Part shown: positions 1 through 64,000 of the stretch, one piece after another
How the letters are laid out: each line of letters starts with the position of its first letter
How positions within the stretch are numbered: position 1 is the stretch's first letter
NCBI GenBank assembly: GCA_045605445.1
Contig: JAZUPZ010000029.1
Span: forward strand, 26,265 to 90,264
Source: Clostridia bacterium
GTDB lineage: Bacteria > Bacillota > Clostridia > RGIG6154
Direction of reading: 5' to 3'
Length of the DNA: 64,000 bases
The notes under the pieces: model-generated
Database searches by the model: none
Seen by the model: only the letters and a program-made list of their open reading frames with translations
Told to the model about the DNA's origin: nothing
Program-made: the position numbers and the translations under genes

Positions 1-819
1 GACAGTCTTTTCGGCTTCTACGGAACCTTTATGGGAAACGGTCACACCGTTTCAAATCTGGCGGTTACCGGAAATAATGGCGGACTTTTCAACGTAAACA
101 ACGGGGAAATATACAGCCTTAATCTTGAAAACATTTCCTTTACAGGGGACATTGCCGGAGGTATTGCCTGCACCAATACGGGGCTTATATATATGTCAAC
201 CGTAACCTACTCACTTGAACACGAAGGTAAAAACATAATGCTTGGCGGAATAGCCTCAACAAATAAGTCGGGCGGAATGATAATATCCTGCGGGGTAAAC
301 GGCTCGGTTTCCCTTGAGGGAAGCAACATCTGGTTCGGCGGACTTACCTACAACAATATGGGAGTAATAGCAGGAAGCTTTAACAATGCAGAGCTTTATA
401 TAAATAAAGGAGTAACCGTAACCGCAGGGGGAATTGCCTCCGCCAACGCGGGAACAATTTCGGATACTGTAAATTACTGCAATTTCTATATTTCGCCTCA
501 GTCGGAAAGCACCGCAGGGGGAATAACGGCAGTAAATTCAGGAGATATAGTAAACTCCATCTGTACCGCTAATCTGCTTTCTGCAAGGCATTGTGGCGGA
601 GTAACTGCCTATCACAATTCCGGAAAAATTTACAACTGTTATTTCAGAGAAGAGCTGGGCTTTGGGGCAGAAGGTAAAAATCTTGAAAATACCTATAAGC
701 TTACCAACGAACAGCTTTGTACCAAAGAAAGCTATAAAGAGCTTGATTTTGAATCAATGTGGTATATGGAAAACGGAATATATCCTATACTGTTTGAAGC
801 CATGCTCTTCGGCTTTTAA
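1..819 (+). CDS. C-terminal fragment of a GLUG-like repeat surface protein (continues upstream of window)
   Basis: The frame is open from position 1 with no upstream stop; the first ATG is at 31. It has repeated GGIA(S/C)xNxGxI units resembling the GLUG motif of IgA-protease-like surface proteins and ends at the stop at 817-819. Confidence 0.5.
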   Translation, partial: DSLFGFYGTFMGNGHTVSNLAVTGNNGGLFNVNNGEIYSLNLENISFTGDIAGGIACTNTGLIYMSTVTYSLEHEGKNIMLGGIASTNKSGGMIISCGVNGSVSLEGSNIWFGGLTYNNMGVIAGSFNNAELYINKGVTVTAGGIASANAGTISDTVNYCNFYISPQSESTAGGITAVNSGDIVNSICTANLLSARHCGGVTAYHNSGKIYNCYFREELGFGAEGKNLENTYKLTNEQLCTKESYKELDFESMWYMENGIYPILFEAMLFGF

Positions 820-846
820 AACTAAAAAAATCGTTCCTTTTGCACC

Positions 847-890
847 TTTCGCCAAGCTTATGTACACAAAGTACACTACGCTTGGCGAAA
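847..890. repeat. Inverted repeat: 11-bp stem (tttcgccaagc/gcttggcgaaa) with a 22-nt loop containing TGTACACAAAGTACAC
   Basis: The complementarity can be read directly in the sequence. The loop motif recurs at 11426-11442 downstream of the giant gene. Confidence 0.6.
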
Positions 891-1141
891 TGCACAATAT
901 GATCTGATTTTTTAAAGTTTTTTGAGAATATCTCCGGTTGAGTACACTTCGGTCGGGCAAAATCACAATCTGAATAAAAATTAGCACGTTCTATTTGGGC
1001 GTGAAAGTTAGCCGACAGTATGTTTTTTGCGTTCTGTGAAGAAAATTCACCCTTGGCGAAATGCACAATATGAACTGATTTTTTTAAAGTTTTTTGAGTA
1101 TATATCCGGTTGAGTACACTCCGGTCGGGCAAAATCACAAT
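881..1141 (+). repeat. Two ~90-bp direct repeats (881-969 and 1052-1141), ~93% identical, 171-bp period, non-coding
   Basis: The two copies were aligned by eye: cttggcgaaatgcacaatatga(t/a)ctgatttttt..ccggttgagtacact(t/c)cggtcgggcaaaatcacaat. Track ORFs across this region lack an RBS or any conservation. Confidence 0.8.
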
Positions 1142-1347
1142 ATAAATCAAAAATTCTTGTTTTTTCGGAGTATTTGGACGAAAATAAGTTTTTATAAAAA
1201 ATGCCTCTTATCGGGTGCTTTTTGGAACGCTCAGATAAGGGGCGTTTTTTGTTGACATAAATTAAGGAAAGAAGTGATTCTTTTGTATTGATTTATATTG
1301 TATTTTATGGTAAAATTTATATGTATATACTTTTTTAAAATATAAGT

Positions 1348-4300
1348 ATGAGTGGAGGAAAAATTATGGCAAAAAGATTACTGAGCGCATTACTTGCAAC
1401 TGTAATGCTTCTCACAATGTTCACTCTGCCGTCGTTTGCGGAAACCCTTTACAGCGGAACCTGCGGTGACGGTCTGACCTGGACAATTGATTCCGAAGGC
1501 GTGTTTACTCTTTCGGGAAGCGGCGCAATGCCGGACTATGCGAGGGGAACAACTCCCTGGTATAAGTACAGAGCGGAAATAACCTCTGTTGTTATTGAGC
1601 CGGGCATTACCCGTGTAGGCAATTATGCTTTTTATCTGACAAAAATACTTGACAACATAACCCTTTCCGACGATGTGACTGAAATAGGAAGCTACGCTTT
1701 TGCTACCTGCGGTTCTGTTTCAACAGCAACATTCGGAAGCGGAGTTTCGTCAATTGAAAAAGGTGCCTTTTCGGGAACTTCAATTGGGGAAATTACCTAT
1801 ATGGGCTCAGAAAAGCAGTGGTATGAAATTCAGACAGAAAGCGGAAACGACTCTGTTATAAATTCCTATGACATCAAATTTATGGATCCCGGAGTAAGAC
1901 TTGATTCTGACGGATATTACAGATTTTATATCGACGGGGAAATACAGACCAAATGGCAGGTAAGCCCCGAAGGCTATAAATATTATTTTTCAACAAGCTC
2001 TTCAAAATACGGTGCAGCATTAACAGGAAAACAACAGAAAATAAGCAGTACATATTATGATTTTACCGACGACGGAAAGCTTATTGAAAGCTACGATTCA
2101 AACGGTGATCCCGTTCTCTTCTGCGACCCTGAGCAGGGCTTTATTTACACAATTATTTATGATGCGGGTGAAGGCGTAGCCTCTGTTGCTGACAAAAGAT
2201 TCAGAGTTTCAACTCAGGCAGACCTTACCGTTACAGCAGAAAAAGAAGGATATATCTTTGCAGGATGGACCGATACCTTCAATTCAAATCAGTGCATTTC
2301 CTCTTACGAGGTAACCGGCGACGGAGTTCTCTATGCGGTTTATATCAACGGTGCAGACCTTAAGGTTGAGCTTTGCGACGACGGTTATTACAGATACTAT
2401 GTAGGCGGAGTTGCTCAGACCGGATGGCAGGTTGCGGCGGACGGATATAAATACTATTTTTCAACAAGCTCCTCAAAGTACGGCGCAGCAATGACCGGAA
2501 CAAGCGTTAAAATCGGCGGAAGCTATTATGATTTTACATCTGACGGAAAGCTTATTGAAAGCTACGATTCTTCAAACAATCCCGTTTTGTTTTACGATGA
2601 AAGTGCAGACTGCAGACCCGTTGTTACCTACGATTACAAAACAAACGGCGGTGAAGCTGCCGATGCTTCATCATTAAGAGTAACAAAGGGTGAAAAGGCA
2701 GACCTTTCTGTTGTTGCAAGAAAATCAGGTTCAGTTTTCGTTGGCTGGAATACAAACTCCGATGCGGCGGTTGCAATAACCTCTCTTACCGTAACAGAAA
2801 ATGTTACCCTTTATGCTATTTTTGCCGATTATGCAAACAACGAGGTTGTTCTCTGCGAAGACGGCTATTACAGATATTACATAGGCGGAGTTGCCCAGAC
2901 AGGCTGGCAGATGACTCCAACCGGCCATAAATATTATTTCTCAACCTCATCTTCAAAATATGGCGCGGCAATGACCGGAGCAAGTGTTAAAATCGGTGGA
3001 AGCTATTACGATTTTACAACTGAAGGTAAGCTTATTGCAAGCTATGATAATGACGGAAACCCCGTTCTTTACTATGACCCTCTTTATGATGCTTCTGTTG
3101 AAAAACATACTGTAACCTATGACTATAAGACAAACGGCGGAAGCTCAGCAGGAGAAGAAACAAAGCAGGTTATTCACGGAAATAAGGCAGACCTTACGGT
3201 AACTGCCGAAAAAGCAGACAGCACCTTCCTCGGCTGGAATACCGATAAGAATGCTGATACAGCTTTAAGCGAGCTTGTTGTTAATGAAGACGTTATTCTT
3301 TATGCAATCTTCAAAGAAAGCGGAAGCAGCAAGGTCGTTCTTGATTCTGACGGCTTTTACAGATACTATATTAACGGCGAGGCTCAGATAGGTTTCTGGG
3401 TACTTGACGGTTATAAATACTATTTCTCAGGCTCAAATGCAACAAAGGGAAATGCCTATGTAAGCCAGACTGCAACTATCGGCGGAAAGGAATATACCTT
3501 TAACAGCCGAGGCGTAGTTGTTGATTCAAACAACGTTCCCGTTGTTTACAAACCCAATGCAGAGGTTGTTTATCTTTCAGCGGTATATTCCGAAGAGGGA
3601 ACAACTCTTACCTGGACAGGCGCTGTGGAAAACGGAACTATTTCAGGCTATAAGGTTTACAGAGCTGAAGGGGAAAATGCAGGCGATGACGATTTCAGCT
3701 TAATTGCAGTTGTGAATGAAACTCTTGACGGAACTTCATACAAAGGAACATATAACTCCACTTATTCAAAATATGATTTTGAAACTCCGGTAGCTCAGGT
3801 TGAATTTGTTGACTCAACAACTCAGGCTGATAAGGTTTACATTTACAAGGTTGAAGCAATTGCAGAAGGAGATTCGGCATCTTCAAAGGTTGCAATAAGA
3901 ACAAAAACCGGAACAGAAAGATATGTTTCCTACGACGAGGCAACCGACAGATGGTATTACTACATTGCAGGAAGCATCCAGACCGGCTGGAAGGTAACTC
4001 CCGACGGCCACAAGTGCTATTTTTCAACAAGCACAACCTCAACCGGCGCTGCTCTTGAATATGACGCAAGCATCGGAAGCACGGTTTATAACTTCACCTC
4101 CTACGGTGCTCTTATAAACAGCTATGACTCAGATTCAAATGCAGTTCTTTACACAGAAGAAATTGAAATCCCCGGAGTATCGGTAAAAGAAATAAAGCTT
4201 GACTCCGACGGATACTACAGATATTATATCGACGGAATTATCCAGACCAAGTGGCAGACAGGCCCGGACGGTTACAGATATTTCTTCTCAACCTCCTCTT

Positions 4301-7300
4301 CGAAATACGGTGCTGCAATGACCGGTAAAGGTCAGAAAATCGCCAGTGATACTTACGACTTTACCTCTGAAGGTAAGCTTATTGAAAGCTACGATTCCGA
4401 CGGAAACCCGATTCTTTATTATGATGAGTCCTTCGATATGACCCCTGTTGTTACTTATGACCATAACAACGGCAGCGCTGTTCTTGAAAAGGTAAGAGTA
4501 AAGAAAGGCGAAAAAGCAGACCTTACCGTTACAGCTAAAATGGGTAACCTCATTTTCCTTGGCTGGAATACAGATAAAAATGCAACCGAAGCTCTTACAA
4601 GCTACACAGTTGATGGAGATGTAACTCTTTATGCAATTTTCACAGATACAGTTGCAGGCGGAACCTGCGGGGACAATCTTACCTGGCAGTACAAGGTTGA
4701 CAAAACTCTGTTTATAACAGGTTCAGGGGCTACATACAGCTGGAATAATGCTGAAGATGTTCCCTGGTATGCTTACAGAAACGAAATTGAAAGAGTGGTT
4801 CTTGACGAAGAAATAACAAATATCGGCAACAACACTTTGGCAGGCTTGTCAAAAATTAAAACACTTAATATCCCTGAAAAAACACTTTATATAACAACTT
4901 CTTTAATGGGATGTTCAGCTCTTGAAGAAATAACAGTATCTTCAGGTAACACAAGATATAATTCTATAGACGGCGTACTTTACGGATATGAAGATTCAAC
5001 TCTTATTCTCTATCCTCAGGCAAAAGAAGAAGCTTCTTACGACCTTCCTGCAACAGTTAAGGTAATATTCCCATATGCTTTTGCGGAAAGTAAGCTTGAA
5101 GAAATAACTCTTACTTCCATTATTGTTAAAATTGAAGAATATGCCTTCTACGGTTGCGAAAACCTCAAAAAGGTTAAATACCCATTAACTTCAGATAAAT
5201 GGGAAAAAGTTTATGTGCTTGATGGAAACGACTGTCTTACAAACGCTCTTGAATGTGCGGCAAAAATGTATACAGTAACCTACGATGCAAACGGCGGAAC
5301 ATGCGCAACATCTTCTGTTCAGGTAGCAGAAGGCAAACAGGCAGACCTTACGGTTACCGCAGAAAAAGCAGGATATGTTTTTGCAGGCTGGAACACGGAT
5401 AAAAATGCTGCAACAGGCTTTGAATCTTTCGCGGTTAATGAAGATATTACTCTTTATGCAATATATGTTGAAGCAAACGATGTGGTTCTTTGCTCTGACG
5501 GATATTACAGATACTATGTAGGAGGAGTTGCCCAGACAGGCTTTTGGATAATTAACGGCTATAAGTACTACTTCTCAACTGCAGCGGCAAAATACGGAGC
5601 GGCACTTACAGACTCAACAGTTAAAATCAAAGGCGATTCTTATACCTTTGACAGCAAAGGAAGAGTATGTGAAAACGGAGAAGCGGTTCTCTTTGCGCCG
5701 TCTGTTACGGCGGAAGCAGGGGAAATGTCAGCTTCTCAGAGCACAACCTCTCTTAAATGGTCAGTTTCAGCAACAAATGCAAAGGTAAACGGCTACAAAA
5801 TTTACAGAGACGGTGAGCTTATCGCTGAAGAAGAGTTTGCGCTCAATGCTCTCTTCATTCAGGGGGAATACAAAAACAACGGCTCAGGAGTTTATGAATA
5901 TATCTTTGAGCCGAAAACAACAGAAATAACTTATAGAGACGAACATCTCGACCAGAACACAACTTATAATTACACTCTTGCGGTAAGCTTTGAAGGCGGA
6001 GAGGTAAGCGTAGATGCTTCTGTTCTTACCGAGGCTTATGCTTCAAGATATGTAACATATGATAAGGCAACAGACGGCTGGTATTATTATATCAACGGCG
6101 TTGCTCAGTCAGGCTGGCAGGTAACTCCCGACGGTTATAAATATTATTTCTCAAAGAGCACAGGAAAAGCTCTTAAGGGTAAAAACGTAAGAATCGGCTC
6201 CGATAACTACGACCTTGCAGATTACGGCGCACTTATCGACTCTTACGACTCTGAAGGAAATCCGGTTCTTTACAGAGAAATTAACGGCTGGTATACCAGC
6301 GCCGAGGACGGAAGCATAAGATATTACGACAACAACGTTTACCGTACCGGATGGCAGTACATTGACGGATATAAATATTATTTCTCAATGTCAAAGGGTA
6401 ATCTTCTTACGGGAATGACTCAGGTAGGAAGCACAAAGTATGACCTTGGCGAAGACGGTGCCTGGGTTGGTTATTACCAGACAGAATATACCGTCGAAGA
6501 ATCACCTAAGGCAACAGATGTTGTTCTTGGCGAAGACGGCTATTACAGATATTATCCAAACGGGGAAGAGGGCGAACCTCTTACCGGCTGGAAGGTTCTT
6601 CCGGGTGAAGATGCTTATTATAAATACTATTTCTCTAAAGCTTCAACAAAATACGGTGCGGCTGTAACAGGCTATGCCGTTCAGGTTGGTATCGGGGAAT
6701 ACAACTTCTTCCCCACAGGTGCGCTTCTTAACGTAACTGTTGACGAAAACGGTCAGGCAGTAATGGAACCATACTCATTAAGCCTTGAACAGGGGGCTAA
6801 AAACGGCCTTATCCTTGATGAAGACGGAAAATACAGATATTATATCGACGGTGAATTCCAGTCAGGCTGGATTACAATCGACGGAAGCCGTTACCTTTTA
6901 AGAAGAGCAGACGGCTCAGCAGTAACCGACGTTAACTATAAATACGGAAGCTATTATTACGACTTTACAGAAGACGGAAAGCTCGTAAGAATGAAAAACG
7001 GAGCAAGCTCAATTTATAAAATAACCTTTGCTCCCGGAGAAGGAACAGGCGAAGAAATTGTTCTTAATAAGGTTGCAGAAGACTGCTTTAAGTATGTTCT
7101 TCCTGAAAATACCTTTGAAAAAGAAGGCTATGTATTCTTCGGCTGGTCAGACGGGGTTAACACTTATGCTGCCGGAACTAAAGTTCAGGTTATGAAGGAT
7201 ACTGTGTTTACCGCAGTCTGGGCAGAAGAAGAGGTTGAAATAATAGCAAACGGAACAGTTTCCGACACAATTACCTGGTCTCTTAATGCAAAGGGATTAC

Positions 7301-10300
7301 TTAAAATTGAAGGTTCGGGAGAAATGCCTGCTTACTTTATCGGAAGCTCTCCCTGGTACAGCTACAGAGAATCAATAAAATCCGTAAGCTTCTCAAATGA
7401 GCTTTTAAATATCGGTCAGTATTCAATGTACGGCTGTGCAATTGAAAGCGTTGAAATTCCCGAAGGTGTTAAGTACATCGGCGACCACGTTTTTGAAAAC
7501 TGTGACAACCTTAAAACAATATCAATTCCTGCAAGTGTAATTGATATTGAAACCTATACTTTTACCAGCACCCCGGCCCTTGAAAGCATAACAGTTGCAG
7601 AGGGCAATAAAAATTATTATTCCAAAGACGGAGTTCTCTTCTATAAATACGGCAGCAGTGTAAAAATTATTCGTTACCCTTCAGCAAAAGAAGGGGAATA
7701 TACAGTTCCCGAGGATGTAGTGTTGATTGACATAATGGCTTTTGAAAACTGCGATAAACTTACAAAGGTAACAATGACCAACGTTCAGAGCATTGACCGT
7801 TCTTCATTTGCTTCCTGCGGTGCCCTTGAAACAGTTGTTACAGGCGACAAGCTTATTACAATTGGAGATTACGCTTTCTCTGCTTGTACTTCTCTTAAGG
7901 AAATAACATTGCCAAAAACTCTTAAATCGGTAGGCAATTATGCATTTAATAACTGTAAAGCGCTTTATAAAGTAAACTATGGCGGTTCTTTTGCAACCTG
8001 GGTTAAAATCACAATCGGAACAAACAACAGTTATCTTAAAGGTGCAGGCTTTGTTTACGGCTCTAAAGACTACACAGTTACCTTCGTCGACTGGGACGGA
8101 ACTACAATTGCAACATTGACTGTTCCCGACGGTGAGGGAGCAACAGCTCCTTCTGACCCCGAAAGAGAAGGCTATACCTTCACCGGCTGGGATAAAGATT
8201 TCTCCGTTGTAACAGGGGATATAACAGTAACAGCTCAGTATGAGGCGAATGTTGTTGTTCCTGAAACCGTTGCTTCAGGTTCTTGCGGTAGCGGCATAAC
8301 CTGGGAACTTGATAGTCTGGGAACAATGACAATCAGCGGAACAGGAAGCATGAGAAATTACAGCAATGACAGCTCAACTCCCTGGTATTCATACAGCAGT
8401 CAGATTAAAAAGGTTGTAATCGGAGAGGGTGTAACAAGAATAGGCGATTATTCATTTGCTTATTGCAGAAACATAACCGAAGTAACCCTCCCTGACACCT
8501 TGAAAACATTGGGTTTATGGTCTTTGGCATATACAGGAATAACAAAGCTTGATGTGCCTGAAGGCGTTACAAAAATAAATGAACGTGCATTGCTTGGTTG
8601 CTTATCCCTTGCAGAGCTTTCGTTGCCGAAATCACTTAGTTTTATCGGGGCACTTGCTTTTAACGGTTGTACGGGGCTTGAAAAAGTAGTTTACTATGCT
8701 TCATATGCAACCTGGACAAAAGTAACCATTGAAACGGGAAATGACCATCTTACAGGTGTAAGATTTATTTATCAGTACTCCGAGTGCAAGGTAACCTTTG
8801 TTGATTTTGACGGCACTGTTCTTAAAACAGAAACGGTAGAAGAAGGTAACCGAGCAACCGCACCTGAAGCTCCTTCAAGAGACGGTTATACCTTCATTGG
8901 CTGGGACATTGAATTTTCAAATGTAACTGAAGATATAACTGTGACGGCACAGTATGAAAAAATATGTTATACAGTAACCTTTGTTGACTTTGACGGCACT
9001 GTTCTTAAAACAGAGTCGGTAGAGGTGGGCAGTGGCGCAACAGCCCCTGAAGATCCCACAAGAGATGGTTATACCTTCACAGGTTGGGATGTTGGCTTTA
9101 CAAACGTAACTTCAAACCTGACCGTAACAGCCCAGTACGAAAGTGTTGTTAAAACATATAAAGTTATCTTTATTGATGAAATCGGTAATATAATTTCTGA
9201 ACAGACAGTTGAAGAAGGAAAGTCTGCTGTTGAACCTGAAGCACCTGTAAAATCGGGATATACATTCATAGGTTGGAATAATGATTTTACAAATGTAACA
9301 AGCAATCTGTATGTTATGCCACAGTATGAAAAAATCAAGTTAAATTACACTGTGAATTTTGTTGATTATGACGCAACGGTGCTTAAAACAGAAACAGTTT
9401 TAGAGGGCAACGGAGCAACCGCACCTTCAAATCCTGAAAGAGAAGGATATATTTTCCTTGGATGGAACAGTCTTTTTGCAAAAATAGACAGAGACAGAAC
9501 AATTACTGCAATTTATGACCCGGAAGGTCTTGGAAATATTTCTCATACCGGCACTTTTGGAAATTACAGAGATTTGAATAATGCTCATTACACAAAAATC
9601 TTAATCTGGACTCTTTACGACACAGGGATTCTTACAGTTAACGGAGCAGCAACTGCATATGGTGTAATGACAACATCAAGCGGCGGTGCTCCATGGAGCG
9701 ATTATGCGTCATCTGTTAAAGAAGCAAGAGTTTCAAAGGGTATTAAAGAAATTCTTATTGGCGCATTTGCAAACTGTACCAATTTGACAAAGGTAACCTT
9801 CAGCGAAGATATTACAACAATCGGCAGAAACGTATTTTTCAACTGTCCTGCATTGACAGATATTTATTTTGAAGGCACAAGAGAACAGTGGGAAGATGTT
9901 GCAATTGACTCAACCAACGATAGTATGCTTGAAAATGTAACAGTTCATTGCTCAGATGATGTTAAAACTTATACAGTAACCTTCCTTGGCTACAACGGAC
10001 AGGTTTTAAGTGAACAGACAGTAAATGAAGGGGAAAGCGCAACAGCTCCCGAAGCTCCTTCGGTTGACCTTTATACCTTCACCGGTTGGAATGTTGATTT
10101 TTCAAAGGTTACTTCAGATTTAACCGTAACCGCTCAGTACGAACGTTCTTCATTTATGGTATATTTCATCGGATATGAAGGCATTATTGAAGCTCAGATT
10201 ATTCCAAAGGGTGGTTCTGCAACTGCACCTGATGTACCTGCGGAAATAGACGGAAATGTGTTTATCGGCTGGGACGGTGACTTTGAAAACGTTACATCAG

Positions 10301-11382
10301 ACCTTAACATTTATGCAATATACACAATGGTTGACCCGGGCCCGGGACCAATGCCTGAAGACGGCGGTGAGTTCGGCGACGGTCTTACCTGGCACTATGA
10401 CGGAAATATGACCCTTACAATCAGCGGTAATGGTGCAATTCCCGATTATGACCCAACAAGCGGTGATATGGTTCCGTGGCAGTCATACGATATGTATATT
10501 AAGGTAATTGAAATTGAAGAAGGAATAACCGGAATAGGCAGTTACGCTTTCGGATATCTTGTGGAAGCAATGAGCATTTCAATTCCGTCCACAGTAACCT
10601 ATATTTCCGAACAGGCGTTTTTGGAACTTATGGCAATTGAATTAGTAACAATCAGCGACGATAATAGTGAATATACAGTAAAAGACGGTATGGTATTTAC
10701 TAAGGATGAAACTCATCTTGTTTACTGTCCTACACATTACAGTTCAAATGTTGTTGAGCTCGACGAAAAGGTTAAAACAATAAACTCTTATGCTTTTGCA
10801 TATAACCATTTCCTTGAAGCGGTAAATGTTGATCCTGCAAATGAATATTTCCATTCAGATGAAGGAGTTTTGTATGAAACCGCAACTTCAACTCTTGTGT
10901 ACTATCCTGCAGGGAAAATGGATGAAACCTATACAATTCTCGAAGGAACGGAAATTGTCAGAGAAAAAGCATTTTATTACACCTCTACGCTTACAGAACT
11001 GTGTGTTCCTGCAAGTGTGAAGCATATTAACGGTAACTGCTTCTCCAATGCAACATCAATTGCAACAATAACCGTTTCAGAAGATAATGAAACTTATGCA
11101 TCTGTTGAAGGTAATTTAACAGATAAAGAAGGACTGAACTTGTATTATTGTCCTACCGGAACAGTTCCAAACGGAGTTCAGGAAATCTGGACAGGCGCTT
11201 TTGATTTGAACTGCGTGTTTGAAATAACAATCCCTGTAAGTGTTACACAGGTTCACTCAAATGTGTTCTATACATTTGTGAATCAGATAAATTATCTCGG
11301 CTCTTACGAAGAATGGAATGCAATTTATATTTCAAATGAGGGTAATGATTATCTTGAGTATGCAAATATAAACTACAATTAA
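1348..11382 (+). CDS. Giant (3344 aa) secreted cell-surface protein with cell-wall-binding YG repeats, BspA-type LRRs, Fn3 domains and Listeria-Bacteroides (Flg_new) repeats
   Basis: An RBS ggagg precedes the ATG. The N-terminal signal peptide is MAKRLLSALLATVMLLTMFTLPSFA. There are many GWQ..DGYKYYFS..SKYGAAMTG choline-binding-type repeats and YAF..C..L..ITLP BspA-LRR segments. The YTVTFVD.DGTVL...GYTF.GW modules are typical of Flg_new, and the TW..GYKVYR segments are Fn3-like. Confidence 0.9.
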   Translation: MSGGKIMAKRLLSALLATVMLLTMFTLPSFAETLYSGTCGDGLTWTIDSEGVFTLSGSGAMPDYARGTTPWYKYRAEITSVVIEPGITRVGNYAFYLTKILDNITLSDDVTEIGSYAFATCGSVSTATFGSGVSSIEKGAFSGTSIGEITYMGSEKQWYEIQTESGNDSVINSYDIKFMDPGVRLDSDGYYRFYIDGEIQTKWQVSPEGYKYYFSTSSSKYGAALTGKQQKISSTYYDFTDDGKLIESYDSNGDPVLFCDPEQGFIYTIIYDAGEGVASVADKRFRVSTQADLTVTAEKEGYIFAGWTDTFNSNQCISSYEVTGDGVLYAVYINGADLKVELCDDGYYRYYVGGVAQTGWQVAADGYKYYFSTSSSKYGAAMTGTSVKIGGSYYDFTSDGKLIESYDSSNNPVLFYDESADCRPVVTYDYKTNGGEAADASSLRVTKGEKADLSVVARKSGSVFVGWNTNSDAAVAITSLTVTENVTLYAIFADYANNEVVLCEDGYYRYYIGGVAQTGWQMTPTGHKYYFSTSSSKYGAAMTGASVKIGGSYYDFTTEGKLIASYDNDGNPVLYYDPLYDASVEKHTVTYDYKTNGGSSAGEETKQVIHGNKADLTVTAEKADSTFLGWNTDKNADTALSELVVNEDVILYAIFKESGSSKVVLDSDGFYRYYINGEAQIGFWVLDGYKYYFSGSNATKGNAYVSQTATIGGKEYTFNSRGVVVDSNNVPVVYKPNAEVVYLSAVYSEEGTTLTWTGAVENGTISGYKVYRAEGENAGDDDFSLIAVVNETLDGTSYKGTYNSTYSKYDFETPVAQVEFVDSTTQADKVYIYKVEAIAEGDSASSKVAIRTKTGTERYVSYDEATDRWYYYIAGSIQTGWKVTPDGHKCYFSTSTTSTGAALEYDASIGSTVYNFTSYGALINSYDSDSNAVLYTEEIEIPGVSVKEIKLDSDGYYRYYIDGIIQTKWQTGPDGYRYFFSTSSSKYGAAMTGKGQKIASDTYDFTSEGKLIESYDSDGNPILYYDESFDMTPVVTYDHNNGSAVLEKVRVKKGEKADLTVTAKMGNLIFLGWNTDKNATEALTSYTVDGDVTLYAIFTDTVAGGTCGDNLTWQYKVDKTLFITGSGATYSWNNAEDVPWYAYRNEIERVVLDEEITNIGNNTLAGLSKIKTLNIPEKTLYITTSLMGCSALEEITVSSGNTRYNSIDGVLYGYEDSTLILYPQAKEEASYDLPATVKVIFPYAFAESKLEEITLTSIIVKIEEYAFYGCENLKKVKYPLTSDKWEKVYVLDGNDCLTNALECAAKMYTVTYDANGGTCATSSVQVAEGKQADLTVTAEKAGYVFAGWNTDKNAATGFESFAVNEDITLYAIYVEANDVVLCSDGYYRYYVGGVAQTGFWIINGYKYYFSTAAAKYGAALTDSTVKIKGDSYTFDSKGRVCENGEAVLFAPSVTAEAGEMSASQSTTSLKWSVSATNAKVNGYKIYRDGELIAEEEFALNALFIQGEYKNNGSGVYEYIFEPKTTEITYRDEHLDQNTTYNYTLAVSFEGGEVSVDASVLTEAYASRYVTYDKATDGWYYYINGVAQSGWQVTPDGYKYYFSKSTGKALKGKNVRIGSDNYDLADYGALIDSYDSEGNPVLYREINGWYTSAEDGSIRYYDNNVYRTGWQYIDGYKYYFSMSKGNLLTGMTQVGSTKYDLGEDGAWVGYYQTEYTVEESPKATDVVLGEDGYYRYYPNGEEGEPLTGWKVLPGEDAYYKYYFSKASTKYGAAVTGYAVQVGIGEYNFFPTGALLNVTVDENGQAVMEPYSLSLEQGAKNGLILDEDGKYRYYIDGEFQSGWITIDGSRYLLRRADGSAVTDVNYKYGSYYYDFTEDGKLVRMKNGASSIYKITFAPGEGTGEEIVLNKVAEDCFKYVLPENTFEKEGYVFFGWSDGVNTYAAGTKVQVMKDTVFTAVWAEEEVEIIANGTVSDTITWSLNAKGLLKIEGSGEMPAYFIGSSPWYSYRESIKSVSFSNELLNIGQYSMYGCAIESVEIPEGVKYIGDHVFENCDNLKTISIPASVIDIETYTFTSTPALESITVAEGNKNYYSKDGVLFYKYGSSVKIIRYPSAKEGEYTVPEDVVLIDIMAFENCDKLTKVTMTNVQSIDRSSFASCGALETVVTGDKLITIGDYAFSACTSLKEITLPKTLKSVGNYAFNNCKALYKVNYGGSFATWVKITIGTNNSYLKGAGFVYGSKDYTVTFVDWDGTTIATLTVPDGEGATAPSDPEREGYTFTGWDKDFSVVTGDITVTAQYEANVVVPETVASGSCGSGITWELDSLGTMTISGTGSMRNYSNDSSTPWYSYSSQIKKVVIGEGVTRIGDYSFAYCRNITEVTLPDTLKTLGLWSLAYTGITKLDVPEGVTKINERALLGCLSLAELSLPKSLSFIGALAFNGCTGLEKVVYYASYATWTKVTIETGNDHLTGVRFIYQYSECKVTFVDFDGTVLKTETVEEGNRATAPEAPSRDGYTFIGWDIEFSNVTEDITVTAQYEKICYTVTFVDFDGTVLKTESVEVGSGATAPEDPTRDGYTFTGWDVGFTNVTSNLTVTAQYESVVKTYKVIFIDEIGNIISEQTVEEGKSAVEPEAPVKSGYTFIGWNNDFTNVTSNLYVMPQYEKIKLNYTVNFVDYDATVLKTETVLEGNGATAPSNPEREGYIFLGWNSLFAKIDRDRTITAIYDPEGLGNISHTGTFGNYRDLNNAHYTKILIWTLYDTGILTVNGAATAYGVMTTSSGGAPWSDYASSVKEARVSKGIKEILIGAFANCTNLTKVTFSEDITTIGRNVFFNCPALTDIYFEGTREQWEDVAIDSTNDSMLENVTVHCSDDVKTYTVTFLGYNGQVLSEQTVNEGESATAPEAPSVDLYTFTGWNVDFSKVTSDLTVTAQYERSSFMVYFIGYEGIIEAQIIPKGGSATAPDVPAEIDGNVFIGWDGDFENVTSDLNIYAIYTMVDPGPGPMPEDGGEFGDGLTWHYDGNMTLTISGNGAIPDYDPTSGDMVPWQSYDMYIKVIEIEEGITGIGSYAFGYLVEAMSISIPSTVTYISEQAFLELMAIELVTISDDNSEYTVKDGMVFTKDETHLVYCPTHYSSNVVELDEKVKTINSYAFAYNHFLEAVNVDPANEYFHSDEGVLYETATSTLVYYPAGKMDETYTILEGTEIVREKAFYYTSTLTELCVPASVKHINGNCFSNATSIATITVSEDNETYASVEGNLTDKEGLNLYYCPTGTVPNGVQEIWTGAFDLNCVFEITIPVSVTQVHSNVFYTFVNQINYLGSYEEWNAIYISNEGNDYLEYANINYN
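8791..9157 (+). repeat. Two adjacent near-identical ~183-bp coding modules (Flg_new repeats) inside the giant gene
   Basis: gtaacctttgttga(t/c)tttgacggcactgttcttaaaacaga... occurs at 8791 and again at 8975 with high nucleotide identity. Confidence 0.7.
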
Positions 11383-11502
11383 CAAAATGTTAAATTTGCC
11401 AATCTTGCGCGACTAAGCGCCCTTGTGTACACAAAGTATACGAAGGTTGCTTATTCGCACAAGCTGAAGAAATTTTTCTGTTTTAATATGGACAAAGAGA
11501 AC

Positions 11503-11540
11503 AACCTCTGCATAGCAGAGGTTGAACCTTTTATATTCTT
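11503..11540 (+). terminator. Intrinsic terminator after the giant gene
   Basis: Hairpin aacctctgc-atag-gcagaggtt followed by a T-rich tract. Confidence 0.55.
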
Positions 11541-11562
11541 TATTATTTATTGTTTGTTCATT

Positions 11563-11592
11563 TTAAAAGGAGGGCTTAGCCCTCCTTTTAAA
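11563..11592. terminator. Bidirectional hairpin terminator (ggagggc-tta-gccctcc flanked by A/T runs), sits at the mgtE stop
   Basis: A perfect 7-bp GC-rich stem has an A-run on one side and a T-run on the other. Confidence 0.6.
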
Positions 11593-12940
11593 TATGCAGT
11601 ATACTTGTAGCAATCTGAAAATAAATTACAAGGCTTAAAGCGTCAACGATAGTTGTAATAAAGGGGCTTGCCATAACGGCAGGGTCCAGCTTTATTTTTT
11701 CTGCAAAAAGCGGAAGAATACAGCCGATCAGCTTTGCAATAACAACCGTTGCAACAAGGGTAATTGAAACAACCAGCGCAACCTCAACGCCTATTCTGTC
11801 AATAAACATAAGCTTTAAAAGGTTGATTGCGGCAAGAGTAAAACCGCACAAAAATGCAACTCTTATTTCTTTCCACATAACCCTGAACATATGTGAAAAC
11901 TCAATTTCACCTAAGGATAAGCCTCGTATTACCGTAACGGAAGACTGTCCGCCGGCATTACCGCCCGTACCCATAAGCATAGGAATAAAGCTTGTAAGTA
12001 TAACAAATTTGCCGAGAGCATCTTCGTAAAAGCTTATAATTCCGCCGGTGAATGCCGCTGAAATCATAAGGAACAAAAGCCAGGGGATTCTCTGCTTCCA
12101 GGTTTCAAAAACTCCGGTTTTAAGATAAGGCTTTTCAGAAGGTACGATAGCCGCCATTCTTTCAACATCCTCTGTTGCCTCTTCTTCCATAACGTCAACA
12201 GCATCGTCAACAGTTACAATGCCCACAAGGCGGTCTTCTTTGTCAACGATGGGAAGGGCAATAAGGTCGTATTTTGTAAAAATTGCCGCAACATCTTCTC
12301 TGTCATCAGTGGTTGTTGCTTTAATAACGTTCGTATCCATTAAATTTTCGATAAGAGCATCGGGAGATGCAAGAACCAGGTCTTTTAAGGATACAACGCC
12401 CTCTAATTTTCTTTTTGCATTTGTAACATAGCAGGTGTAAATCGTTTCCTTGTCCATTTCGTTTTTGCGGATGTAAGTAATTGCCTCCGCAACGGTCATA
12501 ATCTTTTTAAGGGAAACGTATTCTGCCGTCATAATTGTTCCCGCGCAGTTTTCGGGGAACTTAAGGTATTGGTTAATAAGATTTCTTGTTTTTGGCGAGG
12601 TGTTCTGCATAACACGTTTAACAATGCTTGCAGGAAGCTCTTCAATCATATCAACCGCATCGTCTGTTGCCAGGTCCTCCATAATGTGGGAAATTTCAAC
12701 GTCGGATATGCTTTGAATAATTTCGTGTTGCTTGTCAATTTCAAGATAAGCAAAAACGTCCGATGCAAAGTCTTTCGGAAGAGTTCTGAAAATAACAAGA
12801 GTTTTTTCAGCTTCAAGACCGCTGATAAAATCAGCAACATCGGATTCGTTCATTTCAATCAGGATTTCCTGAACTTTTTTATATCTTTTTTTATTGATAA
12901 GTTCAAGGAGTAAATCTCTGACAGTTGTGATTTCTTCCAT
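11588..12940 (-). CDS. mgtE: Magnesium transporter MgtE
   Basis: It has an MgtE N-domain, a CBS pair and a C-terminal TM domain. I moved the start to MEEITT (ATG at 12940) because a GGAGG RBS lies 7 nt upstream; the track ORF start at 12958 includes that RBS. Confidence 0.9.
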   Translation of the reverse strand: MEEITTVRDLLLELINKKRYKKVQEILIEMNESDVADFISGLEAEKTLVIFRTLPKDFASDVFAYLEIDKQHEIIQSISDVEISHIMEDLATDDAVDMIEELPASIVKRVMQNTSPKTRNLINQYLKFPENCAGTIMTAEYVSLKKIMTVAEAITYIRKNEMDKETIYTCYVTNAKRKLEGVVSLKDLVLASPDALIENLMDTNVIKATTTDDREDVAAIFTKYDLIALPIVDKEDRLVGIVTVDDAVDVMEEEATEDVERMAAIVPSEKPYLKTGVFETWKQRIPWLLFLMISAAFTGGIISFYEDALGKFVILTSFIPMLMGTGGNAGGQSSVTVIRGLSLGEIEFSHMFRVMWKEIRVAFLCGFTLAAINLLKLMFIDRIGVEVALVVSITLVATVVIAKLIGCILPLFAEKIKLDPAVMASPFITTIVDALSLVIYFQIATSILHI

Positions 12941-12958
12941 GTTTTGTCCTCCAATCAT

Positions 12959-13160
12959 TTAGTTGTCAATAACTTGATTGGCAAACAGAAACAAACCGTC
13001 AACCGTTACAAGACGCATCGGTTACGGCTTTTTGTATTCTGTTGTTGCACAATCGCCCGTTACCGCCGGCGTCCATAAATTCACTTCCTTTTTCTTAATT
13101 TTTGTATAACAGTATTATTTTATCATAAAAATTATATGATTTCAACATTGTTTGCAACAA
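12959..13160 (-). promoter_or_regulatory. Long structured mgtE leader with a promoter-like TTGTTG-18-TATAAT and an internal terminator-like hairpin plus U-tract (candidate attenuator or riboswitch expression platform)
   Basis: Read on the minus strand, the hairpin gccgtaaccg...cggttgacgg is followed by tttgtttctgttt about 45 nt upstream of the start codon. Confidence 0.4.
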
Positions 13161-13164
13161 TTTA

Positions 13165-13192
13165 TAAAAGGGCGACCCTGCAAGGGTCGTCT
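13165..13192 (-). terminator. Terminator of the helicase gene
   Basis: Hairpin cgaccct-gca-agggtcg followed on the minus strand by cccttttat. Confidence 0.5.
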
Positions 13193-13199
13193 GAATATT

Positions 13200-15038
13200 T
13201 TATCCGCAATAATTAACAAGTGCCGAAATAAGCTGTCCGTCGCAATTTTTCCAGAATTCAACGTCACAAACAACAATTAAATTTTTCTTTGCTCTTGAAA
13301 TGGCTGTGTTTATAAGCTCAAGCCCCTTTGAACGACGGTTGGTGCTGTCGGTAAAATACATATTTTCTCTGTCGCAAACGGAAAGAATAACCGTGTCCCA
13401 TTCCTGCCCCTGCGACCTGTGAACCGTCATAACCCTGTCGGTATATTTTCTTATAAGCGCTTCCTGGCTTTTGTAGGGAGTAAGAACTGCAAAGTCGGAA
13501 AGGTGGTAATCCTTAATAATTTCAAGAATTGCCTCCGCTTCTTTAACGCTTGAACGGGAACCGCCGCTTACACCCTTTGCATCAATTGCAAGAATGTTCG
13601 TTTCGTCTTCGGCAAGAGAGGAAAAGTGGTTCTGATAAACATAGCTTTCAAGAATTTCCGCAATTCCGCTTCCGAAACGGTGAGTTTCGTTAAGGTCTGC
13701 CTTTGCGGTATATTCAAAATTGGGAGAAGCTCCTAAAATATAGTCCTGAAAGAGCTCGTATACGTCCTTTTTGAAAATATCTTCTGCATAAACTGCCGAC
13801 TGTGCCCATATAACTGCAGGCTGAAAGAGAGGGTTTGAAAAGTTGTTTTCATCCATCTCGCATACAGGAGGCAACTGCATATGGTCTCCCAAAAAGGTTA
13901 TGGGGCACCTCATAGAAAGAAGCACCGTTGCCTTTACAAGGTTGCAGTAGCAGGCTTCGTCAAGAAAAAGGTGAGCAGCAGCTTTTTTGTTTTTTTCCAT
14001 GGCGCTGTTCATATTATAGGCAATAAACTTATCAACGGTGCAGGCAACAATTCTTATATTCCCTTTTATAAGATAAAGGAAAAGGTTTTCCCTTGCTCCC
14101 GCAAGCATTTTGCCAAGCTGTTCAATTCTCTCCAAAGATGCTTCTCCGTATTTTTTCTCGGTTTTTTCAATTACCTCTTTAAGCTTCTTTTTAAGAGGAA
14201 GGGGAGTGTCGCTTTTTTTAACCTCCTGCTTTAATTTTATGCAGTTTAAAAGCTCGTTTTTCTGAATGTTGTATTCCGCTGTAAGACGGTTTATAATCTC
14301 CTTCTCGCAAACCTGAGGATAGGTAGAAGAAAGGCTTTCCGTTGCATATCCCAGCCTTGCAACCAAAGAAAGGTCAAAGCCTTCCTCTTCAAGAACGGGC
14401 AGAAGCCCGTTTAAGGTCTGGTCAAGGGCAACGTTTGTGGGAGCAGTAATAAAAATAATGTCCTCATCGGTGTCATTCTTAAGATAGTTTAAAACGCAGT
14501 TTGCAAGAACAAATCTGGTTTTGCCTGTTCCCGGCGCACCCCATATGTATGAAAATGGCTGTGAGAAAACAGTTTTAATTGCTTTTTCCTGACAGGGAGA
14601 GGGGAGAATTTTTTTACTTATATCAAGCTCCGGGGAAAGCTTTGGCAGCTCTTCCGGAAAGGCGATTTTTTCGCCGTGAGCTTTATACCATTTTATAACC
14701 CTTTCCACAAGAAAACGCATATTAACGTTTATAACAACGTCCGATGCTTTTATATCGGCGGAAATATTTTCGTTAAATTCAACTGTAAGGGTTCTTTTGA
14801 AAAAGTCGCTGTCTTTAACAGAAAAATCTTCATCACCGTATTTTTTGCCGTTGATTTCAATTTCAAATCCGCAACTGTCAAAAAGTCGCTTTGAAAGGCG
14901 CATAAAAAAGACCTTTTCCTTCTTTCTGACAAGGTCTTCAACAAGTATATGTTCAATTCCCAGATCATTGTCAATAAGATAGTTGAGGTAAACCTGAGAA
15001 CCGTATATAAAGCTGTTTTTAATCTCTTTAATATCCAT
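13200..15038 (-). CDS. Superfamily-1 (Upf1-like, AAA_11/AAA_12) DNA/RNA helicase with an uncharacterised ~150-aa N-terminal domain
   Basis: Walker A is GAPGTGKT, motif II is DEAC, and a C-terminal TVHRSQGQEWD motif is present. The gene stands alone between mgtE and the GH28-like genes. Confidence 0.75.
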   Translation of the reverse strand: MDIKEIKNSFIYGSQVYLNYLIDNDLGIEHILVEDLVRKKEKVFFMRLSKRLFDSCGFEIEINGKKYGDEDFSVKDSDFFKRTLTVEFNENISADIKASDVVINVNMRFLVERVIKWYKAHGEKIAFPEELPKLSPELDISKKILPSPCQEKAIKTVFSQPFSYIWGAPGTGKTRFVLANCVLNYLKNDTDEDIIFITAPTNVALDQTLNGLLPVLEEEGFDLSLVARLGYATESLSSTYPQVCEKEIINRLTAEYNIQKNELLNCIKLKQEVKKSDTPLPLKKKLKEVIEKTEKKYGEASLERIEQLGKMLAGARENLFLYLIKGNIRIVACTVDKFIAYNMNSAMEKNKKAAAHLFLDEACYCNLVKATVLLSMRCPITFLGDHMQLPPVCEMDENNFSNPLFQPAVIWAQSAVYAEDIFKKDVYELFQDYILGASPNFEYTAKADLNETHRFGSGIAEILESYVYQNHFSSLAEDETNILAIDAKGVSGGSRSSVKEAEAILEIIKDYHLSDFAVLTPYKSQEALIRKYTDRVMTVHRSQGQEWDTVILSVCDRENMYFTDSTNRRSKGLELINTAISRAKKNLIVVCDVEFWKNCDGQLISALVNYCG

Positions 15039-15128
15039 ATTTTAATTGTAGCATAAAACCCCTGATTGTTCAATATTTATTGACAAAACAAAAAGGCTAT
15101 AGTAAAATTTAACAGAAGAAAGGAGTGC

Positions 15129-16376
15129 TTGAAGATGGCTGATATAAAAGCTTTCGGTGTTGTGGGAGACGGCACCCTTGAAGAAACAAGAAAAATTCAG
15201 AATGCAATTGACGAATGTGCCTTAAAAGGCGAAGCTCTTGAGTTTACGGAAGGGGTTTATCCTGCGTTTTCTCTTGAACTTAAAGATAATTCGCATATTG
15301 TTTTAACTGAAAATGCAACCTTAAAGGCTTGTGAGGATTGGAGCGGTTGGGAAAAAACCGACAAAATGCCTTTTGTTTTTGCAGATGGTAAAAGCAACAT
15401 AACAATTGAAGGGAAAGGTAAAATAGACTGTAGCAGAAAAGTTTTTCACGACTGTGAGGGAAGCCCTGTGACCCGTTTAAGACCAGAGCATACCCTTATG
15501 TTTGAAAACTGCTCCGATGTTGAAATAAAGGGAATTACGGTTAAGGATTCCGTTTGCTATAACATTTATCTTAAAAACAGCAGTAATGTAACTGTTGAAG
15601 GTATTGTAATAAGAAATCCCGAATGGTGGAAATCTCATTTAAGCGACGGAATAGCAATCTCAGGCGGAGAAAATTTCGTGATTGAAAATTGCGATATTGA
15701 AACGGGTAACGATGCTCTTTCAATTAAAACTGCCGAGGGAGAAACCGTTAAAAATGTTAAAATATCCGACTGTGTTTTAAGAACAAGCAGAAACGGACTT
15801 AAAATAGGAACAACCCTTTATGGCGACGTGTCAGGCGTTGAGTTCAGAAATATTAAAATTTATGACCACAGAGAAAAAAATCTTGTAAGACATCCCGAAC
15901 AGGGAGGTCACGTTTGGTCTGCAATTGCCCTTATTACCACAAGGGGCGGAAATATTTCAGACTTTACGGCAGATAACGTTACTGCAGATTTTGCAAATAC
16001 GCCTTTCCTTATGGTGGCTGAACAAAGGTTTGGTTCAAATGCCGCTATAGGGAAAATAAGCAATATTACAATAAACGATTTTCACGTTAACCACTCAATC
16101 AGAGCGGCTCAGATTAACATTGCAAACGGAAGTGTTGCTGAAAACATAAAAATTACAAATAGCACCATAATGAACTATGAAAATCACGACGGTGAGTTTA
16201 AATGCGAAACTGCCTGCGGAAGATGGTATCCCGCAGGGTACACCTTCGGTCATATGCCGGCTTACGGCCTTTACGGTAACAACGTTAAAAATGTTGACCT
16301 GACCGGCAGCGTTTTCAAGGAGGATATTTACTCAAAAAGACCGTCAACAATCTTAAAAGGCGGTGATTTGTTATGA
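15129..16376 (+). CDS. Pectate-lyase-superfamily / GH28-like right-handed beta-helix glycoside hydrolase (paralog 1)
   Basis: The N-terminal FGVVGDGT..T..IQNAID motif is typical of the Pectate_lyase_3/GH28 family. Beta-helix repeats are NxxI.N-like. Confidence 0.6.
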   Translation: MKMADIKAFGVVGDGTLEETRKIQNAIDECALKGEALEFTEGVYPAFSLELKDNSHIVLTENATLKACEDWSGWEKTDKMPFVFADGKSNITIEGKGKIDCSRKVFHDCEGSPVTRLRPEHTLMFENCSDVEIKGITVKDSVCYNIYLKNSSNVTVEGIVIRNPEWWKSHLSDGIAISGGENFVIENCDIETGNDALSIKTAEGETVKNVKISDCVLRTSRNGLKIGTTLYGDVSGVEFRNIKIYDHREKNLVRHPEQGGHVWSAIALITTRGGNISDFTADNVTADFANTPFLMVAEQRFGSNAAIGKISNITINDFHVNHSIRAAQINIANGSVAENIKITNSTIMNYENHDGEFKCETACGRWYPAGYTFGHMPAYGLYGNNVKNVDLTGSVFKEDIYSKRPSTILKGGDLL

Positions 16377-17653
16377 CAGATATAAAAACCCTGGGCGTTC
16401 TTTGTGACGGAACCTGCGAAACGGAAAAAATTCAGAATGCAATAAACCTTTGCGCCGAAAAGGGCGAGGTTCTGGAATTTACAGAAGGCGTTTATTATAC
16501 GGCGTCTCTGGAGCTTAAAAACAACAGCCATCTTTATCTTAATGAAAATGCTGTTATAAAGGCTTCCGAAAATGAAAATGACTGGGAAAACTGCAATCAT
16601 AAACCGCTTATAAATGCAGTTGAAAAAGAAAATATAACAATAGAAGGAAAGGGGAAAATTGACTGCAGCGGCGATAAATATCACGATTTTGACGGAAACC
16701 GCTCTCTCGGATGGCGTCCCGAAACAACAATAAATTTTCAGAACAGTAAAAATATAAAGCTTTATGATTTTACTGCAGGAAACTCCGTTGCCTGGACAGT
16801 TCATTTTAACGATTGCGAATATGTAGGCATAGAAAGGGTAATCTTAAGAAATCCCGACTGGTGGTGCGGAAAAAGCAACGACGGTTTTGATATAAACGGT
16901 TGCCGCCACGTTAAAATAAAAGATTGCGACGTGGAAGTAGGCGACGATGGTATCTGCCTTAAAAATTATCACAATGGCGAAGACAGAAAGCCAATGTTCG
17001 ATATTCTGGTTACCGACTGTATCGTTCGTTCAACCTGCGGAGCTCTTAAAATAGGAACCGAAACTCAGGGCGATATCTACGACGTTCGCATAGAAAACAT
17101 AAAAATAGAGGATCACAGAAATCCCAACATTTTCCGTCATCCCGATTTCGGCGGACACTCATTAACTGCCATTTCAATTCATTCAAATGACGGCGCCCAT
17201 GTTCACGATATAACCTTTAAAAATATTCATGCAACCTACGCAAATACGGGAATATTCATATTCCTTCAGAAAAGATATATGATGATAAACAACCCCAATC
17301 AGAAAAAAGCGGTAGTGCTTAAAGAACCGAAAATGGGCAAAATTTCAAATATCTTAATTGACGGGCTTACGGTTGAACACGCTCAGAGAGCCAATCAGAT
17401 AAATGTAGGCGAAGGCGGACTTGTAGAAAACGTAAAAATAAAAAATGTAAATATAACCGTATACGAGGATAACAACGGCGATTACGAGGCAATAGTTCCC
17501 GAAAGCCGCAGCTATCCCGACGGTTACGCCTACGGTCATATGCCTGCCTACAGTCTCTTTGCAAGAAGAGTGAAGAACCTTTCCTATGAAGAAAATATAA
17601 GGGTTAGAGATGTGTTTAATACCGGTCGCCCGGCAATAATTGTAGAACCTTAA
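16373..17653 (+). CDS. Pectate-lyase-superfamily / GH28-like glycoside hydrolase (paralog 2), translationally coupled to paralog 1 (ATGA overlap)
   Basis: It is paralogous to the upstream gene, with LGVLCDGT..T..IQNAIN and shared GHMPAYGLY / GHMPAYSLF C-terminal motifs. Confidence 0.6.
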   Translation: MTDIKTLGVLCDGTCETEKIQNAINLCAEKGEVLEFTEGVYYTASLELKNNSHLYLNENAVIKASENENDWENCNHKPLINAVEKENITIEGKGKIDCSGDKYHDFDGNRSLGWRPETTINFQNSKNIKLYDFTAGNSVAWTVHFNDCEYVGIERVILRNPDWWCGKSNDGFDINGCRHVKIKDCDVEVGDDGICLKNYHNGEDRKPMFDILVTDCIVRSTCGALKIGTETQGDIYDVRIENIKIEDHRNPNIFRHPDFGGHSLTAISIHSNDGAHVHDITFKNIHATYANTGIFIFLQKRYMMINNPNQKKAVVLKEPKMGKISNILIDGLTVEHAQRANQINVGEGGLVENVKIKNVNITVYEDNNGDYEAIVPESRSYPDGYAYGHMPAYSLFARRVKNLSYEENIRVRDVFNTGRPAIIVEP

Positions 17654-17840
17654 AAAACTTTTCTCTGCTGCGTTACAGCTCGTTGCCGTACCTTTGTACT
17701 GTTTGCCTCGCTGTGCCTTGCAGATAAAAGTTTTTAAGAACCTGCTTGGAATGTTAAAATTGCACGCATACAGTTACAACTAAAAAAGAACAAAGTCAGG
17801 CGTCTGCCTGACTTTGAACATCAATTATTTATTATTAACT

Positions 17841-17866
17841 AAAGAGCCTTCGGGCTCTTTTTTTAC
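17841..17866. terminator. Bidirectional hairpin terminator (agagcc-ttcg-ggctct with a T-run)
   Basis: A stem-loop has flanking A and T runs and overlaps the stop codon of the small peptide gene. Confidence 0.5.
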
Positions 17867-17989
17867 TGACAGCAGTCGTTATTTCCGAAAATGCTGTCGT
17901 TTCCGTTAGAGAAAAGAGCAATTACTATAATTGCAATAATTATGATCCAGATCCAGTTTGTGTCGTTATTGCAGCAACAATTATTCATA
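17864..17989 (-). CDS. Small (41 aa) Cys-rich hydrophobic peptide, YjcZ-like (MNNCCCNNDTNWIWIIIIAIIVIALFSNGNDSIFGNNDCCQ)
   Basis: I translated this ORF by hand. It is below the 60-aa track cut-off. It has a hydrophobic core flanked by Cys/Asn/Asp-rich ends and a weak RBS aaagg. Confidence 0.45.
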
Positions 17990-18019
17990 GGGTTAACCTT
18001 TCTGCCCTTTGTAGTTTGC

Positions 18020-18046
18020 CTTCCGCCCCGGGCGAGGGCGGAAGGA
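18020..18046. other. GC-rich 10-bp-stem hairpin (ccttccgccc-cgggcga-gggcggaagg) between the two small peptide genes
   Basis: Perfect complementarity is visible in the sequence. No U-tract follows on the minus strand. Confidence 0.5.
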
Positions 18047-18060
18047 TGTACGGTTAAGTT

Positions 18061-18189
18061 CAGCAGTCAGATTTGCAATAATCGTCGCCGCAGCCGTCGT
18101 TACAGCCCTTACCGCACCAGAAGAGCAATAAGAAAAGAATAATGAACCAGAGAATTGTATCCTGGTCAAAGCCGTCAAAAAGTTTCATT
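18061..18189 (-). CDS. Small (42 aa) Cys-rich hydrophobic peptide, YjcZ-like (MKLFDGFDQDTILWFIILFLLLFWCGKGCNDGCGDDYCKSDC)
   Basis: I translated this ORF by hand. A GGAGG RBS lies 7 nt upstream of the ATG at 18189. The architecture matches the downstream peptide. Confidence 0.5.
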
Positions 18190-18271
18190 CGTCAAACCTC
18201 CTTTTCAATACATAATATGATATCTTTATATTTTTGTTACAGCGTATAACGCCTTTCGTTGACTTTTTAAA

Positions 18272-18300
18272 TAAAAAAGAGTAAAATAAGGTTATTCAAC
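18272..18300 (+). promoter_or_regulatory. Sigma-A-like promoter TTGACT-17-TAAAAT upstream of the ugtP-like gene
   Basis: The hexamers and their spacing were read directly from the sequence. Confidence 0.4.
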
Positions 18301-18322
18301 ATAAGAAGGGAGAAGATCTTAA

Positions 18323-19435
18323 TTGAAGGTACTTATTTTGTCAGTTTCAACAGGCGGAGGACACTATTCCGCAAGCCTTGCAATAGAAAAATACATAACC
18401 GAAACGGGAAACGAGGCAAAGGTTGTTGATGCATATGAATATATAAGTCCGCTTATCAGTGATTCTATTTCAAAGGGATATCTGCTTTCAACCAAGTATG
18501 CAAAAACGGTTTATGGACAGATTTACAAAAGAATGGAAAAAACCGATGCAACCGAAAAAAGAATGTATCTTTCAAAAGCGGCAAATACCGTTTTAAGCAT
18601 TCCTTTTGCAAGCTGTGTTGAGGAATATAAGCCCGATATTATCGTAAGTACTCACGTTATGGCGTGTGAAATGGTAGATGCTTTAAGAAACAGCGGAAAG
18701 CTTGATGACAATGTTATAACAATCGGAATTGTTACCGATTTTACCGTTCATCCCCTCTGGGAGGACACCTATGTTGACTATTATATAAGTGCCTCGGAGC
18801 TTTTAAACAATCAGTTTGCAAAAAAGAAAATAGACCTTGAAAAGGTTCTGCCCTTAGGAATCCCAATCGACGGGAAATATGCGGAAAAAATGCCGAAGGA
18901 GGAAGCAAGAAAGCTTCTTGGAATTGAAAACAAGCCTACCGTTCTGGTTATGAGCGGGTCAATGGGATATGGCAACATTACAAAACATATCAAGGAACTT
19001 GACAAGCTTGAAATGGATTTCCAGATGCTTATCGTCTGCGGCAAAAACAAAAGTCTTTTCAAAAGGATGAACGAGCTGAAAACTGAAAAGAGTAAAACTG
19101 TTTTTGGCTTTGTTGATAATGTTGATGTTATGATGGACGCTTCCGACTGTATAATTACCAAGCCCGGCGGACTTACCGTTTCCGAGGCTCTGGCAAAAGG
19201 TCTGCCTCTTATTTTAATGAATCCTATTCCCGGTCAGGAGGACAGAAATTTAGAGTTCCTCTTAAACAACGGAATTGCTCAGTATATAACTGACACCTAT
19301 CCGGTTGATGAAGCGGTTTTTCAGCTTTTCAACAACCAATGGAAGAAAAATAATTTAAGCGAAGGAATTAAATATATCGGAAAGCCCAATGCCACAAGGG
19401 ACCTTTGCGATTTTATAACAGGACTTGGAAAATGA
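18323..19435 (+). CDS. MGDG-synthase-family (GT28) diacylglycerol glycosyltransferase, UgtP-like
   Basis: The N-terminal LILSVSTGGGHYSAS is the hallmark of UgtP/MGDG synthase. The start is TTG with an RBS aagggagaag. Confidence 0.75.
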   Translation: MKVLILSVSTGGGHYSASLAIEKYITETGNEAKVVDAYEYISPLISDSISKGYLLSTKYAKTVYGQIYKRMEKTDATEKRMYLSKAANTVLSIPFASCVEEYKPDIIVSTHVMACEMVDALRNSGKLDDNVITIGIVTDFTVHPLWEDTYVDYYISASELLNNQFAKKKIDLEKVLPLGIPIDGKYAEKMPKEEARKLLGIENKPTVLVMSGSMGYGNITKHIKELDKLEMDFQMLIVCGKNKSLFKRMNELKTEKSKTVFGFVDNVDVMMDASDCIITKPGGLTVSEALAKGLPLILMNPIPGQEDRNLEFLLNNGIAQYITDTYPVDEAVFQLFNNQWKKNNLSEGIKYIGKPNATRDLCDFITGLGK

Positions 19436-20583
19436 AGTTGAGTAACAATGGGGTAAAAGTTTTAGAAAAGCTTAACAAAAACGGGTATGACGCCTATTTC
19501 GTTGGCGGCTGTGTCCGTGATTTTGTTATGGGCAAAACTCCCTCTGATTACGATATAACAACCTCGGCGCTTCCTGATGAAATCAAGGGTCTTTTTGAAA
19601 AAACAATTGATACGGGAATTAAACACGGAACCGTTACCGTTTTTTCGGGCGGGGAAACTTTTGAGGTTACAACCTTTCGTAGTGAAAGTGAATATGAAAA
19701 AAACCGCCGTCCGAAAAAGGTTGAGTTTGTAAAAAGCCTTGAAGAGGATTTAAAACGCCGCGATTTTACAATGAATGCAATGTGTATCAGCAAGGAAGGG
19801 GAAATTGTTGACCTTTTTGGCGGAAGATACGATATTGAAAAGAAAATAATAAAATGTGTCGGAGAGGCGGAAATCCGCTTTGAGGAAGATGCTTTAAGAA
19901 TGTTAAGGTTAATCCGTTTTGCCTGCAAAACGGGCTTTGATATTGAAAAGAAAACCTTTGAAGCCGCTAAAAAAAAGGCACATTTAATTAAAAACATAAG
20001 TGTTGAAAGAATAAAAAACGAGCTTGACGGGGCTCTTGTGGGCATATTCCCGGAAAAAATTGTTCTTCTTAAGGAAACGGGAATAGGGGAACAGCTTTTT
20101 GAAAAGCCTTTTTATGACCTTATTGCAAAGGCTCCCAAAAAGCTCAACACAAGATGGGCTCTGCTTCTTCTTAACGAGGAAAATCCGAAAGAAGTGCTCA
20201 GCCGTCTTAAGTTTGACAACAAAAGCAAAAGAGAAATTCTTTCTTTTCTTGAAAATAAAAATGCCCGTCTTGAAAATGATGAATATTTTCTGAAGTGCTT
20301 TATTTATGAAAATAAAATCTTAGGTTTCAGGGATTATCTTGAGTTCAGATGTATTCTTGACAGTTCCCTTAATCCTCTTAAGGAGAAATATGAAAAGCTT
20401 AAGCCTGCTACCTTAAGGGATCTTGAAATCAACGGAAATGTGCTTCTTGAAATGGGCTTTAAAAAGGAAGAGATAGGAAAAATTCTTGAAAGCCTCCTTT
20501 ACAGTGTTTTTAAGAATGAATCTCTTAACCAAGCGGAAAAACTTAAAGAAAAGGCAAGGGGAATAAAATGTTCTGGAAACTGA
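19432..20583 (+). CDS. cca: CCA-adding tRNA nucleotidyltransferase
   Basis: GYDAYFVGGCVRDFVMGKTPSDYDITT is the poly(A) polymerase head-domain motif. The ATG at 19432 overlaps the upstream stop (ATGA). Confidence 0.85.
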   Translation: MKLSNNGVKVLEKLNKNGYDAYFVGGCVRDFVMGKTPSDYDITTSALPDEIKGLFEKTIDTGIKHGTVTVFSGGETFEVTTFRSESEYEKNRRPKKVEFVKSLEEDLKRRDFTMNAMCISKEGEIVDLFGGRYDIEKKIIKCVGEAEIRFEEDALRMLRLIRFACKTGFDIEKKTFEAAKKKAHLIKNISVERIKNELDGALVGIFPEKIVLLKETGIGEQLFEKPFYDLIAKAPKKLNTRWALLLLNEENPKEVLSRLKFDNKSKREILSFLENKNARLENDEYFLKCFIYENKILGFRDYLEFRCILDSSLNPLKEKYEKLKPATLRDLEINGNVLLEMGFKKEEIGKILESLLYSVFKNESLNQAEKLKEKARGIKCSGN

Positions 20584-21248
20584 ATTATATAAAAGCATTA
20601 AAGCTTATAGAAAAGGGCGACGTGAAAAAGTCCTTTGAGCAGTATAAAAAAATGAAGGCTAAAAAATGCGATATGGCGGCAGTTGCAACCTACGGTTACC
20701 ATCTTCTGAATCTTGATGAAAAAGAAAAGGCAAAAGAGGTTTTTGAAAGTATTGACAAAAGCCTTATAACTGAAAAAAACGAGCTTGCGGTTAATATGAA
20801 TTTAGGACTTTTTTATTGGCTTACGGGCAAAAAAAACGAGGCAATAGAATTAACTGCAAAAACTCTCGAAAAGTTCAAAACTACTAATCTTTATATTAAC
20901 CTCGGCTATTTCCTTACCCTTGATGGTCAACTTGAAAGGGCTCTTGAGGTATGTCTTGAGGGCTATGAATTTTCGCCCGAAAACAGAGCCATACTTGACA
21001 ATCTCGGATTTACTTATCTGAAAATGGGGGAGTTTGAAAAAGCAGAGGAGATTTATGAAAAGTTGTTTAAAGGAGTATCTCCGTCATTTCCCGAGTGTTA
21101 TTACAATTACGGACTTCTTAAAAAGGCAAAAGGCGAGTTTGATGAGGCAAAAGAGCTTTTTGAAGACGCATTAAAACAGCAGTTTTCACCTCTTATTTCC
21201 CTTAAAGAGACCGACGTTTTAAAGGAGCTTGAACTATGCAAAGAATAA
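20568..21248 (+). CDS. TPR-repeat protein
   Basis: Repeated 34-aa helical units have the A..LG..Y...G..E.A pattern. Confidence 0.6.
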   Translation: MFWKLNYIKALKLIEKGDVKKSFEQYKKMKAKKCDMAAVATYGYHLLNLDEKEKAKEVFESIDKSLITEKNELAVNMNLGLFYWLTGKKNEAIELTAKTLEKFKTTNLYINLGYFLTLDGQLERALEVCLEGYEFSPENRAILDNLGFTYLKMGEFEKAEEIYEKLFKGVSPSFPECYYNYGLLKKAKGEFDEAKELFEDALKQQFSPLISLKETDVLKELELCKE

Positions 21249-22177
21249 CTGTTAATGCAAACGATGCAAATCAGAGGCTTGACAAGTTTTTAACAAAAAC
21301 CTTTCCTCAACTGCCTCAGACAATGATGTATAAGGCGATAAGAAAAAAGGATATTAAAATAAACAAAAAAAGATGCGAAATTTCCACAAGGCTCAACGAG
21401 GGCGATGTTGTTGAAATTTATGTAAAGGACGAGTTTCTTGTAAAAAAAGAAAAGCCGACGGTTAAAAATATAATGCCTGTTCTGAACATTCTTTTTGAGG
21501 ATAAAAATATAATGCTTATTGATAAGGAACCGGGAGTTTCAGTTCATAGCGACTTAACCTCCGACGAGCCTGCTCTTGTTGACATGCTTCAGGCTTATCT
21601 TTATCTTAAAGGGGAATATAACCCCGATGATGAATCCAGCTTTGCTCCTGCTCTTTGTAACAGAATCGACAAAAACACCGGCGGAATCGTAATCGCTGCA
21701 AAAAATGCAACAGCTTTGCGCATAATGAATGAGAAGATAAGAAACAGGGAAATTTCAAAAAAATATCTTTGTCTTGTTCACGGAAAGCTGTGGCCGAGGG
21801 AGGCAACCCTTAATGCTTATCATATAAAAAATGCAAAGCAGAACAGGGCCTTTATATTTAACGAAGAGGTTGAAGGTTCAAGGAAAATTGCTACAAAATA
21901 CAAAGTTTTAAAGCAAAAAGGCGGACTTTCTCTGGTTGAGGTTGAGCTCCTTACAGGAAGAACTCACCAGATAAGGGCTCATATGGCTCATATCGGTCAT
22001 CCTCTTGCAGGTGATACCAAGTACGGCACCAACGAACAGAATAAAAACTTAAAATATAAATATCAGGCGCTTTATGCCTATAAAATAAAATTTACCTTTG
22101 ACAAAAAAACCGAGCTTCACTATTTAAACGGCAAGGAATTCACCGTTAAAGAGGTTTATTTTGCAAATGATGTGTAA
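21236..22177 (+). CDS. RluA-family 23S rRNA pseudouridine synthase (RluD/RluC-like) with N-terminal S4 domain
   Basis: An S4 domain is followed by the catalytic HRLD.NTGG.V.AK and HQIRAH.A motifs. Confidence 0.85.
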   Translation: MQRITVNANDANQRLDKFLTKTFPQLPQTMMYKAIRKKDIKINKKRCEISTRLNEGDVVEIYVKDEFLVKKEKPTVKNIMPVLNILFEDKNIMLIDKEPGVSVHSDLTSDEPALVDMLQAYLYLKGEYNPDDESSFAPALCNRIDKNTGGIVIAAKNATALRIMNEKIRNREISKKYLCLVHGKLWPREATLNAYHIKNAKQNRAFIFNEEVEGSRKIATKYKVLKQKGGLSLVEVELLTGRTHQIRAHMAHIGHPLAGDTKYGTNEQNKNLKYKYQALYAYKIKFTFDKKTELHYLNGKEFTVKEVYFANDV

Positions 22178-22185
22178 GAATACAA

Positions 22186-22216
22186 GAAAAAGTCAGGCAA
22201 AAGCCTGACTTTTTCT
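22186..22216. terminator. Bidirectional terminator hairpin agtcaggc-aaaa-gcctgact with flanking A/T runs between convergent genes
   Basis: An 8-bp perfect stem with a T-run overlaps the 3' end of the AraC gene. Confidence 0.55.
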
Positions 22217-23056
22217 GTATTGCTTCGGAGTAATTCCGACAGCTTTTTTAAATGCCTTGTAAAAACTTTTCGAGGATTCGTAGCCAACTGAATGTGAAAT
22301 CTCTTCAATAGACAGTTCTTTGCTTTTTAAAAGACGCTTGGCATTTTCAATTTTCAAAAAAAGAATTCTTTCGGTGAAGTTCTGGCGGTAAAGCTTTTTA
22401 ATAATCCGCTGAAGCTGTTGAACGCTTATAAAGGTCTGCTCCGACAAATCGGTAATGGAGGGCTTTTTGTTATAGTTCAAACTGAAATACTGGTCGATGT
22501 ACGAATACTGATATTCCGTAAAGCTTGACTGAGCGGGAATCTGCATTTTGTTGTTTTCTTCGGTCAATGAATTTTTGATAAGAAAAATCAATTCGGTAAG
22601 GCAGGAAACAATAAGGCGGTCGCTGTCCGCATAGCCCGACCTTAAGTAAAAGTTAATTCTGTCAAAGCAGCGAAACTTGTCAAGGTTTTCGACTTTGGTA
22701 ATCTTGTTTTTATTGAGCTTCAAAAAAGAGTCATAGCAGGAATTGTTTTCGTTGCTTTTTACCTTGTTTATAATATAGCCTATGGAAATATAGTGGGTCA
22801 GTTCCCTGTATACGGTGTTGTGAATGAAATTGGAATTTATAAAGGCGATGTCGCCGCTGTTTAACAAAACGTTGCTTTCATCGGTATAAATTTCCATGTT
22901 TCCGTTTATAACACATATTATCTCTTCGTGAAGATGAGAGTGGCTTATCATATCCTCGTTATCGGGAGAAATGGTGGACAGGCTGCTTATCATAAACAAA
23001 AACTGTGCATCGCCTATTGTGCACTGATACTCTTTTGCAATTTTTTCACCGTTCAT
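22193..23056 (-). CDS. AraC-family transcriptional regulator (cupin sensor domain plus HTH)
   Basis: The C-terminal domain has a twin HTH_AraC signature (ISHSVGYESSKSFYKAFKK..GITP..YR). Confidence 0.85.
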   Translation of the reverse strand: MNGEKIAKEYQCTIGDAQFLFMISSLSTISPDNEDMISHSHLHEEIICVINGNMEIYTDESNVLLNSGDIAFINSNFIHNTVYRELTHYISIGYIINKVKSNENNSCYDSFLKLNKNKITKVENLDKFRCFDRINFYLRSGYADSDRLIVSCLTELIFLIKNSLTEENNKMQIPAQSSFTEYQYSYIDQYFSLNYNKKPSITDLSEQTFISVQQLQRIIKKLYRQNFTERILFLKIENAKRLLKSKELSIEEISHSVGYESSKSFYKAFKKAVGITPKQYRKSQAFA

Positions 23057-23227
23057 TTTCTATCCCGTCCTTTTAGTGAATATTACCATATGCGCTGCAA
23101 AAAGTCAATAAAAAGTATCCTTTTATATCGGTTGGCTTTCAAATATGATATATCGGGTGGTTAGAAACTGCGGACGGATATAGTATAATTTATTCGTAAG
23201 CAAACTTATAAAATGGAGATTAAAACA

Positions 23228-24124
23228 ATGAAAAATATTCTTTTTGAAGGCGTTTACAGTGCGACCTTCGCAATTTATGACAAAAATCTTGATGTAATGA
23301 AGAATAGTGTAAAAAAACTCATAGACTTTAATTTGAAAAACGGAGTAAAAGGCTTTTACGTTGGAGGTAACACGGGGGAGTGTACCGTTCTCCCGAATAA
23401 AACAAGAAAGCAGATGCTTGAAGCTGTTAAAGAGTTCTCACACGAGGGTACGGAAATAATGGCTCATATCGGCGCAGGTCATCTTGAAGATGCAGTTGAC
23501 CTTGTTAATCACGCAAATCAGATTGGTGTTGATGCAATTGCATCCCTTCCGCCGGCGCTTACCTCTTATTACAATCCTGAAGAAATTATTGAGTATTATA
23601 AATATATTTCATCAATTTCAAACAGTCCGGTGCTTGCATACGTTACCCCGGTTCTGACCTGCGATGTTGTATGGTTTGCGGAAAAAATAATGGAAATTGA
23701 TAATGTTATTGGTCTTAAGGTTTCAATTCCCGATTATTATGCTTTTGAAAAAATCAAAAATGTTAACGGCGGAGACATCAATATTTTGAACGGTCCCGAC
23801 CAGTGTATGCTTGCAGGCCTTGCAATGGGAGCAGACGGAGCAGTTGGCACAACCTACAACCTTATGCCGAAAACCTCTTGTGCAATTTACGATTGCTTTA
23901 AAAAGGGCGACATTGAAGGGGCAAGAAAAAAACAGAAACTTCTTAACCGTTGTATTGATACTCTTCTCGGAAATAATCTTGCAACCTGGAAGGAAGTTCT
24001 TAAAATGATTGATATTGACCCGGGTTATACCGTTGCGCCTACAATTATGCCCTCGGAGGAAAAGTTTGCAGAAATTGCAAAAATACTTACAGAAAAGTGT
24101 TGTGCAGAGGAAATGAAATTATAG
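23228..24124 (+). CDS. DHDPS-family aldolase, N-acetylneuraminate-lyase-like
   Basis: It has the GFYVGGNTGE motif and a candidate Schiff-base Lys in the IGLKVS context. I chose the start at MKNIL (RBS ggaga 8 nt upstream) rather than the ORF-track ATG at 23213. Confidence 0.65.
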   Translation: MKNILFEGVYSATFAIYDKNLDVMKNSVKKLIDFNLKNGVKGFYVGGNTGECTVLPNKTRKQMLEAVKEFSHEGTEIMAHIGAGHLEDAVDLVNHANQIGVDAIASLPPALTSYYNPEEIIEYYKYISSISNSPVLAYVTPVLTCDVVWFAEKIMEIDNVIGLKVSIPDYYAFEKIKNVNGGDINILNGPDQCMLAGLAMGADGAVGTTYNLMPKTSCAIYDCFKKGDIEGARKKQKLLNRCIDTLLGNNLATWKEVLKMIDIDPGYTVAPTIMPSEEKFAEIAKILTEKCCAEEMKL

Positions 24125-24222
24125 TTTAAATATAATGTTGGATTTGTCGGTTGTTATCTTAACCGTAACAAGATTTTGCTGTGCCTTGGCGAAAATAAGA
24201 ATAAGACAGAGGAGGTGCCTTT

Positions 24223-25644
24223 ATGTTGAATATTGGTAAAAAAATGGAAGTTTTCTGGGATGACTGCATTATTGATACAGAAAAAACCACAGCTTTTCAC
24301 AGGGTTATGAATCCCGTTAAAAAAGGGCAGTGCTTCACCTTTGACAGCGGATGGGAAAAGGATTATACCTGCGGATATCCCTGTATTGTAAAAGACGGTA
24401 AAAACTATAAAATGTATTATTCCTACCAGAATTATGAGGATGTATATCATCCTAAGCAGGCTCTGGCAGTTATAGAAAGTGAAGACGGAATTCACTGGAC
24501 AAGACCGAACCTTAATATATGCCTCCACCCTGAGCTTGAAGGAAAGAACAATATCGTTCTGGAACCTATCGGCGACGGATACTATGTTTTTGTTGATGAA
24601 AACCCTGCCTGTCCCTCAAAAGAAAGGTACAAGGCTGTGGGTGCCGTGTGGAGATACAATGAGGAAAAACAAAAGGACGAGCCTAAGCTATACTGTTTTG
24701 CATCTCCCGACGGATATAATTTTACGGAAATCTGTACTTTAAGAGAAGACAGTCTTTTTGACAGTATGAATATAATTTTGTGGAGAAATAACCGTTATGA
24801 GTGTTATTTCCGCAATTTCCATCCTGCAACAACAAGAGAGGGCGTTGTAAGGGATATAAGAGTTATGTATTCCGACGACTTCAGAACCTGGACCGGTGGC
24901 GATATAATTCAGTATACAGACAAAGAGGTTGATATGGAACTTTATACAAATAATATTATTGCCTACGAAAGAGCACCTCATATCCTTATAGGTTTTCCTG
25001 CCCGCTATGTTGAAAAGCCCGTATGGACAAGCAATATGGAAAGAATGAAAGGCGGAGCTGCAAAGAATTCTCTGGCTGATAATTACGGGAAAGAACGTTG
25101 CAGAAGAGCGGCTACCGACTGTTTGTTTATGTGCTCAAGAGACGGAAAAGCCTGGACAAGATATGCAGACCCATTCTTAACTCCGGGTCTTGAAAACGAA
25201 ACAAACTGGCTTTACGGAGACAACTTCCTTTCGTATAATATGATTGAAAAAAATGAAAATACCTGGTATTTATACGATATGGACAATCACGGCATTTTCG
25301 GAAAAGATAAACCTCTTACTTATTATGAAATTGTAAAAGACCGCTTTGCCTGTATAATGGCTGAAAACGATGAAAAAGTTGTTGTTACAAAGCCTTTGGT
25401 TTTTGAGGGGAAGGATTTACATCTTAATTTTTCAACCTCTGTTTACGGGCATATTCTGGTTGAGGTTCTTGATAAGGACGGCACCCCGTATCCGGAAGCA
25501 AAAAGCTTTGAGGTTTTCGGAGATACCGTTGACAGGCGGATAAGCCTTGAAAACGGTAACGATTATTCGGAATTTGCAGGAAAAGAAATAAGACTCAGGT
25601 TTACTTTAAAGCAGTCCAAGTTGTATTCTATGTATTTTAAATAA
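24223..25644 (+). CDS. BNR/Asp-box repeat protein, probable beta-propeller glycoside hydrolase
   Basis: Three Asp-box-like motifs are present (SEDGIHWT, SDDFRTWT, SRDGKAWT) and the RBS is GGAGG. No sialidase FRIP motif was seen. Confidence 0.5.
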   Translation: MLNIGKKMEVFWDDCIIDTEKTTAFHRVMNPVKKGQCFTFDSGWEKDYTCGYPCIVKDGKNYKMYYSYQNYEDVYHPKQALAVIESEDGIHWTRPNLNICLHPELEGKNNIVLEPIGDGYYVFVDENPACPSKERYKAVGAVWRYNEEKQKDEPKLYCFASPDGYNFTEICTLREDSLFDSMNIILWRNNRYECYFRNFHPATTREGVVRDIRVMYSDDFRTWTGGDIIQYTDKEVDMELYTNNIIAYERAPHILIGFPARYVEKPVWTSNMERMKGGAAKNSLADNYGKERCRRAATDCLFMCSRDGKAWTRYADPFLTPGLENETNWLYGDNFLSYNMIEKNENTWYLYDMDNHGIFGKDKPLTYYEIVKDRFACIMAENDEKVVVTKPLVFEGKDLHLNFSTSVYGHILVEVLDKDGTPYPEAKSFEVFGDTVDRRISLENGNDYSEFAGKEIRLRFTLKQSKLYSMYFK

Positions 25645-25647
25645 AAA

Positions 25648-25690
25648 AAGGGATGTAAAACATTTGTGTTTTACATCCCTTTTTTTATTG
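25648..25690. terminator. Bidirectional terminator: 13-bp stem gggatgtaaaaca/tgttttacatccc with A- and T-runs
   Basis: It lies between the convergent BNR gene and citrate synthase gene. Confidence 0.7.
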
Positions 25691-25703
25691 CGAAAAACAA
25701 GGG

Positions 25704-27080
25704 TTATTTTCTTTCGTCTAAGGGTTCGTAGGTAAGCTTGTTTGAAATGCTCTTGTATGCAGGACGGATAATTCTTCCGCCGGAAACAATTTCTTCAATT
25801 CTGTGAGCACACCAGCCAACAATTCTCGACATTGAGAAAAGAGGAGTGTAAAGGTCGTGAGAAATGCCGAGCATACTGTATACAAGGCCCGAGTAGAAGT
25901 CAACGTTTGCGCAAAGAGGCTTTTCGTGATGTTTTTCGTTGTAGAAAACTCTTGGGGTAACCTTTTCAACAAGCTCGTAAAGAGCAAATTCCTTTTCTCT
26001 TCCCTTTAAAGCGGCAAGCTCTCTTGCTTTTTCTTTAAGGAGAACAGATCTTGGGTCGGAAAGGGTGTAAATAGCGTGCCCCATTCCGTAAACAAGTCCC
26101 TTTTTGTCAAACGCCTGTTTTCTGATTATCTTTGTAACGTAAGCTTCAACCTCGTCTTCATCGTCCCAGTTTTTAACATTTTCCTTGATTTCTTTGAACA
26201 TTCTTGCAACCGTTTCTGCCGCACCGCCGTGTTTTGGACCCTTAAGAGAGCAAATGGCAGAGGAGATTGCCGCATAAGTATCGGTATCGGAAGAGGAAAC
26301 AACGTGAGTTGTAAACGCCGAGTTGTTACCGCCGCCGTGTTCCGCGTGAACAATAAGGCAAAGATCTAAAATTTCAGCCTCTTCTTTTGTATATTTATGG
26401 TCGGGACGAATCATATAAAGGAAATTCTCCGCCGTTGAAAGCTCGGGGTTGTGAGTATGAATAACAAGGCTTCCGTTTTCATATGCATATTTTTTGGTAG
26501 CATAAGCGTTGGCAATAAGAATCGGAAACTTTGCTATAAGGCTTATAGACTGGAGCATAACGTTGCTAAGGGAAATATCGTCTGCCTTATCATCATAAGA
26601 ATAAAGGGTAAGAACAGATCTTGCCAGCTTGTTCATAATGTTTTTGCTGGGAGTTTTTATAATGGTATCTTCAACAAAGTTGTCGGGAAGCTCTCTCATT
26701 TTTACAAGAAGCTTTTTGAAGGTTTTAAGATTCTCTTTGTTTGGAAGCTCGCCGAATAAAATAAGATAGCAAACCTCTTCAAAGCCGAAACGCTGTTCTT
26801 TCTGCACGCCTTCGATAAGCTTGTTTATGCTTATTCCTCTGTAAAGAAGCTTTCCGTGGGCAGGAATTTTATCGCTGTCTTCAATAACGTAGCCGTGAAC
26901 CTCTCCGATTGCGGTAAGACCTACAAGAACACCGGTGCCGTCGGAATTTCTCAGTCCTCGCTTAACGTTGTATTTGTTATAAAGTTCCATAGGGATAGCG
27001 TCGGTTATTTCAACGGTTTCAATAAGTCGTTTAACGCTTTCTTTGAATTCTGCATTTATGCTTGAAAATGTTTTTTGCAA
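25704..27080 (-). CDS. Citrate synthase
   Basis: It has the HAEHGGGNNSAFT and LKGPKHGGAAE active-site motifs and an RBS GAGGTG. Confidence 0.85.
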   Translation of the reverse strand: MQKTFSSINAEFKESVKRLIETVEITDAIPMELYNKYNVKRGLRNSDGTGVLVGLTAIGEVHGYVIEDSDKIPAHGKLLYRGISINKLIEGVQKEQRFGFEEVCYLILFGELPNKENLKTFKKLLVKMRELPDNFVEDTIIKTPSKNIMNKLARSVLTLYSYDDKADDISLSNVMLQSISLIAKFPILIANAYATKKYAYENGSLVIHTHNPELSTAENFLYMIRPDHKYTKEEAEILDLCLIVHAEHGGGNNSAFTTHVVSSSDTDTYAAISSAICSLKGPKHGGAAETVARMFKEIKENVKNWDDEDEVEAYVTKIIRKQAFDKKGLVYGMGHAIYTLSDPRSVLLKEKARELAALKGREKEFALYELVEKVTPRVFYNEKHHEKPLCANVDFYSGLVYSMLGISHDLYTPLFSMSRIVGWCAHRIEEIVSGGRIIRPAYKSISNKLTYEPLDERK

Positions 27081-27205
27081 ATTTTGTCACCTCATCTTGC
27101 ATTTGTTATGTTGGAATGCTATTATACATCATTTTGTAATAAATGTCAATAAGATACAGTAAATATATATAGTAGAAGGTGTTTTGAGTGTAGGAAAGGG
27201 GTGAG

Positions 27206-28117
27206 ATGAAAAAGTTGAAAAATGCAAGTTTTTGTGTAGTAAGTTGCATTTTACTTACAATTCTTATCCCTTTTTTTGTTTTTCTTTCAAAGGATAAGCC
27301 TCCGGCAAAAGAAGAAATAACTCTTGAGATTTACGATGAAACGCTTAATGAAGTATATGAAATGGGACTCGAAGATTATGTTTTGTGTGTTATAAGAAAA
27401 GAGGTTCCGTCGGGTTACCACGCTGAGGCGCTAAAGGCTCAGGCAGTAGCAATAAGAAGCTATGCTCTGAAAAAAGCCGGAAACAATTCTCATAATAATG
27501 CCGACCTTTGCACCTCTTTTTCCTGCTGTATGGCGTTTTTGTCCGATAAAGAAGCAGAAGAAAAATGGGGAGACGATTTTGAAAAGATAAACAGCATATA
27601 CAAAAAAGCTGTAGCGGAAACAAAAGGTCAGATTTTAAAGTATGAAGGTGAAATTGCAAATACTGTGTTTTTTGCAATTTCCTCGGGGAAAACCGAAAAT
27701 TCAAAGGATGTGTGGGGAGGGGAGGTTCCCTATCTTGTTAGTGTTGACAGCAGTGAAGACTTAACCGCCGAAGGCTTTGAAAGCGTACTTGAAATTACGG
27801 AGGAGGAGTTTAAAAACAAGCTTAATGTGGAAAACGGACTTGTAGGTGAAATTGAAAGAAGCGAAGGCGGTAGTGTCAGGAAAATAAAAATAGGAGGAAA
27901 AAGCTTTTCGGGGAGCGAAATAAGAAAAATATTCGGCTTAAGGTCGGCAAATTTTGAAATTGAAAGGGCAAACAGTATAAAATTCAAAGTAAAGGGCTAC
28001 GGACACGGCGTTGGAATGAGTCAGAACGGGGCTAATGAGTGTGCAAAAAAGGGGATGGCTTACGAAGAAATTCTTTATAAATACTATCAGGGAACCCTGC
28101 TTGTTGATTTATTCTGA
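27206..28117 (+). CDS. spoIID: Stage II sporulation protein D (SpoIID/LytB-domain lytic transglycosylase)
   Basis: The SpoIID signature GYHAEALKAQAVAIRSYAL is present, with an N-terminal TM anchor. Confidence 0.85.
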   Translation: MKKLKNASFCVVSCILLTILIPFFVFLSKDKPPAKEEITLEIYDETLNEVYEMGLEDYVLCVIRKEVPSGYHAEALKAQAVAIRSYALKKAGNNSHNNADLCTSFSCCMAFLSDKEAEEKWGDDFEKINSIYKKAVAETKGQILKYEGEIANTVFFAISSGKTENSKDVWGGEVPYLVSVDSSEDLTAEGFESVLEITEEEFKNKLNVENGLVGEIERSEGGSVRKIKIGGKSFSGSEIRKIFGLRSANFEIERANSIKFKVKGYGHGVGMSQNGANECAKKGMAYEEILYKYYQGTLLVDLF

Positions 28118-28174
28118 AAAAAGTGGTACAATGACTTTGAATACGGATTTAATTACAAAAGAGGAGTGAACTGA

Positions 28175-28621
28175 ATGTTTGAAATTCTCTCAAGTATAAT
28201 AAAATATGCTTTTGTAACGGCGATTTACTTTTTTATGTTCGGCATAATAAGGCTTATTTATTTTGACATTAAAAGAACAAGAATGGGAAGTGTTATAGAT
28301 GATGAGCCTTACATAAAGCTTATAAACAGAAGAAGTACCCTTAAATTTCGTGTTGAAGAAAGCTACAGCATAAAAGATAAAAGTACTGTGGGAAGAGGTG
28401 CAAAGGCTTCAATTATAATTCCCGACCCGTTTCTGTCTTCAGTTCACGCTCAGTTCAGAAAAGAGGGCGACGGCTTTGTTTTAATTGATAACGACAGTAC
28501 AAACGGAACTTTTGTAAACGGTGAAAAGCTGGAGGATGCCCCTTGTCTTATAAAAACAGGAGACCTTATTAAAATAGGTCAGCTTATGTTTATTTTCGTT
28601 TATCCCGAGGGAGAAGAATAA
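28175..28621 (+). CDS. Membrane-anchored FHA-domain protein
   Basis: An N-terminal TM helix is followed by an FHA motif (GR....I.I.D...S..HA.F....G...L.D..STNGTFVNG). Confidence 0.7.
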   Translation: MFEILSSIIKYAFVTAIYFFMFGIIRLIYFDIKRTRMGSVIDDEPYIKLINRRSTLKFRVEESYSIKDKSTVGRGAKASIIIPDPFLSSVHAQFRKEGDGFVLIDNDSTNGTFVNGEKLEDAPCLIKTGDLIKIGQLMFIFVYPEGEE

Positions 28622-29466
28622 TGAATAAAACAGTATTAAAAGCAAATTGCAAAATAAATCTTACCCTTGATGTTACCGGCAAAAGGGAGGACGGATACCA
28701 TCTGGTTTCAATGATAATGCAGTCTCTTGACCTTTGCGATACCGTTGAAATAACAAAATCGGACAAAATTTCAGTTTTCTGCGACAAGGGCGAGGTTCCT
28801 TGCGATGAAAGCAATATAGCCTTTAAGGCGGCAAAGCTCTTTTTCAAAAAAAACAACATAGAGGGCGGAGCTGAAATAAAAATAACCAAAAGAATTCCCG
28901 TTGCGGCGGGGCTTGCCGGAGGAAGTGCCGACGGGGCGGCGGTTTTAAAAGGGCTTAATGATTTGTATGAAACAAACAAAAGTGAAAATGAGCTTATGGA
29001 GGCAGGGCTTGAAATCGGCGCAGACGTTCCTTTTTGCATAATGGGCGGAACGGCGCTTGCTGAGGGAATAGGAGAAATTCTTACTCCGCTTAAGCCTTTT
29101 GAAAATGTTGTTGTCTGTCTTGCAAAACCAAACTTTTCGGTCAGCACCCCGAAGGCTTATGGAGAAATAGACAGAACCCCGCCAAAAAACCATCCTGATA
29201 ATAAAAGGGTTATAAGGGCAATCGAAGAGGGGAATCTTAAAGAGGTGTGCAACGGTCTTATAAATGTTTTCGAAGAGGTTACGAGAAAAGAACACCCTGA
29301 AATAGACGAAATTAAAAACGTTATGCTTTCAAAGGGAGCGCTGGGCGCAGCTATGAGCGGCTCGGGTCCCTCTGTTTACGGAATTTTCGACAGTGTGGAA
29401 AAGGCTCAGGATGCCTGCAACGCTCTGAAAGAAAAAATGTTTTGCACCGTAACAAAAACTGTATAA
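28621..29466 (+). CDS. ispE: 4-diphosphocytidyl-2-C-methyl-D-erythritol kinase
   Basis: It has the KINL.L.V.G.R.DGYH N-terminus and the GHMP motif PVAAGLAGGSADGAA. Confidence 0.9.
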   Translation: MNKTVLKANCKINLTLDVTGKREDGYHLVSMIMQSLDLCDTVEITKSDKISVFCDKGEVPCDESNIAFKAAKLFFKKNNIEGGAEIKITKRIPVAAGLAGGSADGAAVLKGLNDLYETNKSENELMEAGLEIGADVPFCIMGGTALAEGIGEILTPLKPFENVVVCLAKPNFSVSTPKAYGEIDRTPPKNHPDNKRVIRAIEEGNLKEVCNGLINVFEEVTRKEHPEIDEIKNVMLSKGALGAAMSGSGPSVYGIFDSVEKAQDACNALKEKMFCTVTKTV

Positions 29467-29505
29467 AACAAAAAATATGAGGCTATAATTTCTTCAGAAA
29501 GGAAA

Positions 29506-30096
29506 GTGATTCATTTGAAGAAAATTACAGTCTCTTTTTTTATTGTTATTGTACTTATTTCCGGTGTTTTTTTACATTTAAGGCAGGTTAAGGAAAATAT
29601 AAGCTCAAGTCTTATAAGAATGCACATAATTGCAAACAGCAACAGCCCTTCAGACCAGCAGGTGAAGCTTAAAATAAGGGACAGGCTTTTTGAAGCATAT
29701 TCCTTTGAGACAGACAGTCTTTCAAAAGAGAAGGAATTCATCAGAGCGAATTTAAAAAACATTACCTCTGACGTAAATAAATGGCTTAAAGAAGAAGGTT
29801 TTGAATATACTGCAAGGGCTTATCTTGCCTCAGGCAGCTTTCCTACGAAGGAATACGGAAATCTTTCCCTTCCAAAAGGGGAATATACCGCCTTCAGGGT
29901 GGTGCTTGGCGATGGTAAGGGGGAAAACTGGTGGTGCGTAATGTTTCCTCCTCTTTGTTTTGCAGACTCCTCCGTTGGCGAAATTGACGAAAAGGGTGGG
30001 AAATACTTGAAGCAAGCCCTCTCGGAGGAGGAATACAGCCTTGTTACGGGAGGAAATACAAAAATAAAATTCAAGCTTCTGGAGTGGTTAAACTAA
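29506..30096 (+). CDS. spoIIR: Stage II sporulation protein R
   Basis: The SpoIIR motif IRMHIIANSNSPSDQQVKLKIRD is present. The start is GTG with an RBS gaaaggaaag. Confidence 0.8.
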   Translation: MIHLKKITVSFFIVIVLISGVFLHLRQVKENISSSLIRMHIIANSNSPSDQQVKLKIRDRLFEAYSFETDSLSKEKEFIRANLKNITSDVNKWLKEEGFEYTARAYLASGSFPTKEYGNLSLPKGEYTAFRVVLGDGKGENWWCVMFPPLCFADSSVGEIDEKGGKYLKQALSEEEYSLVTGGNTKIKFKLLEWLN

Positions 30097-30205
30097 AAAA
30101 TTACCAAATATTATGTTACTTTTGCCCAAGCTTATTTCGTTGACAACAGCCCCTGCTTTGTGGTAAAATTATAATGATATATTATGATTTTCAGTGGGGG
30201 ACGTT

Positions 30206-32086
30206 ATGGAACGTAAAGTAAAAAGATATTCTCCGTATGTTTTTGCGGTTACTGACCTTGTGTGTATTCTTCTGTCATTTCTTTTTGCAGTTGCAATGAT
30301 AGATGCAGGAAGAATAGTAACTGAGGGGTTATGGAGAAAAATTTTAAGCAATGCGTTTATCTTTTACGGAATTACTGTTGTATTTCAGCTTATTTTCCGG
30401 TGCCCGAAGAGCATCTGGACAAAGGCAAATGTAGACGATTATGCAAACTTTTTTATATCCTGCATTGCAACAATTGCGGTTGACATTGTTTTAAGCATGC
30501 TTCTTCACGATGCTATGCTTCCCGTAAAAGACAATATATTAGGTGTTCTCACCGCAACGACTTTGATTGTTGTGTCAAGAATTGCCGTTAAATATATCGG
30601 GAAATATCTGAATATGGTTATTCTGAAAACCTATAATCCAAGTCATAAAAACCTTCTAATTGTAGGTGCCGGTGTTGCGGCAAAAATACTTATTTCGGAT
30701 ATAATCGATGTTAAGGCGCAGAAATATAATATAATCGGCTTTATTGACGATGATGTGAGAAAACAGAATTACAGCTATCTTGGTTATAAGGTTCTCGGTA
30801 CCAGGGATGATATTATAAAAATCTGCGAGGAAAAGCTGGTTGATGAAATAATTGTTGCCATTCCTTCGGGACATAAGGAGGATATCAGCAAAATTGTTGA
30901 CATCTGCAGTAAAACCGTTTGCAAGGTTAAAATTATTCCCGATGTTTTCGGAACCGTAAAAAGCTCAAACGGAATTTTAAGACAGGCAAGAGATGTTGAA
31001 ATTGAAGACCTTCTGCCCAGAACGGAAATCCGTCTTGATAACAGCGAAATTTCCGAACAGCTCAACGGAAAAGTTGTTCTTGTAACCGGAGGAGGCGGCT
31101 CAATCGGAAGCGAGCTTTGCCGTCAGATTGCAAAATTTTCTCCCAAGCAGCTTATCGTTGTTGATATTTATGAAAATAATGCTTACGACCTTCAGAATGA
31201 GCTCAGATTTGAACATCCTTATCTCGATGTTGAGGTTCTTATTGCTTCAATCAGGGATTACGACAGGATGGACTCTATTTTCAAAACCTATAATCCTTAT
31301 ATTGTTTTTCATGCAGCAGCTCATAAACACGTTCCGCTTATGGAGGATTCTCCCGGTGAAGCTGTTAAAAACAATATTTTCGGAACCTATAACGTTGCAA
31401 AATGTGCAAGCGTGAACAAAATAGAAAAATTTGTTATGATTTCAACAGACAAGGCGGTTAACCCTACAAATGTTATGGGAGCAACCAAAAAGTTCTGCGA
31501 AATGATTATAGGTGCTTTCCAGGCTCAGGAGGGCACAAGATTTGCAATAGTGCGTTTCGGTAACGTTCTTGGAAGCAACGGCTCGGTAATTCCTTTGTTT
31601 AAAAGGCAGATTGCCAAGGGCGGTCCCGTTACCGTAACTCATAAAGATATAACAAGATATTTTATGACAATTCCCGAGGCTGCTCAGCTTGTGCTTCAGG
31701 CTTCTGCCTATGCACAGGGCGGAGAAATTTTCGTTCTTGATATGGGAAGACCTGTTAAAATTTACGACCTTGCGGTTAACGTAATCAAGCTTTCGGGTTT
31801 CGTTCCCGAGGAGGATATAAAAATTGAGGTTACCGGTTTAAGACCCGGCGAAAAGCTTTATGAAGAGCTCCTTACCGCCGAGGACGGACTTAAAGGAACT
31901 TATAATAAGAGTATTTTCGTTGCTCAGCCCCATTCCTTTACAATGGATGAGGTTCTCGCAAAAATGGACGAGCTTAAAAAGGCTCTTGAAAGCGGTGAAA
32001 ACAAAAAGGTTGTGAAAACTCTTCACGAGGTTGTTCCTTCCTTTGTTCCGGCGGAGATATTTAACGCACAAAAACAAAACCAATAA
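30206..32086 (+). CDS. Membrane-bound NDP-sugar 4,6-dehydratase/epimerase (CapD/PglF/WbpM family)
   Basis: N-terminal TM helices are followed by a Rossmann LVTGGGGSIGSEL and the Polysacc_synt_2 domain. I chose the ATG at 30206, with RBS ggggga, over the GTG at 30194. Confidence 0.85.
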   Translation: MERKVKRYSPYVFAVTDLVCILLSFLFAVAMIDAGRIVTEGLWRKILSNAFIFYGITVVFQLIFRCPKSIWTKANVDDYANFFISCIATIAVDIVLSMLLHDAMLPVKDNILGVLTATTLIVVSRIAVKYIGKYLNMVILKTYNPSHKNLLIVGAGVAAKILISDIIDVKAQKYNIIGFIDDDVRKQNYSYLGYKVLGTRDDIIKICEEKLVDEIIVAIPSGHKEDISKIVDICSKTVCKVKIIPDVFGTVKSSNGILRQARDVEIEDLLPRTEIRLDNSEISEQLNGKVVLVTGGGGSIGSELCRQIAKFSPKQLIVVDIYENNAYDLQNELRFEHPYLDVEVLIASIRDYDRMDSIFKTYNPYIVFHAAAHKHVPLMEDSPGEAVKNNIFGTYNVAKCASVNKIEKFVMISTDKAVNPTNVMGATKKFCEMIIGAFQAQEGTRFAIVRFGNVLGSNGSVIPLFKRQIAKGGPVTVTHKDITRYFMTIPEAAQLVLQASAYAQGGEIFVLDMGRPVKIYDLAVNVIKLSGFVPEEDIKIEVTGLRPGEKLYEELLTAEDGLKGTYNKSIFVAQPHSFTMDEVLAKMDELKKALESGENKKVVKTLHEVVPSFVPAEIFNAQKQNQ

Positions 32087-32087
32087 A

Positions 32088-32124
32088 AAAGAAGCTGTAA
32101 AACATTTGCTTTACAGCTTCTTTT
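32088..32124. terminator. Bidirectional terminator: stem gaagctgtaaa/tttacagcttc with flanking A/T runs
   Basis: It lies between two convergent genes and has the same loop core gtaaaacatttg as the terminator at 25648. Confidence 0.65.
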
Positions 32125-32313
32125 TTATTCAATATTTAATTTAACTTGCTTAACCGTTCTTCTTTTTCGTACAACCTTTTTGGTTAAGTCAAATTTATAT
32201 TTTTTGCAGGGAGAGTCGCCCGCCAGAACTCCGTGCTTCTGACAGAGGATTTCTTCAGATAAAATTATTTTATTTCCGTAAACACAGGTCGTGCAGGAGG
32301 ATACGTTTTCCAT
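32125..32313 (-). CDS. Small (62 aa) hypothetical protein with four Cys (possible zinc ribbon)
   Basis: I placed the start at MENVSSCTTC, where an AAGGAG RBS lies 8 nt upstream. The longer track ORF lacks an RBS. Confidence 0.35.
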   Translation of the reverse strand: MENVSSCTTCVYGNKIILSEEILCQKHGVLAGDSPCKKYKFDLTKKVVRKRRTVKQVKLNIE

Positions 32314-32467
32314 TTTTAAAACTCCTTCGTGTTGTTTGTATATTATTCTACCATATAACCGAAAATATTGCAAATTAAATTTAGTTGCAGACTCTGATAA
32401 AATATGGTAAAATAATATATTATTGAATATACTGGAATAATACAGACAAACTTAACGGGAGGCATAT

Positions 32468-34063
32468 ATGGAAACAAAAAGCAGAAAACAGGGCTTTGTT
32501 CAGGGTGCACTTATTCTTGCGGCTGCTAACCTTTTTGTAAAAATAATCGGCGGATTGTATAAAATACCTCTTCGTCGCTTTATTATAGGTCCCGACGGAA
32601 TGGGAATATACAACGCTTCATACAGTATTTATAATATTTTGTTTATAATTGCAACAGCAGGACTTCCCGTTGCAATTTCGAAAATGATTTCTGAAAGTAT
32701 AGCAAGAGAAAAATATTCCGAAGTAAGAAAAATATATAAAATTGCAAGACTGTTGCTTTTTATAATCGGAGTGTTCGGCGGGGCAGTTTTGTTTTTTGGT
32801 GCCCGCTATTTCGCTGAATTTATTACGGCAGAGTCGGCTTATAAAGGCATAATGGCTTTGGCACCCTGTATGTTTTTTGTTTCAATAATGAGCGTTTACA
32901 GAGGTTTTAACCAGGGAATGTCGAATATGATTCCAACGGCAGTTTCAGAGGTTATCGAGTCTTTTGGTAAGCTGTTTTTAGGGCTTGCTCTTGCATATCT
33001 GTTTTTGCCAATGGGAAAACCTACTGCGGCTGCAGGAGCAATTCTCGGCGTTTCAACGGGAGCTTTTTTAAGTGCGGCATATCTTTTTGTTAACCAGATA
33101 AAATTAAACAGAGAATTAAAACAAAAAATAGCTCAGAGTGATAAAAATGTAAAGTGCAGCAGTAACAGAGAAATTTTTGTAAAGCTTATAAAGCTTGCCG
33201 TTCCCATAACTCTCGGAGCCTCGGTTTTTACTCTGGCAAGCACAATAGACCTTGTTATGATAATGCGTCAGCTTGCAGGGCTTGGTTTTGACGAAGAAAC
33301 AAGAACAACCCTTTACGGCTATTATTCCGGTGATGCGGTAACAATGTTCAATCTGCCGCCAACGGTTATAACTGCTCTTTGTGTAAGCATTGTGCCTGCA
33401 ATTGCAAGTGCAATGGCAAAGGGAGACAGACTTGGGGCAAAGAAAACAACCGAAACCGCAATAAGACTTGCTCTTATGTTTGCTCTTCCCTGCGGAGTAG
33501 GTATGTCAGTTCTTTCGGGACCTATTCTTAATTTTGCCATGGGCGATGCAGGCGCGGAAACCCTTCTTGGAATTCTTGCTTACGGAAGTATTTTCGTTTC
33601 GGTTGTAATGATTTCAAATTCAATTCTGCAGTCTCTGGGAAAGGTTTGGCTTCCCGTTATTCATATGTGTATCGGCGGAGCGGTAAAGGTAATAGTAAAC
33701 TATATCCTTGTGGGAAATATTGACATAAATATAAACGGTGCCCCGGTGGGAACCGACTGTTGTTATTTCGTAACAGCGGCGCTTAATCTTATTTCTATTC
33801 ACAAATGCATAAAACCAAACTACGGCGTTGGCTTTATATTAAAGTCGCTGGCGTCTGTTGCGGTAATGGGCGTTGTGGCATATTTCAGTTACGGTTTCCT
33901 TGTTCCTTATGTGGGAGCAACAATTTCCCTTATTCTGTCAATAAGTGTTGCCGCAGTAGTATATTTTGTTCTTTTAATCGGCACAAAAGCAATTGAAAAA
34001 CAGGATATTCTTGCAATGCCCAAATCGGAAAAAATACTGAAATTGCTCGGAAGATTCATATAA
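32468..34063 (+). CDS. MOP-superfamily flippase, SpoVB/YabM-like (stage V sporulation protein B family)
   Basis: It has 12-14 TM helices. The N-terminal GFVQGALILAAANLFVKIIGGLYKIPL is typical of SpoVB/MurJ-like proteins. It sits in the conserved position upstream of hup and yabO. Confidence 0.7.
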   Translation: METKSRKQGFVQGALILAAANLFVKIIGGLYKIPLRRFIIGPDGMGIYNASYSIYNILFIIATAGLPVAISKMISESIAREKYSEVRKIYKIARLLLFIIGVFGGAVLFFGARYFAEFITAESAYKGIMALAPCMFFVSIMSVYRGFNQGMSNMIPTAVSEVIESFGKLFLGLALAYLFLPMGKPTAAAGAILGVSTGAFLSAAYLFVNQIKLNRELKQKIAQSDKNVKCSSNREIFVKLIKLAVPITLGASVFTLASTIDLVMIMRQLAGLGFDEETRTTLYGYYSGDAVTMFNLPPTVITALCVSIVPAIASAMAKGDRLGAKKTTETAIRLALMFALPCGVGMSVLSGPILNFAMGDAGAETLLGILAYGSIFVSVVMISNSILQSLGKVWLPVIHMCIGGAVKVIVNYILVGNIDININGAPVGTDCCYFVTAALNLISIHKCIKPNYGVGFILKSLASVAVMGVVAYFSYGFLVPYVGATISLILSISVAAVVYFVLLIGTKAIEKQDILAMPKSEKILKLLGRFI

Positions 34064-34140
34064 ACTCCGGTGAAATGGGTTAAAATAGCTGAAAAAAGGG
34101 TAAAAATTATACAAAAACACCAAAAATTTTAAAAAAGTAC

Positions 34141-34169
34141 TTGAATAATTGAAAATAATTGGTTATAAT
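34141..34169 (+). promoter_or_regulatory. Strong sigma-A promoter TTGAAT-17-TATAAT upstream of hup
   Basis: The consensus hexamers have exact 17-nt spacing. Confidence 0.55.
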
Positions 34170-34242
34170 GGATTTATGAATAAAATGGTGTAAACCTTTT
34201 TATATCCCAATTTTAAAAAATTTATAGGAGGTGAATTTGGTC

Positions 34243-34515
34243 GTGAATAAAACAGAATTAGTTGCTGCTATCGCAGAAAAAGCTGGCTTGAAAAAGACAG
34301 ATGCTGAAAAAGCTCTTAACGCTCTTATCGAAAGCGTAGAAGGTGCTCTTAAAGCAAACGACAAAGTTCAGTTAGTAGGATTCGGTACATTCGAAGTTAA
34401 AACAAGAGCTGCAAGAAAAGGTAGAAATCCTCAGACAAAGCAGGAAATTACTATCCCTGCATCAAAGGCTCCTGCATTCAAAGCAGGTAAAGCATTCAAG
34501 GATGCTATCAAATAA
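34243..34515 (+). CDS. hup: DNA-binding protein HU
   Basis: MNKTELVAAIAEK...GFGTFEV..RAAR.GRNPQT is the canonical HU signature. I chose the GTG at 34243; the track ORF begins 12 nt earlier inside the RBS. Confidence 0.9.
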   Translation: MNKTELVAAIAEKAGLKKTDAEKALNALIESVEGALKANDKVQLVGFGTFEVKTRAARKGRNPQTKQEITIPASKAPAFKAGKAFKDAIK

Positions 34516-34534
34516 TTATATATTTGAAGTCTTA

Positions 34535-34568
34535 TAAAGCAGCTTTTTAAGCTGCTTTATTTTTTATG
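34535..34568 (+). terminator. Intrinsic terminator after hup (aaagcagc-ttttta-gctgcttt plus T-run)
   Basis: A hairpin is followed by a poly-T tract. Confidence 0.6.
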
Positions 34569-34579
34569 GAAGAAGTAAT

Positions 34580-34822
34580 ATGAGAATAGATAAATTTTTA
34601 AAGGTATCAAGAATAATAAAAAGAAGAACTGTTGCAAACGAAGCCTGCGACAAGGGCAAAATAACCTTAAACGGTAAAGTTGCAAAGGCCTCTGCCAATG
34701 TTTCAGCAGGTGACATAATGGAGATCACTTTCGGAGAGAAAACCGTTAAGTTTGAAATCTTAAAAGTTGATGAGCATGTTAAAAAAGAAGATGCTCCTCT
34801 TATGTACAGGCAGTTCGATTAA
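34580..34822 (+). CDS. S4-domain RNA-binding protein, YabO/Hsp15-like (RqcP-type)
   Basis: An S4 fold (MRIDKFLKVSRIIKRRTVANEACDKGKITLNG) sits in the conserved position after hup. Confidence 0.8.
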   Translation: MRIDKFLKVSRIIKRRTVANEACDKGKITLNGKVAKASANVSAGDIMEITFGEKTVKFEILKVDEHVKKEDAPLMYRQFD

Positions 34823-34870
34823 GATAGAAATTTTGAAATTGCTGTCTTAAAAAGAATAAATAATAAAAAT

Positions 34871-34909
34871 TGTTGAAACTCACTGGTTTTGTCAGGAGTT
34901 TCTTTTTTT
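34871..34909 (+). terminator. Intrinsic terminator (gaaactc...gagtttc plus T8). A second hairpin at 34917-34944 (atttcaacc-ggcg-gttgaaat plus T-run) follows.
   Basis: Hairpins with U-tracts can be read directly in the sequence. Confidence 0.6.
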
Positions 34910-34968
34910 TAAAATAAATTTCAACCGGCGGTTGAAATTTTTTGTATTATAGGGTAAAATAATTACAG

Positions 34969-36423
34969 GTGATACAAATGACAGTTGATAAAATGGCGGA
35001 AAGCCTTAAAAAATTAAGAAAAAAATTAAATATGTCCCAGCAGGAATTCGGCGAGGCGCTGGGAGTTTCAAACAGAGCCGTTTCAAAGTGGGAAAAAGGG
35101 CTTTCAAAGCCCGGAATGCAAACCTGGCTTAAAATTTCCGAGCGCTTCAATGTGCCTATTGATAAGTTTATAAAGCCCGCAAGGGAGGAAATAAAAACAG
35201 ACAGAGTTAAAACAAAGAAAACAACTCTTCCTTCAATAAAGGGGCTTTATAAAATCGGCAGAGGGCCTTCAAGCTCACATACAATGGCGCCTGAAAAGGT
35301 TTGTAAAATATTCAAGAAAAAATATGAAGATGCCGACTTTTTTGAGGTGCACCTTTTCGGCTCCCTTGCCAAAAACGGAAGGGGAAGCCTTACCGATAAG
35401 GTTATAGAAAGAGTTTTTTATCCCGTTGATGTGAAAATTCATTTCGACTATTCGGGAGTGGATCTGCCCCATCCCAACACTATGGAGCTTTATGCTTTCA
35501 AGAAAAATAAAAAGCTCGGCTTTATGAGGGCGTACAGCACCGGCGGCGGTGATATTGAGGCTGAAGGCGAGGTTCTTGAAACTGTAAATGATGTTTACCC
35601 CTTCAATAAGTTTGAACAGATAGCAAACTATTGCTTTGAAAACAACAAAAAGCTGTGGCAGGTGGTTGAAGAATTCGAGGGCGAGGGCATATGGGAGTAC
35701 CTTGAAAAAATATGGGAAACTATGAAAAAAACAATTCAAAAAGGGCTTGAAGAGGAGGGAACTCTTCCCGGAGGGCTTGACGTTAAAAGAAAAGCAAAAT
35801 TCCTTTTTAATCAGAGGCATATGGACGAAAGCAGCGAAACAAAGCAGAATCGAATTGTTTGCTCCTATGCTTTTGCAACCTCCGAGCAGAATGCCTGCGG
35901 CGGAATTGTTGTAACTGCGCCAACCTGCGGAGCTTCGGGAGTTCTTCCTGCGGTTTTGCTGTATAATCAGGAAAAAAGAGGATTTACGGATAAGGAAATT
36001 TACAGAGCTCTTGCGGTTGCGGGGCTTGTGGGAACGATAATAAAAACCAATGCCTCCATAAGCGGGGCAGAGTGCGGATGTCAGGCAGAAATCGGAACAG
36101 CGTGTTCAATGGCAGCGGCAGCTCTGGGGCAGCTTTTCGGTCTTGAAATTGACCAGATTGAGTATGCTGCAGAGGTCGCAATGGAGCACCATCTGGGACT
36201 TACCTGCGACCCTATTGCAGAGCTTGTGCAAATTCCCTGCATTGAAAGAAATGCAGTTGCGGCAATGAGAGCAATAAACTCGGTTAGTCTTGCAAATTTT
36301 CTGAGCGGCTCCAGAAAAATTTCCTTCGACCTGGTGATAGATACAATGTACGAAACAGGTAAAGATATGTCTAAAAATTACAGAGAAACAAGCGAAGGCG
36401 GACTTGCAAAGCTTTATAACTAA
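34969..36423 (+). CDS. L-serine dehydratase (Fe-S type) with an N-terminal XRE-family HTH domain fused
   Basis: Residues 1-60 form an HTH_3 (LRKKLNMSQQEFGEALGVSNRAVSKWEKG). The GPSSSHTMAP and CGG..VTAPTCGASGVLPAVL motifs of the serine dehydratase family follow. Confidence 0.7.
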   Translation: MIQMTVDKMAESLKKLRKKLNMSQQEFGEALGVSNRAVSKWEKGLSKPGMQTWLKISERFNVPIDKFIKPAREEIKTDRVKTKKTTLPSIKGLYKIGRGPSSSHTMAPEKVCKIFKKKYEDADFFEVHLFGSLAKNGRGSLTDKVIERVFYPVDVKIHFDYSGVDLPHPNTMELYAFKKNKKLGFMRAYSTGGGDIEAEGEVLETVNDVYPFNKFEQIANYCFENNKKLWQVVEEFEGEGIWEYLEKIWETMKKTIQKGLEEEGTLPGGLDVKRKAKFLFNQRHMDESSETKQNRIVCSYAFATSEQNACGGIVVTAPTCGASGVLPAVLLYNQEKRGFTDKEIYRALAVAGLVGTIIKTNASISGAECGCQAEIGTACSMAAAALGQLFGLEIDQIEYAAEVAMEHHLGLTCDPIAELVQIPCIERNAVAAMRAINSVSLANFLSGSRKISFDLVIDTMYETGKDMSKNYRETSEGGLAKLYN

Positions 36424-36540
36424 AGGTCTGCTGTAAAGACAAGCCGTCAAAAAAACAACGGAAAAATAGGAGCATATGAAACTGTATTCTTAAAACAGAA
36501 ATGTTGAATTGACTTTTATATACAAGAAACGGAGAAACTT

Positions 36541-39312
36541 ATGAAAAATACACAGCAAAAAGCAGCTGCAAAAAAATTTGTTGAATACTGGAAAGATAAA
36601 GGTTATGAAAAGGGCGAAAGTCAACCCTTCTGGCTTGAATTGCTTGAAAGCGTGTTCGGAATTGAAAATCCTGCTCATTATATAAAGTTTGAAGAGCAGG
36701 TTCACCTTGATCATACAAGCTTTATTGACGGGCATATTCCCGCAACTCATGTTTTAATTGAACAAAAGGGAAGAAATAAGGATTTAAGAAAGGGTATAAA
36801 GCAGTCCGACGGAAGCTTTCTTACTCCTTTTCAGCAGGCACAGCGCTATTCGGCTGTTTTGCCATACTCTCAGAGACCTCGCTGGATAGTAACCTGCAAC
36901 TTTGAAGAATTTTTGATTTACGATATGGAAAAGCCCACCGGTGAACCGGAAAGTATTCTTCTTGAAAACCTTGAAAAAGAGTATTATCGTTTGCAGTTCC
37001 TTGTAGATGCTCAGGACGATAACGTAAAAAAAGAAATGGAAATATCCATTCAGGCGGGAAAAATAGTAGGCGTTTTATACGACGAGCTTCTTAAACAGTA
37101 TAACGATGCTGAAAGCGAAGAAATACTGAAAAGCCTTAATATGCTTTGTGTTCGCCTTGTTTTCTGTCTTTATGCTGAAGATGCCGGTATTTTTGGCGGA
37201 CATAATAAATTTCATAACTACTTAAAAGCAACTCCCGTCAAATATGCAAGACAGGCATTGATTGACCTTTTTAAGGTTCTTGATACAAAAGTTGAGGACA
37301 GAGACAGATATATGGACGAAGCTCTGGCTCAGTTTCCTTATGTGAACGGGGGCTTGTTTGCCGATGAAAAAATAATAATTCCGCCCCTTAATGAAAAAAT
37401 AATCAATCTTATTCTTGAAAAAGCAAGTGAAGATTTTGACTGGTCAGATATTTCTCCTACCATTTTCGGCGCCGTATTTGAAAGCACGTTAAACCCCGAA
37501 ACAAGGCGTTCCGGCGGAATGCACTACACCTCTATTGAAAATATTCATAAGGTTATTGACCCGCTTTTTCTTGATGAACTGAAGGAAGAGCTCGAGGAAA
37601 TAAAAGACCTGAAGGTTCAGAAAACAAAAGAGGCAAAGCTTTACGGCTTTATTGAAAAAATTTCAAAACTTAATTTTCTTGACCCTGCCTGCGGAAGCGG
37701 AAATTTTCTTACAGAAACCTATATTTCTTTAAGACGTCTTGAAAATGAAGCAATAAGAGAAATAACAAACGGGGAAATTCTCTTTGACACGGTAATTGAT
37801 ATAAAGGTTTCAATAAAACAGTTTTACGGAATTGAAATTAACGATTTTGCCGTAACAGTAGCAAAAACAGCTCTCTGGATTGCAGAAAGTCAAATGCTTA
37901 AAGAAACAGAGGAAATAATTCATATGAATCTCGATTTTCTGCCGCTTAAATCTTATGCCAACATTGTTGAGGGCAACGCCCTCCGACTTAACTGGAACGA
38001 TGTCATACCTAAAGAAAATCTTAACTACATTATGGGCAATCCGCCGTTTGTTGGTACAAAAATGATGGTAGCCGAACAGAAGCAAGATACAAAGGCGGTA
38101 ATTGGTGAATGGAAAAACTATGGCACTTTGGATTATGTTGCTTGTTGGTACAAAAAGGCTACAGATTATATTACTGATACAAGAATAAAGTGTGCCTTTG
38201 TTTCAACCAATTCTATATGTCAAGGAGAGCAGGTAACGCACCTTTGGAAACCTTTGTTTGATGCGGGAATACAAATTGTCTTTGCTCATGGCACTTTCCA
38301 ATGGGACAGCGAAGCGTCGTTAAAGGCTCATGTTCATTGTGTTATTGTTGGCTTTGCTATGTCAAATGTTATTTTGGATAAATATTTGTTTGATAACGGT
38401 AGATACAGAAAAGTGAATAATATAAATGGCTATCTTGTTGAAGCACCGAGTGTGTTCATTGAAAATCGCAAACAACCGCTATGCGATGTTGCGGCTATGC
38501 ACAACGGTTGTAAATTTTTGGACGATGGCAACTATGTGTTTACTAAAGAAGAAATGCTCGATTTTATTTCAAAAGACCCTGTGGCAAAGCTATTTATCAG
38601 ACCGTATTTAGGGGCACAAAACTTTATTAGTGGAGAAAAATTATTTTGTATATGGTTGAAAAATGCTGACCCGTCAGAAATGCGGAGGTCGCATTTGGTT
38701 ATGGAACGAGTAAGAAAAGTTAAAGAATTCAGACTGTCTTGCAATAGTCCGGACACTCAAAAATATGCTGAACGCCCCACGCTACCTACAAGACTTGCAT
38801 ATTATAGTGCGGATAGAAATACAGATGTACTTTTGGTTCCTATTGTTTCTTCTCAAAGGCGGAAGTATCTCCCGATTGGTTATGTGGATAAGGATACCAT
38901 TGTATCGTATTCTTGTATGGTAATTCCAGAAGCAACGACGTATCAATTTGGAATTTTGGAATCGAATGTTCATACCGCTTGGATGCGCACCTTCTGCGGT
39001 AGACTGAAAAGTGATTATAGATACTCAAATACGATTGTCTACAACAACTTCCCTTGGCCGTCGCCAACAGAGGAACAAAAGGCGAAAATTGAAGAAACTG
39101 CTCAGGCGATACTTAATGCAAGGGCGCTTTATCCCGATTGTTCTCTGGCAGATTTGTATGACGAGCTTACAATGCCTCCCGAGCTCAGGAAGGCACATCA
39201 GGAGAATGATAAGGCGGTTATGAGAGCCTACGGTTTTGATGTTAAAACCACAACCGAATCTTCCTGTGTTGCAGAGCTTATGAAAATGTATCAGAAATTA
39301 ACAGAAAAATAA
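36541..39312 (+). CDS. MmeI-family Type IIL (type IIG) restriction-modification enzyme: N-terminal endonuclease, N6-adenine methyltransferase, C-terminal target recognition domain
   Basis: The N-terminus is MmeI-like (PFWLELLESVFGI...HVLIEQKGRNKDL, D...EXK), an NPPF methyltransferase motif is present (YIMGNPPFVG), and the length of 923 aa is similar to MmeI. Confidence 0.8.
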   Translation: MKNTQQKAAAKKFVEYWKDKGYEKGESQPFWLELLESVFGIENPAHYIKFEEQVHLDHTSFIDGHIPATHVLIEQKGRNKDLRKGIKQSDGSFLTPFQQAQRYSAVLPYSQRPRWIVTCNFEEFLIYDMEKPTGEPESILLENLEKEYYRLQFLVDAQDDNVKKEMEISIQAGKIVGVLYDELLKQYNDAESEEILKSLNMLCVRLVFCLYAEDAGIFGGHNKFHNYLKATPVKYARQALIDLFKVLDTKVEDRDRYMDEALAQFPYVNGGLFADEKIIIPPLNEKIINLILEKASEDFDWSDISPTIFGAVFESTLNPETRRSGGMHYTSIENIHKVIDPLFLDELKEELEEIKDLKVQKTKEAKLYGFIEKISKLNFLDPACGSGNFLTETYISLRRLENEAIREITNGEILFDTVIDIKVSIKQFYGIEINDFAVTVAKTALWIAESQMLKETEEIIHMNLDFLPLKSYANIVEGNALRLNWNDVIPKENLNYIMGNPPFVGTKMMVAEQKQDTKAVIGEWKNYGTLDYVACWYKKATDYITDTRIKCAFVSTNSICQGEQVTHLWKPLFDAGIQIVFAHGTFQWDSEASLKAHVHCVIVGFAMSNVILDKYLFDNGRYRKVNNINGYLVEAPSVFIENRKQPLCDVAAMHNGCKFLDDGNYVFTKEEMLDFISKDPVAKLFIRPYLGAQNFISGEKLFCIWLKNADPSEMRRSHLVMERVRKVKEFRLSCNSPDTQKYAERPTLPTRLAYYSADRNTDVLLVPIVSSQRRKYLPIGYVDKDTIVSYSCMVIPEATTYQFGILESNVHTAWMRTFCGRLKSDYRYSNTIVYNNFPWPSPTEEQKAKIEETAQAILNARALYPDCSLADLYDELTMPPELRKAHQENDKAVMRAYGFDVKTTTESSCVAELMKMYQKLTEK

Positions 39313-39318
39313 AATCAA

Positions 39319-39350
39319 AACAAACACCGACAGAAATCTGTCGATGTTTG
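39319..39350. terminator. Hairpin terminator (13-bp stem caaacaccgacag/ctgtcggtgtttg, one G-U) serving mscL and possibly the RM gene
   Basis: On the minus strand the stem is followed by ttttgatttt. Confidence 0.55.
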
Positions 39351-39358
39351 CACGTTCA

Positions 39359-39386
39359 CTATTAACTATTATCTATTAACTATTAT
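39359..39386 (+). repeat. Perfect 2-copy 14-bp tandem repeat ctattaactattat
   Basis: The repeat lies in the intergenic region between the RM gene and mscL. Confidence 0.6.
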
Positions 39387-39397
39387 CTGAAAAAAGA

Positions 39398-39793
39398 TTA
39401 GCAATCTTTTTTCAAAAGGTCTCTTATTTCTTCAAGAAGCTTTATATCTGCAGGGGTTTCTTCCACTATTTCTTCAACAATCTCTTCTTTTTTACCCAGA
39501 GTTTTGAGCTTGTTAATTGTTTTAACAACAAAGAAAAGACAAACCGCAACAATTAAGAAGTTTACAAAATTCTGGATAAGATTTCCGTATTTAATCTGGG
39601 AATCGCCGATGGTAATTGCAAGCCCCGTAAAGTCCTTTCCGCCAATGATTACGCCTACAAGGGGCATAATGATATCGTCAACAATTGACTTTACAATGGT
39701 GGTGAAGGCAGTACCGATAACCATACCGATAGCCAGGTCGAGCATATTGCCTTTAATGGCAAATTCCTTGAATTCAGCTAATAACTTTTTCAT
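39398..39793 (-). CDS. mscL: Large-conductance mechanosensitive channel
   Basis: The MscL signature is MLKEFKEFA.KGNMLDLAIGMVIGTAFT. I placed the start at MKKLLAEF, which has an AAAGGAG RBS. Confidence 0.9.
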   Translation of the reverse strand: MKKLLAEFKEFAIKGNMLDLAIGMVIGTAFTTIVKSIVDDIIMPLVGVIIGGKDFTGLAITIGDSQIKYGNLIQNFVNFLIVAVCLFFVVKTINKLKTLGKKEEIVEEIVEETPADIKLLEEIRDLLKKDC

Positions 39794-40050
39794 ACAAAAT
39801 CTCCTTTTTGCTGAATTTGTACCCAAAGGTACAAAATCCGACATTTTTTATGCTTAAAAGATATCATAAAAAAAGCCTTGTGTCAAGGGAATAAAGGACA
39901 TTATTTTGTTGACAAAAGGAGTGTAAATATATATAATATATTATAGGTATGTTTAGTTGGGCCGGTCTTGAATTTTTATCCGCATATCGTTGACGGTTTT
40001 TTTGTTCCTGATCTGCCGAACTTTTATTTTTTACCTGAGGAGAAATTATT

Positions 40051-41244
40051 ATGAGAAATATTCAGTTTTCGCCACCCGATATTTCCGAAGAGGAAATAAA
40101 AAAGGTCGGGGAGGCTTTGAGGTCCGGTTGGATTACAACGGGGCCTATGACTAAAGACTTTGAAAGAAGAGTAGCAGACTATTGTAACACAAACAGAGCG
40201 GTTTGTCTTAATTCCCAGACGGCGTGTGCCGAAATGACCCTTCGTCTGCTGGGAGTGGGCGAGGGTGACGAGGTTATTACCACCGCTTATACATACACTG
40301 CTACGGCGTCGGTAATCTGTCACACAGGTGCGACGCCTGTTCTTGTTGACACAAAAAAAGACAGCTTTGAAATTGACATAGAAAAAGCCGCAGAGCTTAT
40401 AAACGAGAAAACAAAAGTTATAATTCCCGTTGATATAGCGGGAGTTCCTTGCGATTACGACAAAATTTTCCAAATGGTGGAAAGCAAAAAAAGCCTTTTT
40501 AAACCTAACAACGAAATTCAGAAGGCTTTCGGAAGAGTAATTGTTATGGCTGACGGAGCACACTCCTTTGGTGCAACCTACAAGGGCAAAAAAGCGGGAA
40601 GCGTTGCAGACTTTACAAATTTTTCCTTCCATGCGGTTAAAAATTTAACAACCGCCGAGGGCGGAGCCGTTGCCTGGAAAGATATAGAGGGAATTGACAA
40701 CGAGGAGCTTTATAAACAGTATATGCTTTTATCCCTTCACGGTCAGTCAAAGGATGCTCTGGCGAAAACAAAGCCCGGTGCCTGGGAATACGACATTGTT
40801 GCTCCCAACTATAAGTGTAATATGACCGACGTTGTTGCGGCAATAGGCCATGTTCAGCTTGACAGATATGATGCTCTTCTTGCAAAGAGAAGAAAATACA
40901 TAGAAATGTATAACGAGGCTTTGAAAACTTTAAACGTTCAGGTGCTTGATCACTATAACAGCGAGCATATGTCAAGCGGCCATCTTTATCTTATGAGGCT
41001 TCTTGGCAAAGACTGCGATTTCAGAAATGAATTTATAGTTAAAATGGCTGAGCAGGGAGTTGCAACAAATGTTCACTACAAGCCCCTTCCTCTGCTTACT
41101 GCATATAAAAACCTCGGCTTCGACATAAAGAATTTTCCAAATGCTTATGATATGTATAAAAACGAGGTTTCGCTTCCGCTCAACACGAAAATGACGGAGG
41201 ATGACGTTTTGTATGTTGCGGAAAAAATCCGCTCAATTTTGTAA
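40051..41244 (+). CDS. DegT/DnrJ/EryC1-family PLP-dependent sugar aminotransferase (NDP-4-keto-sugar transaminase, PglE/WbpE/ArnB-like)
   Basis: It has the DegT fold and a conserved Lys region (FSFHAVKNLTTAEGG), with an RBS gaggag. Confidence 0.85.
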   Translation: MRNIQFSPPDISEEEIKKVGEALRSGWITTGPMTKDFERRVADYCNTNRAVCLNSQTACAEMTLRLLGVGEGDEVITTAYTYTATASVICHTGATPVLVDTKKDSFEIDIEKAAELINEKTKVIIPVDIAGVPCDYDKIFQMVESKKSLFKPNNEIQKAFGRVIVMADGAHSFGATYKGKKAGSVADFTNFSFHAVKNLTTAEGGAVAWKDIEGIDNEELYKQYMLLSLHGQSKDALAKTKPGAWEYDIVAPNYKCNMTDVVAAIGHVQLDRYDALLAKRRKYIEMYNEALKTLNVQVLDHYNSEHMSSGHLYLMRLLGKDCDFRNEFIVKMAEQGVATNVHYKPLPLLTAYKNLGFDIKNFPNAYDMYKNEVSLPLNTKMTEDDVLYVAEKIRSIL

Positions 41245-41257
41245 GGGGGAACAGATT

Positions 41258-41893
41258 TTGTATAAGTGTTTTTTTAAGAGATTTTTTGATATTGTTATTT
41301 CGTTTTTCGGTGTTCTTGCGTTCTTACTTGTTTTCATAATAGTTGCACCAATTATTCATTTTACCGACGGAGGTCCTGTTTTCTACAATGCACAGAGAAG
41401 GGGAAGAAACGGCGAGGTTTTCAAAATGTATAAATTCCGTTCAATGAAGGTAAACTCGCCCGACCTTCGCAATGCCGACGGCTCTACATATAACGGCGAT
41501 AACGATCCCAGAGTTACAAAAATCGGAAGAATACTGAGAAAAACCAGCCTTGATGAAATTCCTCAGGTGCTCAATATTTTTCTTGGCGATATGAGCATCG
41601 TTGGTCCTCGTCCGGTGCTTCCTACAAAGCCCGTTGACAGAACCGATGAAATGAGAATGAAAAGGTTCAGCGTAAGACCCGGTCTTACAGGATATAATCA
41701 GGCATATTTCAGAAATTCCGTTGATCAGGAAACAAAGCTTAAAAACGACTGCTACTATGTTGACCATCTTACCTTTATGATGGACGTTAAGGTTATTTTT
41801 GTAACTGCATTAAACGTTCTCAGAAGAAAAAATGTTTACGTTGAACAGGGTGAAACTCATATTGCGCCCGAAAAGGAAGAGGTTAACAAATAA
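41258..41893 (+). CDS. Undecaprenyl-phosphate sugar phosphotransferase, small PglC/WbaP-C-terminal type (priming transferase)
   Basis: FKRFFDIVISFFGVL...KMYKFRSM...PRVTKIGRILRKTSLDELPQ is the bacterial sugar-transferase signature. I chose the TTG start at 41258 with an RBS agggggaa. Confidence 0.8.
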   Translation: MYKCFFKRFFDIVISFFGVLAFLLVFIIVAPIIHFTDGGPVFYNAQRRGRNGEVFKMYKFRSMKVNSPDLRNADGSTYNGDNDPRVTKIGRILRKTSLDEIPQVLNIFLGDMSIVGPRPVLPTKPVDRTDEMRMKRFSVRPGLTGYNQAYFRNSVDQETKLKNDCYYVDHLTFMMDVKVIFVTALNVLRRKNVYVEQGETHIAPEKEEVNK

Positions 41894-43074
41894 TGAAAAA
41901 GCTAATGGTAATCGGAGCCTCTGTGCTTCAGCTTCCTGCAATAAAAAGAGGCAAGGAGCTGGGCTTTGAGGTTGCCGCCGTAGACTACGATGAAAATGCC
42001 GTAGGCATAAAGTATGCAGATAAATTTTATAATATCAGTACAATCGATGCCGAGGGCGTTACCGAAGCGGCAAAGGATTTTAAGGCAAACGGAATAATGA
42101 CTCTTGCCTCTGATATGCCTATGCGCAGTGTTGCAAGGGCGGGAAAAGAGCTGGGACTTCCGGCAATTTCCGAAGAAACTGCAATTTGTGCTACCGATAA
42201 AGGAGAAATGATAAAATGCTTCAAAAAATGCGGTGTTCCTTCTCCCTGGTATTTTATTGCAAAAGACAAAAAAGAATTTGAAGAGCTTCTTGAAAAGGTT
42301 GAGTATCCCTGCATAATGAAGCCTCTTGACAATTCGGGAAGCCGTGGAATTATCCTTGCCAAAAGCAAAGAAGAACTCAAAGAAGGCTATGAATACAGCT
42401 CTTCAAACTCAAGAGGAGCGGGAGTAATAGTTGAAGAGTTTCTTACAGGAAAGGAAATAAGCGTTGAGGTTATGACCGTTAACGGCAAAGCGTATGTTCT
42501 TGCAGTTACCGATAAAACCACGACCGGTCATCCTCACTTCGTTGAAACGGGACACGCTCAGCAGTCTGAGTTTACCGGCGAAATAAGAAAACAAATTGAA
42601 GAGGTTGCAAAAAAAGCAGTTTTCTCAGTAGGAATAGAAAACGGACCTGCCCACGTTGAAATGATGGTAACGGACAAGGGGCCGAAAATGATTGAGCTTG
42701 GTGCCCGAATGGGCGGCGACTGTATAACAACCCATCTTGTTCCCCTTTCAACGGGAATTGATATGGTTGAAGCAACCATAAGGGTTGCCTGCGGTGAAAC
42801 TCCCGACCTTGAAAAGAAGTTTGACAAGGGCAGCGCAATAAGATATTTCAATGTGCCAAAAGGAAAAATAAAAGAAATAAAAGGCGTTGAAGAGGCAGAA
42901 AAGCTTGAAGGTGTAAAGGAAATTACCTTTGTTAAAAATGTTGGCGACGAGGCGGTTGAAATCAACAGTTCTGCCGACAGAGTGGGTTTTATTATCGCTC
43001 AGGGAAGAGATGCCTTCGAGGCAAAGGAAATCTGCAAAAAAGCGATGGAAATGATAAAAATAGTAATTGAGTAG
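41893..43074 (+). CDS. ATP-grasp ligase (carboxylate-amine ligase type) 1
   Basis: ATP-grasp motifs are present (EYPCIMKPLDNSGSRGI, EEFL.G.E.SVE). Confidence 0.75.
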   Translation: MKKLMVIGASVLQLPAIKRGKELGFEVAAVDYDENAVGIKYADKFYNISTIDAEGVTEAAKDFKANGIMTLASDMPMRSVARAGKELGLPAISEETAICATDKGEMIKCFKKCGVPSPWYFIAKDKKEFEELLEKVEYPCIMKPLDNSGSRGIILAKSKEELKEGYEYSSSNSRGAGVIVEEFLTGKEISVEVMTVNGKAYVLAVTDKTTTGHPHFVETGHAQQSEFTGEIRKQIEEVAKKAVFSVGIENGPAHVEMMVTDKGPKMIELGARMGGDCITTHLVPLSTGIDMVEATIRVACGETPDLEKKFDKGSAIRYFNVPKGKIKEIKGVEEAEKLEGVKEITFVKNVGDEAVEINSSADRVGFIIAQGRDAFEAKEICKKAMEMIKIVIE

Positions 43075-43083
43075 GTGTGAATT

Positions 43084-44382
43084 ATGGATTTAAAAAATAA
43101 AACACTGCTTCTTATGGGCGGCGGTGCTTATGCAAAAGGACTTAAAAAATATAAAGACGAAAAGGGCTTTAAAATGATTGCCGTTGGCAGAGATGCCGAC
43201 ACTCCTCTCAGCAGAATAGCAGACGAGTTTTATCAGATTAACACTCAGGATGTTGATGCAGTATCAAAGCTTGTTGAGGAAAAGGGAATCGACGGAATTT
43301 TTGTAGGCTCCTCAGAGGTTAATATCGACCCTGCAATAAAGGTTGCAGAAAGAACCGGCGCAAGATTTTACACCGACAGAAAACAGTGGGACCTTATTTC
43401 AAACAAGGCAAGATTCAAGGAGTTCAGCAGAAAGAACAATGTTCCCGTTGTTCCCGAATTCAGACTTACAAAGGAATTAAAAGAGGAAGACCTTGAAAAG
43501 CTCGTTTTTCCGATAATGATAAAGCCTGTTGACAGCAGCGGTGCCAGAGGTCTTTATGTGTGCTACACAAAAGAGGACCTGCTTAAAAATTACAGCGAAG
43601 CCTTAAAGTGGTCACAAAGCGGAGAAATTATCGTTGAGAAGCTTATAACCGACAGCGACGAGGTTTTCTTTTACTACACAATGCAGGACGGAAACTACAG
43701 CCTTTCTGCGGCGTTTACAAAGCATAAAGTTATATCTGGAAGTGAATATGTTGATGCAACCCTTCCTATTTTCCATATGTACCCCTGCAAATACGTTCCC
43801 GAATTTTTAAGGGATGTTGACCCGGGCGTTAAAAAAATGTTCAGGGAAATGGGACTCAAAAACGGCGTTATAATGCTTCAGGGCTTTGTAAACAAAGAAG
43901 GAAAATTCTGCTTCTTCGAGTCGGGCTTCAGAATGGGCGGCGAGCAGATGTATATTTTAACCGATTATCAGTGGGGAATTAACTCCCTTGAAATGATGGT
44001 TAACTATGCCCTTACCGGAAGTATGGCAGATTTTGATATAAGCGAAAAAGACGATGCAAGGTTCAGACATCCCTGCTGCAACTACTATGTAAGCCTTAAA
44101 TCAGGGGTAATAAAGGAAATGAACGGCATTGAAGAGGTTGAAAAAATGCCTGAGGTTCTTAATGTAACCGTAATGAGTCAGCCGGGAGACGTTATTCCCG
44201 AAACTAATGCGCTTGAACGTTGCTGTCTCAGAATTCACGTTGTGGGAGAAACAAAGGAAAAGCTTGCAAAGGCTCTTGAAAAAATCAGCGCAACCTTAAG
44301 AATTATCTCAACAGAAAACGAAGAAATGCAGATTGAGCATCTTACATATGAAAGATGCCTCGATGCAATAGAAAGGTCTTAA
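43084..44382 (+). CDS. ATP-grasp ligase 2
   Basis: ATP-grasp motifs are present (FPIMIKPVDSSGARGL, VEKLI.....FFYY). It is paralogous to the upstream gene. Confidence 0.75.
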   Translation: MDLKNKTLLLMGGGAYAKGLKKYKDEKGFKMIAVGRDADTPLSRIADEFYQINTQDVDAVSKLVEEKGIDGIFVGSSEVNIDPAIKVAERTGARFYTDRKQWDLISNKARFKEFSRKNNVPVVPEFRLTKELKEEDLEKLVFPIMIKPVDSSGARGLYVCYTKEDLLKNYSEALKWSQSGEIIVEKLITDSDEVFFYYTMQDGNYSLSAAFTKHKVISGSEYVDATLPIFHMYPCKYVPEFLRDVDPGVKKMFREMGLKNGVIMLQGFVNKEGKFCFFESGFRMGGEQMYILTDYQWGINSLEMMVNYALTGSMADFDISEKDDARFRHPCCNYYVSLKSGVIKEMNGIEEVEKMPEVLNVTVMSQPGDVIPETNALERCCLRIHVVGETKEKLAKALEKISATLRIISTENEEMQIEHLTYERCLDAIERS

Positions 44383-44385
44383 ATT

Positions 44386-45732
44386 ATGATTCACGCAACA
44401 AAGCTTCTTGCTGAATTTGTGTATAATCTTAAATTTGAAAATATTAAAAAAAGCGACGTTGAATATACAAAGCTGCTTATAATGGACTACTTTGCCGCTT
44501 CCTTTGCGGGAATTAAGGTCAACAAGGTCTACAATCGTGCAGTAGAGGAAATAATCTGCGGAATGGGCGGAAAAGAGGAGGCTTCGGTGCTTAATTCAGC
44601 CAAAAAGCTTCCCTTGCTGAATGCAGCATTTGTAAATGCAACCTATGCTCACGGTGCCGATATGGACGACGGTCACAAAAGGGCAATGGGACATGTGGGA
44701 GCTCACGTTATTTCAGCAGTTTTTGCTCTTGCTCAAACGTTGAACGTTTCCGGTAAAGAGGTTTTAACGGCAATTGTTGCGGGCTATGAAATTTATGTAA
44801 GAGTGTCTGCAGCGGCTCAGCCGGGCCTTGTAAACAGAGGCTTCCATTCAACGGGAACTGCAGGAGCAGTTGCCTGTGCGGCGGCTTGTGCAAAGCTCCT
44901 TAAGCTTGATGCAAAAGGGATTTACAATTCAATGGCAATTTCCGTAACTCAGGCAAGCGGGCTTATGATTATCGCCGAAAGCGGACAAATGATAAAGCCG
45001 CTTAATCCTGCAAGGGCGGCTCAGGGCGGAATTCTGTCAGCCCTTATGACAAAAAAAGGAGTTGTGGGCGGAGACTTTCCTCTTGAAAGCGAAAAGGGAT
45101 GGTTCCACGCTATGACCGACTCCGTTGACGAGGGAATGATAACAAAGGGACTGGGCGAAAGCCTTGAGGTAAGCCAGTGCTACTTTAAGCCATATCCTTC
45201 CTGCCGTCATACTCACGGGGGCGTTGAGGCGGCTCTTGAACTGAGAAAAGGAATTAACATAAACGAAATTGAAAAAATTACTCTTTACACATATAAAAAT
45301 GCAATAAAAATTGCGGGGCAGATAGAAATTCCCGAAAAAGAGGGAGACTCGAAATTTTCTATTCACTATGCCCTTGCCTGCGCTATTGCAAGAGGCCATT
45401 TCGGTCTTTCAGACCTTGCCCTTGAAAATAACGGAGATGTTATTGCCTTTGTTTCAAAAATTCAGCTTGTTGAAGATCCGGGTATGGAAATAAAGGAAAA
45501 GGGAATAAGAGGCGCAAGACTTGAAATTACAATGAAGGACAAGAGAGTGCTTGAAAAAACGGTACTTGTTCCAAAGGGCGATCCCGAAAGCCCCTTCACA
45601 GTTGAGGATATGAAGGAAAAGCTTGAAGGCTGTGCAGGAAAAGATTTCGGAGAAAATATTGCCGACAGGGTTATTGACTATGTAAACAATATTGAATTTC
45701 AGGACAAGTTCCGATATATAAGAGAGGGTTAA
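44386..45732 (+). CDS. MmgE/PrpD-family protein (2-methylcitrate dehydratase / cis-aconitate decarboxylase superfamily)
   Basis: The N-terminal LAEFV..L.FE.I....V...K....D..A....G and the overall length are typical of MmgE/PrpD. Confidence 0.8.
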   Translation: MIHATKLLAEFVYNLKFENIKKSDVEYTKLLIMDYFAASFAGIKVNKVYNRAVEEIICGMGGKEEASVLNSAKKLPLLNAAFVNATYAHGADMDDGHKRAMGHVGAHVISAVFALAQTLNVSGKEVLTAIVAGYEIYVRVSAAAQPGLVNRGFHSTGTAGAVACAAACAKLLKLDAKGIYNSMAISVTQASGLMIIAESGQMIKPLNPARAAQGGILSALMTKKGVVGGDFPLESEKGWFHAMTDSVDEGMITKGLGESLEVSQCYFKPYPSCRHTHGGVEAALELRKGININEIEKITLYTYKNAIKIAGQIEIPEKEGDSKFSIHYALACAIARGHFGLSDLALENNGDVIAFVSKIQLVEDPGMEIKEKGIRGARLEITMKDKRVLEKTVLVPKGDPESPFTVEDMKEKLEGCAGKDFGENIADRVIDYVNNIEFQDKFRYIREG

Positions 45733-45735
45733 AAA

Positions 45736-46815
45736 ATGAGTATTATAAACAAGCTTCAAAGCGCATCAATGACTGCGAGAAAAATAAGAAGAAAAATTCT
45801 TGTTAAAAAGTCGAACAAAAGCTATTTTAAAAAATTAAAGGACCACGGTATTCCCTTAAGGGAGCTTTCTTCTGAACAGAAAAAGCAGATTGACGGGGTT
45901 TACAAAAAATATAATTTTAAATATGGCTACGATACTCACAGGCTTATCTATTCGGTGACCGGAAATTTTGATCCTTATTTTATGCCCGAGGATATGTTCC
46001 GTCAGATTGAGCTTAAACTCAACGATCCGGAGCTTAAAGGTGCCTGGTCAGACAAGAGCTATTTTGACTTTTTCTTCCCGGAAATAAGATTTCCCGTGAC
46101 CGTTGTAAGAAACATTGCGGGTACCTTCTATGATAAAGACTATAATATAATTTCAGCGGAAAAGGCAAAGGAAATTGTTTCAGCATACGATAAATTTGCA
46201 ATAAAGCCCTCCCTTGATAACGGAACGGGCAAAGGGGTTGCTCTCGGCACAAAAGAGGACGACCTTGACAAAATGTTTAAAAAATATAAAAGAGATTACG
46301 TTATTCAGGAGGTAATCAAACAGCATAAGAACATTGCTCAGTTTAATGAATCCTCCGTTAACGTTGTAAGATTTATAAGCCTTTTTGTAAACGACAGGGT
46401 TGTTCCCGTAATGGCGGCATTAAGAGTTGGCGCAAAGGGAGCTTTTAACGACAACTCAATCTCAAAAGAGGGCGAGGGTATGCTTGTAATCGGCATCGAC
46501 GAAAAGGGATGCCTTAAAAAAGATGCCTATATGTCCTGCGGTATGAGGGTTGAAGAGTCTCACAGCGGAGTAAGATTCGAAGGGGTTCAGATTCCCGGCT
46601 TTGAAAAAATGAAGGAAATAATTGTAAAGGGTCACAGCAAAATGCCGAACTTCAAGTTCGTTGCCTGGGATTTTGCCGTTGATGAAAACGGCGAGGTTCT
46701 TGTTATGGAATATAACATAAAAGGTCCCGGAGTGCTCTATTATCAGTATGTTAACGGTCCGCTTTTTGCAGAGTATACCGATGAATTATTAAAATATGTT
46801 CAGGAGAAGTTGTAA
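45736..46815 (+). CDS. Sugar-transfer-associated ATP-grasp protein (TupA-like), tentative
   Basis: Its size, its glycan-locus context and the C-terminal FVAWDFAVDENGEVLVMEYN / VVRFISLF segments resemble the ATP-grasp_TupA family. Confidence 0.45.
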   Translation: MSIINKLQSASMTARKIRRKILVKKSNKSYFKKLKDHGIPLRELSSEQKKQIDGVYKKYNFKYGYDTHRLIYSVTGNFDPYFMPEDMFRQIELKLNDPELKGAWSDKSYFDFFFPEIRFPVTVVRNIAGTFYDKDYNIISAEKAKEIVSAYDKFAIKPSLDNGTGKGVALGTKEDDLDKMFKKYKRDYVIQEVIKQHKNIAQFNESSVNVVRFISLFVNDRVVPVMAALRVGAKGAFNDNSISKEGEGMLVIGIDEKGCLKKDAYMSCGMRVEESHSGVRFEGVQIPGFEKMKEIIVKGHSKMPNFKFVAWDFAVDENGEVLVMEYNIKGPGVLYYQYVNGPLFAEYTDELLKYVQEKL

Positions 46816-48056
46816 TGAAAATTTTAATGCTTAAGCCTTATTACACTCCCGAGTCTGTATCAAGCTCTCACCTTTCAGAGGATATGATGGAGTCATATCT
46901 TGCCGAAGAGGATATAACTATTGAGATACATACGCCTTATCCAACCAGGGGTGTTTCAAAGGAAGTAAGAAAAGAATTTATTAAAAATAAAAAACACGAG
47001 GTTCTTGAAAACGGCAGACTTACCGTTCACAGATTCCCTATGTTCAGAGAAGGAAGAAATTCTCTTTTAAGAGCCTTCAGATATACTCTTTGTATTATTG
47101 CAAACACAATTAACGGTCTTAAGGCTAAAGATGTTGACGTGTTCACCATTGCCAGCACACCTCCTATAAACGGTCTCATGATGGCGGTTCTCAAAAAGTT
47201 CAAGGGATATAAGATTATGTATAATCTTCAGGATATTTTCCCTGATTCTCTTGTAAATACGGGAATGACCAAAAAGGGCTCCTTCTTATGGAAAATAGGC
47301 AGATGGATTGAAAATATGACCTATAGAGCTGCAGATGTTATTACCGTTATTTCTGAAGATTTTAAAAAGAATATAATGGAGAAGGGTGTTCCCGAGGAAA
47401 AAATTGAAATTGTTTACAACTGGGTTGACGAAAACAAGGTTGTTAACGTTGAAAGGGAAGACAATCCTCTTTATGACAAATTCGGTCTTGACAGAAATAA
47501 GTTTTATATTTGTTACAGCGGCAATGTGGGCTATACCCAGAATCTTGATATGCTTAAAACCGTAGCTAAAAATTTAAAAGAGTATGAAGATATTGAATTT
47601 ATAATAATAGGCGAGGGCGCCTATAAAGAAAAGCTTATTTCAGAGCTTGAAGAGGAAAACATTAAAAACATAAAGCTGTTTCCGTTCCAGGACTACAGCG
47701 ATATTTCCTGCGTTTTCTCTCTTGGCGATGCGGGTCTTGTTATGTCTAAAAAAGGCGTTGGAACAAATTCGGTTCCAAGTAAAACCTGGAGCATAATGTC
47801 GGCAGAGCGTCCGGTGCTTGCCTCCTTTGACAAGGGCTCTGAGCTTGACAGTATAATTGAAAGTCAGAAATGCGGAATCTGTGTTGATGCCGACGATGTT
47901 GAAGCCTTTACCGGTGCCGTTATCGAAATGTATAACAACAAAGATTTGTTAAGAGAGCTTGGCAAAAACGGAAGACAGTTTATTTTAGACAATCTTACAA
48001 AAGAAACAGGTACAAAGAAAAACTTGGAAATTATGAGAAGGATTGTAAATGGTTAA
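46815..48056 (+). CDS. Glycosyltransferase family 4 (WbuB-like)
   Basis: It has the GT-B fold and an N-terminal MKIL.LKPYY.PE motif. Confidence 0.8.
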   Translation: MKILMLKPYYTPESVSSSHLSEDMMESYLAEEDITIEIHTPYPTRGVSKEVRKEFIKNKKHEVLENGRLTVHRFPMFREGRNSLLRAFRYTLCIIANTINGLKAKDVDVFTIASTPPINGLMMAVLKKFKGYKIMYNLQDIFPDSLVNTGMTKKGSFLWKIGRWIENMTYRAADVITVISEDFKKNIMEKGVPEEKIEIVYNWVDENKVVNVEREDNPLYDKFGLDRNKFYICYSGNVGYTQNLDMLKTVAKNLKEYEDIEFIIIGEGAYKEKLISELEEENIKNIKLFPFQDYSDISCVFSLGDAGLVMSKKGVGTNSVPSKTWSIMSAERPVLASFDKGSELDSIIESQKCGICVDADDVEAFTGAVIEMYNNKDLLRELGKNGRQFILDNLTKETGTKKNLEIMRRIVNG

Positions 48057-49242
48057 ATATTTGTGGATCGGTATGAGTGCCGACGAAAAGCTTAAAAAGG
48101 AAATAGTTTCAAAAGGCGGAAAAATGCTTTCTGCCGCTGTTTCCCAGGATAACTTTGTAGAAGGACTTTCACGGGAAATAAAGCTTGATTCAATAAATGC
48201 CTACCGTTTGCCCCCGTATCCAAAATACAAAGAAAGAAAAGTAAAGGAATATTCCTGGGAAAACCAAGCGGGAAAGCATATAAGCGTGGGATATCTTAAT
48301 TTAAAGTATATAGGGCATATGTTTAAAACCGCTTCCCTGAAAAAGGCGGCAAAAAAATGGGCAAAGGAAAATAAAAACGAAAAGGTTGTTGTTTTTGTCT
48401 ATTCAATGCACTCGCCCTTTATGGAAGCTGCGGTTCAGGTTAAAAAAATTGTAAAAAGCTGCCGCATTTGTCTTATTGTTCCCGACCTGCCTCAGTATAT
48501 GGACCTTGCAATGTCAAGGGTTAAGGCAGCCCTGAAAAAAGCCGACTGGGTTAAAATTCAGAGGCTTATGAAATCAATTGATAGATATGTGCTTTATTCA
48601 AAGCATATGGCAGAATTCTTAAAGCTTAAGGATAACTGGACAGTAATAGAAGGCTCTGTTAATGATGCCGATGTGGTTTACGACTTAGTTGAAAAAAGCG
48701 AAAAAACAACGGTTATGTACAGCGGAGTATGCGATTTAAGATACGGAATTCCCGAGCTTCTTGATGCCTTTAATGAAATAGAAAACGAAAACTTTGAGCT
48801 TTGGATAACCGGCGTTGGAAACGCAGTTGAGCTCATAAAGGAAAGAGCCGCAGGGGATGCGAGAATAAAATATCTCGGCTTTTTGCCCACAAGAAAAGAC
48901 CTTCTTTTAAAGCAAAAAAGTGCTACAATGATGATAAATATGAGAAAGCCTACAGAGGAGGCTTCGGCTTATTGCTTCCCCTCAAAGCTTTTTGAATATA
49001 TGGCTTCAGGAAACCCCGTTTTAACTTTTGCTATCGACGGTATTCCCGATGAATACTACAATTATCTTGTAAAAATGGAAAGTACGGCAATCTGCCATAT
49101 AAAGGATGCAATTTTAAAGGTTGCGGAGCTTTCCGGGGAAGAAAGAGAAAGTCTGGGCAGTTTTTCAAGAAACTTTGTTCTTGAAAAGAAAAACAAGTTT
49201 GTCCAGGCAAAAAAATTATTGGAGTTTGCAGATTATGAGTAA
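48049..49242 (+). CDS. GT-B glycosyltransferase (GT4-like)
   Basis: The C-terminal E-x7-E region is FPSKLFEYMASGNPVL. Confidence 0.65.
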   Translation: MVKYLWIGMSADEKLKKEIVSKGGKMLSAAVSQDNFVEGLSREIKLDSINAYRLPPYPKYKERKVKEYSWENQAGKHISVGYLNLKYIGHMFKTASLKKAAKKWAKENKNEKVVVFVYSMHSPFMEAAVQVKKIVKSCRICLIVPDLPQYMDLAMSRVKAALKKADWVKIQRLMKSIDRYVLYSKHMAEFLKLKDNWTVIEGSVNDADVVYDLVEKSEKTTVMYSGVCDLRYGIPELLDAFNEIENENFELWITGVGNAVELIKERAAGDARIKYLGFLPTRKDLLLKQKSATMMINMRKPTEEASAYCFPSKLFEYMASGNPVLTFAIDGIPDEYYNYLVKMESTAICHIKDAILKVAELSGEERESLGSFSRNFVLEKKNKFVQAKKLLEFADYE

Positions 49243-50032
49243 TCCTTTTTTCAGTATAATAGTTGTATGCCTTAATGCAGAAGATTCTGTCAGAGAAACG
49301 GTTAACTCTGTTTTAAAACAGAATTTTACAGATTTTGAGGTTGTTGTAAAAGACGGGCTTTCAAAGGATAAAACCCTTGAAGAGGTGCCTGTTGATGAAA
49401 GAGTAAAGGTTTATTCTTTGGCAGATAAAAGCCTTTACGATGCAATGAATCAGGCAATTGAAAGAGCAACGGGAAGGTTCCTTTGTTTCTTGAACTGTGG
49501 CGATTTTTTCGCAAACGAAAATGTTTTGGCGGAAATATACAAAAAAGCAATAGAGGATAAGGAAGAAAGAAAAACAGTTTACGGTAATTACGCAAGAAAG
49601 GGCGTTGTTTATAAACAGCCCTCAGCCCTTTCAAAGTTTTATCTTTACAGAACGCCCCTTTGCCATCAGACAATGTTTTTTGCAAAGAAGCTCTTTGAGG
49701 AAAACGGACTCTATGATACAAGCCTTAAAATTCTTGCGGATTATGACCATACCCTTCACGATTTTACAAGCGGAGCAAAATTTGCTTATTGTGATACGGT
49801 TGTCTGCGACTATATGGGTGGTGGCGTTTCAGAATCGGAAAAGGGAAGACAGATAAAAAAACAGGAATATAAAGTAGTAAGGGAAAAATATTTTTCAAAA
49901 TCGGAAATAAGAAAATTTGAACTAAAGCTTAAGCTTTCAATGAGAGGCTTAAGACAGAAAATGGCATCTGACAACGCGCCCTATTTTATAAGAAAGCTTT
50001 ACAGATTTCTGGTTAATAAAGTAAACAGGTAG
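49235..50032 (+). CDS. Glycosyltransferase family 2
   Basis: FSIIVVCLNAEDSVRETVNSVLKQNFTDFEVVVKDGLSKD is a GT2 N-terminus. I chose the start at ATG 49235, overlapping the upstream stop. Confidence 0.8.
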   Translation: MSNPFFSIIVVCLNAEDSVRETVNSVLKQNFTDFEVVVKDGLSKDKTLEEVPVDERVKVYSLADKSLYDAMNQAIERATGRFLCFLNCGDFFANENVLAEIYKKAIEDKEERKTVYGNYARKGVVYKQPSALSKFYLYRTPLCHQTMFFAKKLFEENGLYDTSLKILADYDHTLHDFTSGAKFAYCDTVVCDYMGGGVSESEKGRQIKKQEYKVVREKYFSKSEIRKFELKLKLSMRGLRQKMASDNAPYFIRKLYRFLVNKVNR

Positions 50033-50041
50033 GTGAGGAAA

Positions 50042-51121
50042 ATGAAAATTTGTTTTGTAACCGGCTCTCTTAAATTCAGCGGAGCGGAAAAAATAATTTC
50101 TATGCTTATGGACAAGCTTAATGAAAGAGGTCATGATATAAGCGTTATTCTTTTAAGCAAAAAAGAGGCAGTTGAAGGCTTTGATTATGCAACCCAATAT
50201 CCCTGCTTTGTAAGAGGAAATCCCGTTTCAAAGGTGCTTAACAGAATTAAAAAAATAAGAAAAATTGCAAAGGAAAACAAGTTCGATGCAATAATTTCCT
50301 TTAATGCCCTGTTTAATATCGACGTACTTTTTGCTCTTATGGGGACAAAGTCAAATGTTATCTGCTGTGACAGAAACGACCCGGTTTACGACCCTCCGGA
50401 GCTTAACAGAAGAATAAGAAGAAAAATTTTCTATCCTTTGTCAAAGGGCTTTGTTTTCCAGACAGAGGTTATAAAAAATTACTATAAAGAGGGAATAAGA
50501 AAAAAATCTGTTGTAATTCCCAATTTTATCGAGGCAGACTATGAATGTGTTGCCGAAAACAAAAGAAGAAAGGTTATTGCAACCTCTGCCCGTCTTGATG
50601 ATAATCAGAAAAACCACGTTATGCTTTTAAAGGGCTTTGCGGAATTTTCAAAAACAAACAGCGAATATACCCTTGAAATGTATGGCGACGGTCCCGACAG
50701 GGCAAAATACGAGGCTCTTATAAAAGAGCTGGGAATGGAAGAGAAAATAATTCTTTGCGGACGTGTTGAAAACGTTTCCGAAAGACTTAAAGATATTGAA
50801 ATTTTTGTGCTTACCTCAAAATTCGAGGGAATGCCAAATGCTCTTATAGAGGCAATGGCAACAGGTTTGCCCTGTATTTCAACCGATTGCGGCGGTGGCG
50901 GAGCTGCGGCACTTATTGAAAACAACGTAAACGGAATTTTAATTCCGCAAAATGACATTAAGGCTTTCACAAAAGCTCTTGAAAAGCTTGCTTCAGACGA
51001 AGCTTTAAGAATTGAGCTTGGTAAAAATGCCTATAAAATCAATCAGCGTCTTGATATAAACAAAATTGCGGTTATGTGGGAAGATGCAATTGAAAAACTG
51101 ACAAAAGGAACGGATAAATGA
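50042..51121 (+). CDS. Glycosyltransferase family 4
   Basis: EGMPNALIEAMATGLPCISTD is the E-x7-E motif. The RBS is aggtgagg. Confidence 0.85.
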   Translation: MKICFVTGSLKFSGAEKIISMLMDKLNERGHDISVILLSKKEAVEGFDYATQYPCFVRGNPVSKVLNRIKKIRKIAKENKFDAIISFNALFNIDVLFALMGTKSNVICCDRNDPVYDPPELNRRIRRKIFYPLSKGFVFQTEVIKNYYKEGIRKKSVVIPNFIEADYECVAENKRRKVIATSARLDDNQKNHVMLLKGFAEFSKTNSEYTLEMYGDGPDRAKYEALIKELGMEEKIILCGRVENVSERLKDIEIFVLTSKFEGMPNALIEAMATGLPCISTDCGGGGAAALIENNVNGILIPQNDIKAFTKALEKLASDEALRIELGKNAYKINQRLDINKIAVMWEDAIEKLTKGTDK

Positions 51122-52425
51122 GAGTACTTAACCCTTTGGAAAAAAACAGCATAATTCACGATATGGCAATGTTCTGCCTGGCGCTCTGGATTGTTCTTAA
51201 CACAACCTTTGAGTTCTTCTCGGGCTATACGGTATTGTCCTCCCTTTCAATGTATCTGTTTCTGGGAGCTGGAGCCTTCTGGCTTCTTATAAAGGGCAGA
51301 TATACAATTGCAGGAAATTACTATTTCGTGTCCCTTATATTTCTTGAAATTCTGATTCTTATATCAACCTTTTTCGTGCCAAGCACAATTACAAAATACG
51401 TTGACATGTATACCTACAGATTTTCAACTAACGTTGTTATGGCTTTTATAATAATTAACCTTATAAAGGACGAAAAAGATATCGATTACATATTCAAAGC
51501 CTTCGTAATAGGCGGAGTTTTGCTTACTATAATGTTTTACTCCGTTTACGGCTTCGACGTTTTCGAGTTTGAAGCAATGGCAAATGATGACGAATCAAGA
51601 TTCGGCTGGGAGTTTGGAAACGTTAACGTTCTTGCTCAGAGATGCTCCTTCTCCCTTATATTTGCTCTTTACTATATGATTTTTACAAAGAAAAAGGCAA
51701 GTAAAATATGGTATCTTTTAATTGTTGCGGCAACCTTTACGGTTATTCTGTTCTCCGGTTCAAGAAAATCGGTTCTTGTAGTTGCTTTCGTTGCGGTATT
51801 CCTTATTATGAACCGTCAGAAAAGAACGGGAGTGGGCAAAAGGCTTACGGCGGTTGCCGGTGCTATTGCGGTTATTGTGGCAATTGTTGTGGTTATTATG
51901 ACAGTTCCTGCTTTTGAGGTTGCAAGGGTAAGGCTTGAGAGTCTTTTCGAGGTATTCTTAGGCGGAAACTTCAGCGTTTCCGATATGAGACGAATGGTGT
52001 ATATAAGAAGGGGACTTTCTCAGTTTCTGAAATCGCCTTTCTTCGGCAACGGAATGTGTTATTCTGTTTATATGTTCGGAACATATACCCATAATAACTT
52101 TGTTGAAATGCTCCTTAACTTTGGTGTTGTAGGTTTTATAATTTACTATTCTTCCTACTATATCAGTATGAGAAAGGCATTAAGCAAACAGTTTGGCTAC
52201 GACAGAAAAAGAAAAATTCTTTTTATAGGAATTATCCTTTCCATTCTTGTTACCGAGATGGGAATTATAACTTATTATGACAGAAACATTGTTGTTCTTC
52301 TGTGCGCCGTAAGTAAATATTATTCAGATATTGTTTATGTAAAAGTGCCGGAGGAAGAGGAAGAAGTCGAAGGCTTTAACGAAGAGTATGAAGAAGATTT
52401 TGAGCTTTCTGAAGATTCAGAATAA
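51118..52425 (+). CDS. Wzy-type O-antigen/polysaccharide polymerase (multi-TM) with acidic C-terminal tail
   Basis: It has ~10-12 TM helices, a large loop and no soluble domains, and sits between the glycosyltransferases and Wzx. Confidence 0.6.
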   Translation: MRVLNPLEKNSIIHDMAMFCLALWIVLNTTFEFFSGYTVLSSLSMYLFLGAGAFWLLIKGRYTIAGNYYFVSLIFLEILILISTFFVPSTITKYVDMYTYRFSTNVVMAFIIINLIKDEKDIDYIFKAFVIGGVLLTIMFYSVYGFDVFEFEAMANDDESRFGWEFGNVNVLAQRCSFSLIFALYYMIFTKKKASKIWYLLIVAATFTVILFSGSRKSVLVVAFVAVFLIMNRQKRTGVGKRLTAVAGAIAVIVAIVVVIMTVPAFEVARVRLESLFEVFLGGNFSVSDMRRMVYIRRGLSQFLKSPFFGNGMCYSVYMFGTYTHNNFVEMLLNFGVVGFIIYYSSYYISMRKALSKQFGYDRKRKILFIGIILSILVTEMGIITYYDRNIVVLLCAVSKYYSDIVYVKVPEEEEEVEGFNEEYEEDFELSEDSE

Positions 52426-52442
52426 ATTGAAAGGAATGTAAT

Positions 52443-53927
52443 ATGGCTAAAGGATTGATGAAAACCGTAAAGGGAATGGCATTGATGTCTTCAAGCATTT
52501 TTATTGACTATGTGGTCAATCTTATAATAACTTATGTGCTTGCAAGGCTTCTTACTCAGGCAGATTACGGTGAGGTTGCGGCAATAACGGTAATGGTCGG
52601 CTTTGCGGACATTTTCTGGCAGATGGGCGTAGGTCCTGCTCTTGTTCAGAAAAAAGATGCTACTGAAAAAGACATTTTAACAGCCCAAACTCTTAACCTT
52701 ATGTTTGGCGTTGTGCTATTTTCGGTTGTTAATATTTTTGCAGGCTTCTGGGTTAAAGTTTTCAGCATTTCAAATATTATAATGTTCAGAATTTACTCAA
52801 CTGTTTTCCTGCTGAACAGCTATATTGCAACCCCTATGTCTCTTGCGCAGAGAAACTGCAATTTCAAGCTTTTGTCAAAGCTTAATGTATGGGGTGTTGT
52901 GTTCTACGGGGTTATCGCAATAATCCTTGCAAAAATGGGCTTTGGTCCCTGGGCACTTATTTATGCAACCCTTTTGAGATATGTGTTCAAGCTGGTGCTG
53001 CTTGTTATTAACGTAAAGCTGAAATTCAGCCTTTATTTTAATAAGGAATCGGCAAAAAGCCTTCTTTTCTTCGGAAGCGGACACACTCTTGCAAGAATTT
53101 TTAATTACATAGCAAATAACGGAGATACCTTCGTTGTAAATAAAACTCTTACAAAAGCGGCGGTAGGCGCCTATACAAAAACCTACAGCCTTATCGGTTA
53201 TCCCGCAAGCCTTATCGGAAACACTCTTGACCACGTAATGTTTCCCATTTTATCAGGCTGTCAGGACGACCACGCAAAAATCAGAAAGTTTTTGTATACC
53301 TGCACAAGCTTTGTGGCGCTCATGACGGTTCCTCTTTCGGTTACCTGTGTTTTCTGCAGCGAAGACCTTGTTCTTTTCTTCCTGGGCGAAAACTGGGTAT
53401 CAATCGTTGAACCCTTTAATATAATGATTGTTGCTCTGTTCTTCAGAACGGCATACAGAATTGCAGATACAATAACAAAATCAATAGGTAAGGTTTATTA
53501 CCGTTCCGTAATTCAGATTGTTTATGCGGTTTCGGTTGTTCTCGGAGCCTATGTCGGTCACTTTAACGGACTTACAGCTATCGCTTTTTATGTAACAATT
53601 GCTTTTGTTCTTAACTATTTCCTTATGACCGGACTTTGTATGTATTTTATAAAAGCAAATGTTCTTAAATATATCTCAACGGCAATCGGACCTTTTGTTT
53701 ACGGCTTTGTGGCTCTTATGGCGGGAATGCTTGTTAAAGGCTTTATAAATCAGATTCAGAACCACTTCCTGGTGTGCGCCGCATGGGCAATATTTATTTT
53801 CGGAATTTACGCTCTGCTCTTTTTAACAACAAGAAAGTTTATGCTTGTAAAAGAATTAAACGAGTCCTTTGATTCGGTTGTAAAATCCTTTTTCAGTAAG
53901 CTGAAAAAGAAAAATCAGGAGGGATAA
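52443..53927 (+). CDS. Wzx-type oligosaccharide flippase (MOP superfamily)
   Basis: It has 12-14 TM helices and the polysaccharide-biosynthesis-protein architecture. Confidence 0.7.
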   Translation: MAKGLMKTVKGMALMSSSIFIDYVVNLIITYVLARLLTQADYGEVAAITVMVGFADIFWQMGVGPALVQKKDATEKDILTAQTLNLMFGVVLFSVVNIFAGFWVKVFSISNIIMFRIYSTVFLLNSYIATPMSLAQRNCNFKLLSKLNVWGVVFYGVIAIILAKMGFGPWALIYATLLRYVFKLVLLVINVKLKFSLYFNKESAKSLLFFGSGHTLARIFNYIANNGDTFVVNKTLTKAAVGAYTKTYSLIGYPASLIGNTLDHVMFPILSGCQDDHAKIRKFLYTCTSFVALMTVPLSVTCVFCSEDLVLFFLGENWVSIVEPFNIMIVALFFRTAYRIADTITKSIGKVYYRSVIQIVYAVSVVLGAYVGHFNGLTAIAFYVTIAFVLNYFLMTGLCMYFIKANVLKYISTAIGPFVYGFVALMAGMLVKGFINQIQNHFLVCAAWAIFIFGIYALLFLTTRKFMLVKELNESFDSVVKSFFSKLKKKNQEG

Positions 53928-53930
53928 GAA

Positions 53931-55421
53931 ATGTTATCTGCGGTTGAAAAATTTATAAAAACCTTTAATGAAAAGGGAATTTTATACTGTCACTATAAAG
54001 GAAACAATCATATAGAAGATGGCCTTGAAGGCATATCCGACCTTGACATTCTTGTGGATAAAACACAAAAAAAAGAATGTAAAGAAGCTTTGAAGGAAAT
54101 GGGCTTTGTTCACTTTAAATCTCAGGAGGGTTCGGCTTTTGAGTCTGTGGAAGACTGGATAAACGTTGACAGCGAAACGGGAAAAATGATTCATATTCAT
54201 TTGTATTATGAAATAATAACCGGAACAAAATACGTTGAAGAGTATCGTATCCCCTGGGAAAAACAAATTCTTGAAACAAGAATTCAGGATGTTAACCACG
54301 GCGGAATTTACATTTCCTCAAGAGAGGCAGAGCTTGCTCTTGTTTATGCAATTATGAGCCTTAAAAAGGAAAAAAGCGTTTCGGAAAAGAATATGAAAAA
54401 GCTTGATTTCTTTAAGCCCGTTGCGGAAGATGAAGCTCTTGAAGCTTTTCTTAAATCTGTGTTTAAAGAAGAGGATGCGGAAAAATTCGGAGAAATTCTT
54501 CACAGATATTATAACCTTGAAAAAACATATAAAATCATTTCTTCTTATGCAGAAAGAAGGGTAAGCCCTTTGAAAACCCTTCTTTGTCATAAGAAAACTG
54601 ATTTTAAGATAAAAATGAAATCAAAGCTTAACAGAAAGCTTAAAACCAATTTTGTTTTAAAGAAAACAATTGAAGGTAACGGATTTTCTGTTTGCTTTGC
54701 AGGTGCCGACGGCTCAGGAAAAAGCACAATCAGTGCCGATGTAATCAAATGGCTTAACTGGAAAATAGACTCAAAAAATTTTTACCTCGGAAGCGGTGAC
54801 CAGTATCACAGCCTGTGGAAAACAATAACCCTTAAGTTCGGCGGAAGAACAAGCAGAACAGCTCCTGCAGCAGATTCAAAGCCTGAGGATAAAGAAAACA
54901 ATGCGGTAAAAGCTCCGGCTCCCGTTAAAAGAAAGTTTTCAATTTTAAGCTACGGTATGGCGGTTGTTAACTGTCTTAACGAGGTTGGAATAGCAAAGTA
55001 TAAGTATAAAACTCTTAAAAAAGCCGAAAAATATATGAGAAAAGGCGGAATTGCAATTTTTGACCGCTTCCCTCAGATGCAGTTTGCGGGAGTTTACGAC
55101 GGTCCTAAGCTTGATGGCGTGCTCAAAAAATTCCCAAAAAGTATTGTTATAAATCATTTTCACAAAAAAGAACGTAAGCTTCTTGAGCTTATAACAACAA
55201 ATTATTATCCTACAATTTTAATTAAGCTTATTCTTCCGCCGGAAGAGTCAATAAGAAGAAAACCCGACCATAATTTCAAAGAGGTTGCGCTTAAGGCAGA
55301 AATTACCGAAAAGCTTGAATTTGAAAAATCTCAGGTTGAAAAAATTGATGCAACCCAGCTTTATGAAAATGAACTCATTGAGGTGAAAAACATTATATGG
55401 GAAAAAGTAAAAAGCCTGTAA
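53931..55421 (+). CDS. Two-domain protein: N-terminal nucleotidyltransferase-fold (GLEGISDLDILVD) plus C-terminal P-loop kinase (dTMP-kinase-like, FAGADGSGKST ... FDRFP)
   Basis: The hG[GS]..SDxD motif of Pol-beta-type nucleotidyltransferases is present, together with Walker A and a DR(Y/F)-like motif. Confidence 0.45.
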   Translation: MLSAVEKFIKTFNEKGILYCHYKGNNHIEDGLEGISDLDILVDKTQKKECKEALKEMGFVHFKSQEGSAFESVEDWINVDSETGKMIHIHLYYEIITGTKYVEEYRIPWEKQILETRIQDVNHGGIYISSREAELALVYAIMSLKKEKSVSEKNMKKLDFFKPVAEDEALEAFLKSVFKEEDAEKFGEILHRYYNLEKTYKIISSYAERRVSPLKTLLCHKKTDFKIKMKSKLNRKLKTNFVLKKTIEGNGFSVCFAGADGSGKSTISADVIKWLNWKIDSKNFYLGSGDQYHSLWKTITLKFGGRTSRTAPAADSKPEDKENNAVKAPAPVKRKFSILSYGMAVVNCLNEVGIAKYKYKTLKKAEKYMRKGGIAIFDRFPQMQFAGVYDGPKLDGVLKKFPKSIVINHFHKKERKLLELITTNYYPTILIKLILPPEESIRRKPDHNFKEVALKAEITEKLEFEKSQVEKIDATQLYENELIEVKNIIWEKVKSL

Positions 55422-56083
55422 TAATAGAGCTTACGGGATTTCCGGGAGTGGGAAAAACAACGGTAAGCAGTAAGCTTTCCGAAAGGTACGGTCAGGAGCT
55501 TAACCTTTCCGATTACATAAATTTTTTTAGCAGCGGGGAATCGGGCGTTAAGAACTATATAAAATTTTTAAAGGACGGCGACCTTGTTCAGCTTTTCAAC
55601 CTTGCTTGTTATCTTGCTTCGATAAGAAGGCTTAAGTCAATAAAATATGTTCTGAAAAATGTATATATATTTACTCTGACTTACAAAAGCTTCTGCAAAA
55701 ACAGTAAATACAGCTACACTCTCTCAGACGACAGTATGATTCAGGCAATAACCCTGCTGAATTTTCCAGAAAAATTTGTTCTTAATAAATATTCTGAAAG
55801 AATTTTCAAAAGGCTTTTTTCAAGGTTTGAAATAGTTGCGGTTAACTGTATCTGCGACAAGGAAATCTGTATGGAGAGGCTTATTGAAAGAAATCACAGC
55901 AAGGGAAGATTTGACAAAATTGACAAAAACAATAAAGAAGAGCTTAAAAGGGTTCTTGGAAATTTTGAAGAATCTCTTGAAATTGTAAGAAATTATCTTG
56001 AAAGTATCGGCGTAAAGCAGATAAATCTTGATATGACTGCGACACCTGAGGAAAATGCGGAAATAATTTATAAAAATCTTTAA
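55397..56083 (+). CDS. P-loop NTPase / small-molecule kinase (AAA_33/zeta-toxin/CPT-like fold)
   Basis: Walker A GFPGVGKTT lies at the N-terminus of a ~225-aa protein. Confidence 0.5.
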   Translation: MGKSKKPVIIELTGFPGVGKTTVSSKLSERYGQELNLSDYINFFSSGESGVKNYIKFLKDGDLVQLFNLACYLASIRRLKSIKYVLKNVYIFTLTYKSFCKNSKYSYTLSDDSMIQAITLLNFPEKFVLNKYSERIFKRLFSRFEIVAVNCICDKEICMERLIERNHSKGRFDKIDKNNKEELKRVLGNFEESLEIVRNYLESIGVKQINLDMTATPEENAEIIYKNL

Positions 56084-56095
56084 AGGAAGTATTTT

Positions 56096-57277
56096 ATGAT
56101 ATCGGATAAGCTTTTAACTCAATTTTTAAAAAGATACCCGGGAGCGGAAAACCCTATGAAGGCATTCTGTCCTTACAGAGTTTGCCCCATCGGTGCCCAC
56201 GTTGACCATCAGCACGGGAAAATAACCGGCTTTGCTATTGATAAGGGAATTGAAATTGTGTTCATCCCTACAAAAAACGGCGTTGTTGAACTGTCAAGCC
56301 TTAACTTTGAAGGTAAAAAACAGTTTCATATAAACAGTGTTCCCGAAAAGCAAAATGACTGGGCAGACTATTTAAGAGGTGCAACAATTGCAATCGGAGA
56401 AAGATACGAGCTGAAATACGGGGTTTATGCTCTTATTTCCGGCGGTCTTCCCATAGGCGGACTTTCTTCCTCTGCGGCTGTAATTCTTGCCTATATGTCA
56501 GCTCTTTGCAAGGCGAACAACATTCATCTTAACCAAAGAGAGGTTGTTGAAATTGCTCAGTCGGCAGAGAATAATTATGTTGGAATCAGCGTTGGAAAGC
56601 TTGACCAGTCCTGCGAGATATATTCCAAAAAAGAGCATCTGCTTTATCTTGATACAAGAACAGACGAATATCAGCTTATTCCTTTAAATAAAAAAATGAA
56701 GCCCTTTGAAATTGCGGTTTTTTTCAGCGGAGTTGAAAGAACTCTGGTGGGAAGCGCATATAATATGCGAGTAGACGAGTCAAAATCTGCGGCATATGCT
56801 CTTCTGGCTTTTGCAAATCAGCCTTACGGCAAATTCAAAGAAACCAGACTTCGCGATGTTGAAGAAAGTGTTTTTGAAAAATATAAGGACAAGCTTCCGG
56901 AAAACTGGAAAAAAAGAGCAATGCACTATTACAGCGAGCAAAACAGAGTTGAAAAAGGCGTTGAGGCGTGGAAAAACGGCGATATCGATGCTTTCGGAAG
57001 CCTTTCTTACGAAAGCGGAATAAGCAGTATTGAAAATTATCAGACAGGCTCAACCGAGCTTAAAGCATTAAGTGAAATAATGGCTCATACCGAAGGTATT
57101 TACGGCGGAAGGTTCAGCGGAGCAGGCTTTAAAGGCTGTTGTATAGCTCTTGTAGACCCGGCAAAAAAGAAAAGCATAAAAGAACAGGTTACAAAGGAAT
57201 ATCTCGGAAAGTTTCCTGAGCTTGAAGGCAAATTTTCCGTTCATTTCTGTAAAACCGCCGACGGATGTGAATTTTAA
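56096..57277 (+). CDS. GHMP-family sugar 1-kinase, galactokinase-like
   Basis: It has a GalK signature (PYRVCPIGAHVDHQHG) and the GHMP motif LPIGGLSSSAAV. Confidence 0.8.
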   Translation: MISDKLLTQFLKRYPGAENPMKAFCPYRVCPIGAHVDHQHGKITGFAIDKGIEIVFIPTKNGVVELSSLNFEGKKQFHINSVPEKQNDWADYLRGATIAIGERYELKYGVYALISGGLPIGGLSSSAAVILAYMSALCKANNIHLNQREVVEIAQSAENNYVGISVGKLDQSCEIYSKKEHLLYLDTRTDEYQLIPLNKKMKPFEIAVFFSGVERTLVGSAYNMRVDESKSAAYALLAFANQPYGKFKETRLRDVEESVFEKYKDKLPENWKKRAMHYYSEQNRVEKGVEAWKNGDIDAFGSLSYESGISSIENYQTGSTELKALSEIMAHTEGIYGGRFSGAGFKGCCIALVDPAKKKSIKEQVTKEYLGKFPELEGKFSVHFCKTADGCEF

Positions 57278-57295
57278 AACAAAGGAGAAGGATTT

Positions 57296-58039
57296 ATGAA
57301 ATGTGTTGTTCTTGCGGCAGGATATGCAACAAGGCTGTATCCTCTTACAGAAAATTTTCCAAAACCGCTTCTTGAGGTTAAAAACAAAACTATTCTCGAT
57401 TGGCTTTTAGATGATATCGACGGTATTGAGGGAATAAATGAATATGTAATTATTTCAAATCACAGATATTTTGAGCATTTTAAAAGCTGGGCAGAAAATA
57501 AAAAGCTTTCTGCTCCTATAACCCTTATAGACGATGGCTCTGTTGATAATGAAAACAGACTGGGAGCAGTAAAGGATATTGATTTTGCGGTAACCGAGTT
57601 AAAGCTTAACGACGATTTAATGGTTATCGCAGGGGATAACGTGCTCGATTTCAGCTTTAAATCTTTTGCAGACTACTTTAAAGAAAAAAACAGTACCTGC
57701 ATAATGAGATATTTTGAAGAAAATAAAGAGAAAATAAAAAAGAGCGCTGCGGCAGTTGTTGATGAAAACGGCAAGGTTCTCAATATGACTGAGAAACCTG
57801 AAAATCCTCAGTCAAACTGGTGCGTTCCGCCCTTTTACATTTATAAAAAGTGCGACATTCCTTACATAAAAAAGGCAATAGAATCCGGCTGTAAAACCGA
57901 TGCTCCGGGAAGCTTTGTTGCCTGGCTGTCTTCTCAGACAACCGTTCATGCAATGGAAATGCCGGGTAAAAGATTCGATGTGGGAAACCTTGAAAGCTAT
58001 AACTATGTAAAGGAAACCTATAACGGAATAACAAAATAA
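57296..58039 (+). CDS. Sugar-1-phosphate nucleotidyltransferase
   Basis: MKCVVLAAGYATRLYPLT..FPKPLL is the NTP_transferase N-terminal signature. Confidence 0.8.
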   Translation: MKCVVLAAGYATRLYPLTENFPKPLLEVKNKTILDWLLDDIDGIEGINEYVIISNHRYFEHFKSWAENKKLSAPITLIDDGSVDNENRLGAVKDIDFAVTELKLNDDLMVIAGDNVLDFSFKSFADYFKEKNSTCIMRYFEENKEKIKKSAAAVVDENGKVLNMTEKPENPQSNWCVPPFYIYKKCDIPYIKKAIESGCKTDAPGSFVAWLSSQTTVHAMEMPGKRFDVGNLESYNYVKETYNGITK

Positions 58040-58092
58040 ACAGTCGAACCTTTTCAGGTTCGACACTTTTATGAACAACAGGAGATTACAAA

Positions 58093-59460
58093 ATGGAACA
58101 AATTAAAGAAAACAAGATGGGCGTAATGCCCGTAAACAGACTTTTAATAACAATGGCACTGCCGATAATGATCTCAATGCTGGTTCAGGCGCTTTACAAT
58201 ATTGTTGACAGTATTTACGTTGCAAGAGTAAGCGATGCGGCTTTAAATGCTGTGTCGCTGGCATTTCCCGCTCAGAATTTAATGATAGCAATAGGAACGG
58301 GAACGGGAGTTGGTATAAATGCTCTTTTGTCCAGGTCCCTTGGTGAAAAAAACTTTAAGCTTGCAAATAAAATTGCCGAAAACGGCGTTTTTCTTGCTTT
58401 TATGAGCTATGTGCTTTTCTTGATTTTCGGACTTACTGCCTGCGAGGTTTATTTTAAAGCGCAGACAACAAATGCAGAGGTAATTTCAGGGGGAACAAGC
58501 TATTTGTTCGTATGCTCTGTTTTTTCCTTTGGTGTATTCGGGCAGATTGTTTTTGAAAGACTTGTTCAGGCAACGGGAAAAACAATTTACAGTATGCTTA
58601 CTCAGGGCTTCGGTGCAATAATAAACATAATTTTAGACCCGATTTTTATTTTCGGATTTTTCGGAATTCCGGCAATGGGCGTAACAGGAGCCGCAATTGC
58701 AACAGTTGCAGGTCAGATTTGTGCAATGATTCTCGGAATTTTGCTTAATCATTTCAAGAATCCGGAAGTTAAGCTTAATTTTAAGAAGTTCAGACCTTCG
58801 CTAAGAATAATAAAGGAAATTTATGCAATCGGAATTCCCAGCATAATAATGAGTGCAATAACCTCGGTTATGACCTTTTGCCTTAACAAAATTCTTTACG
58901 GCTTTACCGAGCTTGCGGTAAACGTTCTGGGAATTTATTTCAAGCTTCAGAGCTTTGTGTTTATGCCGGTGTTCGGGCTTAATAACGGGCTTGTTCCCAT
59001 TGTAAGCTACAACTATGGTGCAGGAAAAAGAAAAAGACTTGTTAAGTCGGTAAAGCTTGCTTTGGTTTATGCGTTTTCAATTTTGTTTGTAGGATTTTTA
59101 GTGTTTCAATTTGCCTGTGAACCGCTGCTCAGAGTTCTGTTCGATGCTTCCGACGAGGTTGTAAAAATCGGAGCTCCCGCATTAAGAATTATAAGCTTAA
59201 GCTTTCTTCTTGCGCCCTTCTGTATAATAATAATTTCAACTCTTCAGTCTCTTGGCAAAGGATTTCAGGCAATGGTTATATCTATGGTAAGACAGTTGGT
59301 GTTCTTAATTCCCGTGGCGTTTTTAATGTCCCTTACAGGCGTTTTGAATGCAGTATGGACCGCATTTCCGATAGCTGAGCTTGCTTCGGTTATCTGCGCA
59401 GTATTTATGTTTGTGTCGGTATATAAAAAGGTTATAAGCAAAATTCCAAACAATGAATAA
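58093..59460 (+). CDS. MATE-family efflux transporter
   Basis: It has 12 TM helices and the MatE N-terminal motif (PI.ISMLVQALYNIVDSIYVA). Confidence 0.8.
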   Translation: MEQIKENKMGVMPVNRLLITMALPIMISMLVQALYNIVDSIYVARVSDAALNAVSLAFPAQNLMIAIGTGTGVGINALLSRSLGEKNFKLANKIAENGVFLAFMSYVLFLIFGLTACEVYFKAQTTNAEVISGGTSYLFVCSVFSFGVFGQIVFERLVQATGKTIYSMLTQGFGAIINIILDPIFIFGFFGIPAMGVTGAAIATVAGQICAMILGILLNHFKNPEVKLNFKKFRPSLRIIKEIYAIGIPSIIMSAITSVMTFCLNKILYGFTELAVNVLGIYFKLQSFVFMPVFGLNNGLVPIVSYNYGAGKRKRLVKSVKLALVYAFSILFVGFLVFQFACEPLLRVLFDASDEVVKIGAPALRIISLSFLLAPFCIIIISTLQSLGKGFQAMVISMVRQLVFLIPVAFLMSLTGVLNAVWTAFPIAELASVICAVFMFVSVYKKVISKIPNNE

Positions 59461-59589
59461 CAGGAATGTAGAAAAAGTTTGGACCACTATGTTTTGAACA
59501 AACTTCATCTAACTCCGCGTATCTGTATACGCGTTCGGGTTCAGTTTGTCCAATCCAATTCTTTTTTTCTATTCCTTGGAAATGAACAA

Positions 59590-59629
59590 AAAAATACAGT
59601 AAAAACAAATTTGTTTTTACTGTATTTTT
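59590..59629. terminator. Strong bidirectional terminator: perfect 18-bp stem aaaaatacagtaaaaaca/tgtttttactgtattttt
   Basis: The stem is perfectly complementary with A/T runs on both sides, and lies between the convergent MATE and htpG genes. Confidence 0.8.
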
Positions 59630-59632
59630 GTT

Positions 59633-61504
59633 TTATATTAAATCGCAGATGTTGTTTGAAAATTCAACCGGGTCTTCAATTGAAAGACCTTCAATAAGCA
59701 TTGCACTCGAAAGAAGAACCGATGCATATTTTGAAAGCTTTTCCTTGTCGCCTTCAAGCATTTCCTTAAGCTTGCTGAAAACGGGGTGAGAAACGTTAAT
59801 TTCAAGAATTTTCTGTGCCTTAACCTGATTGTCGTTTGGCATCATATTAAGAACCTTTTCCATTTCAATTGAAATTTCACCGTCGGCAGTAAGGCAAACA
59901 GGGTGAGAACCCATTGTTGAGGAAGGACGAACGTCTGAAACCTTTTCCTTGAGAGCTTCCTTAAGGAAGTCAAAAAGCTCCTTGTTCTCTTCTTTTATTT
60001 TTCCGTTGTCCTCTTTGTCTTCTTCAAAGCCAAGGTCTGATGCGGAAACGTTTTTGAATTCCTTTTCTTTGTATGTCGTAAGAACTTTAATTGCAAATTC
60101 GTCAACGTCTTCGGTAAGGTAAATAACCTCAAAGCCCTTTGATGTAACCTTTTCTGTCTGAGGAAGCTTTGCAATTTTGTCAACGCTTTCGCCGCAGGCA
60201 TAATAAATGAATTTCTGGTCTTCCTTCATTCTTTCAACATACTCGGCTAAGGTTGAAAGCTTGCTTTCAAAAGAGGTAGTAAACATAACCAGGTCCTGAA
60301 GAGCTTCTTTGTTCATTCCGAACTTGTCGTAAATTCCGAATTTAAGCTGTCTTGCAAAAGCCTTATAAAATTCTTCGTAAGCCTCTCTGTCGTTTTTCTG
60401 CATTGAAAGAAGCTCGCTTCTTATTTTCTTGTCAATTCTTGATGCGATAACCTTAAGCTGTCTGTCGTGCTGAAGAATTTCCCTTGAAATGTTCAGAGAA
60501 AGATCGGCAGAGTCAACAAGTCCCTTTACAAAGCTGAAATAGTCAGGAAGCAAATCCTTGCACTTGTCCATAATAAGAACGCCGTTTGAGTAAAGCTGAA
60601 GTCCTTTTTCAAAGTCCTTGGTGTAATAATCATAAGGAGCGTTCTTTGGAATGTAAAGAATTGCATTGTAGTTAACCGCGCCGTCGGCAGAGGTGTGAAT
60701 AACCTTAGCGGGCTCTTCAAAATCGTGAAAATTATCCTTATAGAAGGAGTTGTATTCCTCCTTGCTTATTTCGTTTTTGTTCTTTCTCCAGAGGGGAACC
60801 ATTGAGTTTAAAACGGTGTCCTCAAAAACGGTTTCGTATTCGTTTTCGGTGTCAGGCTTTTTAACCTGCTTTGAAACGAGCATTTTTATCGGATATTTAA
60901 TATAGTCGGAATATTTTTTAACAATTCCTCTTGTTCTGTATTCCTCCAAGAATTCGCTGTAATTTTCCTCTTCGGTATCGGCTTTAACGTAAAGAGTAAT
61001 AACCGTGCCTGCTTCTTCCTTTTCGCAGGGCTCAACGGTGTATCCCTTAGAGCCTTCCGATTCCCATATGTAAGCTTCCTCTGAACCGAACTTTTTGCTT
61101 TCAACGGTAATTTTATCTGCAATCATAAAAGCAGAATAAAAGCCAACGCCGAACTGGCCGATAATATCAACATCTTCTTTTTTATCGTTTGCAGCTTTAA
61201 AGTCGAAGGAACCGCTTTTTGCAATTGTTCCGAGATTGGATTCAAGCTCTTCCTTTGACATGCCGATACCCGTATCTGTAATAACAATTTTTCTTGCATC
61301 CTTGTCAAGAGAAATTCTTATATAGAAATTCTCTCTGTCAAACTTTATATTTTCGTCGGAAAGGGAAAGATAGTAGAGCTTGTCTATTGCGTCCGACGCA
61401 TTTGAAATAAGCTCTCTGAGATAAATTTCCTTGTGAGTATAAATAGAATTTATCATCATATCAAGGAGCTTTTTTGATTCTGATTTAAACTGCTTAATTG
61501 CCAT
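59633..61504 (-). CDS. htpG: Molecular chaperone HtpG (Hsp90)
   Basis: It has an HATPase N-domain ([21 protein letters not shown]), a GxxGxG-like [13 protein letters not shown] motif and a C-terminal dimerisation domain. Confidence 0.95.
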
Positions 61505-61528
61505 AATATTACCTTCTTTTGATTGATT

Positions 61529-61555
61529 TTAGCACTCTTTCGTTTCGAGTGCTAA
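61529..61555. promoter_or_regulatory. CIRCE element (HrcA operator) TTAGCACTC-N9-GAGTGCTAA, exact consensus, 25 nt upstream of the htpG start
   Basis: It is a perfect match to the CIRCE consensus with the canonical 9-nt spacer. Confidence 0.8.
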
Positions 61556-61579
61556 AACTATTTTATCACAAAAATTTGT

Positions 61580-61617
61580 TTTGTCAATAGTATTGTAAAA
61601 TTTAGCATAATGTGGTA
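61580..61617 (+). promoter_or_regulatory. Candidate trpS promoter: TTGTCA with an extended -10 TGgTATGAT
   Basis: The hexamers were read by eye and the spacing is approximate. Confidence 0.35.
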
Positions 61618-61658
61618 TGATATATAGTGTATATTTATATGAACAAGAGGTAATAAAA

Positions 61659-62642
61659 ATGAAAAAAAGAATTTTCAGCGGAGTTCAGCCGTCGGGAGAA
61701 CTTACCATAGGTAATTATCTCGGAGCTATTAAAAACTGGACAAAGCTTATAGATGAATATGAGTGTATTTTTTCGGTAGTTGACCTTCATTCGATTACTG
61801 TAAGACAGGACCCTGAGGAGCTGAGAAACAGAAGCTACGGTCTTCTTGCTCAGTATATTGCCTGCGGAATTGACCCGGATAAATGTACACTTTTTGTACA
61901 GTCTCACGTGCCTGCACATGCCCAGCTTTCCTGGTTGCTTAACTGTTATACCTATAACGGCGAGCTTCAGAGAATGACCCAGTTCAAAGAAAAATCAAAA
62001 AGACATGCAGATAATATAAATGCAGGACTTTTCACTTATCCCGTACTTATGGCTGCAGACATTCTTCTTTATCAGACAGACCTTGTGCCCGTAGGACACG
62101 ACCAAAAACAGCATCTTGAGCTTGCAAGAAACATTGCTGAAAGATTTAACGGAATTTACGGCGAAAGCTTTAAAGTACCCGATCCTTATATTGCAAAATT
62201 CGGCGCAAGAATTATGGACCTTACCGACCCGACAAAGAAAATGTCAAAATCAGAACCAAACGGTGCCATTTTGCTTTCCGACGAAAGTGCGGCAATAATC
62301 AAAAAATTCAAAAGAGCTGTTACCGACTCTCTTGCAACAGTTAAATTTGAAGAGGGAAGAACTGCAATAAATAACCTTATGTCAATATACGGCTGTGTAA
62401 CAGGTAAGGAAATGAGCGAGATTGAAACAGAATTTGAAGGCAAAGGCTATGGCGACTTCAAAAAGGCAATCGGAGAAGCAGTAGTTGCAGAGCTTGAACC
62501 TATTCAGGTTAAATATAACGAGCTTATGAATAACAAAGATTATCTTGAAGCAATCTTTAAAAAGGGTGCAGAAAAGGCCAATGAAATTGCAGAAAACACA
62601 TTGCAGGATGTATATGGCAAGGTAGGCTTTATTTTAAAATAA
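61659..62642 (+). CDS. trpS: Tryptophan--tRNA ligase
   Basis: It has a HIGH-like TIGNYLGA motif and a KMSKS motif. I chose the start at MKKRIFSG with an RBS aagaggt. Confidence 0.9.
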   Translation: MKKRIFSGVQPSGELTIGNYLGAIKNWTKLIDEYECIFSVVDLHSITVRQDPEELRNRSYGLLAQYIACGIDPDKCTLFVQSHVPAHAQLSWLLNCYTYNGELQRMTQFKEKSKRHADNINAGLFTYPVLMAADILLYQTDLVPVGHDQKQHLELARNIAERFNGIYGESFKVPDPYIAKFGARIMDLTDPTKKMSKSEPNGAILLSDESAAIIKKFKRAVTDSLATVKFEEGRTAINNLMSIYGCVTGKEMSEIETEFEGKGYGDFKKAIGEAVVAELEPIQVKYNELMNNKDYLEAIFKKGAEKANEIAENTLQDVYGKVGFILK

Positions 62643-62702
62643 TAAATAAAAAGAAACCTGCTTTTCCGGGTTTCAACTGAATTATTCATCGGAGATAAAA
62701 AT

Positions 62703-63770
62703 ATGTCAGAAATAATAGTAATCGTAGTGGCGTTTCTTGTGGCATTTGTAATGACCTTTGCCTCAACGCCGCTGGCTGAAAAAATTGCATATAAAATCGG
62801 CGCGGTAGACGTGCCCAATGATGCCAGAAGAATGCACAAAAAACCTATTCCAAGACTTGGCGGAATCGCAATATTTTTCGGATTTCTTGTGTCTTGTCTT
62901 TGCTTTGTGGTAATGTCAAGAGAAATGATTGCAATAATCTTAGCTTCGCTTCTTATAGTGATTCTCGGTGTTCTTGACGACAGAAAGCCAATTCGTGCAA
63001 TAATCAAGCTGGCAGTTCAAATTGTTGCGGCATTTATTGTTGCGTATTTCGGAAAGGTTAATATTGATGTTTTTACAAACCCGAACCTTTTCTCAACAAG
63101 CGAATATCTGATTTTAGGAAAGCTTTCCATTCCGATAACAATAATCTGGATTGTAGCAATTACTAATGCGGTTAATTTAATTGATGGTCTCGACGGTCTT
63201 GCGGCAGGAGTTGCCTCAATTTCGTCAATCTGTCTTCTTATAATTGCCCTTATGGTTTCGGAAATAAACATTGCGGTGTTTACCGCGTGTATCGCAGGAG
63301 CCTGCTTCGGTTTTCTGCCTTACAATTTCAACCCCGCAAAAATATTTATGGGGGATTCGGGCTCAACCTTTTTGGGCTTTGTCCTTGCCTGCATTTCAAT
63401 TGAGGGCGTTTTCAAGGCATATGCCGTTGTGTCCTTTGCGGTGCCCCTGCTTGTTATGGCGCTTCCGCTCTTTGATACAACCGTTGCAATTTTAAGAAGA
63501 ATTAAAAACAAAAAACCAATTATGGCTCCCGACAGGGGACATCTTCACCATAAGCTTATCGATATGGGCTTTTCTCAGAAGCAGGCGGTTGGAATTTTAT
63601 ATGCAATTTCCGCATTTCTGGGAATAACCGCAATAATTCTGGTAGGCTTTGGTGTAATGAGAGCGCTTGCTCTGCTCAGCATTGCAATAATTTTTATAAT
63701 AGCAAGTCTTTATTTCAGTAATAAAAAGGAAGAAAACGAATCAGAGGATAAGGAGAATAACAATGATTAA
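62703..63770 (+). CDS. tagO: Undecaprenyl-phosphate GlcNAc-1-phosphate transferase (TagO/WecA, MraY-like)
   Basis: It has the MraY/WecA motifs ([18 protein letters not shown]) and ~10 TM helices. Confidence 0.85.
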
Positions 63771-64000
63771 AGTAATGACAATTTTCGGAACAAGACCCGA
63801 AGCAATCAAAATGGCTCCGCTGGTTAAAGAACTTGAAAACACAGAAGGCATCAAATCTGTTGTTGCCGTAACTGCTCAGCACAGACAAATGCTTGACCAG
63901 GTTCTTGAAATTTTTGACATCAAGCCGGATTACGACCTTAACATTATGAAGGACAGACAAACTCTTGTTTCAATAACAACCAATGCCCTTTCAGGTCTTG
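63763..64000 (+). CDS. UDP-N-acetylglucosamine 2-epimerase (MnaA/WecB), 5' portion, continues past window end
   Basis: [21 protein letters not shown] is the hallmark N-terminus. The ATG overlaps the tagO stop. Confidence 0.85.

Follow-up and report, generated by a model that had tools for sequence, protein, structure and literature searches.

What do three ATP-grasp ligases and an MmgE/PrpD-family enzyme contribute to a glycan locus that also encodes the enzymes for a 4-amino sugar? We addressed this for a locus within a 64-kb stretch of DNA (the window) and compared it with related loci. Judged from sequence, the 4-amino sugar probably receives an unusual acidic side chain through this arrangement. 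The more specific proposal, that the sugar's 4-amine, or a chain on it, would be amidated with a C4-dicarboxylate-type acid, has in our estimate about an even chance of being right.

Organization of the operon

Seventeen forward-strand genes form one tightly packed surface-polysaccharide operon spanning positions 40051–58039 (Table 1). Intergenic spacings of −25 to +18 nt, together with a promoter-like site ahead of the first gene, indicate a single operon, and a hairpin after the last gene probably marks its end; the MatE gene downstream of this hairpin is probably a separate transcription unit. The ligase and MmgE/PrpD genes are translationally coupled, with the priming transferase gene on one side of them and that of the first glycosyltransferase on the other.

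Gene classes were called with hidden Markov models (HMMs), at scores exceeding curated cut-offs. This substantiated the preliminary description of a Wzx/Wzy-dependent locus with a DegT aminotransferase, a PglC-like priming transferase and four glycosyltransferases, a CapD/PglF-like dehydratase gene 8 kb upstream and an MmgE/PrpD gene wedged between the ligases. The interval holds four further genes absent from that description: a gene weakly matching NTP_transf_5, a P-loop kinase-like gene, a GHMP kinase gene and a sugar-1-phosphate nucleotidyltransferase gene. The first two products matched no NCBIfam family; the related loci L005, L034, L146, L149, L157 and L165 contain NTP_transf_5 genes as well. 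The kinase and nucleotidyltransferase constitute a sugar-activation module, a salvage route to an NDP-sugar; the kinase is 89% identical to its counterpart in L008, and an Fkp-like fusion occupies their position in L005. The window also contains two GH28 pectinase-type genes.

Table 1 Features of the glycan locus and its surroundings (window positions).
Feature	Position	Strand	Support
PglF/CapD-like membrane UDP-GlcNAc 4,6-dehydratase	30194–32086	+	Polysacc_synt_2 405 bits, E 1.5e-121; CoA_binding_3
Sigma-70-type promoter-like site	39909–39937	+	TTGACA-17-TATAAT, 12/12 consensus match, ~115 nt 5' of DegT
DegT-family sugar 4-aminotransferase, AATGal (Spr1654/WcfR) type	40051–41244	+	PF01041 316 bits, E 4e-94
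Small monotopic phosphoglycosyltransferase (PGT), PglC/WcfS-like	41201–41893	+	Bac_transf 202 bits, E 8e-60
LAL_A, L-amino-acid-ligase-type ATP-grasp	41893–43074	+	ATP-grasp_4 82.6 bits, LAL_C2 69 bits
LAL_B, divergent LAL-type ATP-grasp	43084–44382	+	LAL_C2 38.8 bits
MmgE/PrpD-family enzyme, CAD/IDS-epimerase clade	44386–45732	+	Pfam N domain 193 bits, C domain 103 bits
ATPgrasp_ST ("sugar-transfer associated") ATP-grasp	45736–46815	+	PF14397 99 bits
Glycosyltransferase, GT4	46815–48056	+	
Glycosyltransferase, GT4	48049–49242	+	
Glycosyltransferase, GT2	49121–50032	+	
Glycosyltransferase, GT4	50033–51121	+	
Wzy-type polymerase	51118–52425	+	Wzy_C 47.9 bits
Wzx flippase	52443–53927	+	Polysacc_synt_3 236.7 bits
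496-aa protein and 228-aa P-loop kinase-like protein	53931–56083	+	weak NTP_transf_5 (496-aa protein)
Galactokinase-like GHMP kinase	56096–57277	+	
Sugar-1-phosphate nucleotidyltransferase	57296–58039	+	
Terminator-like hairpin	58043–58064	+	
MatE	58093–59460		

Synthesis and loading of the 4-amino sugar

The DegT protein is 55% identical over 393 aa (E 4e-151) to Spr1654 (PDB 6EWJ), the predicted AATGal aminotransferase of pneumococcus. The neighbouring PGT, whose true start may lie a few codons 3' of 41201, holds an Asp-Glu pair (TSLDEIPQ) that we take to be the PglC-type catalytic dyad. An aminotransferase likewise stands beside a small priming transferase in pneumococcal teichoic acid (Spr1654) and Bacteroides fragilis PSA (WcfR/WcfS) synthesis, and AATGal-initiated glycans share with this locus a separate PglF/CapD-like dehydratase that supplies the keto sugar, export by Wzx and polymerization by Wzy. 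The pneumococcal dehydratase, Spr0092, is a protein distinct from Spr1654, and its gene is presumably unlinked, judging by locus-tag numbering. In the window, the PglF-like gene is unlinked to the operon; its product would supply UDP-4-keto-6-deoxy-GlcNAc, and in relatives L005, L099, L104, L113 and L128 an orthologue lies directly upstream of DegT. The 4-amino sugar is probably AATGal: dehydratase and aminotransferase together would yield UDP-2-acetamido-4-amino-2,4,6-trideoxyhexose, which the PglC-like transferase would load onto undecaprenyl phosphate as the start of a Wzx/Wzy-dependent surface heteropolysaccharide.

Neither a hexapeptide nor a GNAT acyltransferase was detected in the window (Pfam on main ORFs; home-made hexapeptide HMM on ORFs of at least 70 aa), and such a gene lies nearby in only 4 of 80 metagenome loci with LAL_A homologues. 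The genome could still carry an acetyltransferase gene beyond the window. Since the 4-amine of AATGal is free in every characterized glycan, where in the teichoic acid and PSA it provides a positive charge, the lack of an acetyltransferase is expected and proves nothing. The search agrees with the preliminary description in finding none, but the view of the ATP-grasps as standing in for one is weak, as AATGal modules normally do without. In L059 (Butyricimonas muris) the order is DegT, hexapeptide acetyltransferase, PGT, LAL, LAL_B and PrpD. Hexapeptide genes are likewise present in L074, L077 and L078, and those of L059, L074 and L077 accompany the ligase-PrpD set. In these four loci the amine may be acetylated, with the ligases acting elsewhere.

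ATP-grasp ligases are linked to the amino-sugar genes

LAL_A matches PDB 4dim (E 2e-38), BL00235 and BacD, and LAL_B matches 4dim over its full length (E 8e-21). The two are 26% identical over their full length (E 8e-30) and are indeed paralogues, as had been proposed, although distant ones. LAL_A has more than 4000 homologues, of which the top 120 are all at least 60% identical. We surveyed 80 metagenome loci with LAL_A homologues, with denominators varying by count. A small PGT adjoins the homologue in 59 of 60 loci, an AATGal-type DegT lies within four genes in 40 of 43, and the following gene is another ATP-grasp in 34 of 60. This strongly conserved linkage bears out the earlier assignment of the ligases to glycan synthesis, and Ddl or CPSase housekeeping copies were rejected as an explanation. 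The conserved unit is the DegT-PGT-LAL_A triad; the tail behind it varies and can hold as many as six more ATP-grasps. Many gut anaerobes share the arrangement seen in the window. PrpD, however, is an accessory that only about one locus in five possesses (8/36); its absence from ~78% means that LAL_A can do without a PrpD product. The compact locus L005 reads PglF-DegT-PGT-LAL_A-PrpD-GT4 and has no acyltransferase. L088 reads DegT-PGT-LAL-AG_ST-LAL_B and lacks PrpD, which speaks against amidation with a PrpD-derived acid.

The third ligase had been described as TupA-like. This was not borne out: the protein belongs to ATPgrasp_ST, gave no TupA match at E ≤ 0.01, and has a fold nearest to ArgX/LysX, GshB and RimK. 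What ArgX/LysX, GshB and RimK activate is a carboxylate borne by a peptide or a carrier protein. It differs from RimK, LysX, ArgX and glutathione synthetase in sequence (11–19% identity), in a long N-terminal helical extension (residues 1–115), and in its glycan-locus setting, theirs being ribosomal protein modification or lysine and arginine biosynthesis.

Locus-encoded ATP-grasps such as Campylobacter jejuni Cj1438C and Bacillus TupA form amides on surface polysaccharides at the expense of ATP, and Cj1438C amidates C6 of GlcA. By analogy, the 4-amine could stay free in a zwitterionic AATGal glycan of the kind known from PSA and pneumococcal Sp1, while the ligases amidate a uronic or other acidic residue with amino acids or a PrpD-handled amino-dicarboxylate. 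We consider this unlikely. It accords with the free amine of known AATGal glycans and with the loci that combine a hexapeptide acetyltransferase with the ligase set; L092 has a UDP-sugar dehydrogenase, and the kinase–nucleotidyltransferase pair and GH28 enzymes could in principle salvage uronic acid. However, Cj1438C and TupA are TupA-like enzymes that activate a uronic acid carboxylate, whereas those of the window are LAL-type and ATPgrasp_ST-type, with no linked genes for making a uronic acid. UDP-sugar dehydrogenase genes are missing from the window and from its close relatives L005 and L008, and are found in only 5/80 LAL_A and 2/87 PrpD loci. Moreover, LAL_A comes near-invariably right after DegT-PGT, which points to the amino sugar itself, and minimal loci such as L088 keep three ligases without any glycosyltransferase.

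LAL-family enzymes typically yield free dipeptides (bacilysin; Asp-Met by LdmS), and some PrpD relatives are encoded away from any glycan locus. The ligase-PrpD genes might accordingly be passengers in a variable glycan locus that make a soluble dipeptide-like metabolite or cell-wall peptide precursor, but this is very doubtful given their translational coupling within the operon, the DegT-PGT-LAL_A order kept in ~98% of sampled loci, and the lack of an associated exporter or self-resistance gene.

The MmgE/PrpD-family enzyme

The PrpD-like protein was compared with characterized family members. Against PDB entries it matches bsIRG1 (E 2e-31), iminodisuccinate (IDS) epimerase (E 3e-25) and the itaconate-forming cis-aconitate decarboxylase (CAD; E 2e-22), with true PrpD reaching only E 2e-4; its score against NCBIfam PrpD is 41 bits (cut-offs 575–950). 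A 2-methylcitrate dehydratase was rejected on this basis, the protein siding with the CAD/IDS-epimerase clade. Its AF2 model (pLDDT 85) shares the fold of IRG1/CAD, IDS epimerase, methylsuccinate isomerase and 2-methylcitrate dehydratase (TM 0.71–0.83), with TM 0.82–0.83 to bsIRG1 and IDS epimerase. The carboxylate-binding and catalytic His/Lys set of characterized members is present, and catalytic H89, D92, H103, H154, K204 and K268 are invariant. Identity to any characterized member is only 20–24%, Val149 replaces the epimerase Tyr, and Cys273 occupies the position of human CAD His277, features that count against the route favoured below. Every characterized MmgE/PrpD substrate has a C4 1,4-dicarboxylate backbone, and we predict that this enzyme produces or modifies an acid of the C4-dicarboxylate type.

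We also surveyed 80 species-level loci that encode a PrpD-like relative. Of those with an adjacent LAL, 16 of 21 contain DegT, versus 2 of 59 of the others (Fisher p 1e-10). Clostridia, Bacteroidales and Adlercreutzia all show this linkage, and the accompanying amino-sugar route can be of the UDP (PglF/PGT) or the dTDP (RmlA/RmlB) type. LAL_B directly adjoins PrpD in 11 loci (L008, L047, L059, L066, L067, L073, L075, L086, L136, L140, L142) and is its frequent immediate upstream neighbour, a place taken in other loci by LAL2, AGc or LAL_A types. DASS or DctM dicarboxylate transporters adjoin PrpD or the ligases in related loci. A six-gene acid-biosynthesis cassette (AKR, phosphonopyruvate-decarboxylase-like, C-C-lyase and class-I-fumarase genes) also travels downstream of PrpD: at least part is found in 9 of 10 PrpD-containing metagenome loci, the full set in four, and it follows PrpD in nine species loci with an adjacent ligase. 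Also in keeping with a dicarboxylate, L075 has an AsnB-like amidotransferase gene between DegT and LAL_B; L073 has an ORF of similar size. The earlier idea that the locus makes and ligates an unusual acid gains from this linkage to ligase and DegT and fits the transporters and cassette; which acid and which acceptor are matters of inference. Against amidation with such an acid, the window itself has neither transporter nor cassette.

Alternatively, the ligases might attach an ordinary acid (aspartate, glutamate, malate or succinate), with the PrpD-like enzyme only setting stereochemistry. As an epimerase or isomerase it would then act on the ligated product or on an N-substituted aspartate, giving for example a D-aspartyl-type residue. 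Two of the four characterized MmgE/PrpD activities are epimerizations of 2-substituted succinates, and the protein scores equally against IDS epimerase and CAD. Relatives' operons also hold a hydantoinase/allantoinase-like amidohydrolase and an N-carbamoyl-amidase-like CN_hydrolase, a pair resembling the pathway that turns hydantoins into D-amino acids. L091, L092, L093 and the P0219 locus have small GNAT genes beside their ligases, which fits an N-acetylated amino-acid residue. Nevertheless, Tyr145 of IDS epimerase, the second catalytic base of known epimerases, is Val149 across the family, and the carboxylate-binding residues suggest a substrate with both carboxylates free. In addition, the adenylating enzyme beside PrpD in Dlt-like contexts carries Asn-His in place of the Phe-Asp of NRPS adenylation domains. 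In those domains the Asp holds the alpha-amino group, and its replacement argues against an alpha-amino acid product. We consider this reading unlikely.

A proposed pathway and its precedents

The analysis shows what the genes encode, how the operon is built, that its linkage is conserved, and to which clade the PrpD-like enzyme belongs and which catalytic residues it has; for the favoured route, modification of the 4-amine, the acceptor atom, ligation order and acid are inferred. The 4-amino group would not be left free but would receive an amide-linked acidic side chain. LAL_A, the conserved partner of DegT and PGT, would make the first amide; LAL_B would add an acid of the C4-dicarboxylate type (itaconate-like, a substituted succinate or derived from aspartate) made or tailored through a C2 enolate by the PrpD-like enzyme; and the RimK/LysX-like ATPgrasp_ST might join another amine or amino acid to a carboxylate that is still free.

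No role for MmgE/PrpD enzymes in glycan decoration is described in the MmgE/PrpD papers cited here, a full-text literature search linking the family to ATP-grasps returned nothing relevant, and the cited descriptions of pneumococcal teichoic acid and PSA include no ATP-grasp or MmgE/PrpD genes. The gene combination had been considered to lack any characterized counterpart, which needs amending because Neisseria PglB2 is a partial precedent. PglB2, an ATP-grasp/PGT protein making glyceramido-acetamido-trideoxyhexose (GATDH), is the closest parallel, joining an ATP-grasp, a PglC-type PGT and a 4-aminotransferase as in this operon. In its product, the 4-amino group of a 2-acetamido-2,4,6-trideoxyhexose bears a non-acetyl acyl group, the type of modification proposed here. 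The PglB2 ATP-grasp is fused to the transferase, whereas here the genes are separate, with three ligases of two ATP-grasp clades plus an MmgE/PrpD enzyme; its pathway is that of bacillosamine, whereas the sugar here is probably galacto-configured AATGal.

Architecture of the glycan operon and its amino-sugar module

The preliminary description proposed a glycan locus with three ATP-grasp ligases and an MmgE/PrpD enzyme, and a Pfam scan of the window's ORFs bore out this gene content. Seventeen consecutive + strand ORFs, with gaps of -25 to +18 nt, lie between a perfect promoter-like site (TTGACA-17-TATAAT) and a hairpin after the last operon gene. Their Pfam order begins with DegT, a 230-aa Bac_transf phosphoglycosyltransferase (PGT), two ATP-grasps of L-amino-acid-ligase (LAL) type, LAL_A and LAL_B, MmgE/PrpD (PrpD below) and ATPgrasp_ST, continues with GT4, GT4, GT2, GT4, Wzy, Wzx and a 496-aa protein with a weak NTP_transf_5 match, and ends with a P-loop kinase-like protein, a galactokinase-like GHMP kinase and a sugar-1-phosphate nucleotidyltransferase. 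A priming PGT, a Wzx flippase and a Wzy polymerase are thus united in a single locus, as expected for a Wzx/Wzy-dependent pathway. A MatE gene was also considered as a locus member; because of the hairpin that precedes it, it probably lies outside the unit. GC content is ~39% in the window, and the locus shows no compositional break. The source is a sporulating Firmicute, with SpoIID and SpoIIR recognized by Pfam.

Several other features of the window were recorded. The ORFs of the NTP_transf_5-like and the 228-aa P-loop kinase-like proteins overlap between Wzx and the sugar kinase. Elsewhere, the window carries an adjacent pair of GH28 (polygalacturonase-type) genes, for which a link to the kinase and nucleotidyltransferase pair through uronic-acid or galactose salvage is conceivable, and a gene for a 3344-aa predicted surface protein with BspA-type leucine-rich repeats and 11 Listeria-Bacteroides repeat domains.

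Positions of features in the window and in related loci
Feature	Locus	Position	Remarks
Predicted surface protein	window	1348-11382	
GH28 gene pair	window	15129-17653	
Citrate synthase	window	25704-27080	
SpoIID	window	27206	
SpoIIR	window	29506	
PglF/CapD-like 4,6-dehydratase	window	30194-32086	Pfam
L-serine dehydratase, HTH fusion	window	34969-36423	
MmeI-type restriction-modification gene	window	36541-39312	
Promoter-like site	window	39909-39937	
Seventeen-ORF operon	window	40051-58039	
LAL_A	window	41893-43074	
LAL_B	window	43084-44382	
PrpD	window	44386-45732	
ATPgrasp_ST	window	45736-46815	
NTP_transf_5-like and P-loop kinase-like proteins	window	53931-56083	NTP_transf_5 genes also in L005, L034, L146, L149, L157, L165
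Sugar kinase and nucleotidyltransferase	window	56096-58039	
Hairpin	window	58043-58064	
MatE	window	58093-59460	
AsnB-type glutamine amidotransferase	L075	6686-8632	
ORF of similar size	L073	5270-7252	
Six-gene cassette, example	L075	11367-16988	Also in L047, L066, L067, L073, L074, L076-L078, L086, L115, L128, L134, L135
Dlt-like esterification cassette, example	L003	9947-15954	Also in L009, L010, L012, L021-L029, L033, L037, L080
Direct duplication with ATPgrasp_ST	L039	1764-8076	

The PglF/CapD-like dehydratase gene is separated from the operon by genes for a SpoVB-like flippase, HU, an HTH-fused serine dehydratase, an MmeI-type restriction-modification enzyme and mscL. This block may be an insertion, since in relatives such as locus L005 the dehydratase gene is immediately 5' of DegT. 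The restriction-modification gene is complete (type IIL, all five MmeI domains), and the L-serine dehydratase (partial beta-chain match, full alpha-chain match) carries a fused XRE-type helix-turn-helix at its N terminus.

DegT is 55% identical over 393 residues (E 4e-151) to S. pneumoniae Spr1654 (PDB 6EWJ), predicted to convert UDP-4-keto-6-deoxy-GlcNAc to UDP-AATGal (AATGal, a 2-acetamido-4-amino-2,4,6-trideoxygalactose-type sugar) for teichoic acid, a substrate assignment based on modelling (PMC5936713). In pneumococcus the dehydratase, Spr0092, is a membrane protein of its own (PMC5936713) and, to judge by locus tag, is encoded away from Spr1654, much as the window dehydratase is from DegT. 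The PGT ORF overlaps the 3' end of DegT. A close orthologue of the AATGal aminotransferase, an adjoining small Bac_transf PGT and a PglF/CapD dehydratase are therefore all present, together forming a predicted module for AATGal synthesis and priming.

The AATGal glycans that have been characterised have a free 4-amine, from which the polymer draws its positive charge. It was originally argued that the ATP-grasps stand in for a missing acetyltransferase. Indeed, Pfam on the main ORFs and a home-made hexapeptide HMM turned up neither a hexapeptide nor a GNAT acyltransferase in the window, but the argument is weakened because AATGal modules normally have no such enzyme and their 4-amine stays free. 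The 4-amine of such a module would be an obvious nucleophile beside three amide ligases.

LAL_A belongs to a conserved unit

LAL_A exceeds the Pfam gathering scores of both ATP-grasp_4 (82.6 bits, cut-off 27) and LAL_C2 (69.2 bits, cut-off 29.4). Its nearest structures in the PDB are the uncharacterised Anaerococcus protein 4dim and two dipeptide ligases, BL00235 and BacD. No NCBIfam equivalog cut-off is reached by LAL_A (BacD model, 67 bits against 850), and gene context argues for a sugar-linked amine rather than free L-amino acids as its acceptor. The family yields more than 4000 matches at E<1e-20; the best 120 of these are all ~393 aa long and at least 60% identical, and among the same 120 no Rosetta-stone fusion with a PGT or DegT was found.

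Metagenome contigs were scanned with a LAL_A alignment, giving 80 loci at 53-61% identity, and neighbours were typed by BLAST against reference neighbours, with contigs having room for the gene concerned as denominators. A PGT adjoins LAL_A in 59 of 60 loci, and an AATGal-type DegT lies within four genes in 40 of 43, frequently with the dehydratase immediately 5' of it. The next gene 3' of LAL_A is a further ATP-grasp in 34/60 loci, a hexapeptide or GNAT gene lies near LAL_A in 4/80, and a PrpD-like gene is found within five genes in 8/36. Beyond LAL_A, the ligase complement varies. Locus L088 has the order DegT-PGT-LAL-ATPgrasp_ST-LAL_B with zero glycosyltransferases; a seven-ligase locus on a JGI contig (protein P0219) reads DegT-PGT-LAL_A-LAL-GNAT-four tandem ATPgrasp_ST-LAL_B-DctM; and a further one reads DegT-PGT-LAL_A-ATP-grasp-GNAT-pyruvyltransferase-...-ATP-grasp-DctM. 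From the neighbour counts and these variable tails, the conserved unit is therefore (PglF)-DegT-PGT-LAL_A plus a variable ligase tail, and the window is a variant of it with LAL_B, PrpD and one ATPgrasp_ST.

Housekeeping copies of Ddl, CPSase or PurK were ruled out as an identity for the ATP-grasps, which score far below the respective equivalog cut-offs and are conserved in their linkage to glycan genes; on this point the preliminary description, which had treated them as dedicated glycan enzymes and not Ddl or CPSase paralogs, holds. Alternatively, the amine could remain free, with the ligases amidating a uronic acid instead, as Cj1438C of C. jejuni does. This is favoured by the hexapeptide acetyltransferase that accompanies the ligase set in L059, L074 and L077, whereas genes for uronic-acid synthesis (UDP-sugar dehydrogenase) are seldom linked. 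We keep it as a rival to ligation on the amine.

LAL_B, ATPgrasp_ST and the nearest relatives

LAL_B is divergent, with 26% identity to LAL_A. It scores above the cut-offs for LAL_C2 (38.8 bits, cut-off 29.4) and CPSase_L_D2 (28.5 bits, cut-off 19.8) and slightly below that for ATP-grasp_4 (26.3 bits, cut-off 27), and it aligns over its full length with 4dim (E 8e-21). The third ligase had been called TupA-like, a label that has to be dropped: PF14305 is unmatched, and the sole Pfam family at E<=0.01 is ATPgrasp_ST (PF14397), for which the protein exceeds the gathering score and has the ATP-grasp fold.

The nearest relative in a scan of species genomes, 77% identical, comes from an uncultured Eubacteriales MAG. 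Between the window (40051-53927) and its nearest relative, L008, identity is 97% for LAL_B, 88% for DegT, 83% for LAL_A, 77% for PrpD and 52-53% for Wzy/Wzx, a mosaic pattern suggestive of recombination inside the locus. L008 lacks the window's ATPgrasp_ST, GT4b and GT2, and ATPgrasp_ST is retained 3' of PrpD in two other relatives. In L075, DegT and LAL_B are separated by a gene for an AsnB-type glutamine amidotransferase, an enzyme that would be consistent with a free carboxylate of the attached acid becoming amidated. An ORF of similar size occupies the same position in L073.

PrpD as a predicted active enzyme

Membership of PrpD in the MmgE/PrpD superfamily is clear from domain scores of 193 and 103 bits (cut-off 32.1) and a predicted-structure TM of 0.82-0.83. 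Residues H89, D92, H103, H154, K204 and K268 are invariant across 13 relatives and match the catalytic set listed for the family (PMC12290011). The known members, 2-methylcitrate dehydratase, cis-aconitate decarboxylase (CAD), iminodisuccinate (IDS) epimerase and methylsuccinate isomerase, all use a C4 1,4-dicarboxylate skeleton via a C2 enolate (Berg and colleagues, PMC12290011). Because the common catalytic set is invariant, PrpD is predicted to be catalytically active, with a substituted succinate or an aconitate-type acid as its substrate.

A role as 2-methylcitrate dehydratase in the methylcitrate cycle was rejected: PrpD scores 41 bits where the NCBIfam equivalog cut-offs are 575 and 950, and 30 where the cut-off is 458, and the match to the 2-methylcitrate dehydratase structure (PDB 1szq) is weak (E 2e-4). 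By sequence and predicted structure, PrpD groups with B. subtilis 'IRG1', IDS epimerase and CAD, at 20-24% identity. Beyond the common set, His277 and Tyr318 are important for mammalian CAD activity (PMC7347537), and PrpD has Cys273 aligned with human CAD His277. MmgE/PrpD epimerases employ an extra Tyr (PMC12290011; PMC7347537). PrpD could instead be an epimerase acting on an aspartate-type residue, as hydantoinase and carbamoylase neighbours and GNAT partners of PrpD-like genes might indicate, but this second-base Tyr is absent, with Val149 aligned with Tyr145/Tyr148 of IDS epimerase/methylsuccinate isomerase.

Genomic settings of PrpD-like genes

A one-genome-per-species scan returned 80 PrpD-like loci, whose neighbours were typed by BLAST. 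Of these, 21 have a LAL-type ligase no more than two genes away from PrpD, and DegT is found in 16 of the 21 versus 2 of the 59 others (Fisher p 1e-10, with species partly non-independent). This glycan setting occurs with UDP (PglF/PGT) and dTDP (RmlA/RmlB) amino-sugar routes alike, and in Clostridia, Bacteroidales (Butyricimonas, Bacteroides, Alistipes, Muribaculaceae) and Adlercreutzia. A DASS di/tricarboxylate transporter is beside PrpD in 9/21 ligase-adjacent species loci. A conserved cassette is found 3' of PrpD in 9/21 as well; of the ten metagenome loci with PrpD, nine have it there in whole or in part (full set in four). Its six genes encode an aldo-keto reductase, a TPP enzyme, a 305-aa protein, a PF15617 TIM-barrel C-C lyase and the two subunits (Fumerase_C and Fumerase) of a class-I Fe-S hydro-lyase. 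The TPP enzyme exceeds the phosphonopyruvate decarboxylase equivalog cut-off (414 vs 312 bits), and no PEP mutase was found among the cassette-locus ORFs scanned. The 305-aa protein matched no family, and no solved relatives were found for it or the C-C lyase.

Three further settings were observed. In Acutalibacteraceae and Faecalibacterium, PrpD heads a Dlt-like cassette in the order AMP-binding enzyme, 76-aa carrier, MBOAT and DltD-sized protein, and genes for LysR, an ABC transporter, an isochorismatase and a hydantoinase-like amidohydrolase usually come before it. In the adenylating enzyme, Asn-His takes the position of Phe-Asp in NRPS adenylation domains, where the Asp binds the alpha-amino group; as a clue to specificity this residue pattern is suggestive only. 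The third setting consists of operons with LysR, CN_hydrolase, PrpD, an ABC transporter and an amidohydrolase, which adjoin glycan or peptide loci in several cases (L007, L046, L048, L091). The fourth comprises tandem divergent PrpD-like paralogues with a DctM-type gene between them (L051, L054-L058, L064; ~6.8-11.3 kb), and no ligase or glycan genes were found near these pairs. Separately, in L039 a segment with ATPgrasp_ST, a Wzx-like flippase and a distant PrpD-like gene (26-28% identical) is directly duplicated 5' of a LysR, CN_hydrolase, PrpD, ABC operon.

In a neighbour-joining tree these settings interleave, and the window PrpD clusters with those of L008, L007 and L005, the last with the order PglF-DegT-PGT-LAL_A-PrpD-GT4. 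To judge by gene neighbourhoods, the common thread would be a dicarboxylate-type acid that is imported, freed from a precursor or synthesised de novo, and that passes by way of PrpD and a carboxylate-activating enzyme to a surface polymer.

Proposed pathway

Synthesis would begin with conversion of UDP-GlcNAc to UDP-4-keto-6-deoxy-GlcNAc by the PglF-like dehydratase, then to UDP-AATGal by DegT and to Und-PP-AATGal by the PGT. LAL_A would form the first amide, on the AATGal 4-amine, given its invariable position after DegT and PGT. LAL_B would ligate the PrpD-derived acid, since in single-ligase loci (e.g. L067, L075, L062, L001) the ligase adjoins PrpD and DegT, and ATPgrasp_ST would extend a free carboxylate. 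Four glycosyltransferases would finish the repeat unit before Wzx and Wzy act, and the kinase and nucleotidyltransferase pair would supply one NDP-sugar by salvage.

The window yielded no DASS transporter and no supply cassette, and the PrpD substrate is for this reason expected to be an ordinary metabolite. The simplest candidate would be cis-aconitate, yielding itaconate, which is a guess; a citrate synthase gene is present in the window. The alternative that the ligase and PrpD genes make a soluble metabolite is unlikely because of the operon structure. We are more confident that the ligases decorate the glycan than we are of which acid is attached, to which atom and in what sequence of steps. 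For the model as a whole, an AATGal amine carrying a ligase-built side chain with a PrpD-derived acid, we consider the chances even.

A broader reading is more doubtful and is offered tentatively: that gut anaerobes (Clostridia, Bacteroidales, Coriobacteriia) have in common a widespread class of surface glycans with a priming 4-amino sugar bearing an oligo-amide chain, built template-independently by one to seven ATP-grasp ligases per locus and including PrpD-supplied dicarboxylates. The acid would be shared between ATP-grasp amide ligation and Dlt-like esterification by adenylase, carrier and MBOAT. The PrpD-supplied building blocks may be itaconate-like or even phosphonate-bearing, the latter conceivable because a phosphonopyruvate-decarboxylase-like gene is linked.

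Relation to known systems and significance

This kind of system is already known from two precedents. In Neisseria PglB2, an ATP-grasp replaces acetylation on a bacillosamine-type sugar, and C. jejuni Cj1438C is an ATP-grasp amidoligase of a capsule locus. Unlike the PglB2 fusion, PGT and LAL_A in the window are separate and abutting ORFs, with 41893 shared by the PGT stop and the LAL_A start. What appears to be new is the widespread conservation of the DegT-PGT-LAL_A triad as a unit, the multi-ligase tails, and the recruitment of an MmgE/PrpD enzyme to glycan decoration together with transporters or a dedicated cassette. A literature search found no paper joining MmgE/PrpD to ATP-grasp enzymes in glycans, and nothing relevant on ATP-grasps with amide-linked polysaccharide.

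The significance lies mainly in the use of AATGal-type aminotransferase genes as genomic markers of the immunomodulatory zwitterionic polysaccharides of gut bacteria, which their orthologues are taken to predict. If the amine is acylated with an acid, the predicted charge would be reversed, and the charge pattern, and probably the immunology, of many predicted zwitterionic polysaccharides would differ from what is assumed. Under the broader reading, many loci scored as 'zwitterionic AATGal polysaccharides' would actually be anionic. MmgE/PrpD enzymes, so far associated only with catabolism and itaconate synthesis, would gain a role in building the cell surface, and a family of ATP-grasp ligases would be defined that assembles peptide-like chains on a lipid-linked sugar. 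Related loci are carried by cultured strains, namely Mediterraneibacter massiliensis Marseille-P2086 with L076, Butyricimonas muris with L059 and Adlercreutzia sp. ZJ304 with L067, and the hypothesis is therefore directly testable.

Follow-up and report, generated by a model that had tools for sequence, protein, structure and literature searches.

Several known systems decorate glycans by means of small-molecule kinases and nucleotidyltransferases, among them LicA-LicC-LicD, FKRP/fukutin and the Campylobacter Cj1415-Cj1418 phosphoramidate pathway; in LicD and FKRP, an NTase-fold transferase moves a phospho-linked group to the sugar. A kinase and a nucleotidyltransferase-type protein are likewise found in the pseudomycoidin lasso-peptide cluster, where PsmK phosphorylates a hydroxyl (that of a peptide Ser) and PsmN, the activity of which was not reconstituted in vitro, is needed to add further groups (hexoses) onto the phosphate (PMC11912497).

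We analysed a 64,000-nucleotide stretch of DNA from a Clostridia bacterium (the window), in which four genes downstream of a flippase gene form the 3' end of a Wzx/Wzy-type polysaccharide operon:

52443..53927, + strand: flippase, Wzx-type MOP (PF13440 Polysacc_synt_3 at 236.7 bits)
53931..55421, + strand: FUS, 496-aa NTase/P-loop kinase fusion (ORF; full-length homologues; AF2 model)
55397..56083, + strand: PLK, 228-aa P-loop kinase (ORF)
56096..57277, + strand: GalK-family GHMP anomeric sugar kinase, 393 aa (PF00288, PF10509, PF08544)
57296..58039, + strand: small sugar-1-phosphate nucleotidylyltransferase, 247 aa (PF00483 at 95.3 bits)
58043..58064, + strand: terminator-like hairpin, 9-bp stem followed by a short T-run only (ACTTTTATGA; consensus scan)

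FUS begins after a gap of 3 nt from the flippase end, and the start of PLK overlaps the end of FUS, stop codon included, by 25 nt. The hairpin lies 4 nt past the last stop codon and is the probable end of the operon, its position being suggestive only because the total of terminator-like sites is not above shuffle expectation. FUS and PLK are here called cassette A (53931-56083), and the GHMP kinase and the PF00483 NTP-transferase cassette B (56096-58039). An earlier note on this DNA had reported the same four + strand ORFs at these positions, and its fold and motif calls, with the quoted motifs GLEGISDLDILV and GFPGVGKTT, proved correct for all four proteins at the domain or fold level. It had also described the block as AT-rich, which holds for FUS and PLK (GC 0.357 and 0.345, the two lowest values among the 40 genes that reach 150 aa, where the median is 0.393) but not for the GHMP kinase (0.412) and the NTP-transferase (0.374).

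The AF2 model of FUS (pLDDT 92.4, pTM 0.89) shows a rigid two-domain protein, in which a helical linker joins an NTase-fold domain to a thymidylate-kinase-fold P-loop domain. Its parts and motifs are as follows:

53931..54650, + strand: N-terminal NTase-fold domain and helical linker (about residues 1-240)
53985..54011, + strand: YCHYKGNNH, NTase strand 1 and helix 2, a near-invariant motif (family consensus YCHWKSNEH)
54021..54056, + strand: NTase signature GLEGISDLDILV (G34-x-S/T36-D37-x-D39), conserved in alignments A1, A2 and A5
54162..54206, + strand: beta-hairpin with D80, H88, H90 and position 92 (family motif HxHxH)
54663..55421, + strand: C-terminal P-loop kinase domain (about residues 245-496), YghR/YghS/YghT family
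54696..54731, + strand: Walker A FAGADGSGKSTI (GADGSGKST), with a TMPK-style Asp in the P-loop
55056..55109, + strand: IFDRFPQMQFAGVYDGPK, thymidylate-kinase-like DR[FY]-type motif, then DGP

The NTase domain belongs to the Pol-beta superfamily and is a distant relative of PF14907 (NTP_transf_5), with 22-24 bits against a Pfam gathering score of 31.2; MenT1 is its nearest solved fold. The NTase signature keeps G34, D37 and D39 without exception in A1 and A2; A5, the phylum-wide set, shows no change at D39 and conservation of 90% or more at G34, T36 and D37, so that the motif singled out by the earlier note is indeed kept in homologues. Within the FUS family, to which the comparison was confined, the YCHWKSNEH motif has H21 and K23 invariant, with conservation of at least 90% in bacteria and archaea at Y19, C20, W22, S24, N25, E26 and H27, and the HxHxH hairpin has H88 invariant and D80, H90 and H92 at least 90% conserved. 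The window FUS departs from consensus at four of these positions (W22Y, S24G, E26N and H92Y). In the kinase domain, G258, D260, G261, G263, K264 and S265 of Walker A are invariant in A1 and A2, as are D378, R379, P381, Q382, D390 and G391 at the IFDRFPQMQFAGVYDGPK site. FUS reached no cut-off of the curated families (12.4 against the dTMP-kinase model TIGR00041, cut-off 83.25). Compared with Tmk (PF02223/TIGR00041), its kinase domain has no significant profile match past the P-loop, and it differs in a lengthy insert, variable or disordered, near residues 300-337, a long helix in the AF2 model, the NTase fusion and the glycan-locus setting.

PLK is a P-loop kinase of the deoxynucleoside/NMP-kinase fold, with two recognisable sites:

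55418..55465, + strand: Walker A VIIELTGFPGVGKTTV (contains GFPGVGKTT; alignments A3 and A4)
55718..55915, + strand: D111/Q116 motif (family consensus DQGxxQ) and Arg-rich lid R161, R165, R171

Walker A shows no variation at G14, G19 and K20 in A3, nor at E11, G14, G17, G19, K20 and T22 in A4; Q116, R161 and R165 are invariant in A3, where D111 and R171 reach 90% conservation or more. The middle region of PLK is variable, and its mean column identity is 24% (A3), against 35% for the FUS N-domain (A5). By sequence, PLK matches UMP/CMP and adenylate kinases best; however, it scored 26 against the UMP/CMP-kinase model (cut-off 207.6) and no more than 26 against curated kinase families with cut-offs of 152-284. 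It also fell under the cut-offs of the zeta-toxin and APS-kinase models (12.6 against 138.7 for the latter), and the likeness to zeta toxin and to Cj1415/APS-kinase-type enzymes drawn in the earlier note was not borne out. Sequence-profile searches found no PDB relatives beyond the P-loop for either PLK or the FUS kinase domain.

FUS is more than a chance assembly, because its 496-aa architecture is kept at full length in over 200 database proteins and a relative is encoded in 245 species genomes. The N-domain alone matched 953 cluster representatives at E<=1e-10, and most of the best 150 of these are about 470-530 aa long, i.e., fused. We examined 80 FUS loci, from about nine bacterial phyla and three archaeal lineages. 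Where enough flank was available, a PLK homologue stood next to FUS in 31 of 54 loci and within three genes of it in 40; FUS-to-PLK junctions were scored in 42 loci from several phyla, and the genes overlap in 36 of them (mode -16 nt) and come close to it in the others. The two are not obligate partners, since PLK is missing in about a quarter of the well-flanked loci. In nearly all loci the genes are part of the operon itself, flanked by those for Wzx, Wzy and glycosyltransferases. In 23 related loci the gene immediately 5' of FUS, read from the same strand, encodes a flippase, and in 20 of these the gap is at most 12 nt or the two overlap; the gene after PLK encodes Wzy or Wzx in 25 of 63 cases, and Wzy-type genes follow the pair on its 3' side in loci of different phyla. 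On Chelatococcus pTAD1 the gene order is Wzc-FUS-PLK-flippase, the first being an annotated Wzc-type tyrosine kinase/co-polymerase, and a cluster of about 733 aa, Wzc-like in sequence as judged by eye, is present in 31 of the 80 loci. Fusion proteins occur as well, among them flippase-FUS (P0233) and Wzy-FUS (P0200); all three are singletons on short metagenome contigs, and P0200, with an internal Met at the junction, is possibly a read-through artefact. These results show FUS/PLK to be an accessory unit conserved in the Wzx/Wzy loci of different phyla, where it usually abuts the flippase or polymerase gene. Its genes had been called non-standard for a glycan locus; more precisely, they are a rare but recurrent, hitherto unrecognised component of Wzx/Wzy loci.

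Cassette B behaves differently. It was found in only two of the 80 FUS loci (L001 and L011, both from Clostridia), the L011 copy being some 7 kb from FUS/PLK and on the opposite strand. Its two genes are mutually adjacent in both loci and their products are 59-64% identical, against 36-38% for FUS, which points to different histories. The four genes are thus two independent two-gene cassettes, not one conserved four-gene module: the single precursor-activation module proposed in the earlier note gives way to a FUS/PLK pair (42 loci) that tracks Wzx/Wzy genes and no precursor pathway. The observation behind that proposal is confirmed, and its interpretation as a whole is partly supported.

The resemblance of the last two genes to a kinase-then-pyrophosphorylase salvage pair was upheld, and HddA/HddC and Fkp are comparable pairs. 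In the GHMP kinase, the GHMP_kinases_N (PF00288), GalKase_gal_bdg (PF10509) and GHMP_kinases_C (PF08544) domains all score above cut-off; it aligns end-to-end with archaeal and bacterial GalK (P. furiosus GalK 1s4e, E 1.7e-43) and retains the catalytic Arg, the GxLDQ Asp, the PxGGLSSSA phosphate loop and the SxYNxR motif. It stays below the cut-off of every GalK equivalog model (205.4 against 226.65 for TIGR00131), and its galactose-binding signature is altered, with YRVCPIGAHVDH in place of GRVNLIGEHTDY; GEHTDY of GalK is here GAHVDH (Glu to Ala, Tyr to His). The NTP-transferase, with the G-loop AAGYATRL, is a typical PF00483 protein, to be compared with RmlA/GalU/AglF-type sugar-1-phosphate nucleotidylyltransferases (RmlA 4ho0, E 3.6e-11); it reached no NCBIfam equivalog, the best being AglF (89.7, cut-off 400). 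Judging from family membership, cassette B would turn a free sugar into an NDP-sugar by salvage, the GalK-family kinase phosphorylating C1 of the sugar and the PF00483 enzyme converting the sugar-1-phosphate into an NDP-sugar for one of the glycosyltransferases of the locus. The sugar is probably galacto-configured and, because the Glu of the GalK signature is Ala here, may be other than galactose.

Clear homologues of the FUS kinase domain are found in E. coli, where YghR, YghS and YghT match profile positions 260-494 (E 4e-33 to 3e-25) and share with FUS the motifs GxDGxGKST, DR[FY]PQ (DRFPQ or DRYPQ), DGP and RKPDH. As FUS adjoins a flippase gene, so yghR/S/T adjoin the MOP-family flippase gene yghQ. 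Unlike FUS, these proteins stand alone (230-252 aa), and no NTase domain was found in the yghQRST locus, which holds ACP, serine palmitoyltransferase and LptF/G-like genes and no glycosyltransferases. What is conserved may therefore be a tie of the kinase to the flippase or to lipid, and not to the glycan. We found no functional study of YghR/S/T in the literature.

Taking into consideration (i) the folds, (ii) the motifs and (iii) the neighbourhood, our best guess, with a probability of about 0.4, has cassette A adding a phosphate or nucleotidyl group to the lipid-linked repeat unit at the flippase, with cassette B serving as a salvage route from a sugar to an NDP-sugar. FUS and PLK would work at the cytoplasmic membrane face on the flippase substrate, the completed lipid-linked repeat unit, and install a phosphate-containing group (a phosphomonoester, or a phosphodiester/nucleotidyl) with ATP/NTP only. 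PLK, hydroxyl-kinase-like and variable in its middle region, would recognise and phosphorylate the variable glycan; the TMPK-like domain of FUS would act on a phosphate-bearing acceptor, and its highly conserved NTase domain would transfer a nucleotidyl or phospho-linked group. Against this, proteins of the NMP-kinase fold can serve as non-metabolic ATPases. A phosphate-containing substituent on the polymer is a reasonable hypothesis; no phosphate-bearing polymer is documented for any FUS/PLK host.

FUS and PLK, together with YghR/S/T, could instead be nucleotide-dependent regulatory or assembly partners of Wzx/Wzy, an ATP/NTP-sensing switch or scaffold that leaves the polymer unmodified. The close adjacency to Wzx/Wzy in many phyla, the flippase and Wzy fusions and the E. 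coli homologues beside a flippase without glycosyltransferases are all consistent with such a role, and so is the lack, among the loci examined, of any dedicated transferase or precursor gene co-varying with FUS/PLK. Against it, catalytic-type residues are fully conserved in all three domains, and the Wzc-type and Wzc-like genes of the FUS loci mean that a regulator may already be present. Moreover, single loci with two diverged FUS or FUS-PLK copies exist, and these, like the variability of PLK, would fit a substrate-specific enzyme better than a general factor. We consider a purely regulatory role unlikely.

An improbable course is that all four genes form one pathway, in which cassette B makes an NDP-sugar that FUS/PLK phosphorylate or nucleotidylate into an unusual activated donor, much as Cj1415 3'-phosphorylates CDP-amidate. 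The genes are contiguous, tightly spaced and in a single operon ending at the hairpin, the two cassettes co-occur in L001 and L011, and the nucleotide or nucleoside kinase folds of both P-loop domains make a nucleotide-linked acceptor plausible. This course is opposed by the scarcity of cassette B and its separate strand in L011, by the divergent identities, by the low APS-kinase score and by the occurrence of FUS/PLK without cassette B in cyanobacteria, Gemmatimonadota, Bacteroidota, Alphaproteobacteria and archaea.

A shade less probable again is local nucleotide recycling, with FUS/PLK re-phosphorylating UMP and NDPs from the phosphoglycosyl transferase and glycosyltransferases and thereby sustaining NDP-sugar supply. 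The two P-loop domains resemble NMP, dNMP and nucleoside kinases most closely, and the best matches of PLK agree with this; the scores, however, are far under all curated kinase cut-offs, the profile searches gave no PDB relative past the P-loop, and the job is already done by housekeeping kinases. Recycling would also leave the fused conserved NTase domain, the flippase adjacency and the duplicated diverged copies unexplained.

Very improbably, the pair could be a selfish or defensive element that does no more than reside in variable glycan loci, for instance a nucleotidyltransferase toxin of the MenT/AbiEii-like kind along with a kinase. Against this, PADLOC gave no significant match (none for FUS, E 0.003 or weaker for PLK), the genes lie in-operon among Wzx, Wzy and glycosyltransferase genes in nearly all loci, and flippase and polymerase fusions exist. 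FUS differs from PF14907 and MenT/AbiEii-type proteins both in its sub-gathering score and in a setting that is not toxin-antitoxin. Ordinary housekeeping thymidylate, cytidylate or adenylate kinases placed here by chance, as the labels 'thymidylate kinase' or 'dTMP kinase' given to relatives by some pipelines would have it, are effectively refuted, in line with the earlier note, by the family scores of both proteins, by the constant fusion of FUS to an NTase domain and by the glycan loci in which homologues sit.

Set beside the known systems, the proposed modification of the repeat unit by FUS/PLK departs from the Lic, FKRP and phosphoramidate routes, which depend on a small-molecule precursor of their own and on a cytidylyltransferase, neither of which co-varies with the pair; the family scan showed no LicD family match. 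PsmK is of the HPr-kinase type and not of the P-loop NMP-kinase fold, and the pseudomycoidin substrate is a peptide Ser, unlike the glycan proposed here. The PsmK/PsmN pair nevertheless follows a kinase plus NTase-fold logic like that proposed for PLK and FUS, and provides a precedent for phospho-linked decoration.

The four ORFs that the earlier note had placed at 53931-58039 and read as one precursor-activation module are present there, all on the + strand, and the motifs quoted for them were found in the window proteins. The first encodes FUS, in which an N-terminal nucleotidyltransferase (NTase)-fold domain is fused to a thymidylate-kinase-fold P-loop domain, and the second encodes the P-loop kinase PLK. 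We refer to this pair as cassette A, and to the GHMP kinase and PF00483 NTP-transferase genes that follow it as cassette B.

Features of the locus in the window
51118-52425: Wzy-type gene (Wzy_C), preceding the Wzx flippase and the four genes
52443-53927, + strand: Wzx flippase (Polysacc_synt_3, 236.7 bits)
53931-55421, + strand: FUS, ORF of 496 aa
55397-56083, + strand: PLK, ORF of 228 aa
56096-57277, + strand: GHMP kinase, ORF of 393 aa
57296-58039, + strand: NTP-transferase, ORF of 247 aa
58043-58064: 9-bp hairpin followed by a short T-run, 4 nt past the final stop codon

The flippase and FUS genes are 3 nt apart, FUS and PLK overlap by 25 nt, and the next two gaps are 12 and 18 nt; this tight spacing, together with the hairpin at the 3' end, indicates that the four genes are the end of an operon starting near 40051. 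The same operon encodes a DegT aminotransferase, a Bac_transf phosphoglycosyl transferase, ATP-grasp ligases, an MmgE/PrpD protein, GT4 and GT2 glycosyltransferases, Wzy and Wzx. Its segment at 41893-46815 includes two ATP-grasp genes of the L-amino-acid-ligase type, a member of the MmgE/PrpD family and a "sugar-transfer associated ATP-grasp" gene. These genes suggest a polymer decorated with an amino acid or organic acid, independently of cassettes A and B. The stretch 30194-39312 contains a CapD-like Polysacc_synt_2 gene and the gene of a further MOP flippase (32468-34063); between these two and the main operon lie an HTH-serine dehydratase fusion (34969-36423) and an MmeI-family restriction-modification enzyme that is complete (36541-39312). 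At 1348-11382, a single ORF of 3344 aa with a signal-like N-terminal sequence probably encodes a giant surface protein.

The AlphaFold2 model of FUS, built with 88 homologues as input (pLDDT 92.4, pTM 0.89), comprises an alpha/beta N-domain (~1-150), a helical linker (150-240) and a P-loop domain (245-496) with a single low-confidence insert at ~300-337. The NTase signature of the window protein reads G34-I-S36-D37-L-D39, and in the model strand E38-42 comes after helix 25-32; an hG[GS]-type turn thus precedes a strand 2 that opens with [DE]x[DE], as in the Pol-beta superfamily, and the predicted structure resembles known NTase-fold proteins. From its sequence conservation (at least 90% in A5, the phylum-wide N-domain alignment), D80 is a candidate third carboxylate. 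Against PF14907 (NTP_transf_5), FUS scored 22.3 bits as a full protein and 24.5 as the domain alone, below the gathering cut-off of 31.2, and 15 of 41 relatives matched at E<0.01, the metagenome protein P0151 reaching 36.1 bits; these scores and hits make FUS a distant relative of PF14907, not a curated member. The kinase domain carries the P-loop Asp and the DR[YFH] motif of the thymidylate-kinase fold, and its score against the dTMP kinase model TIGR00041 was 12.4 bits (E 0.093; cut-off 83.25). No curated family was matched by FUS at its cut-off, and sequence searches of the PDB with the single sequence or with the profiles of alignments A2 and A5 returned P-loop noise only. A sulfotransferase, with its P-loop-like PAPS-binding fold and 5'-PSB loop, was also considered, and no resemblance was seen. 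Since neither protein matched a Pfam membrane-protein family and FUS is modelled as a compact alpha/beta structure, FUS and PLK are probably soluble.

More than 200 full-length FUS homologues, 33-42% identical, were found. When each GTDB species was scanned through a single genome, 245 FUS loci came to light, 80 of which were examined. These 80 come from Bacillota, Bacteroidota, Cyanobacteriota, Planctomycetota, Acidobacteriota, Gemmatimonadota, Chloroflexota, Verrucomicrobiota and Pseudomonadota, and, among archaea, from Halobacteriales, Methanosarcinales and Nanoarchaeota. N-domain positions that are invariant or at least 90% conserved in A5 are Y19-C-H-W-K-S-N-E-H27, G34-x-T-D37-L-D39, D80, H88-x-H90-x-H92, K103, E134, R141 and K145. 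G34, D37 and D39 are invariant in the FUS alignments A1 and A2; in A5, G34, T36 and D37 are at least 90% conserved and D39 is invariant across phyla, so that the NTase motif singled out by the earlier note is conserved in homologues. In the kinase domain, the corresponding positions are G258-x-D-G-x-G-K-S, D378-R-F-P-Q, D390-G-P and S440-x-x-R443, as seen in A1 and A2, alignments made up only of the 33-42%-identical homologues. The window protein departs from the consensus at W22Y, S24G, E26N and H92Y and retains H21, K23, H27, D37, D39, D80, H88 and H90; judged by these residues, it is a somewhat divergent member of the family. A phmmer search of 1.84 billion representatives with the N-domain gave 953 matches at E<=1e-10, and the best 150 of these are mostly 470-530 aa long, from which it appears that the NTase domain is essentially always fused to the kinase. 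In two cultured Bacillales FUS may be a pseudogene or a split gene: stop codons interrupt its frame in Sporosarcina thermotolerans (L010, 10001-11501), and in Salipaludibacillus daqingensis (L039, 9992-12015) it is divided into ORFs of 256 and 371 aa.

A homologue search with the single PLK sequence recovered the protein itself alone, and the family was recovered with a profile built from locus neighbours. E11, G14, G17, G19, K20, T22, D111, Q116, R161, R165 and R171 are conserved in the PLK alignments A3 and A4, the middle region is highly variable, and mean column identity is 24%. At the family level, PLK matches only the generic "AAA". The zeta-toxin-type UDP-GlcNAc kinase likeness that had been suggested for it did not hold, PF06414 scoring 13.4 against a cut-off of 22.3 over P-loop residues 4-32 only; nor did the likeness to APS kinase and Cj1415, as the cut-off of TIGR00455 (138.7) was not reached. 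PLK as a paralogue of the FUS kinase was likewise rejected, since hhalign shows P-loop likeness alone.

To describe the neighbourhood of the pair, ORFs were called in the 80 loci and then clustered. With 51 members from 49 loci, PLK forms the third-largest cluster, and by profile PLK-like genes occur in 57/81 loci. Among the 54 loci with at least three genes on each side of FUS, PLK is adjacent in 31 and within three genes in 40, a Wzy-type gene is present anywhere in the locus in 43, and a flippase in 34. FUS and PLK overlap at 36 of 42 junctions, with a mode of -16 nt; these lengths are perhaps slightly overestimated, as the longest ORFs were taken. In 23 loci the gene immediately 5' of FUS, in the same orientation, encodes a flippase, with a gap of at most 12 nt in 20 of them, and the gene following PLK is Wzy in 13/63 cases and a flippase in 12/63. 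Wzy-type genes downstream of the pair were Pfam-confirmed in several phyla. On the Chelatococcus plasmid pTAD1, the order is tyrosine-kinase (Wzc), hypothetical (FUS), "AAA family ATPase" (PLK) and oligosaccharide flippase, in an XrtA/PEP-CTERM exopolysaccharide locus.

Three singletons from metagenome contigs join FUS to other domains: a Polysacc_synt_3 flippase in P0233 (1038 aa), Wzy_C in P0200 (915 aa) and a second NTase-like domain in P0151 (730 aa). P0233 looks genuine, given its long linker and the lack of a Met at the junction; the Wzy fusion of P0200, which has such a Met, may be a read-through artefact. Duplications were also observed: tandem diverged FUS copies (43% identity) in L033 (8273-11488), two FUS copies (50% identity) in L045 (8744-16926), and two full FUS-PLK pairs (~30% identity) in each of L043 (5320-12132) and L044 (4795-12111), where the pairs are separated by a glycosyltransferase gene and a Wzy-like or unclassified gene, and in L044 also by an acetyltransferase-like gene. 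In a survey of phosphonate biosynthesis, the PEP mutase of the gene-cluster family GCF 540 is flanked by "thymidylate kinase and PF14907" (PMC8942020); these are the two domains that FUS combines, there in a phosphonate context. A phosphonate link was rejected for the loci studied here, as a motif search for PEP mutase in all ORFs of the 80 loci and the window gave no match.

The FUS kinase domain is also homologous to YghR, YghS and YghT of E. coli, first detected by tblastn in plasmid records. With hmmsearch, the three proteins match the FUS profile at positions 260-494 (E 4e-33, 1e-31 and 3e-25), and the motifs are shared. YghR/S/T-like P-loop proteins have no curated definition; FUS has full-domain homology to them and, like them, a MOP flippase alongside, for yghR/S/T adjoin yghQ, which encodes a MOP-family flippase. 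The gene yghT is carried by 4734 of 5426 complete E. coli genomes, and PGAP names YghS and YghT "dTMP kinase" despite scores far under the model cut-off. In locus L083 (E. coli NZ_CP025842.1, 3848854-3865489; locus positions 1-8669), YghQ, YghR, YghS and YghT are encoded in one stretch together with ACP, serine palmitoyltransferase (spt), LptG/LptF-like permeases, a YtfJ-family protein and a hypothetical protein; the stretch has the look of a locus, so far uncharacterised, that makes and exports a lipid or sphingolipid-type product. No stand-alone NTase domain was found in the E. coli yghQ locus, and no functional study was found in the literature on yghQRST, on PF14907, or on thymidylate kinase with flippase and polysaccharide. 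The position of yghR/S/T beside yghQ indicates that this kinase family is associated with MOP flippases outside glycan loci too.

The analysis documents the folds and the catalytic-type residues conserved in each of the three domains, an overlap of the FUS ORF with that of PLK, and an association with Wzx/Wzy that spans phyla and extends, via YghR/S/T, to another MOP flippase. Given the probable solubility of both proteins and genes that abut, and are occasionally fused to, the flippase gene, the most economical reading is an enzyme pair at the cytoplasmic face that would act on the flippase's substrate. That FUS and PLK are flippase-side modifiers of the lipid-linked unit is the general picture we favor, tentatively, at a probability of roughly 0.4. 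Neither a dedicated precursor-synthesis gene nor a dedicated transferase gene co-varies with the pair, and the donors are therefore expected to be metabolites common to all cells (ATP/NTP). It is established that enzymes of the deoxynucleoside-kinase type use a hydroxyl as phosphate acceptor, and those of the thymidylate-kinase type a phosphomonoester that neighbors a sugar hydroxyl. On the basis of this acceptor chemistry, PLK, the variable partner, would recognize and phosphorylate the repeat unit, the FUS kinase domain would take a phosphate-bearing acceptor as its substrate, and the strongly conserved NTase domain would transfer a nucleotidyl or phospho-group, giving a phosphate-type decoration or tag; this division of labor is the weakest part of the picture.

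We are more doubtful of a wider proposition, that FUS/PLK and YghR/S/T mark a phosphotransfer step which is coupled to flippases, occurs widely and has so far escaped recognition. Wzx/Wzy or other MOP flippases would then serve as the docking site of an NTase-kinase machine that phosphorylates or nucleotidylates a lipid-linked intermediate, on its glycan or its lipid-phosphate part, and the outcome would be an export tag or gate, or a phospho-linked decoration on many uncharacterised exopolysaccharides.

Among the alternatives, a role of FUS/PLK as a nucleotide-dependent regulator or scaffold of Wzx/Wzy, which would add a new control point to flipping, is unlikely, if the best placed of them. 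The single four-gene pathway of the earlier note is improbable: the four genes do share the end of one operon in the window, but cassette B was found in just two other loci of the 80, downstream of FUS-PLK in L001 and ~7 kb upstream on the opposite strand in L011. Its two genes always adjoin each other there, and its proteins are 59-64% identical to those of the window, compared with 36-38% for FUS. Taking into consideration this rarity, the varying location and the difference in identity, we conclude that cassettes A and B are independent units and chance neighbors in the window. The AT-richness ascribed to all four genes applies to FUS and PLK (GC 0.357 and 0.345), the lowest among the 40 window genes of at least 150 aa (median 0.393), and not to the GHMP kinase (0.412), a contrast consistent with cassettes A and B having been acquired separately.

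The most likely role of cassette B is to turn a free sugar into a sugar-1-phosphate and this into an NDP-sugar. The GHMP kinase has three Pfam domains above their cut-offs (PF10509 at 36.3 against 23.1) and matches P. furiosus GalK at E 1.7e-43; its score of 205.4 against TIGR00131 does not reach the cut-off of 226.65, and it also falls below those of the other GalK models (228/443, 218/385 and 188/499, score/cut-off). The GalK signature GRVNLIGEHTDY reads YRVCPIGAHVDH in this protein, so that, relative to GRxNLIGEHxDY, Glu is replaced by Ala and Tyr by His; the catalytic Arg, the GxLDQ Asp, the GGLSSSA loop and SxYNxR are retained. The Glu-to-Ala change suggests a substrate other than galactose, and as this Glu presumably contacts the sugar O6 in GalK structures, the substrate may differ at C6. 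The second protein reached no NCBIfam equivalog and is, from its PF00483 match (95.3 bits over residues 3-241; cut-off 21.2), a standard sugar-1-phosphate nucleotidylyltransferase. As a probable salvage route with an altered sugar-binding motif, cassette B is of routine interest.

Participation of FUS/PLK in local NMP/NDP recycling is slightly less probable again than the four-gene pathway. A selfish or defence element is very improbable, as the defence or toxin reading finds no support in PADLOC-DB 2.0, where FUS had no significant match and neither did PLK (dCTPase E 0.0034, VakA E 0.0074). That the two are housekeeping kinases is hardly credible, neither being a housekeeping orthologue. With the NTase motif conserved as well, neither of the two outcomes that would have overturned the finding of the earlier note has come about.

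Wzx/Wzy-dependent assembly is the chief route to O-antigens, capsules and exopolysaccharides, and its components are generally regarded as known for the most part. FUS/PLK is a conserved pair between flippase and polymerase genes in at least nine bacterial phyla and in archaea, belonging to no curated family; it is widespread and unannotated, with a function that we infer. If the pair does modify the lipid-linked unit, a phosphate-type substituent may have gone unnoticed in many exopolysaccharides from the environment and the gut; it would affect their charge, their recognition by phages and antibodies, and their behavior as materials. The pair is approachable by experiment through E. coli yghQRST and the cyanobacterial and Paenibacillus loci, with clear point mutants.

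At the fold level, all parts belong to known superfamilies. The window proteins missed every cut-off for zeta toxin, APS kinase/Cj1415, Tmk, GalK equivalogs and PF14907, and FUS lies outside every curated model, its nearest named relatives, YghR/S/T, being themselves unstudied. Among decoration systems that combine a kinase with an NTase fold, LicA/C/D and FKRP offer analogies, and PsmK/PsmN would be a functionally near one. In pseudomycoidin, the nucleotidyltransferase PsmN, whose activity has not been reconstituted in vitro, is needed to join hexoses to the C-terminal Ser phosphate (PMC11912497). Beside these systems, we rate FUS/PLK as an accessory phosphotransfer module of glycan loci.
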